DNA of 64,000 bases, from the sequence record ON184125. One strand, given 5' to 3'. How positions within the stretch are numbered: the first letter of the stretch is position 1; the number at the start of each line of letters is the position of its first letter. The DNA comes from Escherichia phage PC3. The position numbers were made by a program, and so were the translations under genes. Below are positions 1 through 64,000 of this stretch, piece after piece. The notes beneath the pieces are model-generated. The model did no database searches. It was given only the letters and a program-made list of their open reading frames with translations, and had not been told where the DNA came from.

Positions 1-188
1 ACCGGACGATTACTGTTGCTGCCGAGAAGGTTGAGGTCACCGAAGAGATGGTGGCGACCGATGCGGTGGAAGTCCTGAAGAAGGATATCCGCGCCGGGAA
101 CAACATTCAGCGCCCCGACAACGTCTGTAAACTGGCAGAGCACTTCTATAATGCTGCCCAACAACGCCTGAACAAACTGGATGCATAA
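1..188 (+). CDS. 3' end of an upstream CDS (5' end outside window); possibly the Mre11/SbcD-like partner of the following gene
   Basis: Open frame from window edge to TAA at 186-188 (...AQQRLNKLDA*); function guessed only from its position directly upstream of the Rad50-like gene (T4 47-46 synteny). Confidence 0.35.
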   Translation, partial: RTITVAAEKVEVTEEMVATDAVEVLKKDIRAGNNIQRPDNVCKLAEHFYNAAQQRLNKLDA

Positions 189-2526
189 CATGACTCAGAG
201 CACAGATATCTTGACCAAATTTGGTAATCTTTTGAAGGAAGCCGACGCCCCGGTCGAGGTTGAAGTCCCATTTGAAGTGCGTAACGTTGTTACACACAAA
301 CTGACCTTCCGCAAAGGCCGCGCCAAGAACTTCCGCTCCATCGGCAATCAGTTCATGGAGATTGATTATCAGCGCAACCCGGCCACCCTTGTCACGTCTG
401 ATGACAACGGCGCGGGTAAATCCACGATGCTGGTATGGCTGCTGTTTTTCGTACTGTACAACGACACATACAGCAAGAAGGAGAAGAAGGCAGGCCTGGT
501 TAACTCACAGAGCCGCAAGGAATGTGTGGGTGAGGTGGAGTTTGCCTGCCGTGGTAGCGAATGGAAGGTTCGCCGGGGTATCAAGCCCGACTTTGTTGAA
601 GTCTACCAGATGGTGGACGGCAAGTGGTTGCAGATCGATAACGAAGCAGCCAAAGCCGACATGAACAAGTACATCGTGAACCTCATCGGTGTAGACCAGA
701 AGATGTTTGAGAACTCTCTGGTGTTAGGTAAAGAGAAGTTCATTCCGTTCACGGAGATGTACACAGCCGACCGCCGCGCCATGGTGGAGACTATCTGGGA
801 CTTGGGCTTCTTCAGCCTGATGAACGAAGATGTCAAGGCCGCCATCAAAAGGACAAATGCAACTCTGGACTCTATATCTAACGAATGCGCACTGAAGGTT
901 GTTGACCACACCAACAAGAAGACGCAGCTTCAGCAGATCGAGCAATCCAACGCCCTGATCCAACAGCAGTCGGCCGATATCCTTGTACAGCAACAGGAAG
1001 CCCTGAATTCCCTGGATGCTGACATTGCCGCGCAGAATGAGGAGCGCACCCGCCTCACGGCTGTGGAGTTTGAAGCCACCCAGGAAATGAAGACGGTGGA
1101 AAGCCGCCTGCATGATGAATCCATGGTAGAGATCGAGGCTGTCAAGAAAGACTTTGATGCCAAGATCCAGGCGGTGAAGGATGCCGCGCAGGACAAGGCT
1201 GACGATTATGAGCGCATCGAAGTGTCTACTGCGGAGCATGATCTTCAGGTCTTGCGTGACCGCGCCTTTACAGTGGCCGAACGCAAGAACACCCTGCTCA
1301 CCGAGCGCAACACAAACCTGGACACCCTGAACGCTGCTATTCAGCGCCGCCAGCAGGGTGAGAACTTCCGTATCAAGTTCCAGACTGAAATGGAGGGGCA
1401 TCAGTCGGCCATCAAGCGCTTCCACGACATGGGGACTTGCCCAACATGTACCCAACTGGTGTCCGACGATACCAAGGCGCGCATTGAAAGCGAGTACAAT
1501 CCTCGGATTCAGGATCTACAGGCGAAGCTGGACCAGCTGGATAAAGTCACCGCCGAAGTCACTGTGTTGATCGATGACCACAAAGCCCAGGACGACAAGC
1601 TGGTTGCTGACATTGCTGTGTTGGATGCTGAACTGGATGCAATGCGCAAGCAGGCCGACGAAATCGTTGACAACATCAAGCAGCTGCGCCGTGATATTCA
1701 AGGTTTTCATGATGCTGCCACGATTGAGTGTAATTCGCTGAACCGTGAATGCCAACAGAAGATCCTTGACATCCGTAAGGCACTGAACGTTCGTTTTGAA
1801 GACATCACTGCTTCGCTGCAACAGACGCGAGAGAACGCCGTCAGCGGGATTAAAGCCGTCGATGATAAGATCGCCGAGCTGAAAGCCCGTCGTGCTCCTC
1901 TCGTGGCGTCTATTGCCGATCTAGAGCGTAAACTGGCTGTACAGTCAACACCTACCACCGACCTAGAGAACTCTATCGCTGCGTTGGAGGGTGAACTGGA
2001 GGATCTATACCAGCGCCGCGAGGATGCCGACCAGGAACTCCAGGACTTACAACACCTGCTGTTCTTCTTGAAAGATGACCAGACCAAGGCGCGTATCATC
2101 GCCCTGTATCTGCCATTCCTCAATAGCAAGATCAACGAGTATCTTGAAGCCCTCAACATGTTCTTGGACATCGTTGTTGACGATACCTTTGAGATCACCA
2201 TGAGCGCAGCAGGCCGCAAAGGACAGAGTATCTTCTCCCTGTCTACTGGTCAGCGCAGTCGTCTGAACCTGGCTGTGACATTAGCTCTGCGCGATGTGGC
2301 TAACCTCAAGGCGTCTGTACAATGTAACCTGTTCGTGTTGGACGAGATCCTTGAGAACATGAGCGAGCGCGGGGTGCAGGAATCTGTTGAGATGTTGAAG
2401 CATAAGTTCGGTGGGAACAACCTGTTTGTCATCAGTCAGCGTGAGCAGGAGTTCCAGGAATACTTCCAACACAACATTCGCTACGGTCTGCGAAACGGCC
2501 TGACTGAAGTTATCAAGAAGGATTGA
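181..2526 (+). CDS. Rad50/SbcC-like recombination ATPase (T4 gp46-like)
   Basis: 781 aa; N-terminal Walker A (DDNGAGKST), long central coiled-coil-like region, C-terminal ABC signature/Walker B-like segment (LSTGQRSRLNLAV...FVLDEILE); start may be ATG 181 or ATG 190. Confidence 0.85.
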   Translation: MHNMTQSTDILTKFGNLLKEADAPVEVEVPFEVRNVVTHKLTFRKGRAKNFRSIGNQFMEIDYQRNPATLVTSDDNGAGKSTMLVWLLFFVLYNDTYSKKEKKAGLVNSQSRKECVGEVEFACRGSEWKVRRGIKPDFVEVYQMVDGKWLQIDNEAAKADMNKYIVNLIGVDQKMFENSLVLGKEKFIPFTEMYTADRRAMVETIWDLGFFSLMNEDVKAAIKRTNATLDSISNECALKVVDHTNKKTQLQQIEQSNALIQQQSADILVQQQEALNSLDADIAAQNEERTRLTAVEFEATQEMKTVESRLHDESMVEIEAVKKDFDAKIQAVKDAAQDKADDYERIEVSTAEHDLQVLRDRAFTVAERKNTLLTERNTNLDTLNAAIQRRQQGENFRIKFQTEMEGHQSAIKRFHDMGTCPTCTQLVSDDTKARIESEYNPRIQDLQAKLDQLDKVTAEVTVLIDDHKAQDDKLVADIAVLDAELDAMRKQADEIVDNIKQLRRDIQGFHDAATIECNSLNRECQQKILDIRKALNVRFEDITASLQQTRENAVSGIKAVDDKIAELKARRAPLVASIADLERKLAVQSTPTTDLENSIAALEGELEDLYQRREDADQELQDLQHLLFFLKDDQTKARIIALYLPFLNSKINEYLEALNMFLDIVVDDTFEITMSAAGRKGQSIFSLSTGQRSRLNLAVTLALRDVANLKASVQCNLFVLDEILENMSERGVQESVEMLKHKFGGNNLFVISQREQEFQEYFQHNIRYGLRNGLTEVIKKD

Positions 2527-2528
2527 TC

Positions 2529-2693
2529 ATGAACTACGAACAAATTAAACTCGCAATCCTGGTCTTTGCATGCATCATTGACATCGTTTCGTTTTCTCGT
2601 GAAGTCGAAAGGAAAAACTACCTGAAAGCACTGGGGTATCTCGGGTTCTCTGTCTGGTTCTGTTATCTACTTGCAGGTCAGATCCTGAAATGA
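2529..2693 (+). CDS. small hydrophobic protein (54 aa), below ORF-track cutoff
   Basis: ATG 2 nt after gp46 stop; MNYEQIKLAILVFACIIDIVSF...FSVWFCYLLAGQILK; stop overlaps ATG of next gene (ATGA), suggesting translational coupling. Confidence 0.4.
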   Translation: MNYEQIKLAILVFACIIDIVSFSREVERKNYLKALGYLGFSVWFCYLLAGQILK

Positions 2694-3019
2694 AAGTCGT
2701 CCACTTCAAGAAGGAGCCATATGACGTCTACATTGGTCGGCCTGGTAAATGGGGGAACCCGTTTGAGGTCAAAGACCATGGACGAAGCGTCTGTATCGAA
2801 CTGTTTGAGGACGACCTGTATGTGCGCCTGATTGAAGGGGATATCACTGAGGATGAACTCCTTGATCTTGACGGGAAGGTATTGGGGTGCTGGTGTAAGC
2901 CGCGCCCCTGCCACGGAGATGTTTACGTCAAAGTCGTCGGGCGTATTAAACTATTCCGCAAGCTGGGTAAATCCTTTACTGAACATCTGAGACAAACGTA
3001 TGTCAGAAAACAAAGATGA
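2690..3019 (+). CDS. DUF4326-like protein with conserved Cys/His motif
   Basis: 109 aa; YIGRPGKWGNPF ... GCWCKPRPCHGD motif that I recognise as characteristic of the DUF4326 family; function unknown. Confidence 0.6.
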   Translation: MKVVHFKKEPYDVYIGRPGKWGNPFEVKDHGRSVCIELFEDDLYVRLIEGDITEDELLDLDGKVLGCWCKPRPCHGDVYVKVVGRIKLFRKLGKSFTEHLRQTYVRKQR

Positions 3020-3284
3020 AATTCAGGAATCCTGTGACATTGCTGTGGAGATATGGAATCGCAGGAATCCTCATTACCAAGTGACCGTCACTCCGAATCG
3101 TTATCTTGAGCAGGGTGGTCTGATTGTGGTTGATGCTGTACTCGCTTTCAACAAGTACCAAGATATGCAGATCCTGGACGGCAACTTTACCGTCGCGACC
3201 AAGACGGCATGGGATGACCCTCTACAGTTTGTCTATGGCTGGCTGGAGTGTATCGAGGAATCCTACCACCTCATCTACGAATGA
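3000..3284 (+). CDS. hypothetical protein
   Basis: 94 aa ORF overlapping end of previous gene by 20 nt; no recognisable motif. Confidence 0.5.
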   Translation: MSENKDEIQESCDIAVEIWNRRNPHYQVTVTPNRYLEQGGLIVVDAVLAFNKYQDMQILDGNFTVATKTAWDDPLQFVYGWLECIEESYHLIYE

Positions 3285-3381
3285 GGCTGAAGGGCACTAA
3301 ATATCACGTGCCCTTTATCTTTTAACCCCTGTCAGGAGGCTCAAGCGAGCTGCAAGTCGACAAAACATAAGGAACGCCATC

Positions 3382-3996
3382 ATGACGATGACAACGTTGA
3401 AGGCCATGGCCTTGTCCGTGACCTTTACCATTGCCAGCGGGAATGTGCACGCTTCCCAAAGTACCACCCAATGTGATTATAATTTCTCCGAGCAACAACT
3501 TAATACGATGGCAACCGCCTATCACGTAGGCAAGACACAAGATCTTGGCTACACTCTGGCCGCCATATCTTGGCGTGAGAGCCGCGCTGGCGAAGATGTA
3601 GTGTCAATGCGATACGGCCTCAAGGCGGCCAACATGGGAGCCTTTCAGAACAAGGTGAAGACAGTTGGTGATCGCGAAGGTTGTAAGAATCGCAAGTGCT
3701 ATGCCAATGTCGCTATAAAGTTGCTGACCGACCAAGAATATGCCGCGCAAGCCGCCCTCGATGAGATGCAGTTCTGGCTGACCTATCACAATCAGAATAT
3801 CCGCAAATCCCTCTCCTCTTACAATGCTGGCTTCGCCCGTAATCCTGCATCGAACGCTTATGCTGCCGACGTCGTGAAGAAAGCTAAATATCTTCAGAAA
3901 TGTGTGTCCTTCGAAGGCCGGACCATCTCCGAGGTAGATCCTCAGGTGATCGCCATGAACAAGCACACAATAGAGAAACTGAAGAGGACAAGATAA
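3382..3996 (+). CDS. secreted lytic transglycosylase-like protein (SLT-domain-like) with signal peptide
   Basis: 204 aa; N-terminal signal-peptide-like segment (MTMTTLKAMALSVTFTIASGNVHA); SWRESRAG (catalytic Glu-Ser-like), MGAFQ, SYNAG motifs reminiscent of lytic transglycosylases; preceded by hairpin and AGGAAC...ATCATG initiation region. Confidence 0.55.
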   Translation: MTMTTLKAMALSVTFTIASGNVHASQSTTQCDYNFSEQQLNTMATAYHVGKTQDLGYTLAAISWRESRAGEDVVSMRYGLKAANMGAFQNKVKTVGDREGCKNRKCYANVAIKLLTDQEYAAQAALDEMQFWLTYHNQNIRKSLSSYNAGFARNPASNAYAADVVKKAKYLQKCVSFEGRTISEVDPQVIAMNKHTIEKLKRTR

Positions 3997-4634
3997 TGAA
4001 CATCACTCCATCTCAGGCCGGATATGAACATATCTTGGTCTTCATTGCTCTACAGGGTGCGAAGGAAGGCATCATCGTATCCGAGTACTCAGGTACGGTT
4101 CGCCTTGCTGATTATGTCGCACCGGAGGCATTTATCAAGAAGTGTATTGACGCATGGTGCCTCTATGCCCTCAGCACATACCCTGCTCCTCCTGAGGGTG
4201 AGCTGTTGTTTACTGTGCCGACTCCGGCTGTTGGCGATACAGACGCGATCTTTGCCGATATGCTGACCAAGGGGTATCTGGTGTATGACATCACCCACGA
4301 TGTCTACTCCTTTACATCACTGAACACCGTGTTTGGATTCACCATCACATCTGAAGCCAACATCCCTGACTGGGGTATCTTGGCATGGGGCGTTGACGGT
4401 CTGGGTGCAACCTACGCATCGTCTGACGTCGGTGCGGTTCTGATTGATGAGGGTGTCACCATGGAGCAGTACCTTGCCCAGTTCCCTCAGCACAATATCA
4501 CAGGCAGCGACATCATTTTGGTCCAGCCTGGCGCTATCGCTCTCCCCCGTTTGGTAAATGGCTGGAAACCGCAGCTGAAGGATATCATCGCAGGTATTCG
4601 ATCCCACATTCCGGTTGTGAATCCGACGCCGTAA
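3996..4634 (+). CDS. hypothetical protein
   Basis: 212 aa from ATG overlapping previous stop (TAATG); track ORF 3900..4634 trimmed to internal Met 33. Confidence 0.55.
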   Translation: MNITPSQAGYEHILVFIALQGAKEGIIVSEYSGTVRLADYVAPEAFIKKCIDAWCLYALSTYPAPPEGELLFTVPTPAVGDTDAIFADMLTKGYLVYDITHDVYSFTSLNTVFGFTITSEANIPDWGILAWGVDGLGATYASSDVGAVLIDEGVTMEQYLAQFPQHNITGSDIILVQPGAIALPRLVNGWKPQLKDIIAGIRSHIPVVNPTP

Positions 4635-4646
4635 AAATAATTCAAT

Positions 4647-4670
4647 AAAAGGGGCAAACGCCCCTTTACT
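4647..4670 (+). terminator. rho-independent terminator
   Basis: AAAAGGGGC-aaac-GCCCCTTT hairpin followed by T-rich tract, directly after the stop at 4634. Confidence 0.7.
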
Positions 4671-4741
4671 TCTTCAATATCCTTCCCTATACTTCATTCC
4701 ATAAGCAGTACGACACCAACTTGAATAGCAGGAACTATATC

Positions 4742-5077
4742 ATGACACAACTCAAGAACTTCACTGCCGATGACATGTTTGCCTTCCAGGGTGCTGAGCA
4801 CTTTGCTGACGGCTCTGTACCTCGCATCTACTACTTCTCCGACGAAGAAATGGAAGATTTCTTCTCCCTGATGGAAAAGGACTACGAACCAGACGACTTC
4901 GTTTATATCATCCATCACGCTGAAGGACTGACATTGGGTTGGACGGCCAACAACGAACCAGAAGAAGTAAACTTTCCTGAAGGTATCATGTCAGAGCGCG
5001 TCGAATATCTACTGGAAGCTCTGGACCCCCACACCCTCCCGCTCTGGGCGATGTCTGTAGCCCAAGTTCAAAAATAA
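4742..5077 (+). CDS. hypothetical acidic protein
   Basis: 112 aa (MTQLKNFTADDMFAFQ...); start set at ATG with AGGAAC 8 nt upstream; track ORF 4721 starts 7 codons earlier. Confidence 0.6.
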   Translation: MTQLKNFTADDMFAFQGAEHFADGSVPRIYYFSDEEMEDFFSLMEKDYEPDDFVYIIHHAEGLTLGWTANNEPEEVNFPEGIMSERVEYLLEALDPHTLPLWAMSVAQVQK

Positions 5078-5080
5078 GAT

Positions 5081-5107
5081 AAGGGGGCTGACGCTCCCTT
5101 TTGGTTT
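5081..5107 (+). terminator. rho-independent terminator
   Basis: GGGGGCTGACGCTCCC stem (one G-U pair) followed by TTTTGGTTT. Confidence 0.6.
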
Positions 5108-5152
5108 CGCTAATTAGAAGAAACCGCCATTAATTCAGTCAGGAGATATAAA

Positions 5153-7582
5153 ATGTCAAAGCTAAGTTTCCTCCAGTTCATGCAGGAAAGAGATCAGTTG
5201 GACGAAGCGTTCAACTCCGCTCCGTATGAGCTGACCATGGGTAAGAAGAACGCAGGCGATGTGTTCTTCACCTTCATCGACGAAGATGAAAAGGAATACC
5301 GTATTCAGTTCTATACCCCTCAGGGGCTGGGCAAGAGCGTTCGTCAGGTTTTCATCGGCCAGAAGCGCGGCTCCGTCTATCCTGACGCCATCGCTCGCTT
5401 CAAGAACCCAATGCGCGTTATCGCTTCCATGATCGAAGCGACCAAACAATTCATGGCGACTCCTCTGGGTAAGACCATCGATGGCTTTGCTGTCAACTTC
5501 TCTAAGAAAGCGCTGGATCGCGGTATGACCCTGATTCCTAAGATCATCCGCCAGTCCGGCCTGAAACAGAAGCTGAATGTCATGGACCTGACCTACGCGC
5601 CTGTCCCCGACCGTGGTTATGTGTGGTTGGTCCGCAAGGGTAAAGATCCGGCTCAGGTATTCGACGGTCCGAAGATGCAGGGCATCACCTGGGATGATCC
5701 AGACAAGGTCGGTGACGTTCCTGAGCAGCCAGTTGTACCAGCAGGTTCGGACAGAAATAACCCAGCCAACATTGTCGGTTCTGGAACTGCTGTTATTGAT
5801 GCCAAACGACTTGGTGCTCGGGAAGTAAACGTGGAACGATTCAAAAACGGTGTTCGCATGCGTTCTCAAAACGGTGACGTCGACATCAGTATTTCCGACC
5901 CAGACTTTTCAAATGCAGCAAGTGCGACTGATGCTGCCACAGCCTCTGTTGTGGTCAAGAACGGGCGTTACGAAGGTGCCATCAATTCAAAGCGCAAGAT
6001 TGCTCGCATCTCGAACGAGCAGGGTACTGAATGGGATATCATCGGTGTCAACGGGGAAACCCTTGTCTCTATCAAGTTGAACAAAGTGTCTAAATCCGCA
6101 TCGGATTCGACCGAGAGTACAACCAGTGTTGATCAATTACGTGACAGCGGTTTCATCGCTCGTGTTCTGGGTATCATTGATACCCACGTTGGGCTGGACA
6201 CTTCTATTCTTCCTGGTGAGAACATCCGTCGTGTGGGCGCTGGTCGTTACACGACGGCAGGCGGGTTGGTTATCGTTGTCAACTTCACAAACGTCCTCGC
6301 TGGTTTCGTTCAATACTCAGTTTTCAGCGAAATTGCTGAAGAGAAGAGCGTGGCCAAAGGTAGCGCCCGTGACGTCGCCAATGCGGTAATTGCGTCCATC
6401 TTTGAGGTTGCCAAGACCCAGTACACTGGCGAATGGGAAATCGGAGCAGTGCAAACAAGCGCTCCATACCCTATCAAGGCCATCCGTCATTCTCAGGGCT
6501 GGGGATATGTAGAAACCGCAAACTGGACTCTGAAAGTGTCCGACGCTGTCCTGAATCGTGTGAAGCCAGGGAACACTGCTCTGCTGGAACTCATCAAAGA
6601 GCCTCCGCGTGGCAAGCACCCGCTGGAAATCATCCCAGAGAAGGGCGACAAGACCCTGATGCTGAAAGATCGTATTACCGGGGCCATCTATGGTTCTATC
6701 GACCTGAATGCCCAAGGCGCTGATCTGGTCAACTCTGGAACCCTGAATATACCAAGCAACGCCATGGTGTTTGGTGAGACTGTCAACGGTATGTCCATCA
6801 CTTGGTCTGGCGTCAATTTCCCGAAAACTGGGAAGTATGATGGTGCTGTATTGACCACGAATGTGACCTATTACTACGACAAAGGCAAAGTGGCGATCAC
6901 GCCTATTGTATCCAATAAAGGTCGTACCCTGAACAATCCGAAGACATATGAACTTACTTTGAAGAAAGATATTGTTCAGGCCGTGATCGATGAAATTTCT
7001 TCTAAAATGGAAATGATATCTCGGAATATACAAACTCTGAAAAGCACGTCGTATAATCCGAAACAAGTATTTTTGGACGACATTTCTGTTGACAACAACG
7101 GTTCAGTCCTTTGGCGCGGGTACGACATGGCGGATCGCCGCACTAATGAATTTATGTTGGGTATCCTGTCCAAAGAAACCGAGAGACTGGAGAAAGAGTC
7201 GGGTACTGCGAAGAAGACTGGTGCCGACCTTGCGGCATACGCCGACTCCATCCGCGACAACGCACCAAAAGGCCGCGACCTGGATTGGCAGATCTATGCA
7301 AGCCGTGATGGTCAGACTCTGAACGTGGACTGGGATATCACCTTCCGCCGCAACACAACTGAAGGGGCATATCGCGAGTTCAAATCTCAGATTGACCGCG
7401 CCAACCAGTACCTGCAGACTCTGTACCGGGATGCGAAGTCCAAGGGTTACAACCCGACTGAACCAAACCTGATGACTCTGGATAGCGCCCAGCAGTCTGA
7501 CCAGTGGGCACGAGACTACGGGGAAGGCGCATACAGCGAGTACGAGCAGTCCCTGGGTGGCAACATGCAGATTAAGATCTGA
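5153..7582 (+). CDS. large hypothetical protein (809 aa)
   Basis: Long uninterrupted ORF with SD AGGAG 8 nt upstream of ATG; flanked by terminators on both sides; no family recognised. Confidence 0.8.
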   Translation: MSKLSFLQFMQERDQLDEAFNSAPYELTMGKKNAGDVFFTFIDEDEKEYRIQFYTPQGLGKSVRQVFIGQKRGSVYPDAIARFKNPMRVIASMIEATKQFMATPLGKTIDGFAVNFSKKALDRGMTLIPKIIRQSGLKQKLNVMDLTYAPVPDRGYVWLVRKGKDPAQVFDGPKMQGITWDDPDKVGDVPEQPVVPAGSDRNNPANIVGSGTAVIDAKRLGAREVNVERFKNGVRMRSQNGDVDISISDPDFSNAASATDAATASVVVKNGRYEGAINSKRKIARISNEQGTEWDIIGVNGETLVSIKLNKVSKSASDSTESTTSVDQLRDSGFIARVLGIIDTHVGLDTSILPGENIRRVGAGRYTTAGGLVIVVNFTNVLAGFVQYSVFSEIAEEKSVAKGSARDVANAVIASIFEVAKTQYTGEWEIGAVQTSAPYPIKAIRHSQGWGYVETANWTLKVSDAVLNRVKPGNTALLELIKEPPRGKHPLEIIPEKGDKTLMLKDRITGAIYGSIDLNAQGADLVNSGTLNIPSNAMVFGETVNGMSITWSGVNFPKTGKYDGAVLTTNVTYYYDKGKVAITPIVSNKGRTLNNPKTYELTLKKDIVQAVIDEISSKMEMISRNIQTLKSTSYNPKQVFLDDISVDNNGSVLWRGYDMADRRTNEFMLGILSKETERLEKESGTAKKTGADLAAYADSIRDNAPKGRDLDWQIYASRDGQTLNVDWDITFRRNTTEGAYREFKSQIDRANQYLQTLYRDAKSKGYNPTEPNLMTLDSAQQSDQWARDYGEGAYSEYEQSLGGNMQIKI

Positions 7583-7589
7583 TCATCGA

Positions 7590-7607
7590 AAGCCCCTTCG
7601 GGGGCTT
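7590..7607 (+). other. stable hairpin with UUCG tetraloop
   Basis: AAGCCCC-ttcg-GGGGCTT perfect 7 bp stem directly after stop of the 809 aa gene; 3' arm overlaps TATAAATA box. Confidence 0.6.
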
Positions 7608-7614
7608 ATAAATA
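7607..7614 (+). promoter_or_regulatory. T4-type late promoter box TATAAATA
   Basis: Exact TATAAATA 23 nt upstream of ATG 7638; consensus of T4 late (gp55-dependent) promoters from established knowledge. Confidence 0.5.
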
Positions 7615-7637
7615 ACTGAAATCCCGAGGAGATTAAG

Positions 7638-7943
7638 ATGAAACCGTTTATCGAATATTTTAAAGAACAAGCCGCTAAACCTCAGACCCATGCTGGTGTC
7701 CAGGGTAAGACCGTATCCATCACCAAGCAAGCTGACGGCACTCAGTGGTGCTCCGGTGCTACCGTGACCCAGATCACCCCTGACAATCAGGCGGATGTCT
7801 ACAACCTGGAGTTAACCAACGGCAACACTATCAAGGTGAAACTGACCCCAGACCAGACTCACGGTATCTCCCAAGGTCAGGAAGTCGTTGCTGTCCATGA
7901 CGGTTTCGAATTCTTCTTTGGCAAGTCTGCCGACAAAGACTAA
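7638..7943 (+). CDS. hypothetical small protein, probably late-expressed
   Basis: 101 aa; SD GAGGAG upstream; TATAAATA box upstream. Confidence 0.65.
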   Translation: MKPFIEYFKEQAAKPQTHAGVQGKTVSITKQADGTQWCSGATVTQITPDNQADVYNLELTNGNTIKVKLTPDQTHGISQGQEVVAVHDGFEFFFGKSADKD

Positions 7944-7983
7944 GTGAAACCATCAAGATGACTCTGGTCAAACAGTGATTACA

Positions 7984-8014
7984 ATCCCCCTAAATACAGG
8001 GGGATTTCTTTTTC
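7984..8014 (+). terminator. rho-independent terminator
   Basis: ATCCCCC-taaataca-GGGGGAT hairpin followed by TTCTTTTT. Confidence 0.7.
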
Positions 8015-8028
8015 TGAGGAAACAAATC

Positions 8029-8382
8029 ATGGTTAACGCGAGTATTTTCATCAACCGTGGACTGCTTGCTATAGCCCACTCTCATGCCTTGCACTTCGTT
8101 ACAACGTCCTATGCCAAGCACAAGGCACTCGGGGAGTTCTACGGGGAACTGGAGGGCTTGCTGGACACGTTTACCGAAGCATACATCGGTGCTGGTGGTC
8201 AGTATGTTCCATCATTCGAGAATATCAAATTGTACAACCCAGACCCTATCTCCTATATTAACAGTGTGGTGATAGACGTCGATGGCATCTACAAGCAGTG
8301 TGACTCCCACCTTCAGAGCACTCTTGACGATATCAAGACACTGTGTTATCAGACGATCTACAAACTGAAGCAGCTGTCGTAA
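8029..8382 (+). CDS. hypothetical protein
   Basis: 117 aa from ATG with SD GAGGAAAC upstream (track ORF 7975 would include the terminator). Confidence 0.55.
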   Translation: MVNASIFINRGLLAIAHSHALHFVTTSYAKHKALGEFYGELEGLLDTFTEAYIGAGGQYVPSFENIKLYNPDPISYINSVVIDVDGIYKQCDSHLQSTLDDIKTLCYQTIYKLKQLS

Positions 8383-8406
8383 GTCAATACGAAATAAAGG
8401 CATATA

Positions 8407-8450
8407 ATTTTGCTCATTATTCACCGAAAGGAAAGGACAATGAGCAAAAT
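8407..8450 (+). repeat. 11 bp perfect inverted repeat enclosing an SD-like sequence and start codon of a mini-ORF
   Basis: ATTTTGCTCAT ... ATGAGCAAAAT; loop contains AAAGGAAAGGA. Confidence 0.6.
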
Positions 8451-8526
8451 CTTTATCCCGTCACATGCGCAGCTACATGAATCTCTTGGACAACTTCGCC
8501 CACTTCGAGCACAACACGGCTGGTAA
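8440..8526 (+). CDS. possible mini-ORF (28 aa)
   Basis: ATG in 3' arm of the inverted repeat, MSKIFIPSHAQLHESLGQLRPLRAQHGW*; speculative. Confidence 0.2.
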   Translation: MSKIFIPSHAQLHESLGQLRPLRAQHGW

Positions 8527-8626
8527 ACAAATATTTTGTATAGAGGGCTTGTCGACCACTGTGTATAGCTCAAAGTCGTGATGTAGACTATACTGTGACC
8601 GAAGTGTTCCAGAGGCAGAAGATCTA

Positions 8627-9685
8627 ATGAAATTTCTTGATGAACAATTCATAAATTACGTTGCTCCCAGACTCGATAAATTCAAGTGGGAGCGCGTTGG
8701 TGCTGTCGCAAACTTCCGTTGTCCCCTGTGTGGAGATTCTCTCAAAAGTGCTAATAAGCGACGCGGTTATTTTTTCTTCGATCGAGATAATGACTGCTTC
8801 CGGTTTAAATGTCACAATTGCCATAACATGAATGGCTGGTCATTTGAGTTCTGGCTGAAGAAGTTCGACGAACGCCTCTCAACAGAGTACAACATGGAGA
8901 AGTTCCGTCTGCTGGGTGATACGTCGGGCAGACCACTTCCTTCCCTGAAGCCGTTGCCAAAGCTGACACAGACCGCCCGTATTGGCTCAGTGGCGGCGAA
9001 ACGCGACGAGAGCCTCCTCGGCAATATGCTACGGCTTGATCTGCTACCGCCTGACCATAAGGCTCGACAGTACGTACAGTGGCGTGGACTGCCGGAGAGC
9101 GCTTTGTCCCTCCTGTATTACACACAGCACTTCCGCCAGGATCTACTCCAGTTCGAAACGAACCCTGAGAAGCAGCTGAAAATTCCCGATGACGAGCGCC
9201 TGGTAATCCCATTCTGGACTCAGGATGGTCGCATGAAGATCGTTCAGGGGCGTGCATTCGACAAGAATGCGACACTGCGCTACGCAACAGTCAAGCCCAA
9301 GGATGAAGACACTAAGGTGTATGGTGAAGACCGGGTGAACATTCACAAGACCAAGCTGGTTGTGGAAGGTCCGATTGACAGCCTGTTCCTACCCAACTGT
9401 CTTGCATCGGCCGACGCTGATCTACTGAGCGTGAAGGGTGACATTTATATCCCTGATAATCAGTACCGGAACCCGCAGGTGTGTGACAGTATTCAGAAGA
9501 TGATAGATAAAGGTGTCAAAGTTGTACTGTTCCCACCAGACGTTCCTTGGAAGGATATCAACGACATGGTCATGCCATCAAAGGGCAACATGTCCATACA
9601 AGACCTCCTGAAACTGATCGCCAAGAACGTTTACCAAGGTATGGCTGCATCATTACAATTCGCTGAACTGAGGAAAGTGCGATGA
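8627..9685 (+). CDS. DNA primase (T4 gp61-like)
   Basis: 352 aa; zinc-ribbon CPLCGDS...CHNCHN near N-terminus, central RLVIPFW...QGRAFDK and VEGPIDSLF segments matching my recollection of T4 gp61. Confidence 0.8.
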   Translation: MKFLDEQFINYVAPRLDKFKWERVGAVANFRCPLCGDSLKSANKRRGYFFFDRDNDCFRFKCHNCHNMNGWSFEFWLKKFDERLSTEYNMEKFRLLGDTSGRPLPSLKPLPKLTQTARIGSVAAKRDESLLGNMLRLDLLPPDHKARQYVQWRGLPESALSLLYYTQHFRQDLLQFETNPEKQLKIPDDERLVIPFWTQDGRMKIVQGRAFDKNATLRYATVKPKDEDTKVYGEDRVNIHKTKLVVEGPIDSLFLPNCLASADADLLSVKGDIYIPDNQYRNPQVCDSIQKMIDKGVKVVLFPPDVPWKDINDMVMPSKGNMSIQDLLKLIAKNVYQGMAASLQFAELRKVR

Positions 9686-9888
9686 CGTTAGAAGAACTGA
9701 ACAAACTGGACGACGGAGAGATCGTGCGGGGGTACTTGAAATCTCGTGAGGGGTATGTCTTATCTGGGGAAGAATCTCCGAGTTTCATCCACGGCTGGAA
9801 GAATGGTCAGGCGGACTTCCATGGGGTTCCCATCAGTGATGAGCAAGCCGAATTGGCTCACGAGTTTGTAAGATTTCGCCCGAACTAA
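9682..9888 (+). CDS. hypothetical protein
   Basis: 68 aa, ATGA overlap with primase stop. Confidence 0.45.
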   Translation: MTLEELNKLDDGEIVRGYLKSREGYVLSGEESPSFIHGWKNGQADFHGVPISDEQAELAHEFVRFRPN

Positions 9889-9916
9889 AACTTTTTACTT
9901 CACATTACTTCCCTCC

Positions 9917-9941
9917 AGGCCTCATTCGACGAGGCCTTTTA
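9917..9941 (+). terminator. rho-independent terminator
   Basis: AGGCCTC-attcgac-GAGGCCT followed by TTTT. Confidence 0.7.
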
Positions 9942-9951
9942 AAATACTTCA

Positions 9952-9976
9952 AAAATAATTTTTTAAAAATTATTGA
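9952..9976 (+). repeat. AT-rich palindrome
   Basis: AATAATTTT tt AAAATTATT inverted repeat between terminator and promoter-like box. Confidence 0.5.
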
Positions 9977-9990
9977 AAAAGACTTTACTC

Positions 9991-10015
9991 TTCAATAATG
10001 ATGCACTATTATAGT
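9991..10015 (+). promoter_or_regulatory. promoter-like element (TTCAATAA box + TATTAT/TATAGT -10-like)
   Basis: TTCAATAA at 9991 followed 11-13 nt later by TATTATAGT; member of recurring motif class (see findings). Confidence 0.45.
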
Positions 10016-10085
10016 TCACATAGGGCGGCAACACACCGCCGAATGAAAAGTGAAACGCACCAACTACATTATGAGGAATTACATC

Positions 10086-10574
10086 ATGGCTACTACCAAA
10101 ACTCTGATCACCAACGGCACCATCTCTTTCGAACTGAACACCGAAGTTGCTAAAGTTGAAATGTTCCGCATCGCTCAGGCAGCTGGCTTCACTGGTGGTA
10201 AAACTTCCTTCATGAACCTGCTGAACGGTAAAGTGAAATCGACAAACGGCTTCACCCTGGTAGAGCAGGTTGTGGTTGATAAAGCTGTGGTTGCTAAGAC
10301 TGCCGACAAAGTTGGTATGCTGAAAAACCTGGGTCACGACATCCACATTGTCGAAGCAAACACCGAAACTTACGGCACCATCGTAGTCGGTAAAGGTCGC
10401 ATCCAGCTGAACCCGCTGAACAACGGTTCCTTCTCTGTGATGGTCTTCCCTAAGAAAGGCTACGCAAACGAAGACATCGTGAAAGCGGCTGGTGGTGAAG
10501 CAAAAGCTCAGTACGTCAAAATGGGTAAACTGAGCGCCGACGCAGTTGAAGCTCTGGTGAGCAAACTGGCCTAA
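10086..10574 (+). CDS. hypothetical protein (162 aa) with strongly biased codon usage suggesting high expression
   Basis: MATTKTLITNGT...; near-exclusive use of CTG, GGT, AAC, GAA, ATC, CGC-type codons; own promoter-like box and terminators on both sides. Confidence 0.75.
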   Translation: MATTKTLITNGTISFELNTEVAKVEMFRIAQAAGFTGGKTSFMNLLNGKVKSTNGFTLVEQVVVDKAVVAKTADKVGMLKNLGHDIHIVEANTETYGTIVVGKGRIQLNPLNNGSFSVMVFPKKGYANEDIVKAAGGEAKAQYVKMGKLSADAVEALVSKLA

Positions 10575-10588
10575 GCCAGACGCATAAC

Positions 10589-10621
10589 AGGGGAGGCAAC
10601 TCCCCTCCCATTCAGATTTTT
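10589..10621 (+). terminator. rho-independent terminator
   Basis: AGGGGAG-gcaa-CTCCCCT hairpin with downstream TTTTT. Confidence 0.6.
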
Positions 10622-10635
10622 GGTAGGAGATTACC

Positions 10636-10824
10636 ATGTCCCTCGCAGTCATCCAAGCCTCAGCAGGCACTCTCTGGGTTGCCGACCGCATTCCGAACAA
10701 AGTCTTCCCTCAGTTCCAAGAGGAACTCGAGCAGGTGATGTTGGCAGTCTTGGAAAAATACGGGTACGACGCCGAAGTTCGTACGTCCTTCAAAGAAGTT
10801 ATGCCAGTGGTGGTAGCAAGATGA
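10636..10824 (+). CDS. hypothetical protein
   Basis: 62 aa, SD GGAG upstream. Confidence 0.5.
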   Translation: MSLAVIQASAGTLWVADRIPNKVFPQFQEELEQVMLAVLEKYGYDAEVRTSFKEVMPVVVAR

Positions 10825-11162
10825 ACCAGATCGATATCAAGGTTGAATGGTTCGCGAACAAACGATCTTATTATGCGTTCATATACGCCATAGAATGTTG
10901 TCAGAAACTTCAGAATCTCGCGAATAAGGGATACACATTCATTGACCAATATTCTAATGTTCGGAAGAACTGGGAGATTGAGATCGACGGCTCAGAGTCA
11001 TGTGTACTCCTCGACAGAACATGTTTCGCTGGTGGGGAATGGGTTGAAACTCCAGAAGGGAATAAGATCTGGTGTACCAAGAAAGCCGTTGACAGCTTCT
11101 TGAGACACATCAGATGCATACCACCTTCTAATTTGAAGACTGCTTTGTCCCACGTTTCATAG
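10821..11162 (+). CDS. hypothetical protein
   Basis: 113 aa from ATG overlapping previous stop (ATGA); track ORF 10620 trimmed to Met 68. Confidence 0.5.
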   Translation: MNQIDIKVEWFANKRSYYAFIYAIECCQKLQNLANKGYTFIDQYSNVRKNWEIEIDGSESCVLLDRTCFAGGEWVETPEGNKIWCTKKAVDSFLRHIRCIPPSNLKTALSHVS

Positions 11163-11184
11163 TATAATTCTGTTCCTCGAGTAG

Positions 11185-11202
11185 TTCACTTTCACTTTCA
11201 CT
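11185..11202 (+). repeat. tandem hexamer (TTCACT)x3
   Basis: TTCACTTTCACTTTCACT directly upstream of an SD-sequestering hairpin AAATACCTC...GAGGTATTT (11205-11235). Confidence 0.6.
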
Positions 11203-11239
11203 TTAAATACCTCTGCATTCATTGTGGAGGTATTTTCTT

Positions 11240-12034
11240 ATGGCCATTCTAAAACTTGGCAACCGTGGCACTGAAGTGAAGGCACTCCAGGATAGCCTCA
11301 ACAAAATCGGCTTCACCCTCGTCGCTGATGGTATCTTTGGCAAGGCAACAGAGAACGCCGTCAAGACTGTTCAGGCGGGTGCGGGGCTTGTCATTGATGG
11401 TATCGTGGGTCCAAAGACCTCCTATGCTATTCGCAACGCCGGAGACGCCCATCAGGATCATCTAACTGAGTCAGACCTGATTGATGCTGCTAACGATCTG
11501 GGTGTTGACCTTGCCTCTGTCAAGGCGGTGAATCAGGTTGAGTCGCGCGGCACGGGCTTCACCAAGTCAGGTAAGATCAAGACATTATTTGAGCGCCACA
11601 TCATGTATAAGAAGCTGATGGCGAAGTTCGGACAGGCTCGGGCGAATGCCATGGGGCATATGTACCCGACGTTGGTCAACCCTTCTGCAGGCGGGTACAC
11701 GGGCGGCGACGCGGAGTTGGATCGACTTCATGCGGCCATCAACATCGATGAGGATTGTGCGTACGAGAGCGCCTCTTACGGTCTCTTCCAGATCATGGGA
11801 TTCAACTGCCAGGTCTGTGGATATGCCAACGCCAAGGAGATGTTCAACGACTTCCTGACAGGAGAACGTGCTCATTTGATGGCATTCGTGAAGTTCATCA
11901 AGGCCGACGCCAAGCTCTGGCAGGCTCTGAAGGACAAGAACTGGTCTGAATTTGCGCGGCGCTATAATGGTCCAGCGTATGCCAAGAACCAGTACGACAA
12001 GAAGCTCGCAGCAGCATACAAGAGTTTCAGTTAA
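11240..12034 (+). CDS. endolysin: N-terminal peptidoglycan-binding domain + DUF3380-type N-acetylmuramidase
   Basis: 264 aa from ATG (track ORF starts at TTG 11222); LKLGNRGTEVKALQDSLNKIGF...DGIFGKAT PG_binding_1-like repeat; C-terminal ESASYGLFQIMGFN motif typical of DUF3380 muramidases. Confidence 0.8.
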   Translation: MAILKLGNRGTEVKALQDSLNKIGFTLVADGIFGKATENAVKTVQAGAGLVIDGIVGPKTSYAIRNAGDAHQDHLTESDLIDAANDLGVDLASVKAVNQVESRGTGFTKSGKIKTLFERHIMYKKLMAKFGQARANAMGHMYPTLVNPSAGGYTGGDAELDRLHAAINIDEDCAYESASYGLFQIMGFNCQVCGYANAKEMFNDFLTGERAHLMAFVKFIKADAKLWQALKDKNWSEFARRYNGPAYAKNQYDKKLAAAYKSFS

Positions 12035-12037
12035 CTC

Positions 12038-12062
12038 AAAGGCCGGAAACGGCCTTTTCTTT
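12038..12062 (+). terminator. rho-independent terminator
   Basis: AGGCCG-gaaa-CGGCCT followed by TTTTCTTT. Confidence 0.7.
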
Positions 12063-12136
12063 ATCCAATCCTCAGGTATGCTGGGGTTGTCACCTTAATT
12101 AGAGGTGATGACACCCTGAGATATAGGAAGGTTCCC

Positions 12137-12979
12137 ATGCAATCTGCCACCAAAGTTGTAAGTAAGAAGCCAGCGGGCAAGACCAAGTCAGCACGTAAGA
12201 AAGAGACAATCCAGAAAGAAGATGACTGGATGAAGTTCTCTAAAGGTGACTTCAGAATCGCTCCGTTCAATGGCCTCTCAGAAAATCAGAACCTCGCGTA
12301 TCAATCTGCTCTTGAAGAAAACCTCACCATCGCAATCGGTCCGGCAGGCACAGGTAAATCGTATTGTGGTGCCTCAGCCGCCGCCAAGCTCCTGATCGAT
12401 AAAGTGGTCAGTAAGATCGTCATCACGCGCTCTCCGCTGCCAACAGGCCAGACTGCAGGCTTCCGCCCTGGCGACACATACGAAAAACTGATGCCATATC
12501 TGATGCCCCTGATTCAGACACTGAAGAAGGTGCTGAAGACTGACACAGGCAGCGACGGTTTCTTCAACTATCTGTGGGAGAAGCGGATCATTGAGATCCA
12601 GGATCTGGAGACCATCAAGGGGATGACCTTCGACGACACCTTCCTGATCATTGAAGAAGCGCAGGAATGTGATATGGAGCAGCTGAAGAACCTACTGACC
12701 CGCGCATCCGACTCGACTTACATCTTTGTCAACGGTGACATCAAACAGTCCAACAAGCGCCTGCGCGACAGCGCCCTTGAAAAGTACGTCAGTTCCTTCC
12801 GCGACTTCAACGCCAAGCTGGAGGCCGGAACCCTGAAGATCGATGGTGTTGGCGTCGGTGATGAGTACCCTGAATGGGTTCAGCCGTTCAGTATCATCGA
12901 GTTCGACAAGTCTGACCGCAACGGGCGCGGTGACTTCACCCGCCTGATGCTGGAAGTCAACGATCTGTACGACATTTAA
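12137..12979 (+). CDS. phoH: PhoH-like ATPase
   Basis: 280 aa; Walker A GPAGTGKS, typical PhoH-family organisation. Confidence 0.8.
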   Translation: MQSATKVVSKKPAGKTKSARKKETIQKEDDWMKFSKGDFRIAPFNGLSENQNLAYQSALEENLTIAIGPAGTGKSYCGASAAAKLLIDKVVSKIVITRSPLPTGQTAGFRPGDTYEKLMPYLMPLIQTLKKVLKTDTGSDGFFNYLWEKRIIEIQDLETIKGMTFDDTFLIIEEAQECDMEQLKNLLTRASDSTYIFVNGDIKQSNKRLRDSALEKYVSSFRDFNAKLEAGTLKIDGVGVGDEYPEWVQPFSIIEFDKSDRNGRGDFTRLMLEVNDLYDI

Positions 12980-13005
12980 GTAACTCGCCAACCCTCCCCG
13001 CCGCC

Positions 13006-13031
13006 TTCAATCTACGAGGGCGGCGTATAAT
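13006..13031 (+). promoter_or_regulatory. promoter-like element TTCAAT-N14-TATAAT overlapping a GC hairpin
   Basis: CGCCGCC-ttcaatctacgag-GGCGGCG then TATAAT; TTCAAT lies in the loop. Confidence 0.45.
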
Positions 13032-13062
13032 AAAACCTGCGTAAACAAACCCGAGGAACACC

Positions 13063-15345
13063 ATGATTAACGTTATAAAACGTGACGGATCTTCTGTCCC
13101 ATTTGATATTGAGAAACTACACGCAGTCGTAGACCGCGCCTGTGATGGCCTGTCTGGTGTGTCAATGTCAGAGGTGATCGCTGCATCGAAGATTCAGTTC
13201 ACCGACAACATGAGAACAGATCGCATTCAGGATATCCTCATCCAGGCTGCGGCTTCACTGATCTCTGTAGACAAACCCAATTACCAGTATGTGGCTGCTC
13301 GTCTGAAGTCGTATGATCTGCGCAAGGCTGTCTACGGTCAGTACAAGCCGCCTCACCTGCTGGACATCTTCGTCAAGAACATCAAACAGCGCGTGTATGA
13401 TCGTGAGTTCCTTGATCTCTACACGACCGAAGAGTTCAACGAGCTGAACGATGTCATCAATCACAAACGCGATAAGAACTTCACGTGGGCGGCCATGGGT
13501 CAGCTGACTGAGAAGTACCTGTTGCGCGACCGTTCCAAGAAAGACAGCAAGATCTTCTACGAAACCCCTCAGGTCATGTACATGGGCATCGCCATGGCGT
13601 TGTTCTCTAACTGGGACAAAGCCAGCCGCCTGGAGATGGTGAAAAAGTTCTATGAATATGCCAGCACAGGCAAGTTCAGTCTTCCCACCCCGATTATGGC
13701 AGGTGTTCGTACTCCTACCCGTCAGTTCAGTTCCTGTGTGTTAATCAAGACTAATGACACCCTGAACTCTATCAACGCAACAGCCAAGACCATCGTTGAC
13801 TATGTGTCCAAACGTGCGGGTATCGGCTTCGATGTCGGGGTAATCCGTGGGATTGGTAGTCCTATTCGCGGCGGAGAGATGGTTCACACAGGCCTGATCC
13901 CGTTCATCAAGTATCTCACTGGGGCACTCAAATCGTGCTCTCAGGGCGGCATTCGTGGTGGTGCAGCAACAGCGTACATCCCTCTGTGGCATTACCAGTT
14001 CGATGACGTCGTTGTTCTGAAGAACAACCGTGGTACTGAAGAAAACCGCGAACGCCGTATCGACTATGGCATTCAGATCAACCGCGTGATGTTTGAGCGC
14101 CTTGTTGCCAAGCAGCCTCTGTATCTGTTCGACCCGAAAGACAACCGCGAAATGTATGAAGCATACTTCGCTGACGTTGACAAGTTCCGTACTCTGTATG
14201 AGAACATGATCAAGGCCGCCGATGCCGGTTTGGTTCGTGCTAAAAAGTTGCAGGCAGAAGAGGTGTTCCAGATGCTGTTAGACCAGCGTTCAGACACAGG
14301 CCGCATCTACATCGCGTTTGTCGATCACATGAATGAATACAGTCCATTCAACCTAGACACGATTTATTCTTCAAATCTTTGTTTAGAAATCGCCCTGCCG
14401 ACCCGTGAGTTTGAGCAGTACAACGATGAAAACGGGCGCGTGGCTCTGTGCACCCTGGCTTCCTTCAACCTGACGGCGTTCGAAGATCCTACGGAAATGG
14501 AAGACGTGGCGTTCGTGTTGGTATCTGCGCTGGACATGCTGTTGGAATATCAGGACTATCCAGCGATTCAGGCTCGTAAAGCTGTTGAAGACTATCGTCC
14601 TCTGGGTGTTGGTATCGTGAACGTGGCTCACTTCTTGGCCAAGAACTTCACGGGCTATGGCTCACCAGCTGGTCTTGAAATGCTGGATGCGTGGATGGCA
14701 CACCTACACTTCTATCTGGTCAAGGCTTCCAACCGCCTGGCTATGAAGTTCGGGGCGTGTAAACGCGGAACCATCCACAATAATGGGCAGGTCACCGCCG
14801 ACCTTCAGCCGCTTCCACTTGATATCCTACCAAATGGCAAGAAGCCAGAAGGGATGGCATACGGGCTGGATTGGGATGGGTTGAAGGATAATCTGAAGAC
14901 CTATGGTATCCGCAACGCCACCCTGCTGGCCGTAGCCCCTACCGAAAGCTCCTCACAGGTCCTCAACGCAACGAACGGTATTGAGCCACCGAAGGGCTTG
15001 GTGAGCATCAAGGGTAGCAAGGACGGCACTTATAAGCAGGTCGTCCCGGACGTTGAGACCCTTGGACCGATGTATGACCTCAAGTGGGACCTGGACTGTA
15101 TTGAGTACCTGAAGACCGCTGCTGTCATCCAGCGCTGGGTTGACCAGTCCATCAGTACCAACACGTGGTATGACCCAGAGAAGTACCCTGACAGCAAGAT
15201 CCCTCGCGCCAAGATGATGCAGGATATCCTGTCGTTCTATATGTGGGGTGGCAAGACTCTGTATTACAACACAAACAAGGACGCCAAGGAAGACGAAGAG
15301 CTGAAACAGGCTGAGGAAACTCAGTGCGACAGCTGTGTTGTATAA
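13063..15345 (+). CDS. nrdA: ribonucleotide reductase large subunit (class Ia NrdA)
   Basis: 760 aa; ATP-cone-like N-terminus (VIKRDGSSVPFDIEKL), conserved NLCLEI active-site segment, C-terminal CDSCVV redox tail. Confidence 0.95.
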   Translation: MINVIKRDGSSVPFDIEKLHAVVDRACDGLSGVSMSEVIAASKIQFTDNMRTDRIQDILIQAAASLISVDKPNYQYVAARLKSYDLRKAVYGQYKPPHLLDIFVKNIKQRVYDREFLDLYTTEEFNELNDVINHKRDKNFTWAAMGQLTEKYLLRDRSKKDSKIFYETPQVMYMGIAMALFSNWDKASRLEMVKKFYEYASTGKFSLPTPIMAGVRTPTRQFSSCVLIKTNDTLNSINATAKTIVDYVSKRAGIGFDVGVIRGIGSPIRGGEMVHTGLIPFIKYLTGALKSCSQGGIRGGAATAYIPLWHYQFDDVVVLKNNRGTEENRERRIDYGIQINRVMFERLVAKQPLYLFDPKDNREMYEAYFADVDKFRTLYENMIKAADAGLVRAKKLQAEEVFQMLLDQRSDTGRIYIAFVDHMNEYSPFNLDTIYSSNLCLEIALPTREFEQYNDENGRVALCTLASFNLTAFEDPTEMEDVAFVLVSALDMLLEYQDYPAIQARKAVEDYRPLGVGIVNVAHFLAKNFTGYGSPAGLEMLDAWMAHLHFYLVKASNRLAMKFGACKRGTIHNNGQVTADLQPLPLDILPNGKKPEGMAYGLDWDGLKDNLKTYGIRNATLLAVAPTESSSQVLNATNGIEPPKGLVSIKGSKDGTYKQVVPDVETLGPMYDLKWDLDCIEYLKTAAVIQRWVDQSISTNTWYDPEKYPDSKIPRAKMMQDILSFYMWGGKTLYYNTNKDAKEDEELKQAEETQCDSCVV

Positions 15346-15376
15346 ATTGGTCTAAACCTACTACCGTTATATCATC

Positions 15377-15396
15377 AGGGGTGAGAGATCACCCCT
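15377..15396 (+). other. intergenic hairpin flanked by direct repeat ATCATCAGG
   Basis: AGGGGTGA-gaga-TCACCCCT perfect 8 bp stem between nrdA and the next ORF; no T-run. Confidence 0.6.
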
Positions 15397-15414
15397 ATTC
15401 ATCAGGAGTTCTAT

Positions 15415-15708
15415 ATGTTCCAAACGTTATTGTTAGTCCCTGGCCAACCAGGTATCTTGCTCGAACACAACAGCAAAATGGAAGCGGAGAATGTTCTCCG
15501 CAACGTGAAGGTGGCCACTGCTTGGCACAACGGCGGCGAAGTCACGGCTATCCCGTTGAATTACACGGATCCAATGGATACTGTGAACCGTACTCACATC
15601 CTTCTAGACCTTAGCAAATTACCTGCAGACAAACGCCAGGATTTTGTTGTTAACATCAAGAATTACATCACCACTGAACAGATCAAACTCCACGAAGGCA
15701 AGGCATAA
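15415..15708 (+). CDS. hypothetical protein
   Basis: 97 aa between nrdA and nrdB. Confidence 0.5.
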   Translation: MFQTLLLVPGQPGILLEHNSKMEAENVLRNVKVATAWHNGGEVTAIPLNYTDPMDTVNRTHILLDLSKLPADKRQDFVVNIKNYITTEQIKLHEGKA

Positions 15709-15709
15709 C

Positions 15710-16813
15710 ATGAGCGAACAGAAACAATTCTCCGTATTCGACCCAAGCTCGGACAACACTGGTCTACCGTTCTTCGGTGACCCAGTGAGCATCCAGCGTT
15801 ACGATGTCGTGGCCTGGCCATTCGTACAGAAGTGGTATGAGAAAGGTCTCAGCCAGTTCTGGCGCCCTGAAGAGGTGGACATCACCAAGGACAAGGCAGA
15901 CTTCGCTACTCTGAACGAAGCAGAGAAACATGTCTACTTCAGCAACCTGAAGCGCCAGACCATGCTGGACTCTATCCAGGGTGCGGCACCGTTCGAGGCG
16001 TTTGGTCCATGGGCGTCTACCCCTGAAATGCAGTTTGCTGTCCTTGAATGGACGCGCCAGGAAGCCATTCACTCTTTATCATACACCCACATTTTGCGCA
16101 ACACTGTGAACGATCCAGGTATCGTGTTTGACCACGTACTGGATGTTGTGGAGATCGTGGACTGTGCTCACCAGATCAGTGTGTACTACGATGACATGGT
16201 ACAGTACAGTGGCATGCGTATGGCCGGACGCATCTTCACCCGAGAAGATCTGATGAATGCCAAACGCGCATTCTGGCGTGCTCTGTTTGCTGCCAACACA
16301 CTGGAAGGTATCCGCTTCTACGTGTCCTTTGCATGCTCTTGGGCATTCACACAGTTCCAGAAGAAAATGGAAGGCAATGCCAAAATCATTCGACAGATCG
16401 CCCGTGATGAGCAGGATCACCTGATCCTGACCCAGACGCTGCTAAACCGCCTGCCTGGTATGGACCCCGACTTTGCAATCATCCGTGAGGAACTGCGTGG
16501 TGAGATGACCCAGATGTTCCTGGACGTGGTCCATCAGGAGAAGGAGTGGGCGAACTACCTATTCAAAGACGGTTCCATCCTGGGGCTGAACGCCAAGATC
16601 CTTCATCAGATGGTAGACTGGCTGGCAACCCACCGGATGGGCGCTATCGGGCACCCATATCCCGGTGAACCTCGCAAGGAGAACCCAGTCCCATGGATTA
16701 ATGACTGGCTAGATAATAAGGCAATGCAGTACGCGTTGCAGGAAGCGGAAGCTCCTGATTATCTGATGGGTGTACTGACTGGTTCGGTATCCGATGGCCT
16801 CAAATTCGCTTAA
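15710..16813 (+). CDS. nrdB: ribonucleotide reductase small subunit (NrdB)
   Basis: 367 aa from Met 23 of track ORF 15644; diiron-ligand-like EEAIHS and E...H motifs; directly downstream of nrdA. Confidence 0.9.
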   Translation: MSEQKQFSVFDPSSDNTGLPFFGDPVSIQRYDVVAWPFVQKWYEKGLSQFWRPEEVDITKDKADFATLNEAEKHVYFSNLKRQTMLDSIQGAAPFEAFGPWASTPEMQFAVLEWTRQEAIHSLSYTHILRNTVNDPGIVFDHVLDVVEIVDCAHQISVYYDDMVQYSGMRMAGRIFTREDLMNAKRAFWRALFAANTLEGIRFYVSFACSWAFTQFQKKMEGNAKIIRQIARDEQDHLILTQTLLNRLPGMDPDFAIIREELRGEMTQMFLDVVHQEKEWANYLFKDGSILGLNAKILHQMVDWLATHRMGAIGHPYPGEPRKENPVPWINDWLDNKAMQYALQEAEAPDYLMGVLTGSVSDGLKFA

Positions 16814-16822
16814 AGGTGAGAA

Positions 16823-17047
16823 ATGATTACGATCTATTCCAAACAAGGTTGCGCTCAGTGTGTAACAGCCGAAAATCTGTGCAAAATGAAAGGGCTGGAG
16901 CACAAGATCCTCAAGCTGGACAAAGATTACCGGCTGGAAGAACTTCAGCAGTTGACGGGTAAGCCGCGCGTGTCGATGCCTGTAATCGTCCTCGCTGACC
17001 AGACCGTGACCGACGTTAATGGACTCGCCGCCAGCCTTAAACGCTGA
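16823..17047 (+). CDS. glutaredoxin-like redoxin (NrdH/NrdC-type)
   Basis: 74 aa with CAQC active-site-like motif immediately after nrdB. Confidence 0.7.
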   Translation: MITIYSKQGCAQCVTAENLCKMKGLEHKILKLDKDYRLEELQQLTGKPRVSMPVIVLADQTVTDVNGLAASLKR

Positions 17048-17055
17048 CAAGCCAA

Positions 17056-17080
17056 AGCCCCTCAATGAGGGGCTTTACTT
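17056..17080 (+). terminator. rho-independent terminator
   Basis: AGCCCCTC-aat-GAGGGGCT followed by TTACTTTT. Confidence 0.7.
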
Positions 17081-17152
17081 TTGAAACACCCTCCACTATA
17101 CTTCCCAGTAATTCATTGGCATTCGCCACAAATTGAAAGCGGGAACTATATC

Positions 17153-17614
17153 ATGACAAACAAAGTACTCACCAACCCACTGCACAACTTCGGTTACATT
17201 CAACTCCCTCTGGTGATCGACACCCTGTACGCCGACGACAAAGAAGAGATCTGCTGGTCACCCACCGCACTGATTGAACGCGAAATCTTCAAGTCTGTTG
17301 TTGATGTCATGTTCCGTATCGGTCGCAATGGACCTCTGGTCTACCTCGGCAAGGTGACTGAGTTGAAGACAAGCCACAACGAACGCTTCCTTCGTATCGA
17401 TACAACGGGGTGCTCTCATCAGGACTTCAACACATTGCGCAATTATGTTCTGGTCAACCGCCCGGTCAGTCAACACCGCCCGTATCTGACTTCAATGCAC
17501 ATCGACAATTTCATCACCGACGTGCACCTCCGCGCCGAAACCCTCCATGAAGAGGAAACAGGCCGAGCTATCGACACAGTCTTAAATATGGTTGTGATCA
17601 CCCTGGCGGAGTAG
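17153..17614 (+). CDS. hypothetical protein
   Basis: 153 aa from ATG preceded by GGGAACTATATC (track ORF 17081 trimmed to Met 25). Confidence 0.6.
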   Translation: MTNKVLTNPLHNFGYIQLPLVIDTLYADDKEEICWSPTALIEREIFKSVVDVMFRIGRNGPLVYLGKVTELKTSHNERFLRIDTTGCSHQDFNTLRNYVLVNRPVSQHRPYLTSMHIDNFITDVHLRAETLHEEETGRAIDTVLNMVVITLAE

Positions 17615-17619
17615 TCCTC

Positions 17620-17970
17620 ATGCAAGATTACAAAGAGTTGAGAATGCAGCTGACAGTCCCCATACCAGACAAAGGTTTATACCAAAACCTGCATCATCTG
17701 ATGTCTGAAGGGCATATGCTGCCTTTGCGGTCTGAGGATGGATCTCAAATCGGTTATGCCACCAGTTGCGTGGTCTACGACAAACCAGGAGACGAAGAGC
17801 GCGGACAGGTCAGTGTGGGTTCCAGATTTGTGTTGAACAAGAAGCTGGAGGGATCAGTGGTTGACGTCAGGCCGATGATTATCCTCTACCAATTCAACGG
17901 TAAAGAGATGTTCAGGTTATTGAGCCACTTCATGTTAGTCGTGGCTCCGGCATTCAGGACGAAATTCTAA
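17620..17970 (+). CDS. hypothetical protein
   Basis: 116 aa, SD GGAG upstream. Confidence 0.5.
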   Translation: MQDYKELRMQLTVPIPDKGLYQNLHHLMSEGHMLPLRSEDGSQIGYATSCVVYDKPGDEERGQVSVGSRFVLNKKLEGSVVDVRPMIILYQFNGKEMFRLLSHFMLVVAPAFRTKF

Positions 17971-26975: not shown

Positions 26976-27725
26976 ATGTCACAAATTTATCGTATGTTCG
27001 GGTTAGAGTTTACCCCAGCTCGCCTTGATATGAAACTCCCAAATTTTGAAAAGAGTGGATTCGAAGTCGGTTGTGTTCTGGGTTTCGATCGAAACGGCAG
27101 ATCCGTTCGTGAACAAAATATTTTCGATGTTCTGGGTGTGAAACCGGACAGTGAAACAGCAATCCGCTTCGAAGAGGACATCCGTTTTGGTCATTCCGAC
27201 CTGTACGATTATGTCCGTGATGTGATCGCTGGTTATGAACACGCTAAAGCACACATGAAGATGGCCACCGATGCATGCCTGAAACTGGCGCATTGTCTAT
27301 ACTTCTTTGGTCGCAAGCGTCAGAATCTCGATATGGTATTCCCATCAGAACTGCTTGAACGCTTCTCTGAAACCGAATTTCTGCTGAAGCAAGCCGACGG
27401 AGTTGCTGTCAAATCTAGTGAAGTATTCAAATACCCGATAAATCTGGTTTCTGGACATCTGCTGGTAGGGCGTGATCAGGTCGACCTGGCGATTCATCCG
27501 GATATGGAGTATGATCAGAACTCCTGTCGTGCCATCCACAACTACGTAGGTGTCATTCTAGAAAACTTGTACTCAGCCATGGAAGAAGTGATGGCAGCAG
27601 AACAACAGGAAGAAGTGATTCGTCGTATCCGCGAAGATATCGAAGGGAAGGTGAAACAGGATGTTCTAGGGGAATATCCACCAGAGTATTTCCCTGAAGT
27701 TCCAAACTTCTACTTGTCCAAATAA
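26976..27725 (+). CDS. hypothetical protein
   Basis: 249 aa. Confidence 0.65.
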   Translation: MSQIYRMFGLEFTPARLDMKLPNFEKSGFEVGCVLGFDRNGRSVREQNIFDVLGVKPDSETAIRFEEDIRFGHSDLYDYVRDVIAGYEHAKAHMKMATDACLKLAHCLYFFGRKRQNLDMVFPSELLERFSETEFLLKQADGVAVKSSEVFKYPINLVSGHLLVGRDQVDLAIHPDMEYDQNSCRAIHNYVGVILENLYSAMEEVMAAEQQEEVIRRIREDIEGKVKQDVLGEYPPEYFPEVPNFYLSK

Positions 27726-27739
27726 CTCCACTGTGAGAG

Positions 27740-28021
27740 GTGTGTATGAAACGTTATCTGAAGCTGACGACTGTCCTTGAGTCGATCATAGAGTATTTCA
27801 TCATGCAACACCTCCGCGCCGACAACATGCATTTAGACGGTTGCCTGACGTATGACCACAAGATCATTGTCCATTCTGTTGAAGTGGTGGATGATGATCT
27901 GATGATTGCAAATGTAGAACACTGTCTGTTTGATGAGTCGGTTGATGCGTACTGCCAACCACGGTTCGCAAAAGTCGAGCTAACAAATTGTTGGCCGCCG
28001 GAAATGGTTTTTCTATATTGA
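27740..28021 (+). CDS. hypothetical protein
   Basis: 93 aa, SD GAGAGG. Confidence 0.5.
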   Translation: MCMKRYLKLTTVLESIIEYFIMQHLRADNMHLDGCLTYDHKIIVHSVEVVDDDLMIANVEHCLFDESVDAYCQPRFAKVELTNCWPPEMVFLY

Positions 28022-28025
28022 CGTA

Positions 28026-28096
28026 GAAAGTTAATATTCACGCAAGTTCGCGCTCCGCTTGGTCGCGCACCTTATAACACTAAGGTGTTAACTTTC
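28026..28096 (+). repeat. nested inverted repeats (structured intergenic element)
   Basis: Outer GAAAGTTAA ... TTAACTTTC; inner CACCTTA-taacac-TAAGGTG; GC-rich core between. Confidence 0.6.
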
Positions 28097-28210
28097 TTTT
28101 CAATAAAAAGTAGTTTACATCTATGAAAATGCAGTATATTATGTTCTCACTACACAGTCAGAACAACAATATGCCGCGGATACGGTCTTAATAACGAAAG
28201 GGTTTTTATT

Positions 28211-29047
28211 ATGTCATATATTCTTCATGTGGAATCTGGAACCAAAATTGAAATTGAAGGCAAAGACGTTGCTGCTATTCAGGCTGAAATCAAAGAAGCA
28301 GGTCTGATCATCGGAAACGTTACCCTGCGCCGTATGGTTGAAGGTGTTCTTCAGGCTGCCAACGGCTTCGAACTGATTGAAGGTCTGAGCGCCGAAGAGA
28401 AGGAAGAAACCCAGCAGGCTCTGGCGCAAGCCCAAGAGCAAGCCCAAGCTGAAGTATCCCTGAAAGTCGCTGAAACCGTCGATGCTGAAGCACCGATCTC
28501 TGCCGATGCATGTGAAGTCCCAGTGTCCGACGCCCCGGTAGACGCGGTTGAAGATGCCGTCAACGCGGCGCTGGAAGAAGGCAATCAGCCGTCCGACGCG
28601 AAAATCGGTTCCTTGGCGTCTTCGATGCTGAAAGAAGCATCGAAGGGTAAGACCCTGACCCCGCAGGCAGCGCTGGTAGAGCGTAAACGCCGTCACACCA
28701 AACGTGAGGAAATGGTTGACTTGGCTCGCGCTTCTAATCACGGTCCGGTCTTGGCGGCGATTGAAGCTGGTGTTGTCCCCGGCGTGTTCCTGAGCTACGT
28801 GAACCCAGACATGCGTTGGTTCCAGTTCCCGGTCACCGAACTGGCTAACCCTGAAAACCTTCACGCTCGCACCAATACGTATGTCGACGTTGCGCCTATC
28901 GTTTCCGGTGGCTGGGGCTTCAGTCTGTACGTGAACGGCAAGTCCTTCACCAAACGTCAGAAGATCAAAGAGTCTGATGCTGAGTCTCTGGTTAAGGCGA
29001 TCAATGAATGGCTTCCACAGGCTCTGGCTGAAGCGAAAGCTGTGTAA
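28211..29047 (+). CDS. hypothetical protein with acidic Ala/Glu/Gln-rich central region
   Basis: 278 aa. Confidence 0.65.
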   Translation: MSYILHVESGTKIEIEGKDVAAIQAEIKEAGLIIGNVTLRRMVEGVLQAANGFELIEGLSAEEKEETQQALAQAQEQAQAEVSLKVAETVDAEAPISADACEVPVSDAPVDAVEDAVNAALEEGNQPSDAKIGSLASSMLKEASKGKTLTPQAALVERKRRHTKREEMVDLARASNHGPVLAAIEAGVVPGVFLSYVNPDMRWFQFPVTELANPENLHARTNTYVDVAPIVSGGWGFSLYVNGKSFTKRQKIKESDAESLVKAINEWLPQALAEAKAV

Positions 29048-29065
29048 ATTTAAGTTCAGAAACTG

Positions 29066-29100
29066 TTCAATAGATGAAGGGGTTGCTATAATAGCAGCTC
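29066..29100 (+). promoter_or_regulatory. promoter-like element TTCAAT-N15-TATAAT within hairpin, upstream of nucleotide-modification operon
   Basis: TTCAATAG...GGGGTTGC-TATAATA-GCAGCTCC (stem with G-U pairs) then TTTTGTTT. Confidence 0.5.
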
Positions 29101-29122
29101 CTTTTGTTTATCGGAGCAGTTT

Positions 29123-29782
29123 ATGTCCTACTCCCTGAAGGGGCTGATGAAGCGCCCCGTCCACACATTCTTTAAACCACCCGTCGTAAAGGGGATCTAC
29201 CCAGCACGAGGGCAAATCTACTACGTCAAAGGCTCCAATGGTAGCGGTAAATCCACTGTGCCGTCTCAGCTGGCGGAGAGGGATCCTCAGGCGTATGTCG
29301 TGACCCATAACGGCAAGGTAATGCTGACTGTCTGTCCTTCGTTCAACGTGGTCTGTATCGGTAAATATGACAAGTCGAAGTCCAAGGGGGTTGATTCCCT
29401 GAAGGACACTGAGCAGATGTTGTTCGCGTTGTCTATTGCTGACCAACCAGAATACTTGAAATATGATGTGATTTTCGAAGGTATCATTCCATCCACATTA
29501 TTGAGTTCTTGGATCCCCCGCCTGACACGCCCACCACGTGAATTGGTTGTGCTCTTTATGGACACTCCCCTTGAAACGTGTATCTCCCGCGTTAAATCAC
29601 GTAACGGCGGTGTGGACTTCAATGAAAGTCTGGTGGTCGAGAAGTGGGAGAGAGTTCATGACCATCGTCAACGACATAAAGACTTGTTCCCTACGGTAGC
29701 TGCGGGTATGATGAAGTCTCACGGCCTAACGGTAGACCAGGCTGTGATGGCATTCCTCTGTCGTGATTTTGGGAGTATCTGA
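29123..29782 (+). CDS. P-loop kinase, candidate 5-hydroxymethyl-dU DNA kinase-like
   Basis: 219 aa; Walker A GSNGSGKST near N-terminus; sits directly upstream of and overlapping the ThyA homolog. Confidence 0.55.
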   Translation: MSYSLKGLMKRPVHTFFKPPVVKGIYPARGQIYYVKGSNGSGKSTVPSQLAERDPQAYVVTHNGKVMLTVCPSFNVVCIGKYDKSKSKGVDSLKDTEQMLFALSIADQPEYLKYDVIFEGIIPSTLLSSWIPRLTRPPRELVVLFMDTPLETCISRVKSRNGGVDFNESLVVEKWERVHDHRQRHKDLFPTVAAGMMKSHGLTVDQAVMAFLCRDFGSI

Positions 29783-30828
29783 TGGAAATCAAAGCAATTA
29801 ACAACAATGACATGCTGAAGCAGGCTGTCTTGGCTATCCGTGAATTCGGGATCGAATCTGATCCTGGTAATGCTGAAATAAATACTGATAGCACCCGCTT
29901 CCTTGATGGCGTGACCATAACCGTCGCCGACATCCGTGACCGCTGGCTATCCGTTGAAGGTCGTAACTCATCGGCTATCGCTGCCATCGGCGAGACCTTC
30001 TGGGTTCTGTCCGGGCGCGATGACGTTCGCTTCCTGTCCCGCGTATTACCTCGCGCTGCTAACTTTTCGGATGATGGGGTAACATGGCGAGCTGCTTATG
30101 GTCCGCGTCTGTACGCCCATGGCCAGCTGGATAGCGTTATCAACCGCCTGCGCAAGAACCCAAACACTCGCCAGGCGTACCTCACCATCTATGACCCGGC
30201 TCTAGATTCGGATGCTGGTCTGGCGAAGTTCAGCGAGAGCGGCGAAGCAAAGACTAAGGACATGGTGTGTAACCTGGCTCTGTTGTTCGCCATCGTTGAA
30301 GGTCGTCTGAACCTGACGGTCATCAACCGCTCACAGGATGTTCTGTGGGGGATGAGTTCAATCAACTTCATTGAGTTCTCTATTCTTCAGGAAGTGATTG
30401 CTCGGGTGCTGGACGTTGACGTCGGTCAGTACAAGCTATTCTCTAACAATCTTCATTACTACAACAATGAAGTCAGCCAGAAGCAGCTTGGCAAGATTAC
30501 CAAAGACACAAAAGTCACTGGTGGTTTCATCAACTCCATGATTCACTTCACGAACGTGACCAACCAGAACCATATCCGCAATCTGTTCACTGGTGTGCTT
30601 CATCACTGTGATATCGGCAGCCCGTGGGAAACTGTGGTCGCCCACCTGAAGGAATATGATGCTGATCGTGGCCTGATTGTACAGATGGCGTACTGTCTGC
30701 ACTGCAAACTGAACGAAAAGCTCATTAACCTGGACCTGATTCAGGATCATGGCTTGAACACCGCGCTCACCCATTCTCCGGTTGACCGCAAGATCGTTGA
30801 TCCTAAGTTCCTGGAAGGTGTAGTATGA
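29782..30828 (+). CDS. thymidylate synthase family protein (possible pyrimidine hydroxymethylase)
   Basis: 348 aa with ThyA-like segments (YGPRLYAHGQLDSVINRLRKNPNTRQAYLTIYDP); longer than canonical ThyA. Confidence 0.7.
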   Translation: MEIKAINNNDMLKQAVLAIREFGIESDPGNAEINTDSTRFLDGVTITVADIRDRWLSVEGRNSSAIAAIGETFWVLSGRDDVRFLSRVLPRAANFSDDGVTWRAAYGPRLYAHGQLDSVINRLRKNPNTRQAYLTIYDPALDSDAGLAKFSESGEAKTKDMVCNLALLFAIVEGRLNLTVINRSQDVLWGMSSINFIEFSILQEVIARVLDVDVGQYKLFSNNLHYYNNEVSQKQLGKITKDTKVTGGFINSMIHFTNVTNQNHIRNLFTGVLHHCDIGSPWETVVAHLKEYDADRGLIVQMAYCLHCKLNEKLINLDLIQDHGLNTALTHSPVDRKIVDPKFLEGVV

Positions 30829-31394
30829 TGTACCCAAATCTTGAATTCTTTACGGGGCGCAAACGCTCCGGCAAGGACTTCTGTTTGGAGTCCCTGATCA
30901 GTTACCACCACTTACAGGGTGATATGGACATACAGCGCCTTTCTTTCTCTGATGAACTGCGCCGTGTAGCCAACTACATCTACCCATGGCTCCCAGCGGA
31001 GGTAGAGGATGCCGTGAAGGACGTTCCTTACGTGCACCCTGATAACCCCAAGGGCTTAACTCCACGGCAGATCTGGCTTCATCTAGGCAGCGATACGGGC
31101 TTGCGTTATGTACAGCCTGATCTGTTCCTGGCATTCTTCAAGCGCTTCCAGCTTCCTCTGGTAGAGCAGAACCCCCACGTCCATTATATCGTGAGCGATC
31201 TGCGTACCCCTCAGGAATATGAATGGGCGCTGAGTACGAAATGTCCTATCACCCGTATTTCAAAGGCCGACCGTGCTGGTATCATAGAGGACGATATAGA
31301 GGCTTTCATTGACCAAATGAAAGTGGACTACGAATTCCTCAATCCATTTGATGGTTGGGAACCGTTCGTTAAATTCTACGGAGAACGTAAATGA
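30825..31394 (+). CDS. deoxynucleoside monophosphate kinase (T4 gp1-like)
   Basis: 189 aa; GRKRSGKDF resembles T4 dNMP kinase P-loop. Confidence 0.7.
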   Translation: MMYPNLEFFTGRKRSGKDFCLESLISYHHLQGDMDIQRLSFSDELRRVANYIYPWLPAEVEDAVKDVPYVHPDNPKGLTPRQIWLHLGSDTGLRYVQPDLFLAFFKRFQLPLVEQNPHVHYIVSDLRTPQEYEWALSTKCPITRISKADRAGIIEDDIEAFIDQMKVDYEFLNPFDGWEPFVKFYGERK

Positions 31395-31945
31395 TCACAG
31401 CAGGGCATATCAAAAGCCTGCTCGAACTCCAAAAGGCCACCAACGTGGCCTACTTTGGGGAAGAGTGGAAGAATGTATGGAGTCAGAACGCAGTCATCAA
31501 CTCTATCTATCGTGAGTGGGCAGAGTTCCTTGATGAAACCACCCGTGACTGGAAGGTCTATGGCAACGACATCGGGTTTGACCATACGAACGCAGTTTAT
31601 GAACTGGTGGACGTGGTACACTTCATGTTGTGCTTCATCCTTGTGGACCGCACCAAAGGTGAGATCGAAGAAGAATTTGAAGTCCTTAGTAATCGCGAAT
31701 TCACCCCATCTGCTTTGGGTGTTGTAGGGCATCACAATGTTACGTACCGCCTTGGGCAATTCATGAACGATCCTTGCGTTGAGACTCTCATGTTCTTCCT
31801 GTCGTCTGCGTGTTCTTATATGGAGATCGACATTGAGACTTACATACTGGCACACAAACGCAAGAACGATCGCAATCGCCTGCGTGCTGCTGGTGGCGCG
31901 GATTACGATAAGTCTGCAGAAACCCCTCTGACCCTGGAGTTCTAA
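31391..31945 (+). CDS. dCTPase/dUTPase-like nucleotide pyrophosphatase (T4 gp56-like)
   Basis: 184 aa; ELVDVVHFMLCFIL resembles recalled gp56 ELVDIFHFVLNMF. Confidence 0.6.
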   Translation: MITAGHIKSLLELQKATNVAYFGEEWKNVWSQNAVINSIYREWAEFLDETTRDWKVYGNDIGFDHTNAVYELVDVVHFMLCFILVDRTKGEIEEEFEVLSNREFTPSALGVVGHHNVTYRLGQFMNDPCVETLMFFLSSACSYMEIDIETYILAHKRKNDRNRLRAAGGADYDKSAETPLTLEF

Positions 31946-32487
31946 TGTTTACAGTCGTCGTTTCATATCATGCAGACAACGCGGCGAACGCATCCGCTAA
32001 TTTCGCCGAGCACATCATCGGCGGCGGTCATAATGTATTCCTTACTGAATACACCAGGCCTGTTAAACCGGGCGACGGTCTTTCGGCGACTGTTACGCAT
32101 AAGATCGCCAGCGAGCAACCAGAGTCTCTGTTCAGGATGATCGAAGAGTATGCCGGTGGTGGCATCAAGATACCAGATGAACTGGTAGACGTCTATTTTG
32201 AAGGCTCGATCTATTACATCCACGCTATGCCAAAGGATGTAACCATTGAACAGATGATGTATATCCTGAATATAGCACTGAACACTGCGTGCATCAACCG
32301 CACGAACTACAACAATCTGCGCAATATGTACCTAACCGACCGGCATAATGACGATGCGTCACTTGTTGAGACAATGTCCCTGAAGAGCATCCAAGAGGCG
32401 GTTAACATTTTGTCCCAGAAGGTTATGGGTGTAGACTTACTAACGACGATTAACAACAAAGAGGAAGTGAAATGGCCAGTTCATTAA
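31945..32487 (+). CDS. hypothetical protein
   Basis: 180 aa, TAATG overlap with preceding gene, inside the nucleotide operon. Confidence 0.55.
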   Translation: MFTVVVSYHADNAANASANFAEHIIGGGHNVFLTEYTRPVKPGDGLSATVTHKIASEQPESLFRMIEEYAGGGIKIPDELVDVYFEGSIYYIHAMPKDVTIEQMMYILNIALNTACINRTNYNNLRNMYLTDRHNDDASLVETMSLKSIQEAVNILSQKVMGVDLLTTINNKEEVKWPVH

Positions 32488-33557
32488 TGGACCGCATGCT
32501 GAAGGTTGCTAAGAAACACGATGACCAGGCTTCAGTGCTGTCCAAATCCGACGCTCTGGAACCGTCTATCATCTGTTCTACTGGTATTCCCCTGATCGAT
32601 ATCGCATGGTCTGGGCGTATTGACGGTGGTCTGATCTCCGGTATCAAGATGATGGTGGGTGATTCCCGTACCTTCAAAACGATGTTCGGTCTGGTGGACG
32701 TCAAGGCGTACATGGACAAGTTCCCTGATGCTATCTGCGTCTTTGCGGACTCAGAAAAGGGTGCCAACGCCGATTACTGGACCTCTATGGGCATTGACAT
32801 GGACCGCGTCCTGTACGTACCGATCGACAACGTTGAACAGACCAAGATCCGCTTGCTGCAGATCCTCCAGGAAGTCAAGAAAGGCGACCATGTTATAATC
32901 TTCATCGACTCTATCAGCCAACTACCCTCCACCAAGGAAGTTGAAGATGCGATCAAAGGGAACGACACTCAAGACATGACCCGCGCCCGTGCCCTTAACA
33001 GCTTCTGGCGTGTCATGACTCCCGAAATCAACAGCAAAAATCTCGTGTGTGTTTGGATCAACTCCTATTACGATGAGATCGGCAACCAATATGCCGAGCC
33101 TAACATCAAAGGCGGCAAACAGGGCTTCTTATCCTCCAACTTGATCTGGTTTATCACCCGTTCTCAGGTGAAGGAAGACAAAGATCTGCTGGGTTGGAAC
33201 TTCAACATAAGCATCATGAAAGGTCGCCATGTCAAAGAGAAAGCCAAGCTCCCTGTGACGGTACTGTACAACGGTGGTATTGATCGCTGGAGCGGCCTGC
33301 TTGAGATCGCTCGTGCTCTGGGTTATGTTGATATGCCGTCTTCCGGTTGGTATGTGCGTACAGCCAAGGGTGGTTTCGATCCTGAGAAGGAAAAGAAATA
33401 TCAGAAGCGTCAGATGGATGATGATTTCTGGTATCCGCTGCTGGAGAATGTCAACTTCGCCGATGACGTGAAGAAAATGTTCGGTGTTTCTAACGGTACT
33501 GTTATGCCTGCTAACATGCTGGAGCAAATGGACCATGTTATCAACACAAGCGAATAA
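32472..33557 (+). CDS. uvsX: RecA-like recombinase UvsX
   Basis: 361 aa; N-terminus and core (ISGIKMMVGDSRTFKTMFGL, VIIFIDSISQLPSTKEVEDA, TRARALNSFWRVMTP) align by eye with T4 UvsX. Confidence 0.9.
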   Translation: MASSLMDRMLKVAKKHDDQASVLSKSDALEPSIICSTGIPLIDIAWSGRIDGGLISGIKMMVGDSRTFKTMFGLVDVKAYMDKFPDAICVFADSEKGANADYWTSMGIDMDRVLYVPIDNVEQTKIRLLQILQEVKKGDHVIIFIDSISQLPSTKEVEDAIKGNDTQDMTRARALNSFWRVMTPEINSKNLVCVWINSYYDEIGNQYAEPNIKGGKQGFLSSNLIWFITRSQVKEDKDLLGWNFNISIMKGRHVKEKAKLPVTVLYNGGIDRWSGLLEIARALGYVDMPSSGWYVRTAKGGFDPEKEKKYQKRQMDDDFWYPLLENVNFADDVKKMFGVSNGTVMPANMLEQMDHVINTSE

Positions 33558-33864
33558 CAGTGGAGGGGGAGGAGACTCCCCCAATAACTACACAATCATC
33601 GACCCTGGTGCTGATCAGCTGGCGATCATCAAGATCACTTCTGGCAAATTCCGTGGTGTTCAATTCCGGTTCGGCAAGGTGGCCATCAACGAAGTGGACT
33701 GCGAACCCCGCCTGTCTTTCGTGACTGATATATTGAAGAAACCATTGCGTCTGATGTTTGTGAATTTGAAAGAAAATGACTTGTTCACTGAGGTGTCAGG
33801 GGATATCCTTGTAGACCTCATGCAGCGTAATGCTCAGGAATATAATAAATTTTTGGTGGGGTAA
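33535..33864 (+). CDS. possible small protein between uvsX and helicase (start uncertain)
   Basis: Open frame continuous to 33864; only upstream ATG (33535) overlaps uvsX and the hairpin would lie inside its 5' coding region. Confidence 0.3.
   Translation: MLSTQANNSGGGGDSPNNYTIIDPGADQLAIIKITSGKFRGVQFRFGKVAINEVDCEPRLSFVTDILKKPLRLMFVNLKENDLFTEVSGDILVDLMQRNAQEYNKFLVG
33565..33582 (+). other. hairpin immediately after uvsX stop
   Basis: GGGGGAG-gaga-CTCCCCC perfect 7 bp stem. Confidence 0.6.
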
Positions 33865-33871
33865 GTGGCCA

Positions 33872-35296
33872 ATGTTACTCGAATCTGTCGTGCTTTCACA
33901 GTTGATTTACAATGAAGATTACCAAAGAAAGATCCTGCCGTACCTGAAAGCCGATTATTTTGACAACGAAGGCGAAAAGGTCATCTTTGGTCTGATTGAC
34001 AGTTATACCTCAGAGTACAATGCCCGCCCGTCTGTCGAAGCACTATCTATAATTCTTGAACGGACAAAGCTGAACGAATATGTGTTTGACCAGGCGGTAT
34101 CTGCCCTGGAGAACATCAACGACAACACCTTCAATGAAGAGTGGCTGGCGAAGGAAACCGAGGCTTGGGCGCGACAAAAGGCCGTACACAACGCAATCAA
34201 GACCGCCGTTAACATCTACGGTGACGAGAAGCGCAAGGACGAGATGAACAACATCCCGACCATGTTGCAGGAAGCCCTGGCTATCCGGTTTGATTCATAT
34301 CTCGGTCACATCTATTGGGAGATGGCGGCAGAGCAGTATGACCACATGAACTCCAACGAGGCCAAGATCCCGTTCGCAGTTGAGATCTTCAATAAGGCGA
34401 CACGTGGTGGCGTTGGTAAGAAGACACTGAACATCGTAACAGGTGCGATCAACGCAGGTAAGACCACAACGCTGATTGACCTGACCGCAGGGTACTCGGA
34501 GCAGGGGCTGAACGTCTTTGTCTTCACCCTTGAAGTGGCCGAGAACGTCTGGCGACACCGTCTTGATGCCCGTATCATGCGTCGCGACTTTGAGTCTTTA
34601 GAGAAACTCACAAGGCACGAGTATATTGCAACGATAGAGAAGCTCCGCAGTCGCCAAGATGGTGCGCCCAAGGGTGATATCGTCATCAAGGAATATCCTT
34701 CCGGTACTGGACACACAGGTTTATTCCGCCGCGATATCCTTGAGTACATCCAGGCAACTGGTCGTGCTCCTGATGTTATCGTTATTGACTATCTTGGCGA
34801 AGCTGCTTCCTCGCGCCTGCCTGCCCACCTGATGCAGAACACGAACGTCTATTACACGTCTGTGGCTCGTGAGTTTCGTGCGCTGGGATTTGAGTTTGAT
34901 GTCCCTGTATGGACTGGTATGCAGTTCAATCGTGAGAATCAGAATAGCACTGATGGTGGAATCAGTGATTTGGCAGATGCTATCGGTATTCCGAAGGTGG
35001 CCGACTTCATCATGGCATTCTATGCTCCTGACGAACTGGCGGCGGTCAAGAAAGCCCGAGCCTCAATACTCAAGAACCGTTATGCCAACAAGCAGAAGCT
35101 GAAATCATTCCTGTTTGGTATGGACCAAGACAAACAGATCCTGTTTGACCTGGACTGGAATGAAGTTAAGAAGGACCTGACTGAGGCTGAGGCCAAATAT
35201 GTCGAAAACGTACACATCAAACATGACCTCAACAAGTCCGGAGCTGCTGCCAGCGATGAGCAGAAAGCCCAAACGGTCAATAATTGGAAATTCTAG
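33872..35296 (+). CDS. replicative DNA helicase (T4 gp41/DnaB-like)
   Basis: 474 aa from Met 15 of track ORF; Walker A GAINAGKTT, DnaB-like layout. Confidence 0.85.
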   Translation: MLLESVVLSQLIYNEDYQRKILPYLKADYFDNEGEKVIFGLIDSYTSEYNARPSVEALSIILERTKLNEYVFDQAVSALENINDNTFNEEWLAKETEAWARQKAVHNAIKTAVNIYGDEKRKDEMNNIPTMLQEALAIRFDSYLGHIYWEMAAEQYDHMNSNEAKIPFAVEIFNKATRGGVGKKTLNIVTGAINAGKTTTLIDLTAGYSEQGLNVFVFTLEVAENVWRHRLDARIMRRDFESLEKLTRHEYIATIEKLRSRQDGAPKGDIVIKEYPSGTGHTGLFRRDILEYIQATGRAPDVIVIDYLGEAASSRLPAHLMQNTNVYYTSVAREFRALGFEFDVPVWTGMQFNRENQNSTDGGISDLADAIGIPKVADFIMAFYAPDELAAVKKARASILKNRYANKQKLKSFLFGMDQDKQILFDLDWNEVKKDLTEAEAKYVENVHIKHDLNKSGAAASDEQKAQTVNNWKF

Positions 35297-35300
35297 GCAA

Positions 35301-35335
35301 TTCAATAAAGCGGGTCATAGGGTATAATTCTATGA
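35301..35335 (+). promoter_or_regulatory. promoter-like element TTCAAT-N16-TATAAT with TATAAT in palindrome TCATAG...CTATGA
   Basis: TTCAATAAAGCGGGTCATAGGGTATAATTCTATGA. Confidence 0.45.
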
Positions 35336-35360
35336 TCTGAATGTAAACCAGGAGCACATC

Positions 35361-35696
35361 ATGTCACACAATGATTTTATGGCTGGCCTGGTGCAGGCCG
35401 CCAAACAGGTGTGCCACACCAAACAAGCGATTGAGCTGAGTCCGGAGCAGACTCTGGAGTTCTTCAACAATCGTAAAATCTGGGAGGAATATGGAATTGG
35501 TATGATATGCCAAGAGGGTGAACTCGTACAGCTGGATCTACCGTCATTTCCCCTTCCAGTGCGCACCAACACAGTGGAATGGTATACGACGGAAGATGGT
35601 GTAGAGATCATCCCGAAGTTCCAGTATCACTCAATCGTAAACTTCTTTTTACGCCGTTGCGGGACTAATCTGATCCCACAAGGTATGAGATCTTAA
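35361..35696 (+). CDS. hypothetical protein
   Basis: 111 aa; AGGAGCACATCATG initiation region. Confidence 0.55.
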   Translation: MSHNDFMAGLVQAAKQVCHTKQAIELSPEQTLEFFNNRKIWEEYGIGMICQEGELVQLDLPSFPLPVRTNTVEWYTTEDGVEIIPKFQYHSIVNFFLRRCGTNLIPQGMRS

Positions 35697-35711
35697 CAAG
35701 AGGAACACCAA

Positions 35712-36026
35712 ATGTCTGTAGAACAAATCGGCTTTTATGTACTACCATCTGATCCTGAATCCCGTCGCAAGCTGATAGGTGCAATTGAAAACTGTCGTGC
35801 CGCCCAGGTCCGCATCAAGTCGGAACAGACTTTCATTACTGAGACTCTGGCCGAGCTGGCGAAAGACACGGGTATCAAGGCCAGCGACTTGCGCAAGGTT
35901 GTATCCGACCGCGCCAATGGAACTTACCATAAGACGATCGAAACGAGCGAGAAATATCAAGACTTATACGAGTCTCTATTCCCGAACGCCAAGCCCGATC
36001 GAGACCCGAATGTCAGTGGCGAATAA
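35712..36026 (+). CDS. hypothetical protein
   Basis: 104 aa, SD GAGGAA. Confidence 0.55.
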   Translation: MSVEQIGFYVLPSDPESRRKLIGAIENCRAAQVRIKSEQTFITETLAELAKDTGIKASDLRKVVSDRANGTYHKTIETSEKYQDLYESLFPNAKPDRDPNVSGE

Positions 36027-36044
36027 GTCAATCGAACACCAAGA

Positions 36045-36070
36045 AGCCCAGTCAAGTACTGGGCTTTTTA
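36045..36070 (+). terminator. rho-independent terminator
   Basis: AGCCCAGT-caagt-ACTGGGCT followed by TTTTTACTT. Confidence 0.7.
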
Positions 36071-36152
36071 CTTCAATAACTTTACTTTCAAGAAATAATC
36101 GCCTAATATTTAATCTGTATTGAAGAGTTACAACTACATCATGAGGCTGGAA

Positions 36153-37346
36153 ATGAACGTCAAAACATTCAATATTCCGATCGACAATGAAGGGTTGGTA
36201 GTTGAGCGACTGAAGAAGCTCGAGCGCACTGCCGAAAGGTTGGGTGTTCCGTTTCCGACTGTGACTTATGGTGAACCCTTCAAAACCCACACCCGCGACT
36301 TCACTGGTGAGATCATTACTCACTGGTGGAAACCTGTTACTCTTGAAGGCGAAGGCATTGACCGCCCCGTCTCTTATGGTGGCTGGAAGATCATCGGTCA
36401 GTTCAATCACGAATATCCAAAGGTTATTCTTAACCGCCTGTCCGACAACATCAATCCTGACTTCATCCGTCGCTTCGAGACAGAGAACGTCTCTTGGTGT
36501 CAGCATTGCAATCTAGCCATCCGTCGCAAGAACACGTATGTGATTGAAAATGAGGAAACGCATACCCAGATGCTGATTGGTAGCACCTGTATGCATCATT
36601 ATGTACCTCATCAGAAATCGCTTGACGCGATTATGTCTTACTATCTGGGGATCCAAGAGTTCTTCATGCCAGAAGAGGACGACCCAGAGGGTATATATCG
36701 CGTCCAAAATGAGCGCTTCACCGATACCCACAGTTACCTGCGCGCATGCTTCCAGGTGATGCTGGCAGGCGTGGATATCAAGTCTGAACTGTTTGACAAA
36801 GTACTGGGCTATGTCCGGTCTCACCAGAAACCAAAAGCAGGTTCCGATGAAGAGTATTTCGTAAACAAGGCACACGAATACCGTGAAGATGCCGAGTCGG
36901 AAATGTACCATATGAAGCTCTTCATCAGTGCGCTGTCCGAATCTAATGAGTTCAATGTTCGCCTGAAACGCATGTGTGAACCCGGCTATCACCTCATCAA
37001 GGATAACAACACAGTCCGCTGGGGTGCCAAGAAGTATTACGATTACATCCATCGTCCTCGTACTGACCGCAAGGCGGAGAACAAATGGGTGGGTGAAGTC
37101 GGTGAAATGCTGGAAGTGCAAGTCAGGTTCGACAAGCGCACCTTTCTCTTCTCCAATGAATATGGTGATAGTTACCTGTTTACTTTCAAAACAGCAGAAG
37201 GCAATACAATTACCTGGAAGACCTCTTATATGGATACAGAGTTCTTGCAGGGCGATATGATCATCCGTGGTCGTGTCAAAGAACTGACTGAGTACAACGG
37301 CGTTAAACAAACTCAGGTCACTAGAGCCAAATTGAGGAAATTATGA
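36153..37346 (+). CDS. hypothetical protein (about 398 aa)
   Basis: Start at ATG with GAGG 5 nt upstream (alternative ATG 36141); contains WCQHCN...STCMHH Cys/His cluster. Confidence 0.7.
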   Translation: MNVKTFNIPIDNEGLVVERLKKLERTAERLGVPFPTVTYGEPFKTHTRDFTGEIITHWWKPVTLEGEGIDRPVSYGGWKIIGQFNHEYPKVILNRLSDNINPDFIRRFETENVSWCQHCNLAIRRKNTYVIENEETHTQMLIGSTCMHHYVPHQKSLDAIMSYYLGIQEFFMPEEDDPEGIYRVQNERFTDTHSYLRACFQVMLAGVDIKSELFDKVLGYVRSHQKPKAGSDEEYFVNKAHEYREDAESEMYHMKLFISALSESNEFNVRLKRMCEPGYHLIKDNNTVRWGAKKYYDYIHRPRTDRKAENKWVGEVGEMLEVQVRFDKRTFLFSNEYGDSYLFTFKTAEGNTITWKTSYMDTEFLQGDMIIRGRVKELTEYNGVKQTQVTRAKLRKL

Positions 37347-37459
37347 ATTTGATTGAGTTTGTTCTGAAGTCGTTCGCCTTTGGTCTGATAGCATGTGGGA
37401 TGATTACAGCTATGCTTCTCATCATAGCCCTGGTCATCCCCTTTAAGAGGAAACGCTGA
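37343..37459 (+). CDS. possible small membrane peptide (38 aa)
   Basis: MNLIEFVLKSFAFGLIACGMITAMLLIIALVIPFKRKR*, ATGA overlap with upstream stop and TGATG overlap with downstream start. Confidence 0.35.
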   Translation: MNLIEFVLKSFAFGLIACGMITAMLLIIALVIPFKRKR

Positions 37460-37671
37460 TGGAATGTTCATGCGGAGGGCAGGGCACAAGTGCTTACCTG
37501 CCATTCACCACTGTGAAGGAAGCCGAAGCCGCCGGATTTGCCGTAAGCAAGGCTCCCTGTGTAATCGCCACGAAGGATTGCCCGTGCTGTAAGAGGCACT
37601 CTCAGGACGTCTTCTACGCCCCTGATGCGCGTCCGGCTACGGTCAACCTACTCTCACTGATGAGGAAGTGA
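37459..37671 (+). CDS. small Cys-rich protein
   Basis: 70 aa with CSCGG and CPCC clusters. Confidence 0.45.
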   Translation: MECSCGGQGTSAYLPFTTVKEAEAAGFAVSKAPCVIATKDCPCCKRHSQDVFYAPDARPATVNLLSLMRK

Positions 37672-37672
37672 C

Positions 37673-37894
37673 ATGCGCAAGTATTTCAATTGGCTGTTGG
37701 CAAGCCCCTGATGCGCTGAGATCCGTTGTCTAATCGATGCCATTGACGCCAAGGCTGTTTACAAAGCCCTCTCCCGACATCACAAGCGCTAGATTAATCG
37801 CACAGAGGCTCAGGCCGAAATTAAAAATCGTGAAGAAGTCCACAAGGCTCTGGGTTTCATAACAAATAATTCAATAAACTATTCACCCATATAA
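37673..37894 (+). pseudogene. possible decayed ORF: single reading frame interrupted by two in-frame stops
   Basis: Frame from ATG 37673 reads MRKYFNWLLASP-TGA-CAEIRCLIDAIDAKAVYKALSRHHKR-TAG-INRTEAQAEIKNREEVHKALGF... Confidence 0.25.
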
Positions 37895-37895
37895 T
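37870..37895 (+). promoter_or_regulatory. promoter-like element TTCAAT-N14-TATAAT
   Basis: TTCAATAAACTATTCACCCATATAAT about 28 nt upstream of ATG 37924. Confidence 0.5.
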
Positions 37896-37923
37896 ACATG
37901 GGAACTTACAGAAGGAACAGACC

Positions 37924-38265
37924 ATGACTACACTCGTAGAAACATTATTCCCAGGCTGCGTGCTTGGGCGCGGCGGATCCGAAGCCAACGGGCTACCGAT
38001 TGACGTCGAACCTCAGAACTGTGTTATTGTTGACAAGTTTCACGACAACCATTATGTCCTGAACAATCGTCGTGACCACTATCTTGTTTCCGTAGGAGAT
38101 TCTTTGGTCAGTCTGCGCATCTGCAAGGCTATGCCAGGATCCGGCTATGGAGCATTCGCCTATATTCACAGCGTGTCAAATGACGAGCTGGGTAAAGAAG
38201 CTCTGGTTGAAAAATTCAAGAGTTGGAAGGATTCTTTCACCTCAATTGAACCTCCGAAGAAATAA
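37924..38265 (+). CDS. hypothetical protein
   Basis: 113 aa, AAGGAAC SD-like sequence upstream. Confidence 0.6.
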   Translation: MTTLVETLFPGCVLGRGGSEANGLPIDVEPQNCVIVDKFHDNHYVLNNRRDHYLVSVGDSLVSLRICKAMPGSGYGAFAYIHSVSNDELGKEALVEKFKSWKDSFTSIEPPKK

Positions 38266-38336
38266 CTGAGGACTACACACTGACCTCATTATCGGTCAGG
38301 CAAAATCTCACACCCGCCAATAATCTATTGAAGTCC

Positions 38337-38369
38337 CCAGGGTTATAATAGCAGCACATATAACCCTGG
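38337..38369 (+). repeat. 11 bp perfect inverted repeat containing TATAAT
   Basis: CCAGGGTTATA-atagcagcaca-TATAACCCTGG ending 9 nt before ligase ATG. Confidence 0.8.
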
Positions 38370-38378
38370 AGACACCAC

Positions 38379-39803
38379 ATGATCCCTATCCTTGAAATAG
38401 TCCACCGACTTCGCGAAACCAAAGGCAGCAATGCGAAGAAAGCTGTGCTGACCGAAGCATTCAAGAACAACCCAGACTTGGCAGACTTCCTGCAATATGT
38501 CTATGACCCAATGACGTCGTTCTATCGGACTGAGTTGAAGCTCAGCGCGTACCCTCGCATGCTCGTCCGTGAGAAGACTGATGACATCAGCGAAGTCTAT
38601 GACGTCCTCGACCAGATGGCACAGCGCCTTGTCGGTGGCCAAAAGGCTGATGCCCTGTTGGCCTCTGTCGCCCTGAAGATGGATCCCCAATACCACGAAC
38701 TCATTCAGATGATCCTAGACCGTGATATCAAGGCGGGTATCGCAGAGAAGGGCATCAACGCTGCATTCAACGCCGCCGGAGGCACTGGACGCCTGATCAA
38801 CATTCTTCCGTATCATCGTTATGACAACATGACGATTGACCTGCTGAAGAAGATGGACTTCAAGCGCGGCGTCTACAGCCAGCTGAAGTCAGACGGTATG
38901 TTCGCCAACATCATATGTCGGTACAATAAAGAGCCTGAGATTCGCTCTCGCTCCGGTTCCCTTATCGCAGGTGGTTCGGTTGATAACCTTTCACTGGTGT
39001 TCAAAGACCTGATCTACGATGCGGGGATTGGTGAGAGTGTGTTCCATGGTGAACTTCTCGTTGTTGACCTCAAGTCTAATACCATCCTGCCTCGTGCTGT
39101 CGGTAACGGTAAACTCAACAGCGTGATTCAGACAGGAGAACCCCTAGAAGATCGTTATCGGGTGATCTACCGGGTGTGGGATGTTGTGCCGTATGAACAA
39201 TGGTTCAACGCCCAGCGCGTGGATACCCCGTATGAGCGCCGCTTCGATATTATCCAGCAACTGTTTGATGAAGACGACGGTCTGGTTCAGGTTCAAGAAA
39301 CCCGCGTTGTTCACTCATTTGCCGAAGCCGTCGACCACTTCAAAGACGCGCTGGCTCGCAAAGAAGAAGGCACGATATGTAAGGCCGCCGACATGCCTTG
39401 GGAAGATGGGACTTCTTCTGAAGGTCTGAAGCTGAAGATGGAGGTTGAGTGTGACCTTGAAATCGTGGGCTTCAACGAGGCCGACAAGAAGGGTAAACAC
39501 GCCAAGACTTTTGGCTCACTGATTTGTAAAACTTCCGATGGCTTGCTTGTTGTTGGTGTATCAGGGATCTCAGATGAGCTGAGACGCCATATGTGGGAGA
39601 ACCAGGGCGACTACATTGGCAAGATCGCCGCAGTGCTCTCCAATGGCGTACAGGATAAGACAGATGATGCGATGAAGTCTTTGTTCCTACCTCGCCTTGT
39701 AGAAGTCCGCATTGACAAGAAAGTGGCCAACACACTGGATGAAGTCTATGCGATACAGAAAGCGTACATTGAAAACATCGCATTCCTGTTGGAGTCTGCA
39801 TAA
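38379..39803 (+). CDS. ATP-dependent DNA ligase
   Basis: 474 aa; adenylation motif I KSDG in SQLKSDGMF. Confidence 0.85.
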   Translation: MIPILEIVHRLRETKGSNAKKAVLTEAFKNNPDLADFLQYVYDPMTSFYRTELKLSAYPRMLVREKTDDISEVYDVLDQMAQRLVGGQKADALLASVALKMDPQYHELIQMILDRDIKAGIAEKGINAAFNAAGGTGRLINILPYHRYDNMTIDLLKKMDFKRGVYSQLKSDGMFANIICRYNKEPEIRSRSGSLIAGGSVDNLSLVFKDLIYDAGIGESVFHGELLVVDLKSNTILPRAVGNGKLNSVIQTGEPLEDRYRVIYRVWDVVPYEQWFNAQRVDTPYERRFDIIQQLFDEDDGLVQVQETRVVHSFAEAVDHFKDALARKEEGTICKAADMPWEDGTSSEGLKLKMEVECDLEIVGFNEADKKGKHAKTFGSLICKTSDGLLVVGVSGISDELRRHMWENQGDYIGKIAAVLSNGVQDKTDDAMKSLFLPRLVEVRIDKKVANTLDEVYAIQKAYIENIAFLLESA

Positions 39804-40018
39804 TGAAAGTGTATTTGCTGCAGTATCATGATGGGTGTGACGGTCTACAGGTTCAATCCGTGTCCGGGACGCCAGAGGACGCCCAAAACTCCTTTCTTGA
39901 GAAAGCAGAGGCCTGGGGATTTACCCCAAAAGTGGCGACCCAGCATTTCAGTATTGAGATCTGGGACACAGAGACGGGTTGTTATGTTGATGACCTGAAA
40001 ATCGAACTGAAGGGGTGA
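39803..40018 (+). CDS. hypothetical protein
   Basis: 71 aa, TAATG overlap with ligase stop. Confidence 0.5.
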   Translation: MKVYLLQYHDGCDGLQVQSVSGTPEDAQNSFLEKAEAWGFTPKVATQHFSIEIWDTETGCYVDDLKIELKG

Positions 40019-40022
40019 TCTG

Positions 40023-40280
40023 ATGGACGAGCTATTCGCATTGGTGATTGCATTAACGTTCTTACTGTCCTTGATTATCAGCTCGCTTGTGTTGTTGCTG
40101 GTGTGGATAGCTATTCCCGAGATCAATAACCACAAGGCGCTCGTTGTCGTGATTATCCTAGGTCTGAGTGCTTCCCTTACTCTTCACTATTCCAAACAGG
40201 AGTATAATCCTAACAAATATTACAAGACATTAGCGGACAAGTATCATGAGTTTAAGAATGAAAGAACTTCCGGTAAATGA
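40023..40280 (+). CDS. small membrane protein
   Basis: 85 aa, two hydrophobic segments. Confidence 0.5.
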   Translation: MDELFALVIALTFLLSLIISSLVLLLVWIAIPEINNHKALVVVIILGLSASLTLHYSKQEYNPNKYYKTLADKYHEFKNERTSGK

Positions 40281-40497
40281 CAAGAAGTACATGTACAAGG
40301 TTCTGCTGAGCCTCGGGGTGTCACAATCTGGGCTGGCTCGTTTATTGGATTGTTCTAATGTTGTGAACTACTGGGCGAAGGGTTATCGTGTTGTCCCCCG
40401 CTCCTTCCGTCGCTTCATCCTGGTGTTACAGTTCATCAAGAAGAAAGGGCTGATGGAAGAGTTATTGCAATTTATTAAAGAAGAGGAACGCAAATGA
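40246..40497 (+). CDS. helix-turn-helix DNA-binding protein
   Basis: 83 aa; LSLGVSQSGLARLLDCSNVVNYWAKG resembles XRE-type HTH. Confidence 0.5.
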   Translation: MSLRMKELPVNDKKYMYKVLLSLGVSQSGLARLLDCSNVVNYWAKGYRVVPRSFRRFILVLQFIKKKGLMEELLQFIKEEERK

Positions 40498-41189
40498 ACT
40501 ATACCCGAGCGTTGGTTTCTATCCTTGAAAGGTCTTATTCTCGCAATCTGATTGGGTATTCAGAAAGACACCATAAAGAACCCAGGAGCTTGGGAGGGAC
40601 TGATACTGCGGAGAATATTGCTGTTCTAACTGCTCGGGAACATTTCATAGTTCACAAACTTTTGGCCAAGATATTCAGTATGTCTCCTGCATACGTGAAA
40701 ATCTTTTCTTTGATGAGAAATATATCAAAATCACAAACTTCACGCCAATACGAAGAGTTCGCTCTCAGAAAATGGGAAAGGGTGAAGACAGCTAACAGCA
40801 CTCCAGAGTTTAAACAAAAATGCAGTGAAAGATTCAAGGGGGTGGCGTTATCCCGTGAACACAGATCGAAAATTTCCGATTCGCTGATGGGCAGACCCAA
40901 ATCAGATTCACAACGTTCCAAATTAAAACAAATCCATTCAAAGCCTTGGGAAAGTCCAAATGCGACACATACCCGCAAATATTGGGCTTTGGCAGGAATA
41001 TTCTATGATTGGTGGGTAGCCGATGGTGCCAGGTTAGGCATATGTCGAAATGTAACGATGGTCAAGGAATTGGGGGTGGATCGCGCCGAAATGACCGCCA
41101 AAAGTTGCATACAAAGATTTCAAAAAGGATGGGTGCCGTACAATGATGAGAATTGGGTTAAGTTTTTCGAGGAAATGAAAAATGCGTGA
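40494..41189 (+). CDS. HNH homing endonuclease
   Basis: 231 aa; ERHHKEPRSLGGTDTAENIAVLTAREHFIVH HNH motif; region looks more AT-rich than surrounding genes. Confidence 0.7.
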   Translation: MNYTRALVSILERSYSRNLIGYSERHHKEPRSLGGTDTAENIAVLTAREHFIVHKLLAKIFSMSPAYVKIFSLMRNISKSQTSRQYEEFALRKWERVKTANSTPEFKQKCSERFKGVALSREHRSKISDSLMGRPKSDSQRSKLKQIHSKPWESPNATHTRKYWALAGIFYDWWVADGARLGICRNVTMVKELGVDRAEMTAKSCIQRFQKGWVPYNDENWVKFFEEMKNA

Positions 41190-41847
41190 GTATACCGATT
41201 GGGAAAAAATGCAGTTCGAGCGGGCGTTCAACGTTTACTGTGTCTTCATGGCGATCAAGCTGCACTTCACCACTAAGGACTTCGATTACAGCTTGTATGG
41301 ACCGATGAATTACAAGTTCGAGACGTTCTTGGCGAAGGAGGCTGTGTGCAAACAGTTTGCTCGCCTTGCCCGTCGGTTCGAGTCATCACAGGGTGAAGTG
41401 GTAGAGAACTACATCATCGCCAACTTCATCAAATCACCCAAGACCTGGGTGACGACATTGCTTACACGCCAGGCTCAGGCCAATTATGATGAATACCGTA
41501 AGCTGTACGAGAACTTCACATATAACTTCCTTGAGGAGTTCGAGCGGGAGATGATCCCTGCCATAAGGGAGCGCAACTGCACCTTCATTGAGTACATCAA
41601 GGGGACGGGTACAGGTCATCCACCGTTGCTGACAGACATCATCATCAAGAAGTTCCCGATTTGGTTCCTTGTCGGTCTGAACAAGATCGTTGGTTTCATT
41701 CATCTATACGATACGATTCTGCGTGATGACATCTACTGGAACTCAGAGGCGTTCTTGCTCAGGAAGACGAATGCTGTGGTTCCGGATGAGGATACCACAT
41801 ATTCAAAACAGAGACTCCGTGAGCTAATACAAGCCCACGGAATCTGA
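41182..41847 (+). CDS. hypothetical protein, possibly gp59-like helicase loader
   Basis: 221 aa; N-terminal region weakly resembles my recollection of T4 gp59; low confidence. Confidence 0.35.
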   Translation: MREYTDWEKMQFERAFNVYCVFMAIKLHFTTKDFDYSLYGPMNYKFETFLAKEAVCKQFARLARRFESSQGEVVENYIIANFIKSPKTWVTTLLTRQAQANYDEYRKLYENFTYNFLEEFEREMIPAIRERNCTFIEYIKGTGTGHPPLLTDIIIKKFPIWFLVGLNKIVGFIHLYDTILRDDIYWNSEAFLLRKTNAVVPDEDTTYSKQRLRELIQAHGI

Positions 41848-43794
41848 TTACCATTCCCACAGGATGCGGGAATTATCTGTTTTGTTCTCAGGCTCAAGAT
41901 ATGAGCTGTTGAAGTTATTGGTCGTGTTGATCCTCTTAGAAGCATCCACATTCTGCTGTACTGGCATCACGACGCTGGCCGGAGGCGGTGAATAGCCGCC
42001 TTGTACTTGCTCAATATTAGACAGCGCCCTCCCTTGTGATGGCATGGCCCCGCCCAGAGTACCACCCCCGATAGAACCATACGCAGCTTTCAGCTGAGAG
42101 GTGCGGTCATTAGTCATATTCTTGTAATCTGAAGACGCACCAGAAGGTATTGGAGTCAGCGTTTGTGGATCGATGTTCGGTTGTGCTGGCGTCTGTGGCT
42201 GCTGGGTCTCTGTCACATCAGGAGACGGATTCTCATCAGTGTCAATCAGCATAGACTGGCGAGCCTCATCCATCTTCTGCTTCGCAGCCTGTCCACCCAG
42301 AGCGTCAGGGATGATGCTGACGAACTTGTCAACGATATCGAACATCGCATTGGTGATTGTGTTCAGCATGTTGAAGAAAGGTTTCTTCACATTTTCGGCA
42401 AATCCCTTCTTGATTTCGTCAATAACCTTGTTGGCCACACCCATGCCCTCGTCGATCACACTACTGATACCCCCTGTGATCCAGTCTACCAGCTTCATCA
42501 ACTCGGACTGTAGGTTGTCTGCTAACTTGCCAGGGATATCCGTAAGAGACGTGTCTCTCCCGATCCCTGCAAACAAGTCGTTGCTAATCCAGTCGATAAT
42601 ACCATTCAGCCAACGAGCGGGAGCCTCAGTGATCATGAGGGTGTATTTGCGCAGGGTTTCACCCGCCTCGGTATCAAAGCCAAAGATCTTGGACACCCAG
42701 TCAAATAGATCACCAAATCCACCAACCAGTTCTGATATCCCCGCCCGTACTCGGTCAACTATCGTGACAGCACCTTTACCCAGGATCTCCTTCGCATCAA
42801 TGAAGCCTTTACCGAAGTCCCAGATCATAGACAGGAGAGCCAGTGGGCCGACTTTCAGGAACTTGAACACCTTCCCAAATGGGCCCAGAAGTTTGGTGAT
42901 ACCTTCTCCCAGCTTGGAGAACATGCCGAGGAAAGTCCCGACAACACCACCGATGATCTTGAACGGCTTGAGCAAGAAGCCCTTCAGTGCATTCAGGCCA
43001 AGCATGGCCGCCACCGCCGCCCCGATACCGGAGGAATCGTCTTTCTGGTCATCGTCTTTGGGTATAACAGAACCCGCCTGAGGATGACCACCCGTTTCTT
43101 TGTCGGTTTCCCCACGGCGCATCTCGTCCTTCTCACGCCACTTCTGGTCTTCATCAAAGATGCGTGTCAACACTCCAACGATATGACCGCCCGTGCGCCC
43201 AATCTTGTTTTCAATGCTATACAAGCGAGTAAGGGTGTCATCGGAGTTCTTTTTCAGTTCAGCAACATCGTCACGAACCTCGATCATCACTCCGTCGATC
43301 ATGTTCAAGAATGATCCCACGCGGACCAGAGACACACTCTGCTCGTCCATGCGCTTGAGGGTGTCATCATTGGCAGACTTCAGCTGGTCTGAGATCAGGT
43401 TAAGATACTCCAGGGACGTGTCATCTGTTGGCATGCGGGTGATCTCACCGAGGCGGTCAATCTTGCCTGCGATATTCTCCAGTTCCCGATTGCCTTCGTT
43501 ACCCACATCGACAGTATCCTTCATCCATACGCTGAAGTCGCGGGTGAAGATCGGAGACATGCGAGCGAATCCCATGACGATCTCATTGACTGTCGGGATA
43601 CGGATTTCAAATGGCTTGGACTCGGCCTTGGTGCCCTGTTTAGTGGCAGATTCCAGCTTGGCCAGATTCTTGTTCATCCGGTCAAGCTGTCTGTTGGTTT
43701 CATTCTGAGCGCGGAGTTGTTTGCGCTGCATCATCTCCGCCTTGATCTTGTCTAGAACTTTGACAACATCATTGTTCGTTGCTTCCTGTGCCAT
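41848..43794 (-). CDS. tail tape measure / baseplate hub protein (gp29-like)
   Basis: 648 aa; N-terminal coiled-coil-like region, central Gly-rich hydrophobic repeats (GIGAAVAAMLGLNALKGFLLKPFKIIGGVVG), typical of tape measure proteins. Confidence 0.7.
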   Translation of the reverse strand: MAQEATNNDVVKVLDKIKAEMMQRKQLRAQNETNRQLDRMNKNLAKLESATKQGTKAESKPFEIRIPTVNEIVMGFARMSPIFTRDFSVWMKDTVDVGNEGNRELENIAGKIDRLGEITRMPTDDTSLEYLNLISDQLKSANDDTLKRMDEQSVSLVRVGSFLNMIDGVMIEVRDDVAELKKNSDDTLTRLYSIENKIGRTGGHIVGVLTRIFDEDQKWREKDEMRRGETDKETGGHPQAGSVIPKDDDQKDDSSGIGAAVAAMLGLNALKGFLLKPFKIIGGVVGTFLGMFSKLGEGITKLLGPFGKVFKFLKVGPLALLSMIWDFGKGFIDAKEILGKGAVTIVDRVRAGISELVGGFGDLFDWVSKIFGFDTEAGETLRKYTLMITEAPARWLNGIIDWISNDLFAGIGRDTSLTDIPGKLADNLQSELMKLVDWITGGISSVIDEGMGVANKVIDEIKKGFAENVKKPFFNMLNTITNAMFDIVDKFVSIIPDALGGQAAKQKMDEARQSMLIDTDENPSPDVTETQQPQTPAQPNIDPQTLTPIPSGASSDYKNMTNDRTSQLKAAYGSIGGGTLGGAMPSQGRALSNIEQVQGGYSPPPASVVMPVQQNVDASKRINTTNNFNSSYLEPENKTDNSRILWEW

Positions 43795-43805
43795 GGGTCA
43801 CCTCG

Positions 43806-45194
43806 TTAAACCTTCTGTGCTTGGCCTTTCTCAATCGCCTGAGGAGTAGTGGTGGAAGCAGTTGTCTGATTGGTCTGAGGTGGAAGCACCTGCTCCAGCA
43901 AACTGTCCTTGGCAATCTCAGCGATGCACTGATAATCTTTGGTCAGGCGGGAAATCTTGTGACGCACTTTGGTCACGATATAGTGGCCTGTCGATAGCTT
44001 ACTTAACTCTGCCAGCTTTTCGTTCTTCTTAGGACGGTTGGACTGGTCTTCGACGTAGAACACCTGACCGACGTTCAGGCGGTTATCACCAACGAGCAAC
44101 ACGCGCATCACAGTGCTGGCAAGACTGAAGTTGATAACACGACGAGCATAATCAATCTGCTCTGCTCCATCCGGCTGGGCTTCAATGTAACGGACGTTCT
44201 GACGATTGAATTCATCTGAGAACATCGGGAACGGATCAAGGTGAGCCGTCTCTGCAAACCACTCAGTATAGATGCGCTGTGTTGGGGTGACTGTCTTGGT
44301 CTCAAAGTCGTAGACGCGCTCGTTCACCGCCAGGACATCGCGGTAGTTTGCCATGAACTGGTCACGCGCCAGCTTCTTCTCTGCCTTGATGATCGTGCGC
44401 ATAAAGCGCTCAGAGTTGAAGTTGTTATCCTGCATGAGCGGCGCGTCCTGAGGATCACGGAACAACTTGTTCTGCTGAGCTAGTTCCTGCTTCTCTTCTG
44501 CTGTCAATGACTGGCTACCCTGGTTGAACAACGTCGTCAGGCTCTTGAAGTGATAGCCATTGAAGTCTTCATAGAAAACGAATGGCATGAACAATTCGTC
44601 ATAAGAACGGCTCGCCATATAATCAATAGATCGCAGCACAGGCCAGAGCGGGGTGGCGAACCGCTCTTGAATTCCATATGACGGGTCGATGTCTTCGAAC
44701 TTGGTGCGCGACTCCAGCTGATTGAAGATTGTCTTCGCCATGTCAGAATACGAACCGTCAAGACCGAGGGAGCATCGGATCATGCTGTCCTTATAGGCAT
44801 CGGTGGTCACCATGTGCAACCAGAATGCTTTCTTGGACGAGCTGTTGGACTCATCAGCTACGCGCCCAACACGCGCTACGCGCAGGGAGAGAGTGGTGTA
44901 TTCCGAGGCCGCCGGACTCTTGAATGACACCACAACTTCTTCACCACCCAAGATAGGCATTGTGTCAAGAATGTCCCACCCTTCTTTTATCAAGACATTG
45001 GCTGTAAGTGATGGAGATGACTTCCCTTCAAGACCCAGATCCTGGAAGACGTTGAACTCCTCAAACAACGCCGTCAGGTCATATGGCGTTGGTGATCCAC
45101 CCTGGGGTGTATGAGGGAGGATCGCCATATACTTCAGGTCAAATGTTGTTGACGGTGTTACAATACCGTCTTGGGTCTCTCTGTTTTCGATCAT
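43806..45194 (-). CDS. baseplate structural protein (family uncertain)
   Basis: 462 aa, translationally coupled within the baseplate/tape-measure cluster. Confidence 0.45.
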   Translation of the reverse strand: MIENRETQDGIVTPSTTFDLKYMAILPHTPQGGSPTPYDLTALFEEFNVFQDLGLEGKSSPSLTANVLIKEGWDILDTMPILGGEEVVVSFKSPAASEYTTLSLRVARVGRVADESNSSSKKAFWLHMVTTDAYKDSMIRCSLGLDGSYSDMAKTIFNQLESRTKFEDIDPSYGIQERFATPLWPVLRSIDYMASRSYDELFMPFVFYEDFNGYHFKSLTTLFNQGSQSLTAEEKQELAQQNKLFRDPQDAPLMQDNNFNSERFMRTIIKAEKKLARDQFMANYRDVLAVNERVYDFETKTVTPTQRIYTEWFAETAHLDPFPMFSDEFNRQNVRYIEAQPDGAEQIDYARRVINFSLASTVMRVLLVGDNRLNVGQVFYVEDQSNRPKKNEKLAELSKLSTGHYIVTKVRHKISRLTKDYQCIAEIAKDSLLEQVLPPQTNQTTASTTTPQAIEKGQAQKV

Positions 45195-45745
45195 TTCGCC
45201 AACTCCTGCTCCAGCTGATTGACAAACGAAGACACATAATCTGGGTCGAGTACTTGGATGTTCCGTTTGGCTTCATTCTTACTGATTGCATCATCATGGT
45301 ATGAAACTGCCGTCAGACCATAGTTAGCAATTATGGACGGCTCATCTAGGTCTAGGTTATATGCAAATTTGATAGCACGGGCGTCGGTCACATTGTTGAA
45401 CTGGTCGACATAATAGGCTGTATCCCACATACCATCGATGCCGTAATCTGCAGTCAGTTCTTCAATAATACGGCGTTCCGGTTTCGGCCAGTCCTTATTG
45501 ATGTCCATGATGCCGTTTATCAGACAAGGTATCCAAAACAACTCGAAGGATCCGTAAACGCGTTCTGCGAAAGACCTTGGGGTTTCCCCCTCTTGGATCG
45601 TATACGGCAGGAGAAGCCCTTCGATGTCCTTAATTTTCTGTAAGATCATCACCCGGCGCGTTAAGTTCTGTAACAACACCTGATCATTCTCTTGGACATC
45701 TTGCAATTGATGCCAAACAAGTGGAAACTTCTCAAAATATTTCAT
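45191..45745 (-). CDS. baseplate wedge protein (gp53-like, tentative)
   Basis: 184 aa; ERVYGSFELFWIPCLINGIMD resembles recalled T4 gp53 segment AIYGNPQLYWVLLMCND. Confidence 0.45.
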   Translation of the reverse strand: MKYFEKFPLVWHQLQDVQENDQVLLQNLTRRVMILQKIKDIEGLLLPYTIQEGETPRSFAERVYGSFELFWIPCLINGIMDINKDWPKPERRIIEELTADYGIDGMWDTAYYVDQFNNVTDARAIKFAYNLDLDEPSIIANYGLTAVSYHDDAISKNEAKRNIQVLDPDYVSSFVNQLEQELAK

Positions 45746-45756
45746 GGCATCCTCTC

Positions 45757-46725
45757 TTAGAAGCTATCGCCTTCGGTTTCAAAGCGCCCTTTGTGTAGAG
45801 GCTCCAGTTCGATGAAGGTCATGTCAACCTGCGTGGACACGATACCATCATCTTTGTGAACCGCGTATGAACTGTCCGGCGTCTCGTTGACGAACATGTT
45901 GGAAAGTACACAAGTGGAGATGCGGTGCAGCCACTGGTTACGCTCCCCATTGACCATGAACGTAATGTCGAATGTTGAAGGATGCAAGTAAAACGCGCTG
46001 GAATTCTTGTTGTACTTGTACTCTGGGTACATGTGCATCTTGAACATGCGGATGATCTCACGGACCATCTTGGCTTCCTTCTGAGATCGCGGCGTGAATT
46101 TGAATGTAAATGGAATCTCACGGTTGCGAACACCCTGGAAGATCATCTCCACATATGGGTTGGTCATGGTGCCTGTGAACAACTCAAGGGTGTCATGGGC
46201 GTTAATGCTCGGCAGGAATGGAATAGCCTCCGACGCAGATTGGATAGCCTTGGTGGCAGCGAATCGCCCCATCTCCTTCCCGACGTTGAGCGCATCACCC
46301 AGTTTAAACTGAGTCATGTCTTGGGCGGCGCGGGAAAGGAACTGTGCTCCCATACCAGCCAACCCCAGCTCGCTACCGTTCCAGCCAACACCATAGTTGG
46401 TTGTAATGTACTCGGGCATACAAAGTACGATAGACTCGTTTGAACGAACGTGACGCGCCCATGCATATTTGGTGATGGAACCAGACTTGGACCCATAGAC
46501 CACAGGAGTATTCCCCAGAGGGTTCTGTATTGGGTTCTCGATAGTCTGAGTAGCCGTGTTGCCATAAGATGAACCGGAGATACGGTTGATGTTGAATAGG
46601 ACATAGTGTCCTAAAGTCTTACCCCCAGTAACGTCTAGGGGATAAGACAATTGCTTCTGAGCCTGGGACAATCCCTTCGTGTTCAGAACCTTGATCTTAT
46701 CGATTGTCTTCTTGAAGTCGGCCAT
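45757..46725 (-). CDS. baseplate/tail-tube associated protein (gp48/gp54-like, tentative)
   Basis: 322 aa, first gene of the minus-strand structural operon. Confidence 0.45.
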   Translation of the reverse strand: MADFKKTIDKIKVLNTKGLSQAQKQLSYPLDVTGGKTLGHYVLFNINRISGSSYGNTATQTIENPIQNPLGNTPVVYGSKSGSITKYAWARHVRSNESIVLCMPEYITTNYGVGWNGSELGLAGMGAQFLSRAAQDMTQFKLGDALNVGKEMGRFAATKAIQSASEAIPFLPSINAHDTLELFTGTMTNPYVEMIFQGVRNREIPFTFKFTPRSQKEAKMVREIIRMFKMHMYPEYKYNKNSSAFYLHPSTFDITFMVNGERNQWLHRISTCVLSNMFVNETPDSSYAVHKDDGIVSTQVDMTFIELEPLHKGRFETEGDSF

Positions 46726-46775
46726 GGTCTCAGCCCTTAAATAGATAGAGTGTTATGGCTATTTAGGACTAGATT

Positions 46776-47390
46776 ATGAGCAACTATCTTCAGGGGAAGT
46801 ACACCCCAGTTAATCCCAAGAAGTATCAGGGGAATGTGAATAACATCATCTTCCGCTCTTCGCTGGAGTTGGTGGCTTTCAAGTTCTGTGATATGAACTC
46901 CGCGATAGTGAAGTGGTCTAGTGAGGAGACCGTAATCCCTTACATTTCCCCAGTCGACGGGCGCACCCATCGTTACTTCATGGACCTCAAAGTCTGGACG
47001 CGCCGTGAAGGGCAAGAGGAACTACAGGTCACCCTCATTGAGATCAAGCCCAAAGACCAGATCAAGCAGCCGAAGAAGACTCCGAACATGAAGGAGTCGA
47101 CATTCAACAATGCGATGCGAACCTGGTTGGTCAATTCTGCCAAGTGGGAGGCCACCCGCGAACTGTGTGCCAAGAAGAACTGGAAGTTCATTATATGGAC
47201 TGAAGAGCATCTTGTTCCGGGTGAAGATCCGGATGTTCGTAAACAGTTTGAGCTGAAGTCGAAAAAGAAACGGGATATGGAGATGCAAGATCGCCGACAT
47301 GCCGAACGTGTCAGGGTGCTGAAGGAACAGATGCGGAAGGAGATTAAACCCGCCCCAACGGAGCGGGATGATGGACTGCTCTTACCTTAA
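46776..47390 (+). CDS. hypothetical protein with highly charged C-terminus
   Basis: 204 aa, divergent from the baseplate operon; upstream imperfect palindrome related to the one at 22400. Confidence 0.6.
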   Translation: MSNYLQGKYTPVNPKKYQGNVNNIIFRSSLELVAFKFCDMNSAIVKWSSEETVIPYISPVDGRTHRYFMDLKVWTRREGQEELQVTLIEIKPKDQIKQPKKTPNMKESTFNNAMRTWLVNSAKWEATRELCAKKNWKFIIWTEEHLVPGEDPDVRKQFELKSKKKRDMEMQDRRHAERVRVLKEQMRKEIKPAPTERDDGLLLP

Positions 47391-47599
47391 CTTCTCTTGT
47401 GGCCAGGGGCGTAACAGGTATGCCTGTCGCGCCCAATTTGCCAGCCGTCTGATCGCGCCTGTTTGACACACTCACCCCAAGTCTCACCAGTGTATTGTTT
47501 GAACCCGCACTTGGGGTGATGCTCTTCCCAAGCCCAACTGCATGCCTTGCAATCTGAGCATTCACAATAAAGATCGATGGTGTAACCTGAAATGATCAT
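47387..47599 (-). CDS. small Cys-rich protein
   Basis: 70 aa; CECSDCKAC ... HPKCG ... HTCYAPGH. Confidence 0.5.
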   Translation of the reverse strand: MIISGYTIDLYCECSDCKACSWAWEEHHPKCGFKQYTGETWGECVKQARSDGWQIGRDRHTCYAPGHKRS

Positions 47600-47601
47600 G
47601 A

Positions 47602-48009
47602 TCAGTCTTCTAGGTGATCGTAGATCTTCTGGCGGAACGCATTACCACCAGCACAACCCTTGGCCAGCAGGTGGGTGCCGCCCGTACCGATCACGCTGAT
47701 TGTTGAGAAGCCCAGGATGCGACCTGTGATGGACTGATCAACCTTCACTGTCTCCACCTTACCGATGCGCAACTCATCAGCATCACGACGGATGAAACCA
47801 CGTTTGACGATGACGCGCTTGTTAGTCACAGCGAATTCAGTTGTCAATACATTTAAAATTGTTGGTATCAGAAATAACAAGCTGAATCCAAATGTTGGGA
47901 TAAACGTTAAAATAACCAGAACGTAAATCCAAAAACCGCTCCACCAAGTCGGGCGGGTGAAGGCAATAACGTGCTCGTCTTTGCCGAGCATACGATCTAC
48001 ATAACGCAT
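47602..48009 (-). CDS. membrane protein with bacterial PH-like (YdbT/DUF304-like) fold
   Basis: 135 aa; two N-terminal TM segments followed by a segment resembling bPH_2 domains. Confidence 0.5.
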   Translation of the reverse strand: MRYVDRMLGKDEHVIAFTRPTWWSGFWIYVLVILTFIPTFGFSLLFLIPTILNVLTTEFAVTNKRVIVKRGFIRRDADELRIGKVETVKVDQSITGRILGFSTISVIGTGGTHLLAKGCAGGNAFRQKIYDHLED

Positions 48010-48019
48010 GATAAATTCC

Positions 48020-48529
48020 TTATTTGTCAGGGTTCACTAAAACAGGGGTGGATACCAGTTCGCCGCTCTTCACAGAATGCTGGACTACAACAATCTGATC
48101 GACCATGCGATATACTTCAATCCCAGCAGCCAGCATTTCAATAATGCCGTCTATGATACGATATGGTCGGTCATAGAACACTTTAGCGATCTTGCCACTG
48201 TCGATAATACGACGGGTGCACTCTGGGCATGGACTATGAGTGACAAACATCACCAGGCCACAACAGTCTTCAGTGTGCTGGGGGAGTTTGCTCAGAGCAT
48301 TCTCCTCGGCGTGGATAACACCCACCGATACCAGTTGACCGTCTACTTCCTTCTCACAGACATTAGGAGCGCCAGGAGCAGTCCCGTTCCAACCGATAGA
48401 CAGGGGCTGGTCAACACGCGGGTCAACGATAACACAGCCGACCTTCAGGCGCTGGGCATAGCTGGACAGAGCGTATGCATGAGCCGATCGCATATGCGCA
48501 AACAACATACGGGGTTTGATAGTCATCAC
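48020..48529 (-). CDS. dCMP deaminase
   Basis: 169 aa; zinc-binding HAEENAL and PCPEC motifs of cytidine/dCMP deaminases. Confidence 0.8.
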   Translation of the reverse strand: MMTIKPRMLFAHMRSAHAYALSSYAQRLKVGCVIVDPRVDQPLSIGWNGTAPGAPNVCEKEVDGQLVSVGVIHAEENALSKLPQHTEDCCGLVMFVTHSPCPECTRRIIDSGKIAKVFYDRPYRIIDGIIEMLAAGIEVYRMVDQIVVVQHSVKSGELVSTPVLVNPDK

Positions 48530-48840
48530 ATCACCAGTTTCTTTTCAAGGAGGAAGATCATGTCGTCTTGGTCTGCACGACCAAAGATCTGACCCATGGC
48601 GACCATCTGGTGGACTTCCCTGACAATGATTTCTTTGCCAGGAGTAACTTCATCCAGGTCCATGATAGTGCTGACGCGGTCTACCATGCGCGGCGGGTGA
48701 TTAATGTAGCGCTGCAGGTACTTCTCGCGAGTGGCAATCAGGTTGTTCAGCTCGGCGATTTCAGACTCTTCTTCTGAGAAGCGCTTTTCCTTCGCCTGTA
48801 GTTCAGCCAGACGCTCATACATTTCTTTTAATGGGGTCAT
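48526..48840 (-). CDS. hypothetical protein
   Basis: 104 aa. Confidence 0.5.
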   Translation of the reverse strand: MTPLKEMYERLAELQAKEKRFSEEESEIAELNNLIATREKYLQRYINHPPRMVDRVSTIMDLDEVTPGKEIIVREVHQMVAMGQIFGRADQDDMIFLLEKKLVM

Positions 48841-48909
48841 TTCCGGTTCCTCTTAATAAACGAAGGGAAGTATATACTCCCCCTTCTTCAATAACCGCTG
48901 AATCTTTAT

Positions 48910-49248
48910 TCAGAGATAAGATTTACCGAGTTCGGTCAGGCGATAGAACGTCACCTCAGTGTTCGGCCAGTTCACGTAAGAACCGTCATGAACCATTGAG
49001 CCAGCTGGTTCGATCAACCCCTTGGCGAGCAGGGAAGCCCCTGTGCGGGTGTCCCATGGGTCGCCTTTGACGGAGGTGAAACCACCAGTGTTCGGGCATA
49101 CCTGGAACGTCCAGGCGGTGTTGCCCTTGTCATTGGTCCAGGATTTGGGATGCAAGTACCATTCACCATAACGGCAATGACCTTTCTCAAAGTTCTCCAT
49201 CCCGTAGAGAACCAAGAGTTGGTGTCCTGTAATACGCGGCTTTTTCAT
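48910..49248 (-). CDS. hypothetical protein
   Basis: 112 aa from internal Met 18 (ATGA overlap with upstream stop). Confidence 0.5.
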   Translation of the reverse strand: MKKPRITGHQLLVLYGMENFEKGHCRYGEWYLHPKSWTNDKGNTAWTFQVCPNTGGFTSVKGDPWDTRTGASLLAKGLIEPAGSMVHDGSYVNWPNTEVTFYRLTELGKSYL

Positions 49249-49562
49249 GACAATACTCCTTTCAGAGCTAAAACGGAAAGCACACCAATAATCAACCATG
49301 TCGGGATAATCGGCTTGCAGTTCATGTGGGTTTCTCCACCTTCGATGTTTGGACTTCCTTGTATAAGAACGTGTTCACAGGAAGCTCTGAACGTCATTAC
49401 ACAGCCCATCAACACAATCGGCCTGATATAATAACCCGTTTTAGTTTGCTTCACGATACATGGAGAGGAGAAGCGCAGATATGGATCCCCTTTCCGGTAG
49501 CCTGTGATTGTGACCTTCTGCACTTCAGAAGGCACCTTTTGGCCAGGAAAATAAATTTTCAT
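49245..49562 (-). CDS. hypothetical protein
   Basis: 105 aa, ATGA-coupled. Confidence 0.5.
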
Positions 49563-50119
49563 ATTTCAATCCCCAGATTGGTGTATAACAACTCAGACAG
49601 GGTTACAGGACGCTTGAATTGTTCCCAACTACAGTTCAGGTATTCACGTTCTTCACGCATTTCACTGTGAAGATGACCATGGATATTATACGCCCAGCGG
49701 TCCAATTGATAAGGAACGTGAGTGGTCAGCACACGACCAACCGGAGTATCACGCTCATACATCGCACCAAAGGAGCTAATCCATCCCTCTTGATACAGCT
49801 GCATCAACATCTTGAATCTGTCATGGTTGCCTTGCGCCACCCTGATGATAAAGTTCGGTCGCCAGTCATCGGGAACCGGGCGGCGCTTGAACTCATCAAT
49901 ATTCCTCTTGGCACCCTCGCGCATCAGGCGAATGAACCCCTCAGCCCCGATGAAGCAGATGTCCCCAGCCAGTTCAAGGACGTCTCGGGACTTCAGCCCC
50001 TGAAAGATACTGTCGATAACTGCAGCATCATGCGCCTCTTGGGTATCGAACCCACGGGGCTTGAAGACCTTCTTGTGTCCGAGGTGGGTGTCGCCCAGAT
50101 ATTTTACAATTCCTGCCAT
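49559..50119 (-). CDS. calcineurin-like metallophosphoesterase
   Basis: About 186 aa; GDTHLG, GNHD and HGHLH metal-binding motifs; start at Met 7 (TAATG coupling) or 50137. Confidence 0.7.
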
Positions 50120-50547
50120 TATGGTCTCCTCAACCATTCTAAAATCGATACGTTCACAAACCCCTTATGCCAGCGATGGGGTTTATGGCCTCTGTTGTGT
50201 TCGAGCAAACACGTGTCCGGTGGGACACTGAAGTGGATGCCGTCGATGTCGTAGTAATGCCCATCAATCAGAGTATACACATGACCTTCGGTCTGACTGT
50301 AATGGATCTCTGCTTGGGGATACACGTGCTTCAGAAGTAGAGCAACCTGGTAACACTTCCCGTTCTTCCCCACGTACTCGACATCCACCTGTTGTGGAAA
50401 CACATCTTTGACAAGGTTTATCAATCTCGTGATGTCATTTACAACAACCGAACGTTTCATATCGCCTCTCCCGAGGATTCGTTGGTGAACCAATGATACT
50501 CTATCCCGGATATAGAAAAGCCCCTCACGGGGCTTGATCGTCTTCAT
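50119..50547 (-). CDS. hypothetical protein
   Basis: 142 aa. Confidence 0.5.
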
Positions 50548-50827
50548 CAGGGAATATACGCCATCGACTTATTCCATACCACTCACCGATAGAGTTCCAT
50601 GTCCTTTCCCCAGGCCAGCCACCGACCGTGTAGTAATGCGCTACCAGCCGCCAGTAAGGAAGAGAGGCCATGTTCACGCCGCCGTCGGCCTTTAGGCAGG
50701 CCAAGTACCAATTCGTGAGACTGAACGCCTGAAATAACGGATGAAGGAACATGAAGTATAGGTAGCCCAATATGGCTGCGAACACCCCAGCTATTACGAT
50801 AGCGCCAATAACTGTGAAGAATATCAT
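50525..50827 (-). CDS. small membrane protein
   Basis: 100 aa with N-terminal TM segments. Confidence 0.5.
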   Translation of the reverse strand: MIFFTVIGAIVIAGVFAAILGYLYFMFLHPLFQAFSLTNWYLACLKADGGVNMASLPYWRLVAHYYTVGGWPGERTWNSIGEWYGISRWRIFPDEDDQAP

Positions 50828-51456
50828 TCTTTCACCTCCAGCCCCATCAGATCTTCCATGGTCTTCTGAATACGCAGCCAGTCAAGCGCAGCGTCATAAC
50901 GAGGGTCATGATAGACCATACCTTCCAGTTCCCAAGCCTTGATGCCAGCGTAGCGATCCTGTTGACCAACACCCTTCAGCCAGCTCACGATGTCGAAGGT
51001 GTGGTGGTAGTCCCAAGGTTCGTTGGAGTCCTGCTTACATGTCACCTCAATGATGTGCTGAGCCTTGCGCAGATCGAACAAGTTACGGTCACACCAGTCA
51101 ACCGAGCGCGGGTCTACCCCAAGACGATGACAACCCTTGCGGATTTCATCGGCCAGCTGGAAGATAGAGATGTCCTGCTCAGTCGGGTACAGACTGACGG
51201 CGCGAGCCGCATCACACGGGTTGCGCTTGCCCGTGCCCAGCCACCATTCAACTGTCCCAGCGTCCTTCACGCGACCAAGTTCGAGCTGCTCTTTGACATT
51301 CAGCTTAATGAACGTCGTGCGCTCCTCAACCAGCTGCTGAAGAGTATAACGCTTGGTCAGGTCAGCGATGGTGTGCGCCCAGGACAACATGACTGCATCA
51401 TCCCAGCGCCCCAGGGTTTCGCTGTCGGCAACTGCAAGGAAATTAGACTTGTACAT
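50824..51456 (-). CDS. 3'-5' exonuclease (DexA-like, tentative)
   Basis: 210 aa; N-terminal AVADSETLG resembles DEDD exonuclease motif I. Confidence 0.45.
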   Translation of the reverse strand: MYKSNFLAVADSETLGRWDDAVMLSWAHTIADLTKRYTLQQLVEERTTFIKLNVKEQLELGRVKDAGTVEWWLGTGKRNPCDAARAVSLYPTEQDISIFQLADEIRKGCHRLGVDPRSVDWCDRNLFDLRKAQHIIEVTCKQDSNEPWDYHHTFDIVSWLKGVGQQDRYAGIKAWELEGMVYHDPRYDAALDWLRIQKTMEDLMGLEVKE

Positions 51457-52056
51457 TTACGCCTCCTCGTCGATGATTTCTTGCTCATCTTCGACAATCA
51501 TGATACCTTCTGTGTCCAGATGAGAAAGTTCCATCAGATCATCATCGAATCCGTCTCCTTCCCTGATATAGAAGACTGGGACGACACGACGGCGGGTCTC
51601 TTCATACACGCTTTCAGAGATTCGATTGATATGGCGCACTACACTGTAGAGGTTCAGGCCACCAATGCCACAGCCGATAGCAGGCAGGCCGACATAGACA
51701 GTTTCGTCTTTAGTTGCTTCCACAATTTCATGCACCTGCTCAAACAGGGTCTGAACAGAACTGATGACTGACGGCATTCGAGCGTTCGGACCTGGATAAA
51801 ACTGAGTGTAGAGGTTCGCGCCCCAAACGCCCTTGCTGTGGTCAAATGCATAGGACATACCACCCAGGCGTTGCTCTGGACCACGAGGGTCGTTAGCATC
51901 GACTTCACGCAGGGCTGGGAAGTTGTTACCGATGTGCAGGGCAATACCCGCGCCCATGGTAGACCAACAGTTGGCACCGTGGGCAAAGATGTCGATCAGA
52001 TTGAAGCTACAGGCGGCTTTCAGTAGATCGCCACCATTGATTACATATGTGGTCAT
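51457..52056 (-). CDS. macro domain protein (ADP-ribose binding/hydrolase fold)
   Basis: About 199 aa from Met 6 (ATGA coupling); YVINGGDLLKAA...IDIFAHGANCWSTMGAGIA matches the macro-domain N-terminal signature. Confidence 0.65.
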   Translation of the reverse strand: MTTYVINGGDLLKAACSFNLIDIFAHGANCWSTMGAGIALHIGNNFPALREVDANDPRGPEQRLGGMSYAFDHSKGVWGANLYTQFYPGPNARMPSVISSVQTLFEQVHEIVEATKDETVYVGLPAIGCGIGGLNLYSVVRHINRISESVYEETRRRVVPVFYIREGDGFDDDLMELSHLDTEGIMIVEDEQEIIDEEA

Positions 52057-52295
52057 GCGTACTGTCTCCATTCAATAATGCTGTTGTCAACACATGACAC
52101 CTGGATGATGCCTGTGCGGTGGTGATAATCAGTCATCTGCATGATAAAGTTGTTCCCATTGCGGATAATGGTGTTGACAACGATACCCTTGGCAGCAAGG
52201 CGTATTACAATGGCAGTGCAAAGGCGGTCCATGTAACCGGACACAGAACCTGGTTCGAAGCATCGCTCGAACAGATTTTCAAATTCTGGGCTCAT
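52053..52295 (-). CDS. hypothetical protein
   Basis: 80 aa. Confidence 0.45.
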   Translation of the reverse strand: MSPEFENLFERCFEPGSVSGYMDRLCTAIVIRLAAKGIVVNTIIRNGNNFIMQMTDYHHRTGIIQVSCVDNSIIEWRQYA

Positions 52296-52320
52296 TTGAT
52301 GTTACCAAACAAGAGGTCGA

Positions 52321-52343
52321 GGCGGTAATAATACCGCCTTTTT
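52321..52343. other. hairpin followed by T-run on plus strand inside a minus-strand operon
   Basis: GGCGGTA-ataa-TACCGCC then TTTTTCTTC. Confidence 0.5.
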
Positions 52344-52345
52344 CT

Positions 52346-52756
52346 TCAATAGAGGTCTTCGGAAAAGAGTTCGCGGAAAGGGGTTGTCTTCAGGCGCACC
52401 TGATTGATCTGTCCAGCTTCACGGGCTACGATGCACGCCTCTTCACGAGTGAGGAAGTTGCCCTGGTTGTCGATGAATCCCTGTTCGCGGGTATGGGTGG
52501 ATTTAATGACGCCTGCTTCTTTCAGGATCTTGAGCTGGCTGTTCATGAATCGGCTGTGGTGACGGTCAGCAACGACGATTACATCACCATATTTGTTGGC
52601 GGCAGCGACCACACGGCGCTCCCAGGCACCTTCGACAGGAAGGTCACGGGTGTACAATGGAATCATCGTATCACCGATGTCATCCCCCTTCACCTGTGAG
52701 AACAACTTGCCTTCAGTGCCCGTTGGGAGTTCACGAAAATATCCCAGTAATTTCAT
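52346..52756 (-). CDS. hypothetical protein
   Basis: 136 aa, first complete gene of the minus-strand accessory operon. Confidence 0.6.
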   Translation of the reverse strand: MKLLGYFRELPTGTEGKLFSQVKGDDIGDTMIPLYTRDLPVEGAWERRVVAAANKYGDVIVVADRHHSRFMNSQLKILKEAGVIKSTHTREQGFIDNQGNFLTREEACIVAREAGQINQVRLKTTPFRELFSEDLY

Positions 52757-53072
52757 AATCTATTCAATCCAAATTTCAGGTTCAGAGATGTCGACCATAT
52801 CCACTGTCTGGTTCTTCAGATCACGGAAACAGTCGCCGAGGAATTGTATTTTGCCGTCGGTCAGGAACAGATGGCAAATGATGCTGGATCAGTTTCATTC
52901 ACCAGCAGGCTCGGTGTGAACGTAGGCTCAATAACATTGTTGTTCCACGACCACATCGGACCTTGGGCATCACCCTTTACGCGATATGGGTGAAGTATAT
53001 CACACCCAGGACAATGAAAATACAAGGAATCATCCGTAGACAGAAGTTTAGGGCTCAGAAGCTATGTTATGA
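52757..53072 (-). pseudogene. possible frameshifted coding remnant
   Basis: Three consecutive coding-like segments in three frames on the minus strand; last segment ends with TAG 3 nt upstream of ATG 52756. Confidence 0.25.
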
Positions 53073-53360
53073 TCAACCATCTACAGTGGCTTCAGGAACG
53101 TAGGGGCGCAGTTCACCAACCAGTTTCGGAAAGAGTGCAAGCCCAAACAGATTGAAAGAACGCATGGTGCCTACCATTGCAACATCTTCCCCTTCCTCGA
53201 TATCTTTCAGGGCGCACATTGGGTAATATTCATCGACCTCTGGGTCTTCCGTCTCACCATAGAGACCAAACGCTACCTCTTCTTTGATAAAGCGAGGAAC
53301 CAGGAAATCAAATAGGAAAATGATGAATACCACAGGTGCTGCAGAACGGAGATAGAACAT
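53073..53360 (-). CDS. hypothetical protein
   Basis: 95 aa. Confidence 0.45.
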   Translation of the reverse strand: MFYLRSAAPVVFIIFLFDFLVPRFIKEEVAFGLYGETEDPEVDEYYPMCALKDIEEGEDVAMVGTMRSFNLFGLALFPKLVGELRPYVPEATVDG

Positions 53361-53380
53361 AGCACAACCCTCGCAGGTGA

Positions 53381-53398
53381 GGAGGGGCGAACCCCTCC
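53381..53398. other. GC hairpin between topoisomerase medium subunit and downstream gene
   Basis: GGAGGGG-cgaa-CCCCTCC perfect 7 bp stem, no T-run. Confidence 0.55.
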
Positions 53399-53402
53399 GA
53401 TG

Positions 53403-54734
53403 TTATAGGCCAAGAGCCTTTTCAAGGTCATCAAGGTCTTCAGTGTAAAGATCGATGTCCTCTTTCTTACTTAATTCCTTATATTGTGCTTCAAGGTTCT
53501 CAATCTGCTTGAGTAGGCGCTCACGGGCGTCCAGAGTAATAGACGACAGAGGCATCTTGAACAACTCGTCAAGATCACCACCAAAGTCCGGGTAGTCCTG
53601 CATGAACAGAGACTTCAGCACGTCAATCTTTTGGCGGAGATCAACACGCGTCGCCCATTCAATGAACACCGCCCGGTCACCCAGCTTGCGGATCCTGTCT
53701 GCCATGTCCTTCAACAGATACTGGCGACGGTCTTCGTACCGTGACAGGCGATAATTGAAGAACGGCAGCAACATGTCCCGCCAACCAGAATAACGATGAA
53801 TAACACCGTCTTCATCCCAGGCTGTCCAAACAGGCTTGGTGGCTGAATACAGTTTGAACATCTGCTCAACCTGCTCGTCACTCAGCTTAGAGAGTTCGCC
53901 GCGCTTAAACACAACCGTGATATCCCAGCCATCTTCGGTCGTGTCGTTGGCGTACTCGGTGAGGATACCTGCCTTGTACAGAGGCAGCAACACCTTGGTC
54001 TCATAGGTTTTGGCAAACCAGCCCACTGGGACTTCGGTGATATGCAGGGTCGTGGCATTGACCCGACGGAAGATACCACGACTGTATGCTCTTCCTTCCT
54101 CAGTATAGCCTGTCTCTCCTTTGAAGCCGTTCCAGTACGGTTTTAAGTCTTTCGGGTCTTCGCCACGGAGAAGCGCTCTCAGGGCATTCAGCACGGACTT
54201 AACGCAATGACACGGGGTGTCGGTGGAATATCCGGTGCCGATACCATTGATCCCATTCACCAGGAACATGGGTAGGATGGGCAGAAAGAACTTCGGCTCC
54301 AGCCTTTCTTCACCAAGGTAGTTGTATTCCAAGATACCCTCATCCTCCTTGCGGAAGATCTTGCGGATAACGTCAGATACAGCGACGGATATGTATCGGG
54401 CAGATGAAGCATCACGCCCCATGATAGAACCAAACTGGCCATCGCGGTCAAAGTACGGGATGTTGTTCGTGCCTGGGAACCCCTGAGCCATGTTCACGAT
54501 AGTGCCGCTCATGTTCTCACCACCAGACTTGTAGTTGGTGCGAGCGGCGGCGAACATACCAAGGCGGTCAACAATCTCCTCCTTGTTGTACTCAAGAGCA
54601 GCGAAAAGGATCTTGCGCTGGCTTGGCTTGAGGCTGTCAATCAGCTGAGGGATTTGACGGATGCTGTTGACCACAGAAAACTGTTTATGGTCAGTGTTGA
54701 CAAAGTCCGTTACAGTAATGCTCTTAGCAACCAT
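53403..54734 (-). CDS. DNA topoisomerase II medium subunit (T4 gp52-like, GyrA-type)
   Basis: About 443 aa from internal Met 28 placed just after the large-subunit stop; GyrA-like breakage-reunion features. Confidence 0.8.
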   Translation of the reverse strand: MVAKSITVTDFVNTDHKQFSVVNSIRQIPQLIDSLKPSQRKILFAALEYNKEEIVDRLGMFAAARTNYKSGGENMSGTIVNMAQGFPGTNNIPYFDRDGQFGSIMGRDASSARYISVAVSDVIRKIFRKEDEGILEYNYLGEERLEPKFFLPILPMFLVNGINGIGTGYSTDTPCHCVKSVLNALRALLRGEDPKDLKPYWNGFKGETGYTEEGRAYSRGIFRRVNATTLHITEVPVGWFAKTYETKVLLPLYKAGILTEYANDTTEDGWDITVVFKRGELSKLSDEQVEQMFKLYSATKPVWTAWDEDGVIHRYSGWRDMLLPFFNYRLSRYEDRRQYLLKDMADRIRKLGDRAVFIEWATRVDLRQKIDVLKSLFMQDYPDFGGDLDELFKMPLSSITLDARERLLKQIENLEAQYKELSKKEDIDLYTEDLDDLEKALGL

Positions 54735-54735
54735 C

Positions 54736-56634
54736 TTATTCATCCTCAGTTTCAAATAGGCAAACATCGCTAAACCAGGTTTTGCGGTAATCGGCGGCCT
54801 CGTCACCGAAGCCATTCTTCAGTGACTGTTGATAGCCATCGTCCAGCGTGACCGTCGTAGTATACGCATCCAGGTTGTTTAGAATACGTTTGAAGTCTTC
54901 AGTGCTGTTACCACCCAGACCTTTCAGATATTTCTTCTTCGTGATCTTCTTGGCATCAGGCGTCTTCAGGAACTCCTCATACTCTGCGTTGTTCATGAAC
55001 TCATGCATCACCTTGCCACACCACACACGCATGTAAGGGGTGCGCAGGAGCTTCAGCCTGCCCTGACGGACGTACTCCGGCCAGTAGGTGCAATACAGGG
55101 TGATCAACAACCCACGGATGTGAATGCCGTCATCGTCCGCATCGGTAGCCACAACAGTCTGTGGGTAACGGGTGATGTCAAGGGGCTGGCCTGGTACTGC
55201 ACCGCCGTGGATCGTACACAGGTTCTTGAACTCTTCATTGTTCATCACCTTTGAGCGCGGGGCGTTCAGGCAGTTGATGAACTTACCACGAAGCGGGAAC
55301 AACCCGATCTTCTTGGTGTCGCGGGCGTTCAGGATAGGATTGGAGGCACTATCACCCTCTGTCAGCAACAGGGAGCATCCGCTGCGGTCACCACGGGCGG
55401 TCGCCGGGTAATACTTCTCAATCTCACGATAATCCCGCTTGCTGATGTCCTTCTTGGCCTTTTCAAACTCAGCATCATCCTGCTCATTGCGCAGGGAAGC
55501 CAGTTCTTTGCTCAGACCAGCCGTAACGAACTCAAGCGCCTTGCGGATCAGTTTATCGCTGGGCTTGTACGACGTACCGAACTGGCTTACAGGAGTGGTC
55601 ATGCGCTCCTTGGTCTGGCTGTCAAAGCGCGGGTTGTTGATGTCGGCGGCGATGAACAAGGACATGTGGTTCTTGATCATTGCTGGCTTCAGTTCGGTCT
55701 TGAACTTCTTCACCAGCTGGGGACGAATCGCTGCCACGATCTGGTCAGCAACATAATCAACGTGAGGACCACCGATGTGGGTGGCAATAGAGTTCACGTA
55801 TGATGCGTGCATGAACGTACCGGATGAAGGGGCTACAGCAACAGACCAATCCCCGGTTTCGTCAACAGCCGAACCAGCATGGAAGTAATCAACGAAGTGG
55901 CCAAAGCGGTCAATCCGGATTTGCTTCCCATTGAGAACAATCTTCAGGCGCGGGTTACACGCAGCCACTTCAAACGCGCGGCGATAGATCATCAGCAGGT
56001 TGTTCTGGTCAAGTCCTTTGACGCCCAGACGAGCATAGTCAGGGATCCAGGCGATGGATGTGCCGGGACTGTTCACGTTGCTGATGACTGGGTTAGATTT
56101 CTTGCTCATGTTGTCTTCAAACGTCTGAGTATAAGACTTCTTGCCGTCATTAGTCGTGACGCGGAACCATTTGGAGAACACGTTGACGAGGGACGCCCCT
56201 TCGCCATTCTGACCACCGGACTTCTGGTTGTTGTACTCTTCGTCTTCGTCGTTGAAGTTCGATCCTGCAAACAATTCTGAAAATAACATTTCTGGCAACC
56301 ACATACCAGATTCATGCTTGACCACAGGGATACCCCCGTTGTCAGCAACGATGATTTGACCGTTCATCGGGGAAACTGTGACGGTGATTTCCGTCAGGGA
56401 TTTACCCTCAGGGGTCTTGCTGTGGTCAACACAGTTGGTGATGATTTCATCAAACTGTTTGATAAGAGCGGGGTTATATTCAAAATTGTCTTTAAACACA
56501 ACTTTGTCTTTGCTGAGATCATATACCCAAGCCATCCCGACAGAAGAACGGATACTCCCTAGATGGCGCTCTGGGCGAAGGAGTATATGCTCGATGTGTG
56601 AGAGCTTTTTGTATTTTCTGTTTACATCAACCAT
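54736..56634 (-). CDS. DNA topoisomerase II large subunit (fused T4 gp39+gp60-like, GyrB-type ATPase)
   Basis: 632 aa; GHKL ATPase N-terminus, TOPRIM region, longer than T4 gp39 alone. Confidence 0.85.
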   Translation of the reverse strand: MVDVNRKYKKLSHIEHILLRPERHLGSIRSSVGMAWVYDLSKDKVVFKDNFEYNPALIKQFDEIITNCVDHSKTPEGKSLTEITVTVSPMNGQIIVADNGGIPVVKHESGMWLPEMLFSELFAGSNFNDEDEEYNNQKSGGQNGEGASLVNVFSKWFRVTTNDGKKSYTQTFEDNMSKKSNPVISNVNSPGTSIAWIPDYARLGVKGLDQNNLLMIYRRAFEVAACNPRLKIVLNGKQIRIDRFGHFVDYFHAGSAVDETGDWSVAVAPSSGTFMHASYVNSIATHIGGPHVDYVADQIVAAIRPQLVKKFKTELKPAMIKNHMSLFIAADINNPRFDSQTKERMTTPVSQFGTSYKPSDKLIRKALEFVTAGLSKELASLRNEQDDAEFEKAKKDISKRDYREIEKYYPATARGDRSGCSLLLTEGDSASNPILNARDTKKIGLFPLRGKFINCLNAPRSKVMNNEEFKNLCTIHGGAVPGQPLDITRYPQTVVATDADDDGIHIRGLLITLYCTYWPEYVRQGRLKLLRTPYMRVWCGKVMHEFMNNAEYEEFLKTPDAKKITKKKYLKGLGGNSTEDFKRILNNLDAYTTTVTLDDGYQQSLKNGFGDEAADYRKTWFSDVCLFETEDE

Positions 56635-57457
56635 TATTATCTCCGTAAAATTTCAACCAGGCGGGATCTTCTTTTGGTATCCAACCTTTCTGAAATTTAG
56701 ATATACAAGTTTGAGCTGTGGCCTTAGAACAAACAGAGCTTAACCCGGTTTCTTTCAACATTAAACAATAACGGTTCTTCACTTTGTCTTCACCGTTACT
56801 ATACCACCATTCAAAGAATTCACCAGCCAAGAGCCATTGTCGGGATTTACCCGTCTTTACGACAGTCGGGTGTTCCCAAGGTTGTATGTTATTCATGGGA
56901 TTGTTCTGGCGCCACATAGCAGAATACCTCTCCCTTTCTTCTGGTCGCCTCATCCGTTCGGTGACTGATTTGGTAAGATTGGCTTTGTGTGCTTCGGAGT
57001 GTGGTATCCCTTTCCTGGATTTTGACAACCTGCGCCTTGATTCGTCATTCCAAGTGTAACCTCTCAAACTATCCGCACGTTTCTTCTGTACTTCTGGGTT
57101 CAATGAGTTTTTCTTGGATTGCTTACGACAACGTTCCTTTTGTTCATCAGATGACATCACTTCTTTCATTCTGGTGGAATTATTTCTCCTCAATTCCCCA
57201 AACTCTTTGTTGTTCCTAGACATGTTGTTCATCCCAGTCCATGCCTTCCTGATACCGGGGTTGAGTGGTTTTGTTCTCCAAAGTAAGTGATGTACGACAT
57301 AATGTTCTTCTGGTGTCAACCATACAAGATTAGAGAAGTGGTTAGTGCCACCCAAGCACACAGGGATTATATGGTGGCGTTCTTGATAAACGCCATCCAT
57401 TTTACCTCTCTGTATTGCTCTCTGTATGAGAGCGTCTAAGATGATTTCGTATTTCAT
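56627..57457 (-). CDS. HNH homing endonuclease
   Basis: 276 aa; ERHHIIPVCLGGTNHFSNLVWLTPEEHYVVH HNH motif; basic C-terminal half; abuts the topoisomerase start. Confidence 0.75.
   Translation of the reverse strand: MKYEIILDALIQRAIQRGKMDGVYQERHHIIPVCLGGTNHFSNLVWLTPEEHYVVHHLLWRTKPLNPGIRKAWTGMNNMSRNNKEFGELRRNNSTRMKEVMSSDEQKERCRKQSKKNSLNPEVQKKRADSLRGYTWNDESRRRLSKSRKGIPHSEAHKANLTKSVTERMRRPEERERYSAMWRQNNPMNNIQPWEHPTVVKTGKSRQWLLAGEFFEWWYSNGEDKVKNRYCLMLKETGLSSVCSKATAQTCISKFQKGWIPKEDPAWLKFYGDNNG
56627..57457 (-). mobile_element. putative homing endonuclease insertion upstream of topoisomerase II
   Basis: Free-standing HNH gene overlapping the 5' end of the topoisomerase large-subunit gene. Confidence 0.35.
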
Positions 57458-58035
57458 AAGCCAAATTTGCTACGCCACTTTTCAACCTTGTGTTCAATAG
57501 CGTGCTCCACTTTAATGCGAGTGGCCATCAAAGAGGATCCACGGATCGCCCCTTCCCCACACCCCATGCGCGCAACATGCTTGATTAGGTCATTGACGAG
57601 TTGATCCAATCTGTCTTGACTGCGATAAGGCTGGTTACACAATCGGATAATCCGGCCATGATAATGATGGATAAGATTCAGATGCTTTTGAGGATCACGA
57701 TCAATCAGACGGAACCAGTCTTCTTCCAACAGATTAGAAGAAATATCGTTCACTATCGCCATGTGGTTGATGACAGAGTCGATCATTTCGGCCTTGTTCA
57801 TAGAGCCGCGCATTTGGACGTCGTCATAATCCATGACGTACAGAAGGTCAATAGCAGAGATAATGACATCAGCAACTTCGCCATTCAACGGCTCGGAAGA
57901 TACTATGCCATGAAACACATCAGACAGTTCACAGATCTCTTCACCTAGTTTGTTCAGAACAAACACAGGCGAACGGTCTGGGGTATGAGCAGTGCAGTCA
58001 TAAGAAGTGTCGACGATAGTGTGTAGAAATTTCAT
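57454..58035 (-). CDS. MazG-like nucleotide pyrophosphohydrolase (tentative)
   Basis: 193 aa; LGEEICELSDVF ... EVADVIISAIDL resembles the EExxE...D pattern of all-alpha NTP pyrophosphatases. Confidence 0.4.
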   Translation of the reverse strand: MKFLHTIVDTSYDCTAHTPDRSPVFVLNKLGEEICELSDVFHGIVSSEPLNGEVADVIISAIDLLYVMDYDDVQMRGSMNKAEMIDSVINHMAIVNDISSNLLEEDWFRLIDRDPQKHLNLIHHYHGRIIRLCNQPYRSQDRLDQLVNDLIKHVARMGCGEGAIRGSSLMATRIKVEHAIEHKVEKWRSKFGL

Positions 58036-58520
58036 TTCAAAGTTCCTTGTATGCGGAGACGATTAATGTGGGCAATGATATAGTCCATAGAGTTTTGAAA
58101 ACTGTATTTCCCGTTCTGAACATATGCATGGATCAGGGGTAGGCGACTGTACGCCAATCTGATTTTCAGACGTTCAGGCATTGTCTGGAGTTTCATACTA
58201 GTTGCAAATAGGATATCGCGCTTGAATTCTTCGGTGGACGGGTCCAGGACAATGACGCGAGAAGCCGCCAATCCCTGTCCATATTGCTTGGCCTCATAAC
58301 CGTCGAGCAGGCGCAGGTTGTCATCCCTATACTTCAGCCAATACCAGTACCCCTCCATGGAGTTGAACACACCATGTTCATGGGTAGTCATTGGATGATG
58401 GGTAAAATGCGAGAGGAAGCGCCCGAGTTCCGTCTGGCTCCGGCTATAGATGTTGAAGTGATTCTTACCCTCTGTTGCAGGGGTCATCTTGTTCTGTGGA
58501 ACGTTCATTAACAGCATCAT
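58032..58520 (-). CDS. hypothetical protein
   Basis: About 162 aa; start region ACTACATCATGATGCTGTTAATGAACGT parallels the start of 36153. Confidence 0.5.
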   Translation of the reverse strand: MMLLMNVPQNKMTPATEGKNHFNIYSRSQTELGRFLSHFTHHPMTTHEHGVFNSMEGYWYWLKYRDDNLRLLDGYEAKQYGQGLAASRVIVLDPSTEEFKRDILFATSMKLQTMPERLKIRLAYSRLPLIHAYVQNGKYSFQNSMDYIIAHINRLRIQGTLK

Positions 58521-58562
58521 GATGTAGTTTCTCAAATCAAAGTATTGCTGTGTGTAGTGAAA

Positions 58563-58760
58563 TTACTTCTTCATGCAGCCCATATAACTACAGGCCAAGC
58601 CGATAGCGGCGAATACGATAGCCAGGACAAATCGGGTTATCTGCATTTGTGGTATTGTGAGCAGCCCGATCACGTTTTCGATCGTCAGGAAGAAACACAC
58701 CCCAGCGACGACACCGAATTTGAACGAGTTTCGTTCTTTGTAGATCTTGAACCTGAACAT
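58563..58760 (-). CDS. small membrane protein
   Basis: 65 aa, AGGAGG SD, two hydrophobic segments. Confidence 0.45.
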   Translation of the reverse strand: MFRFKIYKERNSFKFGVVAGVCFFLTIENVIGLLTIPQMQITRFVLAIVFAAIGLACSYMGCMKK

Positions 58761-58805
58761 ATGCGCCTCCTGATTGAAGCGGGGAGTTTCCTCCCCTGTA
58801 ACTAT

Positions 58806-59306
58806 CTAGCCCAGAAACACTACTAAAGTCAAATTAGTGAGGGCGCTGCGACCTTCCCGCAGCATTTCATGCGCAGATGCAAGGCGCTTGGGGTCATGCA
58901 ACGTATCAGAGAACACGATGATGTTTGCTTTATCGATGTCCGTGCCCATGTAATGGGAGATGGTTGTCGTGTGCTGTTTCTTGTCTACATCGGGCAATGA
59001 TACATCCGCGCCTGCTCGGGAGCGGAAGAAAGAATCGCGTTCACTAACGCTATGGAAGACACCCATGATGTTGAGGTTGTTCTCTGTCTGGAAATCATAG
59101 GACAGAATCTTCTTCAGCGCGGCGGTGTGCCCAGTCTGGCGCAGCATGCGATAGTACAGTATGTTTCCAGGACAGGTGGGGTCCGTCACACCTCCCCTCG
59201 ATTGGCGATCTTTCTGGATTTCATACGCATCCAGGATAAGTTGTTGGACCATTTCAATATGGGCAGTCAGGGAGATTTCGACTTTACGTTTGACCATGGA
59301 TTTCAT
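58806..59306 (-). CDS. hypothetical protein
   Basis: 166 aa. Confidence 0.55.
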   Translation of the reverse strand: MKSMVKRKVEISLTAHIEMVQQLILDAYEIQKDRQSRGGVTDPTCPGNILYYRMLRQTGHTAALKKILSYDFQTENNLNIMGVFHSVSERDSFFRSRAGADVSLPDVDKKQHTTTISHYMGTDIDKANIIVFSDTLHDPKRLASAHEMLREGRSALTNLTLVVFLG

Positions 59307-59371
59307 TTGGTGTATCCTCAGTTAGGTTCCGCTCATGGGGAACGGGTCCATTATACACCAAATGCTGGAAA

Positions 59372-59396
59372 TGAAAAAGAGGCCGGAGCCTCTTTT
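59372..59396 (-). terminator. rho-independent terminator (minus strand)
   Basis: AGAGGC-cgga-GCCTCT hairpin flanked by A-run and T-run; nearly identical hairpin at 61456. Confidence 0.65.
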
Positions 59397-59625
59397 AGTC
59401 TTCATATTTGCCTGTCCTGAAGTTCCACTTTCGCGCATTCTTCAGGTCCAGGTCTTTGAAGATGTTTCCAAAGATCTTTTGGAAGGAGGTCTGCTCTTGT
59501 TCTTCCTCAAGATCCTTGGGCTTCTTGACAGGCTCTTTCACCATACCGCCTTCGGGTTTCCCCACATCGGCGGTCGTGGTTCCAGGGGCTGTCGAGTCTT
59601 CAAGGAAGTCCTGGAAGCCTTTCAT
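59395..59625 (-). CDS. hypothetical acidic/lysine-rich protein
   Basis: About 76 aa from Met 9 of track ORF. Confidence 0.45.
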   Translation of the reverse strand: MKGFQDFLEDSTAPGTTTADVGKPEGGMVKEPVKKPKDLEEEQEQTSFQKIFGNIFKDLDLKNARKWNFRTGKYED

Positions 59626-59627
59626 GA

Positions 59628-60449
59628 TTAGATCGCAGCCATTTCGCAACGAGTAGAGGTCACAGAGTGGCCGTCAGCGTCTTCAACAACACACCAGTAC
59701 TCACCCTCGTTTTCGGCAGCAACTGCAGTGATAACCAGGCTCGCAGTTGCAGCAGTGGGGTTAGTGCCAGCATCGATCACCTCACCTTCACCACCAGGGA
59801 CATCAGAGAAGTACCAAGTATGTGTGTATGGGGTAGTGCCGCCTGTAGCAGCGATGGTGAAGGTTGCGGATTCACCTGTTGTTACATCCTGAGAAGCGGC
59901 CAGATCGGTAGATAGAGACAGAGCGCCAGCCACTGTGATGACGGTAGAGTCGGTGTGGTCACCTTCGATGGTTACACCGTAAACAGTCACTGAACCCGGC
60001 GCCAGCAGCTTGAATTTACCACCACCGATGTGCACAGCTTTGGTCAGATCGCCAGAGTACCAGTTGACACCCTGGTAGGTCGCGTTCTCCGGAGCGACGA
60101 CCGCCTTCAGTTCAACAACCTGACCGACTTCACCATTAGCAGTTTCAGGGGTGATGGTCAGGCCAGTGGTCAGCACAGCGCTTGGGTCGTGGATTTCATA
60201 AGACAGCTGGAAGCCAACGGGCTTGGTTGGATCCACTTTGGTGACGCCATCGGCCTGCAAATTGCTCTTGGTCAGCAGTGCATCCAGACCTTTACACTCA
60301 GTCAGGATCTCGTCTGGGTCTTGGTTAAGACTGGTCTTTTCCCAACCCCGAGCAGTACCTGTTACAGTGTGAAGACGCTCAGTTTCCGGTTTGTTGCGAA
60401 CAACTTCCGGTGCTACTAATACAGTGATCGTTGGCATGGTTTCCTCCAC
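59628..60449 (-). CDS. Ig-like domain protein, possibly Hoc-like capsid decoration
   Basis: 273 aa; Big_2-like segment (YQGVNWYSGDLTKAV...GSVTVYGV) and Ig-like segment (GESATFTIAATGG...EYWCVVEDADGHSVTS). Confidence 0.55.
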   Translation of the reverse strand: MEETMPTITVLVAPEVVRNKPETERLHTVTGTARGWEKTSLNQDPDEILTECKGLDALLTKSNLQADGVTKVDPTKPVGFQLSYEIHDPSAVLTTGLTITPETANGEVGQVVELKAVVAPENATYQGVNWYSGDLTKAVHIGGGKFKLLAPGSVTVYGVTIEGDHTDSTVITVAGALSLSTDLAASQDVTTGESATFTIAATGGTTPYTHTWYFSDVPGGEGEVIDAGTNPTAATASLVITAVAAENEGEYWCVVEDADGHSVTSTRCEMAAI

Positions 60450-60808
60450 TCATCCAAATCGTTGTTCAGAGCCATCATCAGCTCATTATCTGGTTCGTAT
60501 GAACCGGAACATAAATCATCGCGCCATACGCCTAATGTCAACAAAGCAGCCTTGAGGCGTGGCAACTGGGGCTTATCCACCTTCAAAACGAGCATGTGGC
60601 AAGCGGCCTCTGTTTCGAACGTATTGAAGACAGTAATCAATTGATTGAGAATCAACCGAGGACTCTTACCAGGGACAAATCTCTTCAATGATTGATTAAT
60701 TAGCGAAATCCGCTGAATGTCTACCAGCAGTTCATCCCACGAGACAGAATCTACAATATAATGCCTCAGTGCATAATCCATCAAGTTGCTTTCGTCAACG
60801 ATAGGCAT
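60416..60808 (-). CDS. hypothetical protein
   Basis: 130 aa. Confidence 0.5.
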   Translation of the reverse strand: MPIVDESNLMDYALRHYIVDSVSWDELLVDIQRISLINQSLKRFVPGKSPRLILNQLITVFNTFETEAACHMLVLKVDKPQLPRLKAALLTLGVWRDDLCSGSYEPDNELMMALNNDLDEWRKPCQRSLY

Positions 60809-60838
60809 ATTGAATAAGTTCAGCTGTTGTACACCGGC

Positions 60839-61264
60839 TTATTTAATCTGCAATTTTTCGATCAGCTTCGCAATCAGCTGAATGCGATCTTCTTCTGTGA
60901 TACCCAGCGGCGCAGCCAACAACTTGAGATCGTCAACCCCCAACAGGTTCAGAGTCTCGACTGTGATGTTGGTTTCAATCACAGCCCCGGTTTCAAACGG
61001 CTTGCCGAACTTGTCGCGACCATAACGCTTGAGGGTCGCAGCCAGCCCTGGAAGCTCCTGGAGGAGTTCCTTCGTGCCGTCTTGGTATTCGCACACCCAA
61101 CCGTACCCGCCAGCGTAGACGACGCCTCCGTCTCCCCCTGGAGGGATGTTATCGATGGCGCGTTGTAGGTAGGTAGGCAACACACCTTCCTCCTTCGCCT
61201 GGATGTCATCGACTGGGGCTTCAGTTTTAATTTCAACTTTCTTGACTTCAGGTTTCTTCGCCAT
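60839..61264 (-). CDS. hypothetical protein
   Basis: 141 aa. Confidence 0.55.
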   Translation of the reverse strand: MAKKPEVKKVEIKTEAPVDDIQAKEEGVLPTYLQRAIDNIPPGGDGGVVYAGGYGWVCEYQDGTKELLQELPGLAATLKRYGRDKFGKPFETGAVIETNITVETLNLLGVDDLKLLAAPLGITEEDRIQLIAKLIEKLQIK

Positions 61265-61449
61265 GTTTGGTTCTCCTATAGACTGTTACGTATTTACCAC
61301 AGCAATTGCAGCAGTATACGTGCATCGCGTATCCTTCGTCTGTGAAGTCGCAACCACCACAGCGACAGAACAATTTCACGAACTGTTGGTCATGAACTTC
61401 ACGGGGAGGAAAGTTCTTGTGGGAGTATTCCCTGGTCTCGCCTTCGAAC

Positions 61450-61472
61450 TGAAAAGGAGGCCGGAGCCTCCT
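61450..61472 (-). terminator. rho-independent terminator (minus strand)
   Basis: GGAGGC-cgga-GCCTCC hairpin with A-run on plus (T-run on minus) downstream of gene ending at 61489. Confidence 0.65.
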
Positions 61473-61488
61473 TGGTGGATGGGTTTGG

Positions 61489-63051
61489 TTACTTGTACAG
61501 ACCTGTCACGTCAATAGACTTGTGCTGGCGGTTGTACTCAGCAGTGTAGTCATCCAACACCAGGTATTCACAGCAGCGGATCTTGCTGGAGCCATAGTCG
61601 TTGGTAATAGACACGATGTCTTTCGGGTTCAGCTTACAGCGAACAACGCGCTGGCCAACAGAACCGAAGCACTGTTTCAGATAGGCCAGGGAGCAAACGT
61701 GCAAACCGTATGAACACAGGTCAGAGTTGTTGTCGTTCACGAATGAGCGAGCCATCCGCACGATAGTGCCTGGGGCGTTGCTGATCGTGTTGCTGTGCTT
61801 GTCCATGTAGTTGCCGCGCACCGATTTGTAGAGGATGATGTCACCATCGTCGTCAATTTCGATGTCAGAGTACGCCATGAACTCATAGATGCGCCCAGAC
61901 TGAACCAGAGAAGCTGACGGGTTCTGGAACATTTTGTCCATAAACTTCGCCATGCGGTCCAGGTTGTGGAAGTCACCCTTCAGCATCAGCGCCAGTACAC
62001 GCTTGGCGATGGATGTGCCTGTGATGTCATGACCGGACCAGCGGACACGGTTGTCAGACACGTCTACCAGACCAGCAGCGTACTTCGCGATGGCTTCACG
62101 AGGGCGCATCAGCGAGTATGCCAGCTTCACGTCTTTGTCTTTGATCGCCTGTACGATGCGGTCATAGGCCGGGTGTGAAGTGGTGATCGTTTCCGGCTTG
62201 CCGTCAATCGCGATAACAACGCTGTCAGGCAGAATCAGGATCTGGTGTTCGTTCAGGAACACGTCCAGGTCTTTCGCTCCGAAGTCCTGCTTGGTCTTCT
62301 TGTCATCAGCCACTTCTTCAACATCTTTGATGGCGACGGTGAATTCTACAGAAGACAGAGCCAGACGCAGGGTGCGACCGAGGATGCCATCAAAGTAACC
62401 AACACGGCGACGGGCATCCAAGGATCCACGAATAGGATAGGTTTCCCCGTCAACCACAACGCTGATTTCAACGTTGCTCGGAACTTTGTCCGCACCTTCT
62501 GACAACGCCACAGAAATTTCTGCCATCTTGCCGATATCTTCAACATCGAAAGCGCGACTATCACCTTCCACAGGAGTCAATTCAGACTTTTCAAAGAAAG
62601 CCCCTTTGAAATTGTCGTCGTTAGTGAGACACAGATACTTGTTGTGGTTCGGCAGATATGCCCCAACATACCATTCTGTGCCATCTTTGTCTTTGGCCGT
62701 GCCGCCCGGTTGGACCTCGAACACTTCTTGTTCTTCCGGCTTGATAGGAGAGATCACAGTTACCTTGTTTTTCTCCTCGGTAATCCGGACCAACAGGGCA
62801 CGGGCGATCGTCTTGGCGCTTACAGCAAAGAACTCAGCCAGGGCACGGTTGCTTTCACCAGCCTTGCTCTTCATCTGAATCTGCTGAATCTCTTCAGTGG
62901 TAAGAGATTTCAGCGATAACGGGTTGACACCGAGTTCCGTGTCTGCAACACGTTGTACAGTCGAGCGGGGTATGCCCAACAGAGTAGCAATTGCGCTCTG
63001 GCTTTTGCCTTCCTTCAAATGCTTCAGGATCTTTTCTTCAATCTTGTTCAT
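61489..63051 (-). CDS. HTH-containing protein, possibly rIIB-like
   Basis: About 520 aa from Met 30; two N-terminal HTH-like segments; C-terminal segment resembles my recollection of T4 rIIB; near topoisomerase genes as in T4. Confidence 0.45.
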   Translation of the reverse strand: MNKIEEKILKHLKEGKSQSAIATLLGIPRSTVQRVADTELGVNPLSLKSLTTEEIQQIQMKSKAGESNRALAEFFAVSAKTIARALLVRITEEKNKVTVISPIKPEEQEVFEVQPGGTAKDKDGTEWYVGAYLPNHNKYLCLTNDDNFKGAFFEKSELTPVEGDSRAFDVEDIGKMAEISVALSEGADKVPSNVEISVVVDGETYPIRGSLDARRRVGYFDGILGRTLRLALSSVEFTVAIKDVEEVADDKKTKQDFGAKDLDVFLNEHQILILPDSVVIAIDGKPETITTSHPAYDRIVQAIKDKDVKLAYSLMRPREAIAKYAAGLVDVSDNRVRWSGHDITGTSIAKRVLALMLKGDFHNLDRMAKFMDKMFQNPSASLVQSGRIYEFMAYSDIEIDDDGDIILYKSVRGNYMDKHSNTISNAPGTIVRMARSFVNDNNSDLCSYGLHVCSLAYLKQCFGSVGQRVVRCKLNPKDIVSITNDYGSSKIRCCEYLVLDDYTAEYNRQHKSIDVTGLYK

Positions 63052-63082
63052 CTTGTAGTTCCCACGTTGGTTAACAGGACTA

Positions 63083-64000
63083 TTATGCCCTGATAATGGA
63101 ATTTGAAATAACGTCCAAGTAATCCGAAGAATTTTCAATCGGGTTCAGGGCGCTTGGTTTGTAATTCTCTTTCAAGAACCGGACAACACGATGACGTTCT
63201 ACGGTCATGCGGTTCGCCTTTTTCGCGTTCCGTGTTGGCGTCTTCAGTAAATCAAACGGCACGAATCCATGAATCCTCAGAACTTCCGATGCGTGACTGA
63301 AGATTTGCAACATGCGTTGTTCAGCGCGGAACACCCTTTCATCCCGCTCATTGGTGTACAGATTCAGATTCAGAGTGCTGATCGTATCCTGGAAATGTTT
63401 GAAGCGGCGAACCTCATGAAGGGAAACACTACGCTTCGACATCGCCTGATAATGGCGGATAGTTTGTTCGTCCAAGATATCGTCAACATAATCCAGCATT
63501 TGGTTATACCGATTAACCAGCTGATTATAACGCCCGTCTTCCCCTTCACCGAACGCCTGTTTTACCAGATGACACCCGTATTTCAGGCGATTAGAACCAA
63601 GGTGAAGTCTCTGATGAGATTTCAGCAACCGTATCGCGTTGTGGCGTTCCAGCATCGGCCTGGCATTCTCCAACATAATCTTCAGAATCTCATCAATCGG
63701 TATGAAGACCTCTGGGAACTTCTTCATCATTGGCACGGATTTACGGCGAGCCAGGAAGATCCTCTTGTGAACGTTCAGCATGTCGCTGATATACACTGGC
63801 TTGCCATCTTCATCCGCGTGAACGGCATGTTTGTAGAGAGACTCGCGAATACCCCGCGCCGCATCTGTGGTCAACGTTCTGCCCATCACCTGGTGGATAC
63901 ACTCATAGCCAGACACCTCAATATAGACGATGCGCTCGCCCTTGTTGATGATATCTGAGATCTGGTCGCCCGTCAGTTCTTCTTGCAGGCAGATATCGAA
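63083..64000 (-). CDS. 3' part of a larger CDS continuing beyond the window (possibly rIIA-like)
   Basis: Minus-strand frame is open from the window edge (64000) down to the stop at 63083; track ORF starts at an internal GTG; rIIA guess from synteny only. Confidence 0.4.
   Translation of the reverse strand, partial: FDICLQEELTGDQISDIINKGERIVYIEVSGYECIHQVMGRTLTTDAARGIRESLYKHAVHADEDGKPVYISDMLNVHKRIFLARRKSVPMMKKFPEVFIPIDEILKIMLENARPMLERHNAIRLLKSHQRLHLGSNRLKYGCHLVKQAFGEGEDGRYNQLVNRYNQMLDYVDDILDEQTIRHYQAMSKRSVSLHEVRRFKHFQDTISTLNLNLYTNERDERVFRAEQRMLQIFSHASEVLRIHGFVPFDLLKTPTRNAKKANRMTVERHRVVRFLKENYKPSALNPIENSSDYLDVISNSIIRA

Follow-up and report, generated by a model that had tools for sequence, protein, structure and literature searches.

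Gene layout downstream of gp46

Directly after the Rad50-like gene in the sequence of Escherichia phage PC3 (ON184125) lie two small open reading frames (ORFs) that overlap by four nucleotides, the first encoding a hydrophobic peptide of 54 aa and the second a Cys/His protein of 109 aa. What are these two products, and do they work as a pair? The window, i.e. the whole stretch of DNA that was analysed, comprises 64,000 nucleotides, and its first 6 kb are 100% identical to Escherichia phage PH4 (ON184126.1, 64001–70000; Ackermannviridae, Aglimvirinae). In this Ackermannviridae phage, the locus closes the gp47–gp46 string of recombination-nuclease genes at the 3′ end, and its features are as follows (positions are those of the window).

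181–2526, + strand: gp46-like SbcC/Rad50-type recombination nuclease subunit (phrog_77, E 1.8e-162; Pfam SMC_N, E 1.5e-10)
2517–2521, + strand: AAGGA, likely Shine-Dalgarno sequence of the 54-aa ORF, 7 nt ahead of the ATG (read from the sequence)
2529–2693, + strand: two-helix membrane hairpin peptide of 54 aa, phrog_34593 (HMM match, hydropathy, AF2 model, dN/dS)
2690–2693, + strand: ATGA start/stop overlap of 4 nt between the 54-aa ORF and the DUF4326 gene (read from the sequence)
2690–3019, + strand: DUF4326 / T4 NrdA.1-family protein of 109 aa (PF14216, phrog_464, AF2, Foldseek)
2729–2764, + strand: N-terminal motif YIGRPGKWGNPF, which holds R17 and N23 (conservation in 148 representatives)
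2885–2920, + strand: motif GCWCKPRPCHGD, which holds C67, C69, C74 and H75 (conservation in 148 representatives; secondary structure from AF2)
2942–3016, + strand: basic C-terminal helical extension, residues 85–109 (alignment, predicted helices, charge calculation)
3000–3284, + strand: downstream gene of 94 aa, phrog_4165 (E 5.6e-50), with a 20-nt overlap with the 3′ end of the DUF4326 gene
3382–3996: SLT-like protein gene with a signal-like N-terminus (Pfam SLT, E 3.9e-4), ~690 nt downstream of the 54-aa ORF

The SbcC/Rad50-type homologue is annotated as gp46 in relatives; its stop codon is TGA at 2524–2526, and the ATG of the 54-aa ORF follows 2 nt on, at 2529. An earlier description of this locus, made from the letters without database searches (the sequence-only reading), had given the coordinates of the two small ORFs, the two protein motifs, the 2-nt gap after the gp46 stop and the overlap of ATG and stop, all of which proved correct when the sequence was read again, and the profile matches listed above bore out its Rad50-like neighbour. 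A sequence scan between the genes revealed neither a sigma-70-like promoter nor a convincing terminator, and no late promoter of the T4 type. A terminator-like match at 2631–2644, consisting of a 5-bp stem within the 54-aa ORF, was dismissed as chance.

A genuine gene for a membrane hairpin peptide of 54 aa

The product of the 54-aa ORF, MNYEQIKLAILVFACIIDIVSFSREVERKNYLKALGYLGFSVWFCYLLAGQILK, matched phrog_34593 over its full length (residues 1–54 on profile positions 1–54, E 1e-39), and the divergent allele of phage heyday matched the same profile (E 1.4e-13). The ORF was under purifying selection (dN/dS = 0.14–0.28 in informative comparisons), and its divergent alleles were exactly 54 codons long. 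The full-length profile match and the purifying selection rule out a chance ORF, and the 54-aa frame is a genuine gene. In the hydropathy profile, two hydrophobic segments flanked a charged loop, SREVERKNYLK, and the AF2 model was a helical hairpin (helices 3–27 and 31–53, pLDDT 87), in which form the peptide would sit in the inner membrane.

This family is small and confined to the Ackermannviridae: it was found in 37 phage records, and a search of 5.8 billion proteins gave 5 clusters. The ORF had been taken for an unannotated one; in fact, GenBank carries it as CDS PH4_000071 (ON184126.1), and it has been labelled 'hypothetical membrane protein, two transmembrane domains' in Shigella phage Ag3 since 2009 and 'putative membrane protein' in several other relatives. 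PHROGs, Pfam, NCBIfam and PADLOC gave no function for the peptide, and no model of NCBIfam or PADLOC matched either the peptide or the DUF4326 protein.

A variable slot between gp46 and the DUF4326 gene

The interval between gp46 and the DUF4326 gene differed among related phages, for which the following gene orders were found.

gp46, 54-aa ORF, DUF4326: PH4, Ag3 and SKML-39
gp46, 102-aa ORF (phrog_4651), 54-aa ORF, DUF4326: Kamild, heyday and BPS6
gp46, 102-aa ORF, DUF4326, with no hairpin ORF: Chennai
gp46 followed directly by DUF4326, the slot being empty: Klebsiella phage cp18
gp46, phrog_4165 homologue, DUF4326: Erwinia phage Bue1

The phrog_4165 homologue thus lies upstream of DUF4326 in Bue1 and downstream of it in PH4. 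In cp18, the junction AAGGAGTGATCATG, equivalent to the AAGGA region of PH4, runs straight into DUF4326, and the equivalent junction of Kamild, AAGGATTGATCATG, runs into the 102-aa ORF. At least 97 of the ~278 Ackermannviridae records had some hairpin ORF of 51–57 aa directly 5′ of DUF4326, and the following types could be told apart.

Type A, PH4-type 54-aa family (phrog_34593): 37 of ~278 related phage records
Type B, hairpin ORF of 53 aa (phrog_35473), labelled 'holin': Maynard, Marshall, Mansal, EP75 and MK-13; 9 records
Type C, hairpin ORF of 51–53 aa: relatives of Klebsiella phage 0507-KN2-1 and Serratia phage IME250; 11 records, unannotated in AB797215
Type D, hairpin ORF of 57 aa: P46FS4, ChubbyThor, Det7, Se-J and others; 40 records

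Shuffle tests against the PH4-type peptide (type A) gave marginal similarity for type D (z = 3.4) and none for types B and C. Recurrence of a hairpin ORF at one and the same site was the sole mildly surprising feature of the locus.

Between PH4 and Kamild, nucleotide identity was 91% at the end of gp46, 54.5% in the small ORF and 90.6% in DUF4326. The type B ORFs of the Kuttervirus Maynard and the Agtrevirus MK-13 were 99.4% identical (1 difference in 162 nt), whereas the flanking DUF4326 and gp46 genes of the same two phages were only 86% and 78% identical, respectively. This is direct evidence of a recent transfer of the type B cassette from one subfamily of phages to another, the breakpoints lying where the genes meet (TCATGA ... 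ATGAAAGT). The 54-aa ORF of PH4 would likewise be one allele of an accessory cassette with fast turnover, exchanged horizontally among related phages. The slot is a tidy case of cassette exchange at gene-boundary microhomology, and could serve as a convenient model for learning the roles of such tiny membrane proteins in phages.

The downstream ORF encodes a stand-alone DUF4326 protein

The 109-aa product had been assigned to the DUF4326 pattern by eye, and the Pfam HMM search confirmed this assignment: PF14216 matched with 83.3 bits against a cutoff of 25 (E 1.9e-23), residues 3–79 aligning with positions 3–80 of the 82 profile positions. The product also matched phrog_464 (E 1e-45), and contained both signature motifs, G-R-x(3)-W-G-N-P-[FY] and G-C-W-C-x-P-x(2)-C-H-G-D. 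By tblastn, it was 42% identical to the product of the NrdA.1 locus of the T4-like phage wV7, which itself matches PF14216 (E 5.5e-22). The ORF at 2690–3019 is therefore a stand-alone DUF4326 protein of the T4 NrdA.1 family. With this match, and with the small upstream ORF recurring in some related phages, the observation of the sequence-only reading stands as real but ordinary.

The family is widespread. Relatives were detected by tblastn in 2,167 of 50,697 phage records (~4%), including T4-type phages, in which the gene is named nrdA.1, and searching 1.84 billion cluster representatives with a profile gave 24,205 members at E ≤ 1e-3. In a set of 148 representatives drawn from a 50%-identity library, N23, C67, C69, C74 and H75 were each conserved in 148/148, R17 in 147/148 and R32 in 144/148, and G22, P24 and P71 were also nearly invariant. 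Within the Ackermannviridae, dN/dS of the gene was 0.03–0.11 at dS of up to 0.77 (0.21 for the close pair PH4 and Ag3), showing that it is under strong purifying selection.

The AF2 model, built with 48 homologues, had a pLDDT of 95.8 and describes a small cytoplasmic alpha/beta protein (strand 2–5, helices 27–30, 32–49 and 54–58, strand 64–67, helices 75–91 and 96–108). In this model, C67 closes strand 64–67, the loop 68–74 carries C69 and C74, and H75 opens helix 75–91. The best Foldseek match in BFVD was a DUF4326 protein of Serratia phage 3M (E 1.8e-13, TM 0.91), in agreement with the profile assignment; in total, 31 viral proteins matched at E ≤ 1e-3, and those with names were nearly all DUF4326, the matches including also proteins named DUF2493 and 'NADAR domain with protein tyrosine phosphatase'. 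Residues 85–109, which lie outside the Pfam domain, have a net charge of +8 compared to −4 for the core, and the alignment showed this basic extension in DUF4326 members of the Ackermannviridae. It suggests a nucleic-acid substrate for these members.

In Dickeya phage LIMEstone1, a deletion has fused the opening codons of the 102-aa gene in the slot to the middle of DUF4326, so that the remnant covers profile positions 32–80 only and the N-terminal motif is gone. Of 19 Dickeya phage records, 16 had the identical deletion junction and had thereby lost the slot genes and the N-terminus of DUF4326. Because of these natural N-terminal deletions, DUF4326 is regarded as useful but dispensable in at least one lineage.

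Relationship between the hairpin peptide and DUF4326

No Shine-Dalgarno sequence was evident upstream of the DUF4326 start on sequence inspection. Because of the ATGA overlap together with this lack, translational coupling of the two ORFs is likely, judged from the sequence; translation of the 54-aa ORF would prime that of DUF4326 through the overlap. The sequence-only reading had called the two genes coupled, which holds for the 4-nt overlap of start and stop but not for the pairing, since the 54-aa family occurs in just 37 of the ~278 related records. Moreover, the ATGA junction before DUF4326 is kept whichever ORF lies upstream, and three ATGA overlaps as well as further overlaps were present in the 18 kb of the PH4 genome examined. 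Since start/stop overlaps are this frequent, the junction at 2690–2693 represents generic coupling and not a dedicated pair.

The hairpin peptide and DUF4326 could still be a functional two-gene module, for membrane recruitment or regulation or as a toxin/antidote-like pair, with the ATGA overlap enforcing co-expression. Apart from the overlap itself, this would explain why the small hydrophobic ORF, where present, always lies directly 5′ of DUF4326, even beside the 102-aa ORF; the occurrence of at least four sequence types of the same size and topology at one site in at least 97 of ~278 records could also mean a functional link. However, intact and conserved DUF4326 genes are kept without any hairpin ORF in Kuttervirus of the Chennai type and Taipeivirus of the cp18 type, and the generic nature of ATGA overlaps in the PH4 genome also speaks against a module. 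Outside the Ackermannviridae, a survey of gene context, which the sequence-only reading had proposed, found no small membrane partner of DUF4326 in the other phage families (T4-like, Thalassavirus, Lahexavirus, Abidjanvirus, N4-like and Gordonia phages). Furthermore, DUF4326 stays ~90–95% identical even where unrelated peptide sequences replace one another, indicating that the two do not co-evolve. A two-gene module is thus quite unlikely: the pairing is positional and not conserved, and the peptide is not an obligate functional partner of DUF4326. In a related reading, the site 5′ of DUF4326 in the Ackermannviridae would be an arms-race locus, at which rapidly diversifying and exchanged peptides (A/A′, B, C and D) share a function with DUF4326, reflected in their recurrent position and their coupling in translation, which we consider distinctly unlikely; equally so is its example, in which a membrane sensor or exclusion peptide would work with or gate the putative DUF4326 enzyme on ADP-ribose/NAD-derived signals or DNA ends in superinfection or host defence. 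As for the peptide itself, its two transmembrane helices and holin-like size (hydropathy; AF2 helices 3–27 and 31–53), the label 'holin' on the type B ORF at the same position in Maynard, Marshall, EP75 and MK-13 (phrog_35473), and the SLT-like gene with its signal-like N-terminus ~690 nt downstream would fit a holin. On the other hand, the 54-aa gene is missing from most relatives, as a sole holin could not be, and belongs to the gp47–gp46 replication/recombination string, where the neighbouring sequence has no late promoter of the T4 type; the peptide ends in ...AGQILK, with no charged C-terminal tail; the Maynard paper offers no evidence behind the label; and phrog_34593 has no assigned function. 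A holin role is unlikely, and a class II-type holin, perhaps working with the SLT-like protein encoded at 3382–3996, very unlikely.

We consider it probable that the locus holds two catalogued genes, a stand-alone DUF4326 putative Cys-enzyme and an independent, swappable membrane hairpin cassette. The likeliest role of the peptide may be in host-envelope or phage–phage interaction, e.g. superinfection exclusion; this role is favoured, with low confidence, by analogy to what has been proposed for the small membrane ORFs that T4-type genomes carry in their plastic regions.

Predicted function of the DUF4326 protein

Burroughs and Aravind reportedly defined a RapZ-C/DUF488/DUF4326 clade in 2023. 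In the literature searched, there was no enzymatic activity or experimental characterisation for any DUF4326 protein. Published predictions on its function by Burroughs, Iyer and Aravind describe a Cys enzyme that acts on ribose-linked phosphates of NAD/ADP-ribose derivatives or on DNA ends (PMC9503650, PMC7824862). Following this prediction, the R17/N23 loop, R32 and the C67-x-C69-x4-C74-H75 loop of the PH4 protein would form a pocket for a ribose-linked phosphate, in which a cysteine thiolate would act as the nucleophile. Candidate substrates are nucleotides, NAD/ADP-ribose derivatives and DNA ends, and the purpose might be replication or nucleotide metabolism, or reversal of host ADP-ribose-based interference. 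We infer this to be the likeliest mechanism, with the tentativeness due to a reading that would hold about one time in three.

The genes around DUF4326 bear on this prediction. Its neighbourhood is frd-td-nrdA.2-nrdA.1-nrdA-nrdB in T4-type phages and RNR-HNH-Dam-thioredoxin in Aeromonas phage LAh_6; an exonuclease gene lies near it in PaMx11, and a primase and endonuclease VII in Gordonia phage BetterKatz. DUF4326 stands at the N-terminus of DNA polymerase I in Sphingobium phage Lacusarx and is fused to SLOG/DprA-like domains in P0285 and P0287, and tandem DUF4326 repeats also occur. These neighbourhoods, including gp47/gp46 in PH4, fit DNA or nucleotide metabolism.

Comparisons with enzyme folds gave faint signals. 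Sub-threshold matches to PF22751 ('active DUF488-N3 subclade') were obtained for 12 of 48 DUF4326 members (best E 0.0056), always pairing the C-terminal half of PF22751 with the C-terminal half of DUF4326. Alignment by hhalign with E. coli YeaO and with a 16-sequence alignment of the YeaO clade, which is without the Cys motif and gave a shallow alignment, was negative (probability 0.3) but made for a weak test; the homologue search behind that alignment had returned close YeaO relatives only. A DUF4326 profile of 48 homologues found nothing below E 0.08 among PDB sequences. Structure searches revealed no solved structure significantly like DUF4326, solved rhodanese, Cdc25 and PTP / Cys-phosphatase domains included.

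The lack of a significant fold match to Cys-phosphatases or rhodaneses would also agree with a non-enzymatic role, in which DUF4326 is a zinc-binding Cys3-His module with C67, C69, C74 and H75 as ligands, and binds nucleic acid or a protein of replication or nucleotide metabolism. The four candidate ligands are invariant in 148/148 and all lie within nine residues, the loop length varies by one residue (CWCPLDQPCH in Gordonia phage BetterKatz), as a metal site could tolerate, and the tail is basic. Yet R17, N23 and R32, which are polar, are just as invariant and look like those of a substrate pocket, and the repeated fusions to enzymatic domains that process nucleotides or ADP-ribose suggest that a reaction is catalysed; a metal site would, besides, be compatible with catalysis. 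We regard the zinc module as a serious candidate that is nonetheless unlikely. A minimal NADAR-like N-glycosidase, which would strip ADP-ribose from bases, is most improbable. DUF4326 had no sequence or profile match to NADAR (PF08719) and no fold match beyond noise. The Cys-enzyme acting on ribose-linked phosphates thus stays the preferred, tentative mechanism.

Significance and comparison with known systems

Public records already carry annotations for the two genes, whose families are likewise catalogued, and in this sense the finding is already known and ordinary. DUF4326 is, at the same time, among the larger uncharacterised protein families in viruses, and its predicted link of NAD/ADP-ribose to DNA replication makes its biochemistry worth solving. 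To this the PH4 copy adds dispensability, as judged from the Dickeya deletions, the basic tail of the Ackermannviridae members, and the invariant residues R17, N23, R32, C67, C69, C74 and H75 as targets for mutagenesis. The slot polymorphism and the natural truncation of DUF4326 are useful side observations.

Small membrane ORFs are said to have been described by Comeau et al. in 2007 in the hyperplastic regions of T4-type genomes. The 54-aa ORF has in common with these, and with the phrog_35473 'holin' analogues, that all are tiny two-transmembrane ORFs, patchy in distribution, highly divergent, and swapped between related phages at fixed genome positions. The peptide differs from characterised exclusion proteins and holins in having no detectable similarity to them in the libraries searched.

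For the rhodanese-phosphatase superfamily, the predicted layout of the DUF4326 protein, a strand-end Cys followed by a loop and then a helix, would fit a Cys-loop active site; conserved Arg residues are present, and there are the weak co-linear matches to the active DUF488-N3 subclade. It departs from that superfamily in that its loop is without the CX5R arginine, and its three invariant Cys and one His exceed what a single nucleophile needs.

The closest known system is the DUF4326 family itself. The PH4 protein shares with PF14216, T4 NrdA.1 and phrog_464 the full-length domain, both motifs, the fold and a neighbourhood of DNA or nucleotide metabolism; its own are the 25-residue basic C-terminal helical extension of the Ackermannviridae members and its place, since its gene follows gp46/gp47 whereas nrdA.1 of T4-type phages lies inside the nrd/td cluster.

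Small ORFs between the gp46-like and DUF4326 genes

In relatives of the window, stretches of whose records carry L-numbers with coordinates local to each, the site between the gp46-like and DUF4326 genes holds other small ORFs:
L029 901-1062 (Maynard): 53-aa ORF, phrog_35473, labelled 'holin'
L026 956-1117 (MK-13): 53-aa ORF, phrog_35473, labelled 'holin'
L003 1343-1504 (Klebsiella phage 0507-KN2-1, AB797215.1): 51-53-aa ORF, unannotated

The Maynard and MK-13 copies of the phrog_35473 ORF were 99.4% identical at the DNA level, whereas the adjoining genes were only 78-86% identical in the same comparison, which sets a Kuttervirus (Maynard) against an Agtrevirus (MK-13). As judged from these identities, the difference indicates that a single small gene was recently transferred laterally between the two lineages. 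In 0507-KN2-1, the apparent 154-nt 'gap' from gp46 to NrdA.1 in AB797215.1 is occupied by the unannotated ORF, which contains two hydrophobic segments and has an ATGA overlap. Eleven records, Serratia phage IME250 among them, have kept ORFs of this 51-53-aa type, and a PHROG search with the 0507-KN2-1 ORF gave no match. Two records with Ackermannviridae sequence of the kind typical for Salmonella/Escherichia phages bear other host names: the 38.5-kb OR844944.1 ('Enterococcus phage Efm 3-10'), with a 94% identical small ORF, and MN871475.1 ('Pseudomonas phage Pa-sanjiao'), with the 57-aa type of hairpin ORF (type D). Both look like cases of wrong host labels or contaminant assemblies.

Genes downstream of DUF4326

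Downstream of DUF4326, the following ORFs were considered in the window:
3000-3284: phrog_4165 gene, 94 aa, 3' of DUF4326
3508-3996: PH4_000074 (GenBank CDS), 162 aa, PH4 annotation
3382-3996: longer ORF of PH4_000074, 204 aa, start ATG 3382

The phrog_4165 gene overlaps the DUF4326 gene by 20 nt. Its homologue in Erwinia phage Bue1 (L004 1193-1510) lies upstream of DUF4326 rather than downstream, showing that the gene order flanking DUF4326 has been rearranged between genera. Regarding PH4_000074, the start at 3508 is probably a mis-call: the N-terminus of the 204-aa ORF from ATG 3382 resembles a signal peptide (MTMTTLKAMALSVTFTIASGNVHA), and this ORF agrees with the gene as annotated, at 205 aa, in the phages Chennai, 0507-KN2-1 and heyday. 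This ORF belongs to phrog_600 and gave a sub-threshold SLT lytic-transglycosylase match (E 3.9e-4); labels on relatives' copies vary between 'RegB' and 'murein transglycosylase'.

Truncation and fusion of DUF4326

In Dickeya phage LIMEstone1 (L015 2528-2800), a deletion has joined the opening codons of the 102-aa gene of this site (phrog_4651) to the middle of DUF4326, with loss of the YIGRPGKWGNPF region, and the remnant is annotated as ORF088; LIMEstone1 shares this deletion with 15 further records of Dickeya phages. In Sphingobium phage Lacusarx, the DUF4326 domain is found at the N-terminus of polA (L023 2908-5382; PF14216, E 5.3e-18), giving a DNA polymerase I with the domain order DUF4326, exonuclease, polymerase, in which the DUF4326 family is joined directly to a replicative enzyme.

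Follow-up and report, generated by a model that had tools for sequence, protein, structure and literature searches.

Escherichia phage PC3 (record ON184125), of which a 64,000-nucleotide stretch was analysed here (the window), carries two genes that point to enzymes acting on the bacterial cell wall: one for a canonical endolysin, and another whose product resembles a lytic transglycosylase and starts with a signal-peptide-like sequence. The question is what the second enzyme would do in a phage already equipped with an endolysin, and what the gene that begins on its stop codon has to say about the answer. The phage belongs to the Ackermannviridae (Agtrevirus) and is 100% identical in this region to Escherichia phage PH4. 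The locus comprises a gene for a predicted exported, Vs.1-type transglycosylase-like protein and a coupled virion-protein gene, a feature that is genuine but previously catalogued. There is nothing new in the sequence, which is identical to that of a deposited phage, and the SLT resemblance of the family was described in print no later than 2006.

The two-gene unit and its expression

Open reading frames 3382-3996 and 3996-4634, both on the plus strand, translate to proteins of 204 and 212 residues respectively, and form a two-gene unit with a hairpin on either side. The features of the locus, together with the endolysin gene, are as follows.

3288..3317, plus strand: 10-bp hairpin (UGAAGGGCAC/GUGCCCUUUA) followed by UCUUUU (fold -14.8 kcal/mol, z=-4.8)
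3369..3373, plus strand: Shine-Dalgarno-like AAGGA, 8 nt before the ATG at 3382 (read from the sequence)
3382..3996, plus strand: gene for a putative lytic transglycosylase precursor, SLT/GH23-like and of the Vs.1 family, 204 aa (PHROG 600, Pfam SLT, T4 Vs.1 homology, AF2 fold)
3382..3453, plus strand: predicted Sec signal peptide, residues 1-24, predicted cut after VHA (inspection, AF2 disorder, family N-termini)
3571..3591, plus strand: motif I, W-R-E66-S67-R-A-G, with the predicted catalytic glutamate codon at 3577-3579
3637..3648, plus strand: motif II, G86-A-F-Q89, GLMQ-like (conservation, EtgA alignment)
3817..3831, plus strand: motif III, S146-Y-N-A-G150, AYNAG-like (conservation, EtgA alignment)
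3859-3861, plus strand: motif IV tyrosine, Y160 (conservation)
3994..3998, plus strand: TAATG stop/start overlap (read from the sequence)
3996..4634, plus strand: gene for a DUF7270 protein, 212 aa, no signal peptide (Pfam PF23934, PHROG 3923)
4648..4667, plus strand: 8-bp GC-rich hairpin (AAAGGGGC/GCCCCUUU) closing the two-gene unit (fold -13.6 kcal/mol, z=-4.9)
11240..12034, plus strand: canonical endolysin, PG_binding_1 plus N-acetylmuramidase, no signal peptide (Pfam, PHROG 1224 endolysin)

Conservation of the gene pair extends to relatives with as little as 39%/34% identity. Two minus-strand open reading frames, 3604-3966 and 4317-4607, were rejected because they are nested inside these conserved plus-strand genes. 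The initial annotation had the second gene starting on the stop codon of the first, and this is borne out: A3996 lies within the TAA of 3382-3996, giving a 1-base overlap, with AGAGGA 8 nt upstream. An overlap of 1 or 4 nt is kept in LIMEstone1, Ag3, pSal-SNUABM-02, D5lw, Serratia phage Kevin and two metagenomic loci. The TAATG arrangement indicates that the two genes are translationally coupled.

The 212-residue protein matches DUF7270 (Pfam PF23934) with 369.5 bits, positions 1-212 of the model falling on residues 1-212, and also belongs to PHROG 3923; a longer open reading frame from 3900 was rejected, since this alignment confirms the start at 3996. DUF7270 is restricted to Ackermannviridae-like phages: an exhaustive profile search of 1.84 billion proteins recovered no more than 8 representatives, all of them full-length, and nothing more distant, and a search of BFVD recovered only DUF7270 itself. 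The AF2 model of the protein (pLDDT 86) gave weak winged-helix-like fold matches only. Its homologue in LIMEstone1, ORF085, is listed from virion mass spectrometry as a 'confirmed structural protein' of 22.75 kDa, with 4 peptides (PMC3296691), and by homology to ORF085 the DUF7270 protein is a predicted lineage-specific virion protein. That the coupled gene is a DUF7270 gene with a counterpart in LIMEstone1 virions, and that the first gene belongs to a known family, that of T4 Vs.1, are points additional to those made in the initial annotation.

The hairpin at 3288..3317 has the appearance of a terminator for the gp46-NrdA.1 gene block that lies upstream. Within the hairpin loop is CTAAATA (3297-3303), which may serve the gene pair as a T4-type late promoter. 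The same arrangement of hairpin and TAAATA is found at 7983-8006, upstream of the homologue of LIMEstone1 ORF078 (a virion gene), where the depositors annotated a late promoter; and TTAAATA occurs at 11203, before the endolysin gene. The late-promoter 7-mer is not enriched in the window, with 14 occurrences found against about 23 expected, as estimated for uniform base composition. A scan for sigma-70 promoters upstream of 3382 gave nothing convincing, and the exact sequence TATAAATA occurs only twice in the window, neither time at this locus. At the other end of the unit, the site equivalent to the hairpin at 4648..4667 is annotated in LIMEstone1 as a factor-independent terminator. Since the DUF7270 start overlaps the stop of the first gene, one mRNA would serve both, probably transcribed from the late CTAAATA promoter, and late co-expression of 3382-3996 with the virion-protein gene is mildly favoured. 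In T4, vs.1 shares its strand with regB, vs and tk, all running in the pre-replicative direction, so the timing of expression may not be conserved across the Vs.1 family.

Family, predicted fold and export of the 204-residue protein

Homology of the 204-residue protein to the T4 Vs.1 family is full-length: it matches PHROG 600, which is that family, with E=1.3e-59 over residues 7-179, and in pairwise comparison shares 30% identity with T4 Vs.1 itself (E=1e-18). Relatives were found by tblastn in 2,127 phage records, T4 vs.1 among them, and a genome scan with alignment A1 revealed a single Vs.1-family locus, apparently phage-derived, in a Flagellimonas assembly. A tblastn search of a plasmid collection gave no match, which argues against a close tie to the transglycosylases of conjugation systems. 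No NCBIfam model matches the 204-residue protein, the DUF7270 protein or T4 Vs.1. The SLT resemblance of T4 Vs.1 had already been published by 2006 (Nolan 2006, PMC1524935); literature searches for a phenotype or activity of Vs.1, and on DUF7270, Ackermannviridae transcriptomes and transglycosylases, returned no such report and nothing beyond that paper and the LIMEstone1 proteome.

The SLT-type resemblance had initially been read from three segments, SWRESRAG, MGAFQ and SYNAG, and both the segments and the resemblance stand. ISWRESRAG occupies residues 62-70, MGAFQ residues 85-89 and SYNAG residues 146-150, and the protein carries all four family-1 lytic-transglycosylase motifs (E66-S67, G86-A-F-Q89, S146-Y-N-A-G150 and Y160). 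E66 shows no variation in alignment A3 and lines up with the ES of EtgA. G86 does not vary in A1 and hardly does in A3, and its counterpart in EtgA is GIMQ. S146, Y147, N148, G150 and Y160 vary little or not at all, and line up with AYNAGY of EtgA. Pfam SLT (PF01464) is the sole Pfam match, its 20.4 bits (E=3.9e-4) falling slightly short of the gathering score, 21.3; it is the sole or top match in 22/22 close relatives and is matched by 15 of 17 diverse Vs.1-family members, at best with E=3.3e-12. A search of PDB sequences with the single sequence gave no match, and significance was reached only by the broader family profile A3, which found EtgA (8urn) with E=1.9e-5, the ES, G-x-x-Q and YNAG motifs being aligned, followed by MltD and goose-type lysozymes.

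Structure prediction, which had been put forward as a check on muralytic function, gave an AF2 model with pLDDT 87 and pTM 0.81, in which residues 1-27 lie below pLDDT 50 and the remainder is folded at about 90 or higher. The best PDB neighbours returned by Foldseek were the GH23 chitinase 3w6e, MltD, Slt, MltE and Slt70, with fungal muramidases also present, at a probability of about 1.0 but with weak E-values (0.02 or higher) and TM scores of 0.45 by query and 0.56-0.61 by target. Nearly all of the top neighbours are GH23 or lysozyme-like proteins, and the predicted fold is of the lysozyme-like alpha-helical kind (GH23).

In such an enzyme Glu66 would be the single acid/base catalyst, cleaving the MurNAc-GlcNAc bond of peptidoglycan, and the chemistry would most likely be that of a lytic transglycosylase, producing 1,6-anhydroMurNAc ends. 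The same fold in the same location could instead support a different chemistry, that of a hydrolytic muramidase resembling goose-type lysozymes or of a glycosidase acting on another GlcNAc polymer. GH23 also holds hydrolytic goose-type lysozymes and a chitinase, and proteins of these kinds appear in the present comparisons: goose-type lysozymes turn up in the profile search, and the GH23 chitinase and fungal muramidases are among the top Foldseek matches. The motif set E-S, G-x-x-Q, [AS]-Y-N-x-G nevertheless belongs to family-1 lytic transglycosylases, and among solved structures only the transglycosylase EtgA is matched significantly by sequence. We consider such a different chemistry unlikely.

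The initial annotation's signal-peptide-like start holds up on inspection. The N-terminus reads MTMTTLKAMALSVTFTIASGNVHA with the predicted cut before SQ, and divides into an n-region MTMTTLK (K7), an h-region AMALSVTFTIA and a c-region SGNVHA (V at -3, A at -1), followed by SQSTTQC; the -3,-1 rule is obeyed by V22-H-A24 ahead of S25. Hydrophobicity of the h-region is only moderate (mean Kyte-Doolittle 1.86 over 10 residues, rank 11 among the 85 window ORFs). On a heuristic reading, signal-peptide-like N-termini with a basic n-region, a hydrophobic core and a small-x-small site recur in 8/8 diverse Vs.1-family members, and it is mainly on this family-wide conservation that the call rests, since the hydrophobicity of the h-region is marginal and the call was made by inspection. 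A lipoprotein reading was rejected, there being no lipobox. A cysteine pair, one near the mature N-terminus and one near the C-terminus (C31/C174 here), recurs in the family and suggests a pairing of the sort expected for a periplasmic disulfide. The 204-residue protein is very probably an exported GH23-fold enzyme of the Vs.1 family.

The N-terminus might alternatively stay uncleaved, as in a SAR-type second endolysin, tethering an inactive enzyme in the inner membrane until holin-induced depolarisation released it. A, S, T and G account for eight of the 13 h-region residues (AMALSVTFTIASG) and the stretch is only modestly hydrophobic, a composition that recalls SAR domains. However, the hydrophobic stretch of 11-13 residues is to be compared with about 16 or more in SAR endolysins, a canonical cleavage motif (V-H-A before S) follows it, and the signal peptides of distant relatives are of the classical kind, strongly hydrophobic and with A-x-A-like sites. 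T4 RI, long believed to be a SAR protein, is itself reported to have a cleavable signal peptide (PMC8385771). A tethered second endolysin appears quite improbable.

Possible roles during infection

The product of 3382-3996 is probably best regarded as an accessory enzyme that is exported by Sec, remodels peptidoglycan and is produced late, together with a virion protein. Residues 1-24 would direct it across the inner membrane, and the mature product, of about 180 residues, would be a soluble periplasmic enzyme of the lysozyme-like (GH23/SLT) type, while the DUF7270 protein would remain cytoplasmic and, by homology, be incorporated into virions. Because the two products are expected in different compartments, their coupling probably serves co-expression rather than formation of a complex. 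The separate canonical endolysin reported at 11240-12034 is indeed encoded there, with matches to Pfam PF11860 Muramidase (E=5.6e-59) and PF01471 (PG_binding_1; E=1.4e-14). The 204-residue enzyme cannot be the timed endolysin, since it would reach the wall without a holin; the timed endolysin is this muramidase. T4 endolysin (e) mutants fail to lyse, so that the T4 homologue Vs.1 cannot replace gene e and is not sufficient for lysis. Acting from the periplasm in the course of infection, a non-lethal accessory enzyme might trim or loosen the sacculus and thereby make lysis efficient, and wall conditioning of this kind is suggested tentatively as the biological role.

A wider proposal, which is more doubtful, is that large virulent phages infecting Gram-negative bacteria have in common a step, carried out by Vs.1-type enzymes, that needs no holin (about 2,100 genomes, T4 included). 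They would be phage-made 'specialised' periplasmic lytic transglycosylases, analogous to EtgA or VirB1, and would breach or thin the sacculus ahead of lysis, perhaps to make room for a trans-envelope assembly of the phage or to govern how fast and how completely cells lyse when the endolysin alone is limiting; in the Ackermannviridae their dosage would be tied to that of a virion protein by translational coupling.

A role in periplasmic protection or exclusion would have the protein alter the wall, or bind a wall enzyme, so that superinfecting phages or lysis from without would be blocked, catalysis being of secondary importance. It would then be periplasmic like T4 Spackle, an inhibitor of gp5 lysozyme (PMC7677548), and T4 vs.1 sits among early-type genes; but the strictly conserved catalytic residues argue for an active enzyme and no inhibitor-like fold was found, so that such a role has a low probability.

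Entry, among the roles that the initial annotation had entertained, is disfavoured. The enzyme would in that case be carried in the virion with the DUF7270 protein and digest the wall during DNA injection, which would fit the translational coupling to a gene whose homologue was found in virions and the position of the gene next to a cluster of virion genes. Virion-borne SLT domains do exist in other phages, in T7 gp16 and PRD1 P7. The family-wide export signal, on the other hand, is at odds with assembly in the cytoplasm, and Vs.1 homologues occur in T4-like, Felix O1-like and other phages that have no DUF7270 partner. The LIMEstone1 homologue, ORF086, is moreover absent from the 39 proteins identified by virion mass spectrometry, among which there is a gp5-type tail lysozyme (PMC3296691), these presence and absence data being taken from the literature for homologues in a different phage. 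Overall, an entry function is very unlikely.

Finally, the proposal that the protein is the site-specific endoribonuclease RegB, as many GenBank names have it ('putative RegB protein' or 'endoribonuclease' in LIMEstone1, JA15, Maynard, selz and others), is refuted by pairwise comparison with T4 RegB, to which it has no similarity (best E=0.25 over 21 residues). The name has plausibly spread because regB adjoins vs.1 in T4. Some relatives are annotated "lytic transglycosylase", but many are named RegB, and the large share of Ackermannviridae records that wrongly say "RegB" or "endoribonuclease" should read Vs.1-like or SLT-domain protein. The Vs.1 family is a conserved, predicted-exported wall enzyme, present even in T4, for which no assigned role was found in the literature, and it bears on whether phages remodel the wall before holin triggering.

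Comparison with known systems

T4 Vs.1 is, like the 204-residue protein, a single-domain protein with its own signal peptide (MRKALLAGLLAISMMAHS before SE) and the motifs WQES, GMFQ and SYNSG, but it has no cysteines and lacks the C-terminal basic helical tail that here forms residues 175-204. The genetic settings also differ, T4 vs.1 lying between regB and vs without a DUF7270 neighbour, whereas the gene described here shares its unit with a virion gene and a motif resembling a late promoter.

Of the solved structures, EtgA gives the best profile match, its ES, G-x-M/F-Q and YNAG motifs aligning with those of the Vs.1 family, and it is a small, Sec-exported, single-domain enzyme, as is predicted for the 204-residue protein. 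Identity between the two is low, and the phage protein has about 25 inserted residues between motifs II and III, including a C101-x4-C106 loop. EtgA opens the wall locally with a type III secretion rod protein, whereas no partner machine is known for the 204-residue protein. The host enzymes Slt70, Slt, MltD and MltE of E. coli and Pseudomonas share its predicted lysozyme-like fold, its motifs and its predicted periplasmic location, but they are larger or lipid-anchored, with accessory domains, and the similarity is detectable at the fold or profile level only (Foldseek E 0.02 or higher).

Among phage enzymes, the signal-peptide and SAR endolysins P1 Lyz, R21 of phage 21 and Lys44 of fOg44 reach the wall via Sec and not through a holin hole. 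Each of these is the sole endolysin of its phage, whereas here the enzyme is accompanied by a separate canonical endolysin at 11240-12034.

Fold and export of the Vs.1-like protein

The ORF at 3382-3996 (+) encodes a 204-residue Vs.1-family protein, a putative lytic transglycosylase, whose translation holds ISWRESRAG, MGAFQ and SYNAG exactly as the initial annotation had described. Its sole Pfam match is SLT (E=3.9e-4), at 20.4 bits slightly under the gathering score of 21.3, and among the PHROGs it matches phrog_600, labelled 'unknown function' (E=1.3e-59). SLT is nevertheless the top Pfam match in all 22 close relatives of the protein, and is matched by 15 of 17 diverse family members (best E=3.3e-12). 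Searched with a profile of the close relatives, the solved structure of EtgA scored just E=0.1; a broader family profile brought this to E=1.9e-5. In the latter alignment the motifs E-S, G-x-[MF]-Q and [AS]-Y-N-A-G fall in matching columns, and the next matches are MltD and goose-type lysozymes. Structure prediction from an alignment likewise returned a lysozyme-like fold with GH23 neighbours. The AlphaFold2 model (mean pLDDT 87, pTM 0.81; residues 1-27 below 50) is all-helical with a small beta element. Foldseek ranks a GH23 chitinase, MltD, Slt, MltE and Slt70 as the PDB structures closest to it, with probability about 1 but weak E-values (at least 0.02) and TM-scores of 0.45-0.61. The predicted catalytic glutamate E66, together with G86, S146, Y147, N148, G150 and Y160, is invariant or almost so in the family. 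From these comparisons and the model we conclude that the protein, though divergent, truly belongs to the lysozyme-like GH23/SLT superfamily and retains its predicted catalytic glutamate.

The signal-peptide-like start noted earlier was also recovered: a basic n-region (MTMTTLK), a hydrophobic core of 11 residues (AMALSVTFTIA) and SGNVHA, ending in a V-x-A site, precede the predicted cut and SQSTTQC. A caveat is the modest hydrophobicity of the h-region, whose Kyte-Doolittle mean of 1.86 across 10 residues ranks 11th among the 85 ORFs in the window. Full-length homologues were extracted from T4 and from phages PhT2 (Acinetobacter), Aswh_1 (Aeromonas), allfine (Felix O1-like), KASIA (Shewanella), and PVA8 and SD25 (Vibrio); in all of them an M-K/R start leads into ten strongly hydrophobic residues (Kyte-Doolittle 2.1-3.0) and then a small-x-small site. 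No lipobox was found. A cysteine shortly after the predicted cut and another near the C-terminus occur in five of eight family members (C31/C174 in the window protein), and Ackermannviridae copies have an extra C-x4-C loop (C101/C106). Such conserved pairs would be expected of a protein folding in the oxidising periplasm. Because the homologues share signal-peptide-like N-termini and cysteine pairs recur among them, predicted export is well supported by comparison, and the combination of export and a GH23 fold is very probable.

Relatives were found by tblastn in 2,127 of 50,697 phage records. About 270 are from Ackermannviridae and share at least 60% identity; the remainder, below 60% (26-41% among the matches listed), come from Straboviridae including T4, Felix O1-like phages, Vibrio, Aeromonas and Acinetobacter phages and a Shewanella siphovirus. 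The T4 match is vs.1, which adjoins regB (E=1e-18, 30% identity in pairwise comparison). For vs.1, a marginal yet consistent SLT match in six T4-like genomes was reported by Nolan et al. 2006 (PMC1524935), who also cite prior PSI-BLAST evidence. The sequence is in GenBank, the family is known, its SLT resemblance is published, and some copies even carry 'lytic transglycosylase' as their annotation; a literature search found no paper addressing the biology of the Vs.1-type enzyme. The only bacterial-genome match to the family pattern, in Flagellimonas marina (NZ_JBHSCL010000010.1; 3701-4369 of the extracted locus), encodes a 222-residue Vs.1-like protein with a signal peptide; it lies beside a PIN/PhoH-like gene and, by sequence appearance, a macro-domain gene, and the region is probably phage-derived.

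Residues 175-204 (window 3904-3993) form a basic, helical, confidently modelled tail (…NKHTIEKLKRTR) carried by Ackermannviridae copies. A comparable tail (…VNHEKIKKV) is found in the Felix O1-like copy; T4 Vs.1 and the majority of other relatives have none. The tail may serve in interaction or wall binding.

Gene order and signals around the pair

By megablast, region 2500-5200 matches Escherichia phage PH4 (ON184126) end to end at 100% identity and is 97-98.6% identical to other Agtrevirus phages; the 271 matching records are Ackermannviridae nearly throughout. The local order is:

181-2526, gp46-like SbcC gene
between 181-2526 and 2690-3019, small membrane protein gene
2690-3019, NrdA.1/DUF4326 gene
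3000-3284, hypothetical gene directly before the pair
3288-3317, hairpin of 10 bp, -14.8 kcal/mol, z=-4.8, with a U-rich tail
3382-3996 (+), Vs.1-like gene
3996-4634 (+), DUF7270 gene (212 residues)
4648-4667, hairpin with an 8-bp GC stem, -13.6 kcal/mol, z=-4.9, at the position of an annotated LIMEstone1 terminator
downstream, one more hypothetical gene followed by a virion gene block
11240-12034, the separate canonical endolysin already recognised, a PG_binding_1 plus N-acetylmuramidase protein

The second gene does start on the stop codon of the first, the last A of TAA (3994-3996) being the first base of its ATG, with AGAGGA 8 nt upstream. This order, with a 1-nt (TAATG) or 4-nt (ATGA) overlap, is kept in Agtrevirus Ag3 and pSal-SNUABM-02, Limestonevirus LIMEstone1 and JA15, Kuttervirus D5lw and Miltonvirus Kevin. 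Two metagenomic contigs keep order and overlap although the first and second protein are only 39% and 34% identical to their window counterparts. DUF7270 is missing beside the Vs.1-like gene in one Vibrio phage of the Ackermannviridae and in every relative outside that family, and the enzyme is therefore independent of this partner.

The loop of the upstream hairpin contains CTAAATA, a candidate late promoter for the pair. The same design, with TAAATA, recurs at 7983-8006 ahead of the homologue of virion gene ORF078, a position to which the LIMEstone1 authors assigned a late promoter. Ahead of another virion gene lies ATAAATA (7608), and ahead of the endolysin TTAAATA (11203). The 7-mer type has no overall enrichment in the window, so only position supports the promoter call. 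The hairpins at 3288-3317, 7983-8006 and about 7590-7614 are all intergenic and U-tailed, with a T4-late-promoter-like [CA]TAAATA inside the loop or immediately behind it, and look like modules that unite a terminator with a late promoter.

Genes for lysis or its control lie near the Vs.1-like gene in several unrelated phages: rIIA/rIIB and an i-spanin in allfine, an o-spanin in KASIA and rI in PhT2. This suggests a link to lysis, inconsistent across the family.

DUF7270 and neighbouring virion genes

The second protein matches Pfam DUF7270 end to end (369.5 bits) and also PHROG 3923; no signal peptide was found in it. Relatives occur in 282 phage records, with hosts nearly all typical of Ackermannviridae (tblastn), and an exhaustive HMMER profile search returned only eight representatives among 1.84 billion representative proteins, which confines DUF7270 to this lineage. 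ESI-MS/MS of purified virions detected its LIMEstone1 homologue ORF085 (22.75 kDa; 4 unique peptides, 17% coverage), and according to the authors each of the twelve unknown structural proteins is matched by a virion protein of phage ViI (PMC3296691). A literature search found no paper on the function of this virion protein.

The 5153-7582 product (809 residues, PHROG 3867, no Pfam match) looks like a length-variable virion protein. Relatives have proteins of widely differing length at this site, for example 531 residues in JA15 and 573 in Ag3, and LIMEstone1 has two ORFs (081, 082) whose products MS confirmed in virions. The 7638-7943 ORF (101 residues) matches only the first 100 of 189 positions of PHROG 4048, and its positional equivalent in LIMEstone1, ORF080 (189 residues), has been confirmed in virions. 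In the window this gene seems to be truncated, or to have lost its C-terminal half along with the small gene that follows. The DUF5856 protein at 8029-8382 (117 residues) belongs to PHROG 858, 'starvation-inducible transcriptional regulator', an odd annotation for a counterpart of LIMEstone1 ORF078, which was found in virions by mass spectrometry.

Proposed role and alternatives

The Vs.1-like protein is proposed to be a periplasmic accessory enzyme that would trim or loosen peptidoglycan during infection and, in this lineage, would be made late, jointly with a virion protein. One rival is a SAR-type second endolysin. A Sec route to the wall would rule the enzyme out as the timed lysis effector, a task that would fall to the signal-less muramidase at 11240-12034; that it aids lysis efficiency is a guess, and a rather doubtful one. 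Another rival is hydrolase chemistry, as in the goose-type lysozymes, over which the motif set would favour the anhydro ends of a transglycosylase. A periplasmic exclusion factor is a further rival. The entry role raised in the initial annotation, as a virion enzyme, is disfavoured: the transglycosylase-like ORF086 is absent from the 39-protein LIMEstone1 virion list, in which a gp5-type tail lysozyme is present (PMC3296691).

Copies of the gene are labelled 'Vs.1 conserved hypothetical protein' in Shigella phage Ag3, 'lytic transglycosylase' in Klebsiella phage Menlow and 'membrane-bound lytic murein transglycosylase F' in pSal-SNUABM-02. 'RegB' or 'site-specific RNA endonuclease' is a widespread mis-annotation in Ackermannviridae records (HE600015 ORF086 of LIMEstone1, KY942056, Salmonella phage Maynard), probably spread from the adjoining T4 gene regB. 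Identity with RegB is refuted, there being no similarity to the T4 protein (E=0.25).

T4 e mutants fail to lyse though vs.1 is present, and Vs.1-type activity is therefore not lethal alone. The accessory-enzyme proposal draws on this, on the predicted Sec route and on likeness to the closest characterised proteins, the small exported 'specialised' transglycosylases, which make limited, local cuts.

Follow-up and report, generated by a model that had tools for sequence, protein, structure and literature searches.

A Portable Cassette with a Putative Early Promoter and a Translation-Initiation Module, Probably Also a Recombination Joint, Ahead of Small Genes in Enterobacterial Ackermannviridae Phages

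Introduction

Promoter-early stem-loop (PeSL) cassettes have been described in the T4-like phages RB49/phi1, T4/PST and KVP40/nt-1 (Arbiol et al. 2010, PMC2839356; Comeau et al. 2014, PMC4122927), and the crossovers of PeSLs were mapped to the interval from the -10 box to the ATG (PMC2839356; PMC4122927). The T4/PST form follows the promoter consensus TTTACW-N17-TAYWAT (PMC4122927), and the early promoters of T4 carry an A+T-rich upstream stretch (Hinton 2010, PMC2988021). For the ViI-like phages, the authors of the CBA120 study reported that they could not recognise early promoters by informatics and that these phages lack MotA, AsiA, Alt and ModA (PMC3184105), and the published Viunalikevirus motifs are TTCAAT[N14]TATAAT and CTAAATAcCcc (PMC7283392). 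These phages also hypermodify thymidine (PMC5889632), a modification that could change promoter recognition. The literature search returned no transcription-start, expression or mapped-promoter study for any Ackermannviridae phage, and no report of PeSL elements in this family was found with a PeSL query tied to T4 terms and family promoter queries that did not include PeSL.

In the window, which is the whole stretch of 64,000 nucleotides analysed here, the genes starting at 4742 and 17153 are preceded by two sites that are very likely copies of one portable composite regulatory cassette of the enterobacterial Ackermannviridae, in which an early sigma-70-type promoter, a translation start and a recombination joint would be combined. 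The cassette has the same parts as PeSL, namely an AT-rich stretch, a stem-loop, a sigma-70-like early promoter, a Shine-Dalgarno sequence and a start codon, and its promoter nearly equals the T4/PST form. All of the sequence-level traits of PeSL were observed: boxes spaced by about 17 nt, an adjoining stem-loop, an AT-rich upstream stretch with the Shine-Dalgarno sequence and start codon at the 3' end, several conserved copies per genome, coincidence with indel or replacement boundaries, and crossovers inside the cassette, again between the -10 box and the ATG. As with PeSL, the adjoining genes are small, of unknown function and variable between related phages. The differences from PeSL are that the host family is Ackermannviridae and not Straboviridae; that the full copies are fewer, with 4–5 per genome; that the leader and the initiation module are much more uniform; and that the module also occurs free-standing, after terminators or upstream stops, where it serves as the second repeat of a deletion.

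Sequences and Comparisons

The window corresponds to record positions 64001–128000 of PH4 (ON184126.1), an Escherichia phage of the Ackermannviridae, subfamily Aglimvirinae, and the only differing base is at window position 56266. The whole genomes of PH4 and of CBA120, which belongs to another subfamily, were reassembled for comparison, and the distribution of the cassette was taken from BLAST on the GenBank phage set together with these two whole genomes. IMG/VR was also scanned; the 15-mer TTTACTTCTTCAATA matched mostly unrelated contigs, a 26-nt leader pattern yielded 13 loci, and two protein-anchored scans yielded 6 and 5 loci. Coordinates refer to the window unless a record is named.

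Structure of the Two Copies

The following features were assigned at the two sites.

4648..4667, plus strand: terminator hairpin with a GGGGC/GCCCC core (-13.6 kcal/mol, z -4.1)
4665..4693, plus strand: candidate sigma-70-type promoter of copy 1, with boxes invariant in 29 cassette sequences
4701..4741, plus strand: predicted 5' leader of copy 1 (CATAAGCAGTACGACACCAAC...), about 41 nt, G-poor and unstructured
4721..4747, plus strand: translation-initiation module of copy 1, TTGAA-N5-GGAACTATATC-ATG-ACA
4742..5077, plus strand: cargo gene 'a', 111 aa, acidic product, phrog_9866
5081..5100, plus strand: terminator closing the one-gene transcription unit of the 4742 gene (-12.4 kcal/mol)
17054..17076, plus strand: terminator hairpin behind the glutaredoxin gene (-17.0 kcal/mol, z -3.9)
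17074..17102, plus strand: candidate promoter of copy 2 with a 17-nt spacer, conserved at this site in 227 phage records
17133..17158, plus strand: translation-initiation module of copy 2, TTGAA-N6-GGAACTATATC-ATG-ACA
17153..17614, plus strand: cargo gene, 153 aa product, phrog_3902

A preliminary description of this DNA had proposed that the two genes share a terminator, two conserved sequences and, as their proteins are unrelated, a leader conserved for regulation. Both sequences were recovered in place in both copies, and the terminators ahead of the two genes were likewise found as hairpins at 4648–4667 and 17054–17076 with z of about -4. The first hairpin, whose stem was also reported on the minus strand, was not matched in folding by any of 200 shuffles; it ends the upstream DUF7270 gene and its T-tail overlaps the -35 box, an overlap repeated between the T-tail of the second hairpin and the -35 box of copy 2, and the T-tail with its -35 box is itself conserved between the copies (CTTTACTT). 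The description needs one correction: the upstream one of the two sequences, CTATACTTC, is the -10 region of a candidate promoter, and the -35 box of this promoter sits in the terminator T-tail.

In copy 1, the -35 box TTTACT (4665–4670) is followed by a 17-nt spacer containing TTCAATAT and by the -10 box TATACT (4688–4693), with transcription predicted to start at about 4700–4701, and the module comprises TTGAA (4721–4725), then AGGAACTATATC, then the ATG at 4742. In copy 2, TTTACT lies at 17074–17079 and TATACT at 17097–17102, followed by TTGAA (17133–17137), GGGAACTATATC and the ATG at 17153. An AT-rich stretch (AAAATAATTCAATAAAA) is found upstream, and AGGAA-N8-ATG forms the 3' end. The encoded proteins are indeed unrelated (BLASTP E = 32) and fall into the separate PHROGs 9866 and 3902, and PDB sequence searches returned no function for either of them.

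Promoter Class and Neighbouring Control Motifs

The boxes TTTACT/TATACT match the E. coli consensus at 9 of 12 positions, and TATACT matches the -10 consensus of PeSL at five of six positions, a consensus that the TATAAT variant of the cassette fits fully. A generic sigma-70 scan was uninformative alone (20 sites against 19 expected). The narrower pattern TTTAC-N17-19-TAYWHT was found eight times in PH4 against 3.3 ± 1.6 in shuffled genomes, and all eight sites lie 23–74 nt upstream of a same-strand gene. From the boxes and their spacing we infer that the cassette carries a sigma-70-type promoter, which would be active and used early. Like the early promoters of T4 (PMC2988021), the cassette has an A+T-rich upstream region and a -35 box of the TTTAC type, with conserved positions extending likewise beyond the two hexamers and with a placement before small early genes. 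T4 early promoters are strong and served by the host polymerase, a role for which the cassette promoter is a candidate; unlike them, it has no TGn extended -10, its -10 box is often TATACT, and the phages that carry it have no homologs of Alt or ModA (PMC3184105).

The cassette shares with the published Viunalikevirus motifs the same genomes, the intergenic position and a TTCAAT(AA) box, which recurs in the cassette spacer. However, neither cassette contains TTCAAT[N14]TATAAT or CTAAATAcCcc at the stated spacing. The cassette differs in its -35 box TTTACT at 16–17 nt and in having no CTAAATA; its TTCAATA[AT] box is only 6–8 nt from the -10 box, unlike TTCAAT-N14-TATAAT; and its conserved leader and initiation module are not part of the published motifs. 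Copies of the published motifs lie elsewhere in the window, those of TTCAAT-N14-TATAAT at 13006–13031, 22892–22917 and 37870–37895, for example ahead of nrdA, and those of the second motif at 7990 and 11203. The element CTAAATA[CT] precedes tail-spike, sheath, tube and other structural genes and is therefore assigned to the late class.

Several side observations were made on these motifs. The genes at 11240 and 8029 each have a late-type (C/T)TAAATAC ahead of them (11203–11242 and 7990–8000, respectively). At 11205–11235, the late -10 box and the Shine-Dalgarno sequence of the gene form a 9-bp inverted repeat (AAATACCTC...GAGGTATTT), an arrangement observed also at PH4 record positions 36329 and 155292; the resulting hairpin would mask the ribosome site in read-through transcripts and not in those from the late promoter. 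In T4, genes e, soc and 49 have their ribosome sites masked by hairpins in read-through transcripts. Among the TTCAAT-N14-TATAAT sites, with which 24078–24093 is grouped, several -10 boxes are located in the loop of a GC hairpin, such as GGGGTATAATTACCCC upstream of gene 32, which suggests that terminator and promoter signals overlap there.

For the octamer TTCAATAA, PH4 has 32 occurrences where about 5.6 are expected, and most of them fall in intergenic control regions. Within the cassettes, TTCAATAA or TTCAATAT is found between the -35 and -10 boxes, and the box recurs ahead of the -35 box, in direct orientation in some copies and inverted in others; the positions noted in the window are 4641–4648 and 4673–4680. 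The octamer could be a protein-binding box.

It is possible, though unlikely, that the promoter needs a phage-modified polymerase or a phage activator and is of the middle class instead of an immediate-early sigma-70 promoter. The annotators of LIMEstone1 placed a 'putative middle promoter' here, and a factor binding TTCAATAA could act on the copies in the spacer and upstream of the -35 box, as the same octamer is part of TTCAAT-N14-TATAAT. However, the coordinates of the LIMEstone1 middle promoter do not match the conserved boxes (both this feature and the annotated 'terminator' coincide with neither the boxes nor the hairpin, and they were set aside); homologs of MotA and AsiA are absent from the ViI-like phages (PMC3184105); neither copy has a TGCTT box upstream of the -10 box; and the 17153 copy has no TTCAATAA, yet keeps its -35 and -10 boxes at unchanged spacing.

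Leader and Translation-Initiation Module

The predicted leader is in keeping with an open start region that is translated efficiently, and not with a structured RNA. The leader of copy 1 has a minimum free energy of -2.6 kcal/mol and folds worse than its shuffles (z +0.81), and the cassette leaders as a group are poor in G and do not fold better than shuffled sequences, with z ranging from +0.08 to +1.45.

The conserved initiation region would, in a rather doubtful alternative that the preliminary description had raised and that could coexist with the cassette explanation, be the operator of a translational repressor, either a RegA homolog or another RNA-binding protein, so that the cassette genes would form a post-transcriptional regulon. 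PH4 does encode a genuine RegA-family protein (PF01818, E = 2e-34, PH4 record 44612–45076). The operators of T4 RegA overlap the AUG, and T4 RegA selects A/U-rich motifs. The likeness to those operators lies in a conserved sequence over the start codon of several genes in a phage that encodes RegA. In addition, TAYAYY-ATG was counted in 15 PH4 genes against 3 expected when the columns are taken as independent, and the conservation of the module exceeds what a Shine-Dalgarno sequence alone would need. Against this, the module is of another sequence type, with its C-containing motif, and it is absent from the PH4 orthologs of the classical T4 RegA targets (45, 44, 62, regA, rIIB, 32 and 43); the promoter and terminator are conserved as well, beyond what an RNA operator explains; and repeat-mediated recombination accounts for the spread of identity. 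As a separate observation, the Vs.1-like gene at 3382–3996 is annotated as 'putative RegB' in the relatives JA15, ZQ1 and phiDP10.3, a label that looks unfounded, as Pfam gave only a borderline SLT (transglycosylase) match and PHROGs lists the family with unknown function.

Recombination explains how the identity spread but does not alone account for the strong conservation of the leader, so that an additional binding factor is possible. The uniform leader and module, or the TTCAATAA boxes, may with low probability be the site of a phage factor that switches the interchangeable accessory genes jointly, and this factor could be the RegA homolog acting on RNA or a DNA-binding protein that also uses the TTCAAT-N14-TATAAT promoters.

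That the leader is a structured RNA, such as a riboswitch, a thermosensor or a small-RNA target, is very improbable; it has the conservation itself in its favour and no further point, and it was rejected on the poor folding and on the outcome of the Rfam search, in which no cassette leader matched at family thresholds and the sole match at E <= 1 was weak (13.6 bits against a family threshold of 40 bits) and on the opposite strand.

Similarity of the Copies and Spread of the Cassette

The window contains two exact copies of the 15-mer GGAACTATATCATGA and no more. When up to three mismatches are allowed, it has nine matches against 1.9 expected, a count reached in none of 100 shuffles, and CTATACTTC with up to one mismatch has 18 matches against 7.6 expected. 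The pairwise alignment of the two leaders, a check that the preliminary description had proposed, was ranked against every other pairing of the 106-nt regions upstream of PH4 genes (18,145 pairs); its local score was 39 against a mean of 8.9 (sd 2.0), which placed it fifth. Of the four pairs that scored higher, three either involve other cassette copies or are tail-spike paralogs, and the same holds for the next two below. The idea that the likeness arose by chance between any two AT-rich leaders with a Shine-Dalgarno sequence has a negligible probability and is already refuted by the shuffles, the pair ranking and the spread of BLAST matches across genomes: the general start-site profile of PH4 does show a weak preference for T-A-T-A-T-C ahead of the ATG, but the pair lies about 15 sd over the mean of all upstream-region pairs, an exact 17-mer is common to both copies, and hundreds of genomes keep the same arrangement.

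The pair belongs to a multi-copy set conserved across the phage family, as judged from the searches below, which the preliminary description had missed. A profile built from the first copies matched PH4 strongly at five places, with E from 2e-18 to 4e-25, at record positions 23626 (gene 015), 35135, 68633 (window 4633), 81053 (window 17053) and 143499 (gene 182), and weaker relatives of the promoter were detected upstream of record 74086 (window 10086), 32010, 54128 and 47369. Two related features of the window are as follows.

9984..10088, plus strand: weaker promoter relative, TTTACT-N17-TATTAT with TTCAATAA in the spacer (profile E = 0.012)
58518..58531, minus strand: initiation module without promoter, TTTGATTTGAGAAACTACATC-ATG, at the gene start 58520

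The leader of the relative at 9984–10088 contains a hairpin, and GGAATTACATC-ATG stands at the gene starting at 10086. CBA120 has four full members and also copies of the lone initiation module. BLAST with an 88-nt core detected 658 places in 275 phage records, typically 2–4 per record, and all 275 records are ViI-like phages of Salmonella, Klebsiella, Escherichia, Dickeya, Shigella, Serratia and Enterobacter. The 17153-type cassette was found in 227 records.

When 29 distinct cassette sequences were aligned, conservation reached at least 90% in the columns of TTTACTT, TATA.TTC, TGAA, GGAA.TA and ATG, and the invariant elements (the -35 box, TATA[C/A]TTC, TGAA, the Shine-Dalgarno GGAA and the ATG) keep a fixed spacing. 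In five cassettes, 49–52 nt separate the -10 box from the ATG. These invariant elements at fixed spacing support the proposal that the shared leader is real and regulatory, a promoter plus a translation initiation region. Over the 83 nt ending at the ATG, PH4 and CBA120 are 85%, 93%, 98% and 100% identical at the four shared sites, whereas the adjoining upstream coding sequences are 73–89% identical, so that in this comparison the cassette appears more strongly conserved than the coding DNA beside it. The proteins of PH4 gene 015 and of the gene at the 4742 site in locus L138 are only 29% identical and are encoded at different genomic sites, and yet their cassettes are nearly identical by eye and their first codons also match. 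It was also observed that the TGA of the conserved TTGAA is the stop of the upstream gene in some tandem arrangements (PH4 record 34422); a role as a universal stop for upstream frames was set aside because its frame varies.

Recombination at the Cassette

Differential gene contents were observed behind the cassettes of PH4 and CBA120, and the homology of the two genomes stops at the start codon at all four shared cassettes. The 4742 gene is unrelated to orf112 of CBA120, and homology resumes at the downstream terminator (5081–5100); in CBA120, the 17153-type cassette is separated from the ortholog of the 17153 gene by an additional gene, orf096; orf176 of CBA120 is missing from PH4, where a cassette remnant without ATG is found at record 35135–35241; and gene 182 of PH4 is unrelated to orf234. 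The remnant is a full cassette in which the initiation module is cut off after GGAACTAT, the scar of a lost gene. The ribosome site of the 17153 gene is not the one found at its CBA120 ortholog, which begins with ATGTCC, not ATGACA; therefore the module and the first two codons of the PH4 gene came with the cassette. In this single genome pair, homology breaks at the start codon in 4 of the 15 module-bearing genes and in 8 of the 176 others (Fisher p = 0.0085, with small numbers), and the direction of an event, gain or loss, is not readable from two genomes.

At the 4742 site, at least five unrelated genes were found behind one cassette in the loci examined, with products beginning MTQLKNF, MKIILDAY, MTKTELN, MNAIKTD and MTTVTGF. 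Gene 'a' was found in 60 records and gene 'b' in 134, both in phages of Salmonella, Klebsiella and Escherichia. The promoter variants (TATACTTCATTCC/TATAATTCTAAAC) and the module variants (A[AT]AGCAGG/AA[CT]GAAGG) occur in all four combinations with each other, and each of them also in all four combinations with the gene alleles, and therefore crossovers inside the cassette are indicated.

A clean example is the comparison of PH4 with A221, in which one gene is lost between two repeats of 16–28 nt. A221 and CECAV_050, which are 97–98% identical to PH4, have the order cassette, gene b, TTTGAACCGAAGGAACTATATCATGACA, gene a. PH4 has no gene b, and exactly the segment between both module repeats is missing relative to A221; the two alignment blocks of PH4 to A221 overlap by 28 nt at the repeated module, and the deletion junction falls inside the repeated AGGAACTATATCATGA. 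As read from this junction, a direct-repeat deletion, or the reverse insertion, put the promoter cassette directly before the 4742 gene.

Other differences were observed near the cassette units. The gene at 17620–17970, which follows the 17153 gene, lacks a homolog at this place in CBA120; the CBA120 genome has about 340 bp of different, unannotated sequence there, representing another replacement beside a cassette unit. At about 5722–5745, inside the gene at 5180–7582, A221 is about 314 bp longer and many relatives lose similarity beyond this point; the product of 800 aa is described as a possible fusion in CBA120, and its homologs are virion proteins in LIMEstone1. From these differences in length and similarity, the protein therefore has a variable part.

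Discussion

The reading preferred here, that of a portable cassette, would work as follows. The parts would be arranged in the order A+T-rich stretch, terminator hairpin, promoter, unstructured leader of about 41 nt and translation-initiation module, where the putative promoter comprises the -35 box TTTACT in the terminator T-tail, a spacer of 16–17 nt and the -10 box TATA[C/A]T, and the module comprises TTGAA, 5–6 nt, (A)GGAA, CTATATC and the ATG, usually followed by AC. Host RNA polymerase most likely uses the cassette in the early phase of infection, and the leader, being open, would together with the module give efficient translation of any small gene behind it. Stretches of 20–110 nt that recur within and between genomes would be substrates for homologous recombination, presumably the pathway behind gene deletions, insertions and replacements whose junctions lie at the start codon, and recombination with such junctions would therefore account for one leader now standing on two unrelated genes. 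The identity of the two leaders would then stem from shared ancestry and from recombination of a portable cassette, a second point that the preliminary description had missed.

For the ViI-like phages, the cassette provides a testable candidate for an early-promoter consensus, TTTACTT-N16/17-TATA[C/A]T followed by a fixed leader. Ackermannviridae phages have been proposed for biocontrol and therapy, and the cassettes may offer a natural plug-in site with an expression signal for the engineering of such phages. The cassettes mark variable loci, which are likely seats of host-takeover or anti-defence genes, and the PeSL concept of regulatory signals that also act as recombination joints for swapping accessory genes would be extended from the T4-like phages to the Ackermannviridae.

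What the first reader, a model, noticed from the sequence alone, without database searches (positions are those of the whole stretch)
5153..7582. Isolated 809 aa orphan gene bracketed by hairpins
A large protein with no recognisable catalytic motif is preceded by a terminator and strong SD and followed by a UUCG hairpin; its central region is Ser/Thr/Ala/Asn-rich and low-complexity.
Basis: seen in the sequence. Interest (0 to 1): 0.5.

Follow-up and report, generated by a model that had tools for sequence, protein, structure and literature searches.

The report
Alt-like packaged virion protein, mosaic body
This 809-residue gene of an Ackermannviridae phage is not an orphan: relatives carry it as an abundant virion protein, and its conserved front end matches the part of phage T4's injected Alt enzyme that precedes the catalytic domain, so it is most likely cargo loaded into the phage head and delivered with the DNA.

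Summary
The ORF (5153..7582, +, 809 aa) is real. The window is Escherichia phage PH4 (Ackermannviridae).

"Orphan" is wrong. The gene is PHROG 3867, present throughout the family.

It has three parts:
- a nearly invariant N-terminal domain (aa 19-186);
- a mosaic centre built from exchangeable cassettes;
- a conserved C-terminal domain (aa 691-809).

The N-domain is homologous to the N-terminal domain of T4 Alt, an ADP-ribosyltransferase that T4 packages in its head and injects. hhalign gives 92% probability (E 7e-7), and Foldseek finds several Alt proteins at E about 1e-6. The known Alt cleavage site for the prohead protease (ITE-6) aligns with a conserved L-D-E at residues 16-18. The leader resembles the T4 capsid-targeting sequence. 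PH4 encodes a gp21-type protease.

In other phages the same N-domain carries ADP-ribosyltransferase, metallopeptidase-like and other effector domains.

Orthologues are abundant in purified virions: LIMEstone1 ORF081/082 (23 + 4 peptides) and Sajous1 gp214 (196 spectra, third highest).

Best reading (about 0.6): a head-internal protein loaded like Alt but lacking the enzyme domain, probably ejected into the host. What it does there is unknown.

Both hairpins are real. The downstream UUCG hairpin is conserved and abuts a late promoter for the next gene.

The parts
5081..5100 (+). Upstream G+C-rich hairpin followed by TTTTGGTTT. Terminator-like element ending the preceding gene (4742..5077).
   Evidence: dG -12.4 kcal/mol, z -1.8. 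An equivalent hairpin with a T-run is present in Vi01 and Sajous1.
5106..5126 (+). Conserved non-coding block TTCGCTAATTAGAAGAAACCGC between the hairpin and the ribosome-binding site. Function unknown; possibly a promoter or operator.
   Evidence: Conserved in PH4, LIMEstone1, Vi01 and Sajous1. Not a repeated motif in the window.
5141..5145 (+). Shine-Dalgarno AGGAG, 7 nt before the ATG.
   Evidence: Conserved as TCAGGAGA in four phages.
5153..7582 (+). Coding sequence, 809 aa (89.2 kDa, pI 8.1). PHROG 3867.
5153..5206 (+). aa 1-18, helical leader MSKLSFLQFMQERDQLDE. Capsid-targeting-sequence-like (F6, F9, M10, E12), ending in L16-D17-E18, the predicted site for the prohead protease.
5207..5710 (+). 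aa 19-186, N-terminal domain homologous to the T4 Alt N-domain (GNAT-like fold without the CoA motif). 89% identical between genera.
5711..6127 (+). aa 187-325, S/T/A/N-rich linkers plus cassette 'A', a beta-rich module that is optional in the family.
6128..6712 (+). aa 326-520, cassette 'B', present in most family members. 37% identity to Vi01.
6713..7222 (+). aa 521-690, cassette 'D', the best-modelled part (pLDDT 75-93).
7223..7579 (+). aa 691-809, conserved C-terminal domain (W..TFRRNT ... SAYSEYEQSLGG). Also found as free-standing small phage proteins.
7590..7607 (+). UUCG-tetraloop hairpin at the 3' end of the gene, conserved across three genera.
7607..7614 (+). TATAAATA, a T4-type late promoter -10 for the next gene. 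Annotated as a late promoter at the same place in LIMEstone1.
7638..7943 (+). Downstream 101-aa gene whose product starts MKPFIEYFKE, a T4 capsid-targeting-sequence look-alike. Its orthologues are virion proteins. Probably a small internal head protein of the same cluster.

Best explanation
The gene encodes a head-internal cargo protein of the Alt type that lacks the Alt enzyme.

Proposed mechanism:
1. The protein is made with an 18-residue helical leader that resembles the T4 capsid-targeting sequence.
2. The leader and the Alt-type N-terminal domain (aa 19-186) direct it into the scaffolding core of the prohead.
3. The gp21-type prohead protease (Peptidase_S77), encoded elsewhere in the PH4 genome, cuts after L16-D17-E18, and possibly after M10-Q11-E12. 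The mature protein then starts at A19.
4. Some tens of copies stay in the DNA-filled head and are expelled into the cell with the genome.
5. The body is cargo: cassettes A, B and D, which are exchanged between phages, plus a conserved C-terminal domain.

What the cargo does is not known. The most likely role is binding or neutralising host factors, or protecting the incoming DNA, early in infection.

Shown here or in the literature: the domain architecture, the homology to the Alt N-domain, conservation of the cleavage-type motif, the presence of the protease gene, and virion association and abundance of orthologues.

Inferred: location in the head rather than the tail, cleavage, ejection, and activity in the host.
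For: 1. N-domain homology to Alt.
- A diverse alignment gives a confident model (pLDDT 89.8, pTM 0.81).
- Foldseek against viral models finds Alt or 'RNA polymerase ADP-ribosylase' proteins of phiAS5, HY03, CF1, SP18, Henu6 and 50AhydR13PP at E 2.6e-6 to 7e-5, probability 1.00. Some of these hits are 272-392-aa N-terminal halves without the ART domain.
- hhalign of the N-domain profile against seven T4-like Alt N-termini gives probability 91.9%, E 6.9e-7, over 160 columns (target 13-176 to Alt 3-179).

2. Cleavage site and leader.
- That alignment puts L16-D17-E18 on Alt I-T-E. Alt is cut by gp21 at ITE-6 (PMC5694885).
- The aligned tripeptide is hydrophobic-x-E in 68 of 70 distant and 42 of 42 close homologues.
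- The leader pattern F6, F9, M10, E12 fits the T4 CTS MKTYQEFIAE. In that sequence, residues 4 and 7 target and residues 8 and 10 direct processing (PMC9026906).

3. PH4 encodes a Peptidase_S77 protein between the portal and scaffold genes (E 1.9e-29).

4. Virion proteomics of orthologues.
- LIMEstone1 ORF082 + ORF081 are this gene (94% and 86% identity at the two ends). They are 'confirmed structural', with 4 and 23 unique peptides and 55% coverage for ORF081.
- Sajous1 gp214 (795 aa, 48% identity over the full length) gave 196 spectra. That is third after the capsid protein (924) and VriC (311).
- Vi01_094c is annotated 'phage associated protein'.

5. The same N-domain heads effector proteins elsewhere.
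- ADP-ribosyltransferase in 3 of 63 distant homologues and ATLF in 1.
- A WHExGH motif near the C-terminus in 8 of 63.
- Deaminase, Zeta-toxin and ParB/Srx fusions.
- P0205 combines PHROG 3867 (aa 6-161) with the Alt PHROG 802 (aa 268-489). It lies beside the gp23, scaffold, S77 protease and portal genes, next to a second N-domain paralogue.

6. The neighbouring gene starts with a near-copy of the T4 CTS and has a late promoter. The C-domain occurs in small phage proteins that often begin with leaders such as MKLxxLxEMAKK or MKTFKEFVKE.
Against: - No experiment on PH4 itself. Virion association is transferred from orthologues that are 48-94% identical.
- The proteomics does not say head or tail. 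One paper calls the orthologue a 'tail completion protein', though without supporting evidence.
- The Alt homology is remote. It needs the diverse profile: with a two-sequence Alt alignment E is 0.0018 at 15% probability, and with the narrow family alignment it is not significant (E 0.84). HMMER gives only 6 bits.
- The leader is offset by two residues from the T4 CTS. The conserved E18 could be structural rather than a cleavage site.
- No late promoter was found upstream. The gene lies among replication genes.
- Nothing shows ejection or any activity in the host.
Confidence: 0.6

Rival explanations
1. It is a structural part of the tail, neck or baseplate. Candidates are the 'tail completion protein' proposed for Sajous1 gp214 within a putative 'ferrojan-horse' iron-binding operon, or one of the unassigned Ackermannviridae baseplate or prong components.
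For: It is abundant in virions. Ackermannviridae lack several T4 baseplate proteins, and unassigned virion proteins must fill those roles. The label is used in PMC10892097.
Against: There is no homology to any tail, neck or baseplate family in Pfam, PHROGs or the PDB. The only detectable homology is to the N-terminus of a head-internal protein. The same N-domain carries toxin-like enzymes in other phages, which makes no sense for a tail building block. Free gain and loss of cassettes is hard to reconcile with a fixed place in a symmetric assembly. The published label comes with no evidence.
Confidence: 0.12
2. It is head-internal but not an injected effector. It would be a scaffold- or core-associated or DNA-organising protein that helps head assembly or genome packing, and stays behind or is degraded.
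For: It shares the head-targeting evidence of the main explanation. It is abundant. No enzyme domain is present. Neighbouring virion proteins include a Dps/ferritin-like DUF5856 protein.
Against: Essential assembly proteins are not usually mosaic; here the centre is only 20-37% identical between genera, with cassettes coming and going. Metagenomic in-frame deletions of the gene exist. Its closest relative, Alt, is dispensable for assembly and is ejected.
Confidence: 0.15
3. It is a non-virion early or middle protein of the replication/recombination region, and its detection in virions is carry-over.
For: It lies between the gp46/gp47 nuclease genes and the primase gene. No late promoter was recognised upstream. 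Low-level contaminants such as ligase and PhoH do appear in the same proteomes.
Against: It gave 23 peptides with 55% coverage in LIMEstone1, and was the third-highest spectral count in CsCl-purified Sajous1. Contaminants in those datasets gave 1 peptide or under 5% coverage. Its neighbours are also virion proteins in two or three independent datasets.
Confidence: 0.05
4. The N-domain is an active GNAT-type acyltransferase, and the protein is an enzyme that modifies a host or phage target.
Confidence: 0.05

Closest known systems
T4 Alt (gpAlt), the head-packaged, injected ADP-ribosyltransferase (PHROG 802; Pfam PF03496 for its catalytic domain)
   Same: Homologous N-terminal domain of about 170 residues. 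A short N-terminal propeptide ends in (L/I)-x-E at the aligned position. It is present in virions at moderate copy number in relatives. The phage has a gp21-type protease.
   Different: No ART domain or any other recognisable enzyme. The body is made of exchangeable cassettes plus a distinct C-terminal domain that Alt lacks. No (L/I)xE site lies near the C-terminus, whereas Alt is also cut at LTE-619. The leader is longer, 18 residues against 6.
T4 internal proteins IPI/IPII/IPIII with the capsid targeting sequence (CTS)
   Same: An N-terminal amphipathic leader with aromatic residues three apart, then hydrophobic-x-Glu. The adjacent gene 7638..7943 carries an even closer copy, MKPFIEYFKE against MKTYQEFIAE. 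Like the IPs, the family diversifies rapidly.
   Different: The IPs are small (8-20 kDa), basic, and have no Alt-type domain. This protein is 89 kDa with pI 8.1. The leader is offset by two residues and is followed by a second x-E site.
Polyvalent and MuF-fused head-packaged effector proteins (Iyer et al. 2017; PMC5512222, PMC9503650)
   Same: The concept matches: a conserved head-association module followed by variable domains delivered with the DNA. Distant relatives of the N-domain carry ART and zincin-like domains typical of such proteins. One C-domain relative has a KMPT-N domain.
   Different: The anchor is the Alt-type N-domain, not MuF. The PH4 protein has no identifiable effector domain.
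Ejection and inner-body proteins of phiKZ/SPN3US-type giant phages
   Same: They are abundant head-internal proteins processed after Glu by a gp21-related protease.
   Different: No sequence relationship was detected. Their propeptides are much longer.

Membership tests
PHROG 3867 (Ackermannviridae-wide protein of unknown function) | Full-length match to the family profile | tested here: met
   E = 0, 1124.6 bits, aa 1-808 against profile positions 1-785 of 787.
T4 Alt-like ADP-ribosyltransferases | ADP-ribosyltransferase catalytic domain (Pfam PF03496) | tested here: not met
   No Pfam hit at E<=1. T4 Alt scores 5.8e-36 in the same library.
T4 Alt-like ADP-ribosyltransferases | Alt-type N-terminal domain | tested here: met
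   hhalign 91.9%, E 6.9e-7, 160 columns. Foldseek gives E about 1e-6 to 1e-5 against six Alt proteins. The match is weak or insignificant with shallow profiles.
T4 Alt-like ADP-ribosyltransferases | Packaged in the head and injected with the DNA | not testable with these tools
   Orthologues are abundant in purified virions. Head location and ejection were not determined.
T4 Alt-like ADP-ribosyltransferases | N-terminal propeptide removed by the gp21 protease at (L/I)-x-E | tested here: inconclusive
   L16-D17-E18 aligns with Alt ITE-6 and is conserved, and the protease gene is present. Cleavage itself was not observed, because the peptide rows for gp214 are missing from the held supplement.
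T4-type internal proteins with CTS | About 10-residue N-terminal CTS: aromatic at positions 4 and 7, hydrophobic at 8, Glu at 10 | tested here: inconclusive
   The target has F6, F9, M10 and E12, which is the same spacing shifted by two. The neighbouring gene 7638..7943 fits exactly.
T4-type internal proteins with CTS | Small basic protein | tested here: not met
   89.2 kDa, pI 8.1.
T4-type internal proteins with CTS | Late expression together with the head genes | tested here: inconclusive
   No TATAAATA-type element lies upstream. Only a conserved block of unknown function was found. No transcriptome paper for the family was found.
GNAT acyltransferases | GNAT fold with the acyl-CoA-binding motif Q/R-x-x-G-x-G/A | tested here: not met
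Tail completion proteins (the label used for Sajous1 gp214) | Homology to a known tail completion or terminator family | tested here: not met
   No such Pfam, PHROG or PDB match.
Polyvalent / MuF-anchored packaged effectors | MuF (or other portal-associated) anchor plus recognisable effector domains | tested here: not met
   No MuF and no effector domain in the PH4 protein. Effector fusions occur only in distant N-domain relatives.

The most novel reading that the evidence does not exclude
A short CTS-like leader plus the Alt-type N-domain is a general capsid-loading adaptor. T4-like, Ackermannviridae and jumbo myoviruses use it to pack interchangeable cargo. The Ackermannviridae member is a non-enzymatic, cassette-shuffled array in which each cassette binds or neutralises a different host defence or takeover target on entry, and the cassettes are swapped between phages as hosts change.
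Probability: 0.15. Interest if true: 0.8.

Novelty: new variant of a known kind. Interest (0 to 1): 0.55.

Why it matters
- How T4-type heads choose their internal cargo is described as 'mysterious' in a recent review. A conserved, modellable domain of about 170 residues is shared by Alt and by a large family of proteins with ART, metallopeptidase-like, deaminase, Zeta-toxin or unknown bodies. That gives a concrete candidate for a loading module, which can be tested by fusing it to a reporter.
- For Ackermannviridae, which are widely used in biocontrol and therapy, it reassigns one of the most abundant unexplained virion proteins. It was published as 'unknown structural' or 'tail completion' protein and is more likely injected cargo.
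- The cassette mosaic marks the protein as a likely player in host-specific conflicts.
- If the adaptor works as proposed, it could be used to load proteins into these phages.

Tried and rejected
- The whole-protein AlphaFold model had pLDDT 63 and a poor N-domain with the shallow alignment. Its Foldseek search against the PDB gave only noise.
- HMM searches of PDB sequences with the whole-family, N-domain and C-domain profiles found nothing.
- A word-indexed homologue search with the N-domain profile returned only 5 short proteins. The search with the T4 Alt N-terminus also returned only 5. It did show that a newer Pfam family, PF26846, covers the Alt N-terminal region but is not recorded on any homologue of the target. 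No paper mentions that accession.
- hhalign of the narrow family alignment against full-length Alt found nothing significant and nothing beyond the N-domain (E 0.84). The C-domain profile did not match Alt (E 0.22) or T4 IPII/IPIII.
- BLAST self-comparisons found no internal repeats.
- Promoter hunt: only two TATAAATA sites in 64 kb, none upstream of the gene. The sigma-70-type scan gave nothing convincing upstream. The conserved upstream block is not a repeated motif.
- The ViI proteomics paper (Pickard 2010) is not held. The Sajous1 peptide table is cut before gp214. The phiD3 and EspM4VN proteomes list proteins only in figures. PP35 has no virion proteome. No whole-virion cryo-EM of an Ackermannviridae phage was found.
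- Mapping the Atu_ph07 N-domain proteins onto its virion proteome was not completed.
Full report
**What is there.** The window is Escherichia phage PH4 (ON184126.1, Ackermannviridae, Aglimvirinae), record positions 64001-128000, matched at 100% identity. The ORF at 5153..7582 (+) encodes 809 aa. AGGAG lies 7 nt upstream of the ATG. The long N-terminus is shared with orthologues in three genera, so 5153 is the start. The GenBank start for PH4 (window 5180) is 9 codons short.

The upstream hairpin (5081-5100, then TTTTGGTTT) is terminator-like but only modestly stable for its composition: -12.4 kcal/mol, z -1.8. The downstream hairpin (7590-7607, UUCG loop) is stable at -13.1 kcal/mol, z -3.7, with 0 of 200 shuffles folding as well. 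It is identical in PH4, LIMEstone1, Vi01 and Sajous1. It has no T-run and abuts TATAAATA (7607-7614). LIMEstone1's authors annotate a late promoter for the next gene at that spot.

**Not an orphan.** The DNA matches 236 phage records. The protein has 276 homologues in the large protein collection and matches PHROG 3867 end to end. There is no Pfam family and no PDB sequence relative.

**Architecture.**
- The family is modular.
- Residues 1-190 are almost invariant within Ackermannviridae: 85-99% identity, in 355 phage records including Vibrio, Aeromonas and Ralstonia phages, some with two copies per genome.
- Between PH4 and Vi01 the N-domain is 89% identical and the C-terminal domain 76%, but the centre only 20-37%.
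- An approximate cassette census of about 120 close homologues gave 36 architecture strings, some from partial proteins, built from about 18 cassettes. The order is always N-[variable]-B-D-[optional]-C. PH4's N-A-B-D-C is a rare type, 4 cases.
- No internal repeats were found.

**The N-domain is the Alt N-domain.**
- An exhaustive HMM search of 1.8 billion representatives found the N-domain at the N-terminus of many proteins of about 280-1400 aa with unrelated bodies.
- With that diverse alignment, AlphaFold gives a confident model: pLDDT 89.8, pTM 0.81.
- Foldseek against viral models recovers the family. It then finds, at E 2.6e-6 to 7e-5 and probability 1.00, proteins named Alt or RNA polymerase ADP-ribosylase from six T4-like phages. 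It also finds proteins with deaminase, Zeta-toxin or ParB/Srx annotations.
- Profile-profile comparison with seven T4-like Alt N-termini fetched from IMG/VR gives 91.9% probability and E 6.9e-7 over 160 columns, target 13-176 against Alt 3-179.
- The relationship is remote. It weakens with a two-sequence Alt profile (E 0.0018) and disappears with the shallow family alignment.
- Only the N-domain is shared. Alt's ART domain (aa 374-614) has no counterpart in the target.
- A natural bridge exists. P0205 has PHROG 3867 at aa 6-161 and the Alt PHROG 802 plus PF03496 at aa 268-489. It is encoded next to the gp23, scaffold, S77 protease and portal genes, beside a second N-domain paralogue.

**Leader and protease.**
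- T4 Alt loses six N-terminal residues by gp21 cleavage at ITE-6, and 63 C-terminal residues at LTE-619 (PMC5694885).
- The hhalign alignment places the target's L16-D17-E18 on that I-T-E.
- The aligned tripeptide is [LI]-x-E in 61 and hydrophobic-x-E in 68 of 70 distant homologues, and in all 42 close ones, at a median of 17 residues from Met1.
- The first 12 residues (MSKLSFLQFMQE) follow the spacing of the T4 IPII/IPIII capsid-targeting sequence MKTYQEFIAE. In that sequence, residues 4 and 7 target and residues 8 and 10 direct processing (PMC9026906).
- PH4 encodes a Peptidase_S77 protein between the portal and scaffold genes, E 1.9e-29.

**Virion evidence from relatives.**
- LIMEstone1 ORF082 + ORF081 are this gene split by a frameshift: 94% identity over aa 1-192 and 86% over aa 685-809.
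- Both are 'confirmed structural proteins'. ORF081 has 23 unique peptides and 55% coverage, second only to the tail sheath in peptide number.
- Sajous1 gp214 is the full-length orthologue, 795 aa and 48% identical. It gave 196 spectra from CsCl-purified virions, third after the major capsid protein (924) and VriC (311). That paper calls it a 'tail completion protein' within a proposed iron-binding operon, without supporting homology.
- Vi01_094c is annotated 'phage associated protein'. So are the orthologues of exactly those neighbours that are virion proteins in LIMEstone1. I infer that this reflects the ViI particle proteome. I could not read that paper.

**Neighbourhood.** The gene lies between the gp46/gp47 recombination nuclease genes and the primase gene. 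It belongs to a small cluster whose products are virion proteins in relatives:
- DUF7270 (3996..4634);
- the target;
- a 101-aa protein (7638..7943) starting MKPFIEYFKE, a near-copy of the T4 CTS, behind a late promoter;
- a Dps/ferritin-like DUF5856 protein (8029..8382).

The C-terminal domain (W..TFRRNT...SAYSEYEQSLGG) is also found as free-standing small phage proteins. These often begin with leaders such as MKLxxLxEMAKK or MKTFKEFVKE.

**Interpretation.** The best-supported reading is an Alt-type head-internal protein. The leader plus N-domain load it into the prohead core. The S77 protease trims the leader at E18. The mosaic body is carried in the filled head and probably ejected with the DNA.
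- Shown: the architecture, the homology, motif conservation, the protease gene, and virion abundance of orthologues.
- Inferred: head rather than tail location, cleavage, ejection, and any role in the host.

I put this at about 0.6, and virion association as such at about 0.9. Against it stand the absence of a recognisable late promoter upstream, the remoteness of the Alt homology, and the lack of any localisation data.

Rivals:
- a tail or baseplate component (0.12);
- a non-ejected head-internal assembly or DNA-organising protein (0.15);
- a replication-region protein carried over as contaminant (0.05);
- an active GNAT enzyme (0.05).

**Novelty.** The gene product was known only as an 'unknown structural', 'phage associated' or 'tail completion' protein. 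I did not find three things described in the literature I could search:
- the link of its N-domain to Alt;
- the CTS-like leader;
- the wider family in which this N-domain heads ART, metallopeptidase-like, GNAT-like, deaminase and Zeta-toxin bodies.

A recent Pfam entry (PF26846) appears to cover the Alt N-terminal region, but it is not recorded on any homologue of the target. I class the protein as a new variant of a known kind: head-packaged Alt/IP-type cargo without the enzyme and with a cassette-shuffled body.

Noticed in passing
window 7638..7943 (+), with 7590-7614 upstream: This 101-aa protein starts MKPFIEYFKE, a near-copy of the T4 IPII/IPIII capsid targeting sequence MKTYQEFIAE. The gene follows a conserved UUCG hairpin fused to TATAAATA. 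Its orthologues (LIMEstone1 ORF080, Vi01_093c, Sajous1 gp215) are virion proteins of about 189 aa. The PH4 copy matches only the first 100 positions of PHROG 4048, so it is truncated.
   Followed up: partly
window 8029..8382 (+); hairpin 7983-8006: A DUF5856 / Dps-ferritin-like protein (PHROG 858, 'starvation-inducible regulator') that is virion-associated in LIMEstone1 (ORF078) and Sajous1 (gp217). A strong hairpin with a T-run precedes it. LIMEstone1 annotates a 'late promoter' inside that hairpin's loop, which looks like a mis-annotation of a terminator.
   Followed up: partly
window 3996..4634 (+): A DUF7270 protein (E 1e-110), a virion protein in LIMEstone1 (ORF085) and 'phage associated' in Vi01 (096c). 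Its function is unknown.
   Followed up: partly
window 3382..3996 (+): Relatives annotate this gene as RegB endoribonuclease. It has a signal-peptide-like N-terminus (MTMTTLKAMALSVTFTIASGNVHA) and a weak SLT lytic-transglycosylase hit (E 3.9e-4, just under the Pfam cut-off). Its Sajous1 orthologue gp211 gave 31 spectra in virions. The RegB label is doubtful.
   Followed up: partly
window 5106-5126 (+): A non-coding block, TTCGCTAATTARRRAAACCGC, is conserved upstream of the gene in phages of three genera. It is not a repeated motif in the window (5 matches at <=2 mismatches against 3 expected). Its function is unknown.
   Followed up: partly
L018 (LIMEstone1 HE600015) 14416-16012, minus strand: ORF082 and ORF081 are one gene split by a frameshift near codon 104 in the deposited sequence. 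Both halves were detected in virions.
   Followed up: yes
proteins P0167 and P0187 (metagenomic): These short proteins join the N-terminus of a neighbouring gene (Vi01_095c-like, or DUF7270) in frame to the last ~45 residues of the C-domain. They look like natural deletions of the whole gene, which suggests it is dispensable in some lineages.
   Followed up: no
L021 616-3968 and L022 6483-11600 (metagenomic T4-like contigs): Two N-domain genes sit in tandem with different bodies: one ART and one unknown, or one 468 aa and one 1199 aa with a C-terminal HExxH motif. In L021 they lie directly beside the gp23, scaffold, S77 protease and portal genes.
   Followed up: partly
window 5180 (GenBank start of PH4_000077): The deposited PH4 annotation starts the gene 9 codons too late and so cuts off most of the CTS-like leader.
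   Followed up: yes
window 26190-26197 (-): This is the only other exact TATAAATA in the 64-kb window. It was not examined.
   Followed up: no

Follow-up and report, generated by a model that had tools for sequence, protein, structure and literature searches.

The two-part module TTCAAT-N14-TATAAT recurs in the genome of Escherichia phage PC3 (sequence record ON184125) and probably represents a family-specific phage promoter class that is middle-type and factor-dependent. In the window, i.e., the whole stretch of 64,000 nucleotides that was analysed, exact copies of TTCAAT-N12-16-TATAAT occur six times, all on the plus strand, compared to 0.03 expected from dinucleotide shuffles. The recurrence noted in the preliminary description of this DNA is therefore real, but it is also known, as the module is an already published family-specific motif of the Ackermannviridae.

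Occurrence, spacing and orientation of the module

Over the 8 kb searched (12000-20000), the window is 100% identical to Escherichia phage PH4 (ON184126.1; Ackermannviridae, Aglimvirinae). Genome-wide counts were taken from the PH4 record, which is the same as the window exactly over positions 1-46000 and with one base difference over 46001-64000. When the spacer was widened to N10-20, no additional exact matches appeared in the window. The six exact sites and two variants are as follows.

8383..8408, plus strand: N14-class variant GTCAAT-N14-TATAAT (PWM 21.7), upstream of the primase region
13006..13031, plus strand: N14-class TTCAAT-N14-TATAAT, exact match, 32 nt upstream of nrdA
22892..22917, plus strand: N14-class site, exact match, inside the coding sequence 22445-23035
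24064..24087, plus strand: TTCAAT-N12-TATAAT, exact match, upstream of gp32 (ssDNA-binding protein)
29066..29092, plus strand: TTCAAT-N15-TATAAT, exact match, upstream of the 5-hmdU DNA kinase operon
35301..35328, plus strand: TTCAAT-N16-TATAAT, exact match, 51 nt upstream of gene 35379-35696
37870..37895, plus strand: N14-class TTCAATAAA-N11-TATAAT, exact match, upstream of gene 37924-38265
59350..59375, minus strand: N14-class variant TTCATT-N14-TATAAT (PWM 24.2), in the same orientation as the minus-strand gene block

Five of the six sites originally listed were recovered as exact matches. The remaining one, at 9991, reads TTCAAT-N10-TATTAT or N13-TATAGT and is not an instance; the exact site at 22892, located in a coding region, had been absent from the list. 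The spacing of 12-16 nt originally given does contain the exact sites, but this range masks a sharp optimum at N14. When up to one mismatch was allowed, the whole PH4 genome was found to contain 19 sites with N14 (0.7 expected) and five each with N13 and N15; a further five with N8 come from another class (TTTACT). In intergenic DNA only, which is AT-richer, there were 14 N14 sites against 0.23 expected, and none of 300 dinucleotide shuffles gave more than 2. Exact N14 copies number five in the whole PH4 genome, three of them in the window, and exact N12, N15 and N16 copies exist besides.

Every exact match in PH4 has the orientation of the gene that follows it. From the eight intergenic exact matches it is 29-76 nt to the nearest downstream start codon on that strand, and from the intragenic match at 22892 it is 115 nt. 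At most sites the -10 hexamer matches TATAAT perfectly. Taking this hexamer as -12 to -7, the TTCAAT box occupies -32 to -27, with its centre near -30. The box matches TTGACA at three of six positions, and the AAA on its 3' side is partly the A-tract of adjoining hairpins. σ70 can use spacers of 16-18 bp, and 14 bp is outside this range. A σ70 consensus scan (TTGACA-like -35, 16-18 bp) returned none of the N14-class sites, in agreement with the original view that the spacing is too short for a -35/-10 pair.

The TTCAAT/TATAAT sites precede primase, nrdAB, the gp33 operon, gp32, the 5-hmdU-kinase/UvsX operon and ligase. The site at 22892 is upstream of an operon with the late-transcription coactivator gp33 (23571-23816; PF16805), and the operon behind 29066 runs from the 5-hmdU DNA kinase (PF18748) through a thymidylate-synthase homologue, dUTPase and UvsX to a helicase. 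A DNA ligase gene (38379-39803), in which ligase domains were found, is also downstream of 37870; the product of gene 35379-35696 matched no Pfam family. The replication and nucleotide-metabolism genes among these are middle or delayed-early in T4.

Conservation of the sites and overlapping RNA stem-loops

Across Ackermannviridae genera with 55-78% protein identity, the box and the -10 are invariant or nearly so, while the spacers change. At the nrdA site (13006), about 20 relatives from several genera show no change in either hexamer. The TATAAT at 22892 occupies synonymous positions (GGT-ATA-ATG), one of the codons being the rare ATA, and all 15 distinct relatives have it unchanged; neighbouring third positions vary, and the box is TTCAAT or TTCAAC. 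Orthologues of the gp32 site (24064) keep (T/C/A)TCAAT-N11-14-TATAAT, N15 is kept across genera at 29066, and the 35301 site has N15-16 in relatives, except for the most distant one (L074), where the spacer is N14. The 37870 site is kept in the closer genera and in L062, with unrelated sequence in others, and orthologues of 8383 have CTCAAT with TATAAT or TTATAA. The spacings of 12, 15 and 16 at the conserved sites 24064, 29066 and 35301 fit poorly with a rigid contact between an activator and sigma, which counts against the factor-dependent reading.

Several sites overlap stem-loops, listed here.

12999..13025, plus strand: 9-bp stem-loop with TTCAAT in the loop, ending just before TATAAT; no T-run after it
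24077..24094, plus strand: stem-loop CGGGGTA-taat-TACCCCG with the -10 in its apical part; weak T tail (CTTTG)
29076..29104, plus strand: canonical intrinsic terminator from the terminator scan, 13-bp stem with G·U pairs and a T-run, TATAAT in the loop
35311..35339, plus strand: conserved stem-loop around the -10 hexamer; no T-run after it
37886-37902, plus strand: small stem CCCAT/ATGGG bracketing the -10 of site 37870

TATAAT thus lies in a loop at 24064, 29066, 35301 and 37870, and TTCAAT does so at 13006. In the nrdA stem, 100% of the cells were paired (alignment A1), compared to 40-65% in slid controls, and four of nine pairs were compensatory. The corresponding values were 97% versus 33-54% for 35311..35339 (alignment A2), with compensatory changes in three pairs and one G·U pair kept in 12 of 12 sequences, and 97% versus 35-74% for 29076..29104 (alignment A3), with one compensatory pair and one position exchanging G·U, A-U and G-C. 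In L019/L020 the gp32 stem reads GCGGGGG/CTCCCGC, and L009-L018 lack it. The sense strand folded at -20.4 kcal/mol and the antisense strand at -10.0 kcal/mol for 29076..29104 (-14.2 versus -6.1 kcal/mol for 35311..35339), and the sense fold was the more stable one at 15 of 20 sites (p = 0.044). The lasting G·U pairs and the stabler sense folds suggest that the stems form in sense-strand RNA.

A U-run after a G+C-rich stem that overlaps the hexamers was found at 29076-29104 and, elsewhere in the PH4 record, at 45978, 131193 and 134029. At 13006, 24064, 35301 and 37870 the stems, though conserved, have no clear U-run. Most instances had been described as directly following a terminator hairpin; instead, the stems overlap the putative promoter elements, and only 29076-29104 is a terminator by strict definition. 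The hairpin is placed around the box at nrdA and around the -10 elsewhere, and it is absent at some sites. Since the distance between box and -10 stays the same wherever the hairpin is placed, the two boxes are coupled with one another, independently of the RNA structure.

Other motif classes and a proposed order of expression

The candidate at 9991 was reassigned to a σ70-like class: TTTACT at 9984 is located 17 bp from TATTAT, and TTCAAT (9991-9996) is part of the spacer. Sites of this class and of a late-type class are as follows.

4641..4693, plus strand: site of the σ70-like class with TTTACT at 4665, conserved across genera
7983..8006, plus strand: terminator with the late-type motif CTAAATA in its loop, the same nesting principle with another promoter class
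9984..10012, plus strand: σ70-like promoter TTTACT-N17-TATTAT, almost invariant across genera, with an inverted copy (ATTGAA) at 9972-9977

The elements of 4641..4693 follow each other in the order TTCAAT, AAAA, terminator (GGGGC-loop-GCCCC), TTTACT (4665), TC, TTCAAT (4673), N9 and TATACT, with a conserved leader on the 3' side; this module of promoter, leader and RBS is repeated. Across genera the loop changes freely and the stem is compensatory (GGGAC/GTCCC). Copies of the box also accompany the σ70-like class: one occupies the spacer, and others, in either orientation, closely precede the -35 (TTTACT is bracketed by ATTGAA-N12-13-TTCAAT). The role of the box may therefore not be simple activation. 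Matches to σ70-like promoters overall were not above shuffles (27 versus 21.6 and 23 versus 22.9), and the proteins downstream of the σ70-like promoters belong to no known families. CTAAATA, the most enriched upstream 7-mer, precedes structural genes, and the second family motif, CTAAATAcCcc, occurs as CTAAATACCCC at record positions 2621, 5455, 36294, 39491, 145385 and 155248. The three motif classes partition by gene function, with the TTTACT and CTAAATA classes apparently filling early-like and late-like roles.

We infer promoter activity, timing and factor dependence as follows. Host RNA polymerase with σ70 would read the perfect -10 hexamer, and the box near -30 would stand in for the -35 element. 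As the box is only 14 bp from the -10, a contact with σ70 region 4 is implausible in normal geometry; the box would most likely be read by a phage-encoded factor or a remodelled sigma. The σ70-like class (TTTACT-N16-17-TATAnT) would be followed by the N14 class and then by the late class (CTAAATA, gp55/gp33 system), with the middle class turning on genes for replication, recombination, nucleotide metabolism and thymidine hypermodification as well as the late coactivator gp33. The promoters may share 30-40 bp with stem-loops in sense-strand RNA that would terminate the transcript from upstream or make it more stable, with the -10, or at nrdA the box, placed in the loop. Because the new transcript would start about 7 nt past the -10, within the 3' arm, it would not carry the hairpin.

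More tentatively, the Ackermannviridae may possess an early-to-middle switch that is analogous, not homologous, to the sigma appropriation of T4, in which a phage protein reads TTCAAT at -30 in place of the -35 contact. If this were true, the protein at the N14-class box would activate replication, nucleotide-metabolism and DNA-hypermodification genes, and the same protein, at the boxes of the σ70-like promoters, could switch these off. Hexamers in upstream hairpin loops would then couple the termination of one unit to the initiation of the next.

Alternative explanations and relation to known systems

It is conceivable, but rather unlikely, that the sites are factor-independent host promoters, used from the start of infection by unmodified σ70 holoenzyme via TATAAT. 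TTCAAT would then be a weak, mis-spaced -35-like or UP-like element, kept for modest affinity or some other reason. A perfect TATAAT could by itself provide factor-independent activity, and most sites have one; the conserved sites tolerate spacings of 12-16, and the box is also found in the σ70-like class, where TTTACT already gives the -35. Moreover, neither an activator or anti-sigma homologue nor any other candidate factor for the TTCAAT box was found in the PH4 proteins scanned, which counts against factor dependence. However, the sharp N14 optimum and the cross-genus invariance of a box with three of six matches to TTGACA argue for a specific reader at that distance. The 14-bp spacer also speaks against unaided σ70, as does the lack of an extended -10 (TGn) at all sites but 29066. 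The covarying stems with their G·U pairs raise another question, namely whether the module works in RNA and is not a promoter. In that case TTCAATAAA and the hairpin with UAUAAU in its loop would act on the upstream mRNA in termination, processing or stability, the loop being recognised as RNA. A hexamer lies in a stem-loop at about 12 of 20 sites, one of these structures is a canonical terminator, and at several sites the T-run base-pairs with the AAA that follows the box. Nevertheless, we consider this improbable: hairpin-free sites keep both boxes at N14 (e.g., 22892 and record 51199 and 47275), the nrdA TATAAT is outside the stem-loop, and Kuttervirus-like relatives have kept box and -10 at the gp32 site without a stem. 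The loops are unusually large for terminators, whereas other terminators in the genome have tetraloops, and a T-run follows only about 5 of the 12 hairpins.

The comparison with T4 middle promoters was already drawn in the preliminary description. The box at -30 in place of a -35, the perfect σ70-type -10, the replication and nucleotide-metabolism genes downstream, and the presumed placement of the class between early σ70-like and gp55-type late classes all fit it; the sequence of the box does not. The T4 MotA box has the consensus (a/t)(a/t)(a/t)TGCTT(t/c)A and is centred at -30, whereas TTCAAT(A), at a similar position, lacks TGCTT. The distance to the -10 is 14 from the 6-mer (13 from TTCAATA), and 12, 15 and 16 at three sites, compared to a T4 criterion of about 12±1 bp. 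No MotA/AsiA-like genes were detected in PH4 by phmmer, tblastn or Pfam HMMs. T4 MotA gave a best E of 0.9 (phmmer --max) and only noise in tblastn, and T4 AsiA gave best E values of 0.33 (phmmer) and 0.033 (tblastn, inside the topoisomerase gene). Of the 145 annotated PH4 proteins of 30-300 aa, 127 were scanned with Pfam, and none matched MotA_activ, MotCF, AsiA or an extra sigma domain at E <= 0.01; the other 18 carry a named product. A fold-level relative could still be encoded in PH4. A true homologue of MotA/AsiA sigma appropriation with a diverged MotA box, already disfavoured by a box unrelated to TGCTTtA and by these searches, is very improbable, even though the T4-type late machinery (gp55, gp33, gp45) is common to the phage and the promoter layout and downstream genes resemble those of T4.

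The factor-dependent, middle-type class that we favour corresponds to a known motif, and TTCAAT[N14]TATAAT reportedly originates from a 2012 genus proposal. The conserved regulatory motif described for ViI-like phages ('Viunalikevirus', now Ackermannviridae) has the same sequence, spacing and family, and its partner CTAAATAcCcc is present here too; the pair is quoted for phage EspM4VN (PMC7283392). The published statements are in-silico position lists, and we found no transcript mapping (start sites, expression timing) in the literature on any member of the Ackermannviridae. Given here in addition are spacing statistics, the separation of the TTTACT class, the partition by gene class and the overlap with covarying RNA stems. 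Canonical σ70 promoters (TTGACA-N16-18-TATAAT) share the perfect -10, but the sites here have no match to a -35 at that distance of 16-18 bp, their conserved hexamer being placed at 14 bp. Promoter elements of a downstream unit are likewise embedded in an upstream terminator/stem-loop, compact and conserved, in a system described in 2019 (PMC6735719). In contrast to that system, most stems here are without a U-run, making their terminator role only putative, and the nesting in PC3/PH4 is found many times within a single genome, involves two promoter classes and has the -10 specifically in the loop.

Occurrence and conservation of the module

The motif consists of a TTCAAT box and a TATAAT -10 hexamer separated by a spacer (N14 denoting 14 nt). 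The window holds six exact TTCAAT-N12-16-TATAAT matches, each on the + strand; dinucleotide shuffles gave an expectation of 0.03. Widening the spacer range to N10-20 gave no extra exact matches.

Exact matches in the window
13006, + strand, module at nrdA
22892, + strand, intragenic module
24064, + strand, module at gp32
29066, + strand, module
35301, + strand, module
37870, + strand, module

The preliminary description had named at least six instances of a recurring module, and a frequency above chance was indeed observed. Five of its sites (13006, 24064, 29066, 35301 and 37870) are exact, but the sequence at 9991, TTCAAT-N10-TATTAT, does not match; it belongs to a sigma-70-like TTTACT class. 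The exact site at 22892, which lies inside a coding region, had been overlooked.

For genome-wide counts we used the complete record of Escherichia phage PH4 (ON184126.1; Ackermannviridae, Aglimvirinae; record coordinate = window + 64000). The window is 100% identical to it over 8 kb (12000-20000), equals it exactly at 1-46000, and matches it at 46001-64000 but for one base. This difference (56266; T in the window, C in ON184126.1) falls inside a minus-strand gene. With up to one mismatch allowed, spacing in the whole genome peaked sharply at N14 (19 sites versus 0.7 expected), with five sites each at N13 and N15; a separate small peak at N8-9 represents another class. To allow for the lower GC content of intergenic DNA (42.5%, versus 48.8% for the genome), the control was rerun on intergenic segments alone, and 14 matches were obtained versus 0.23 expected (maximum 2 in 300 dinucleotide shuffles). 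All exact matches have the same orientation as the gene downstream of them. The eight intergenic ones are 29-76 nt away from the next start codon on that strand, and the intragenic one at 22892 is 115 nt away. The occurrence of the motif is real and highly non-random.

Conservation was assessed in about 22 related genomes for the regions around four genes. At nrdA, both hexamers are invariant down to relatives of 68% protein identity; at gp32, the -10 is kept and the box reads (T/C/A)TCAAT. All genera keep the box, the N15 spacing and the -10 of site 29066, and site 35301 is kept with N15-16 in relatives and N14 in the most distant genome. Conservation of 37870 is limited to closer genera. At 22892, TATAAT is formed by synonymous positions of GGT-ATA-ATG, in which ATA is a rare codon, and it is invariant in 15 distinct relatives despite varying neighbouring third positions, while both TTCAAT and TTCAAC are tolerated as its box. 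In the relatives, too, motif copies lie almost exclusively on the gene strand. We also scanned viral contigs for TTCAATAA-N12-TATAAT; among the matches listed, almost all were single, on unrelated contigs and at chance level, and are therefore uninformative on the distribution of the motif.

Three promoter-like classes and their genes

From a list of every intergenic TTCAAT and from k-mer enrichment upstream of genes, three classes were drawn.

Promoter-like classes in PH4
Class 1: nTCAAT(A)-N14-TAT(A/T)AT, about 20 sites in the genome
Class 2: cTTTACT-N16-17-TATAnT, sigma-70 geometry; members at 9984-10012 (containing 9991), 4665-4693, 17074 and 36081
Class 3: CTAAATA(cccc)/TATAAATA, late-type motif

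The genes behind class 1 encode primase, NrdA/NrdB, gp32 and DNA ligase. Class 1 also precedes an operon containing the gp33 late coactivator (PF16805) and another with a 5-hmdU DNA kinase (PF18748), a thymidylate-synthase homologue, dUTPase and UvsX through to a helicase. Class 2 precedes small proteins without a known family, and class 3 tail spikes, tail tube and prohead core.

Some of these genes are unnamed in the record. The gene at 29123-29782 is the 5-hmdU DNA kinase (PF18748, E = 4e-109), and within 29123-30828 it adjoins the thymidylate-synthase homologue, as expected for the thymidine-hypermodification pathway of the Ackermannviridae. The 81-aa protein at 23571-23816 was identified by PF16805 (E = 9e-18) as the gp33-type late-transcription coactivator; its neighbour (23333-23578) has a zinc-ribbon domain.

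In class 2, TTCAAT sits in the spacer after the -35 (TTTACTTCTTCAATAA), an element similar to the GTTTAC of T4 early promoters. This class is repeated as a whole module of promoter, leader of about 45 nt and RBS. The conserved leader, (TC)ATTCCATAAGCAGTACGACACCAACTTGAA-n-GAAGGAACTATATCATG, was found at window 4694-4741 and at record 23676-23723 and 35186-35240; the module has three or four genome copies, of which that at record 35157 is without an ATG, and the leader is nearly invariant across genera. In three sigma-70-like promoters, the TTTACT -35 is flanked by inverted boxes (ATTGAA-N12-13-TTCAAT; window 9972-9996, record 23638-23661 and 143509-143533), and other members have a direct TTCAATAA just upstream in place of the pair. 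The inverted pair is suggestive of an operator bound by a dimeric protein.

Probable RNA stems overlapping the promoter-like elements

Most instances had been described as directly following a terminator hairpin. Instead, short inverted repeats of high G+C content were found to overlap with the promoter elements themselves. The TATAAT is in the apical part of a stem-loop at 24064, 29066, 35301 and 37870. Across the genome, about 12 of 20 sites have it in a stem-loop; at 13006, a stem encloses the TTCAAT box. The strict definition of a terminator applies in the window solely to 29076-29104. T-runs occur at a few further stems outside the window, and the remainder are conserved stems without a U-run. 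With a metric of perfect Watson-Crick stems, tight around the hexamer, mean stem length exceeded that in all 1000 flank shuffles. As many hairpins hold G·U pairs or asymmetric loops, this metric undercounts them, and stems were assessed by MFE folds and alignment-based pair counts in its place.

Pairing in alignments of three stems (cells paired; compensatory pairs; cells paired in slid controls)
13006 (nrdA): 100%; 4 of 9; 40-65%
35301: 97%; 3; 33-54%
29066: 97%; 1; 35-74%

Several stem positions are kept as G·U in the alignments, with one such pair present in all 12 sequences. The sense fold is more stable than the antisense fold at 15 of 20 sites (p = 0.044), with an advantage of 8-10 kcal/mol at G·U-rich sites. 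The held G·U pairs and the more stable sense folds point to RNA structures in sense transcripts. DNA cruciforms or protein operators were rejected: no two sites share a stem sequence, and a conserved G·U would be a C·A mismatch on the opposite strand.

From box to -10 the distance is constant, whereas hairpins shift in position or are missing, which argues that the two boxes are coupled as a DNA element and that the stems form a second, overlapping layer. We also considered TTCAATAAA as a -10-like element with the start at the hairpin, and discarded it since box-to-hairpin distances range from 2 to 10 nt, against a constant 14 from box to TATAAT. With initiation about 7 nt past the -10, the new transcript would have its 5' end in the 3' arm and would thus be without the stem. 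In operon clusters of enterobacteria, overlap of terminator and promoter is an established arrangement (PMC6735719). Two terminator-like hairpins (7983-8006 and 3288-3317) carry the late-type CTAAATA in the loop; thus, the promoter-in-loop arrangement is not limited to the TTCAAT class.

Two further stems were observed, and Rfam gave no family at the gathering threshold anywhere in the window. At 8409-8450, just downstream of a GTCAAT-N14-TATAAT, TTTTGCTCATT pairs with AATGAGCAAAA, with a compensatory change in relatives (TTTGCCCATT / AATGGGCAAA). A small unannotated ORF (ATGAGCAAAATC...) has its start codon within this pairing, which may be a leader hairpin that sequesters the codon. The record annotates a minus-strand ORF (8624-8824) instead, which looks doubtful. 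A small conserved stem, AGCCC-TGAG-GGGCGG, lies upstream of gp32 (24130-24160), about 20 nt before the start codon. Between genera it differs in both loop and stem (GCCCTGAGGGGC, GCCCGAAGGGGC, GCCCCCTGGGGC), and it has no Rfam hit; it is possibly equivalent to the autoregulatory leader structure of T4 gene 32.

Reading of the box and comparison with T4

Judged from sequence, the modules are most likely promoters: host sigma-70 would read the perfect -10, and the box, centred near -30, would not be read by sigma region 4 in normal geometry but by something else. That geometry is ruled out by the 14-bp spacer and a TTGACA match of 3/6, and a sigma-70 scan did not call the modules as sigma-70 promoters. 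Sigma-32, sigma-S and sigma-28 promoters were considered as well by their consensus sequences, and none matches both boxes. Given where the box lies, which genes follow it and that early-like and late-like classes also exist, we infer that a middle-type, factor-dependent class is the best reading. A serious rival is that the promoters are factor-independent, the perfect -10 alone being sufficient. Two observations are not accounted for: three sites keep spacings of 12, 15 and 16, and the TTCAAT box also occurs in class 2, in both orientations.

The proposal of activator-dependent promoters of the T4 middle type is reasonable as an analogy, but the modules do not belong to the T4 MotA/AsiA family: T4 MotA and AsiA queries match nothing in PH4, and Pfam HMMs detected no MotA, AsiA or sigma-70 domain in the 127 PH4 proteins of 30-300 aa that were scanned. 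The sole annotated 'transcription factor', PH4_000064 (record 58821-59099, outside the window), is an HU/IHF-family protein (PF00216, E = 6e-30) that matches SPO1 TF1 less well than bacterial HU/IHF, and TTCAAT-N13-TAAGAT lies upstream of it. It was considered as a candidate box reader; it is a generic family member, and the sites fit the IHF consensus WATCAANNNNTTR only at the TCAA core.

Phages of the Ackermannviridae (ViI, CBA120, LIMEstone, Ag3 and relatives) have found wide use in biocontrol and phage therapy. The motif pair reportedly first appeared in the 2012 proposal of the genus. TTCAAT[N14]TATAAT and CTAAATAcCcc are given as 'two unique regulatory motifs' of an Ag3-like Ackermannviridae phage (PMC7283392). 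The LIMEstone1 paper distinguishes early, middle and late promoter classes by T4 similarity, with sequences not given; the motif is not given in the Ag3 and LIMEstone genome papers, and our literature search found no transcript mapping or experimental account of the transcription programme for Ackermannviridae. The present result re-discovers a published in-silico motif, and novelty is therefore low. The additions are incremental: the sharp N14 optimum, the separation of the TTTACT class, the partition by gene class, and the covarying sense-strand stems housing the hexamers.

The motif marks likely control points of the replication and DNA-hypermodification genes of the Ackermannviridae. Were a new factor to read the box, it would provide portable, infection-timed promoters for phage engineering. 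Unlike the T4 system, PH4 has a box unrelated to the MotA box, and such a factor would represent a second, independent solution to the problem that T4 solves with MotA/AsiA.
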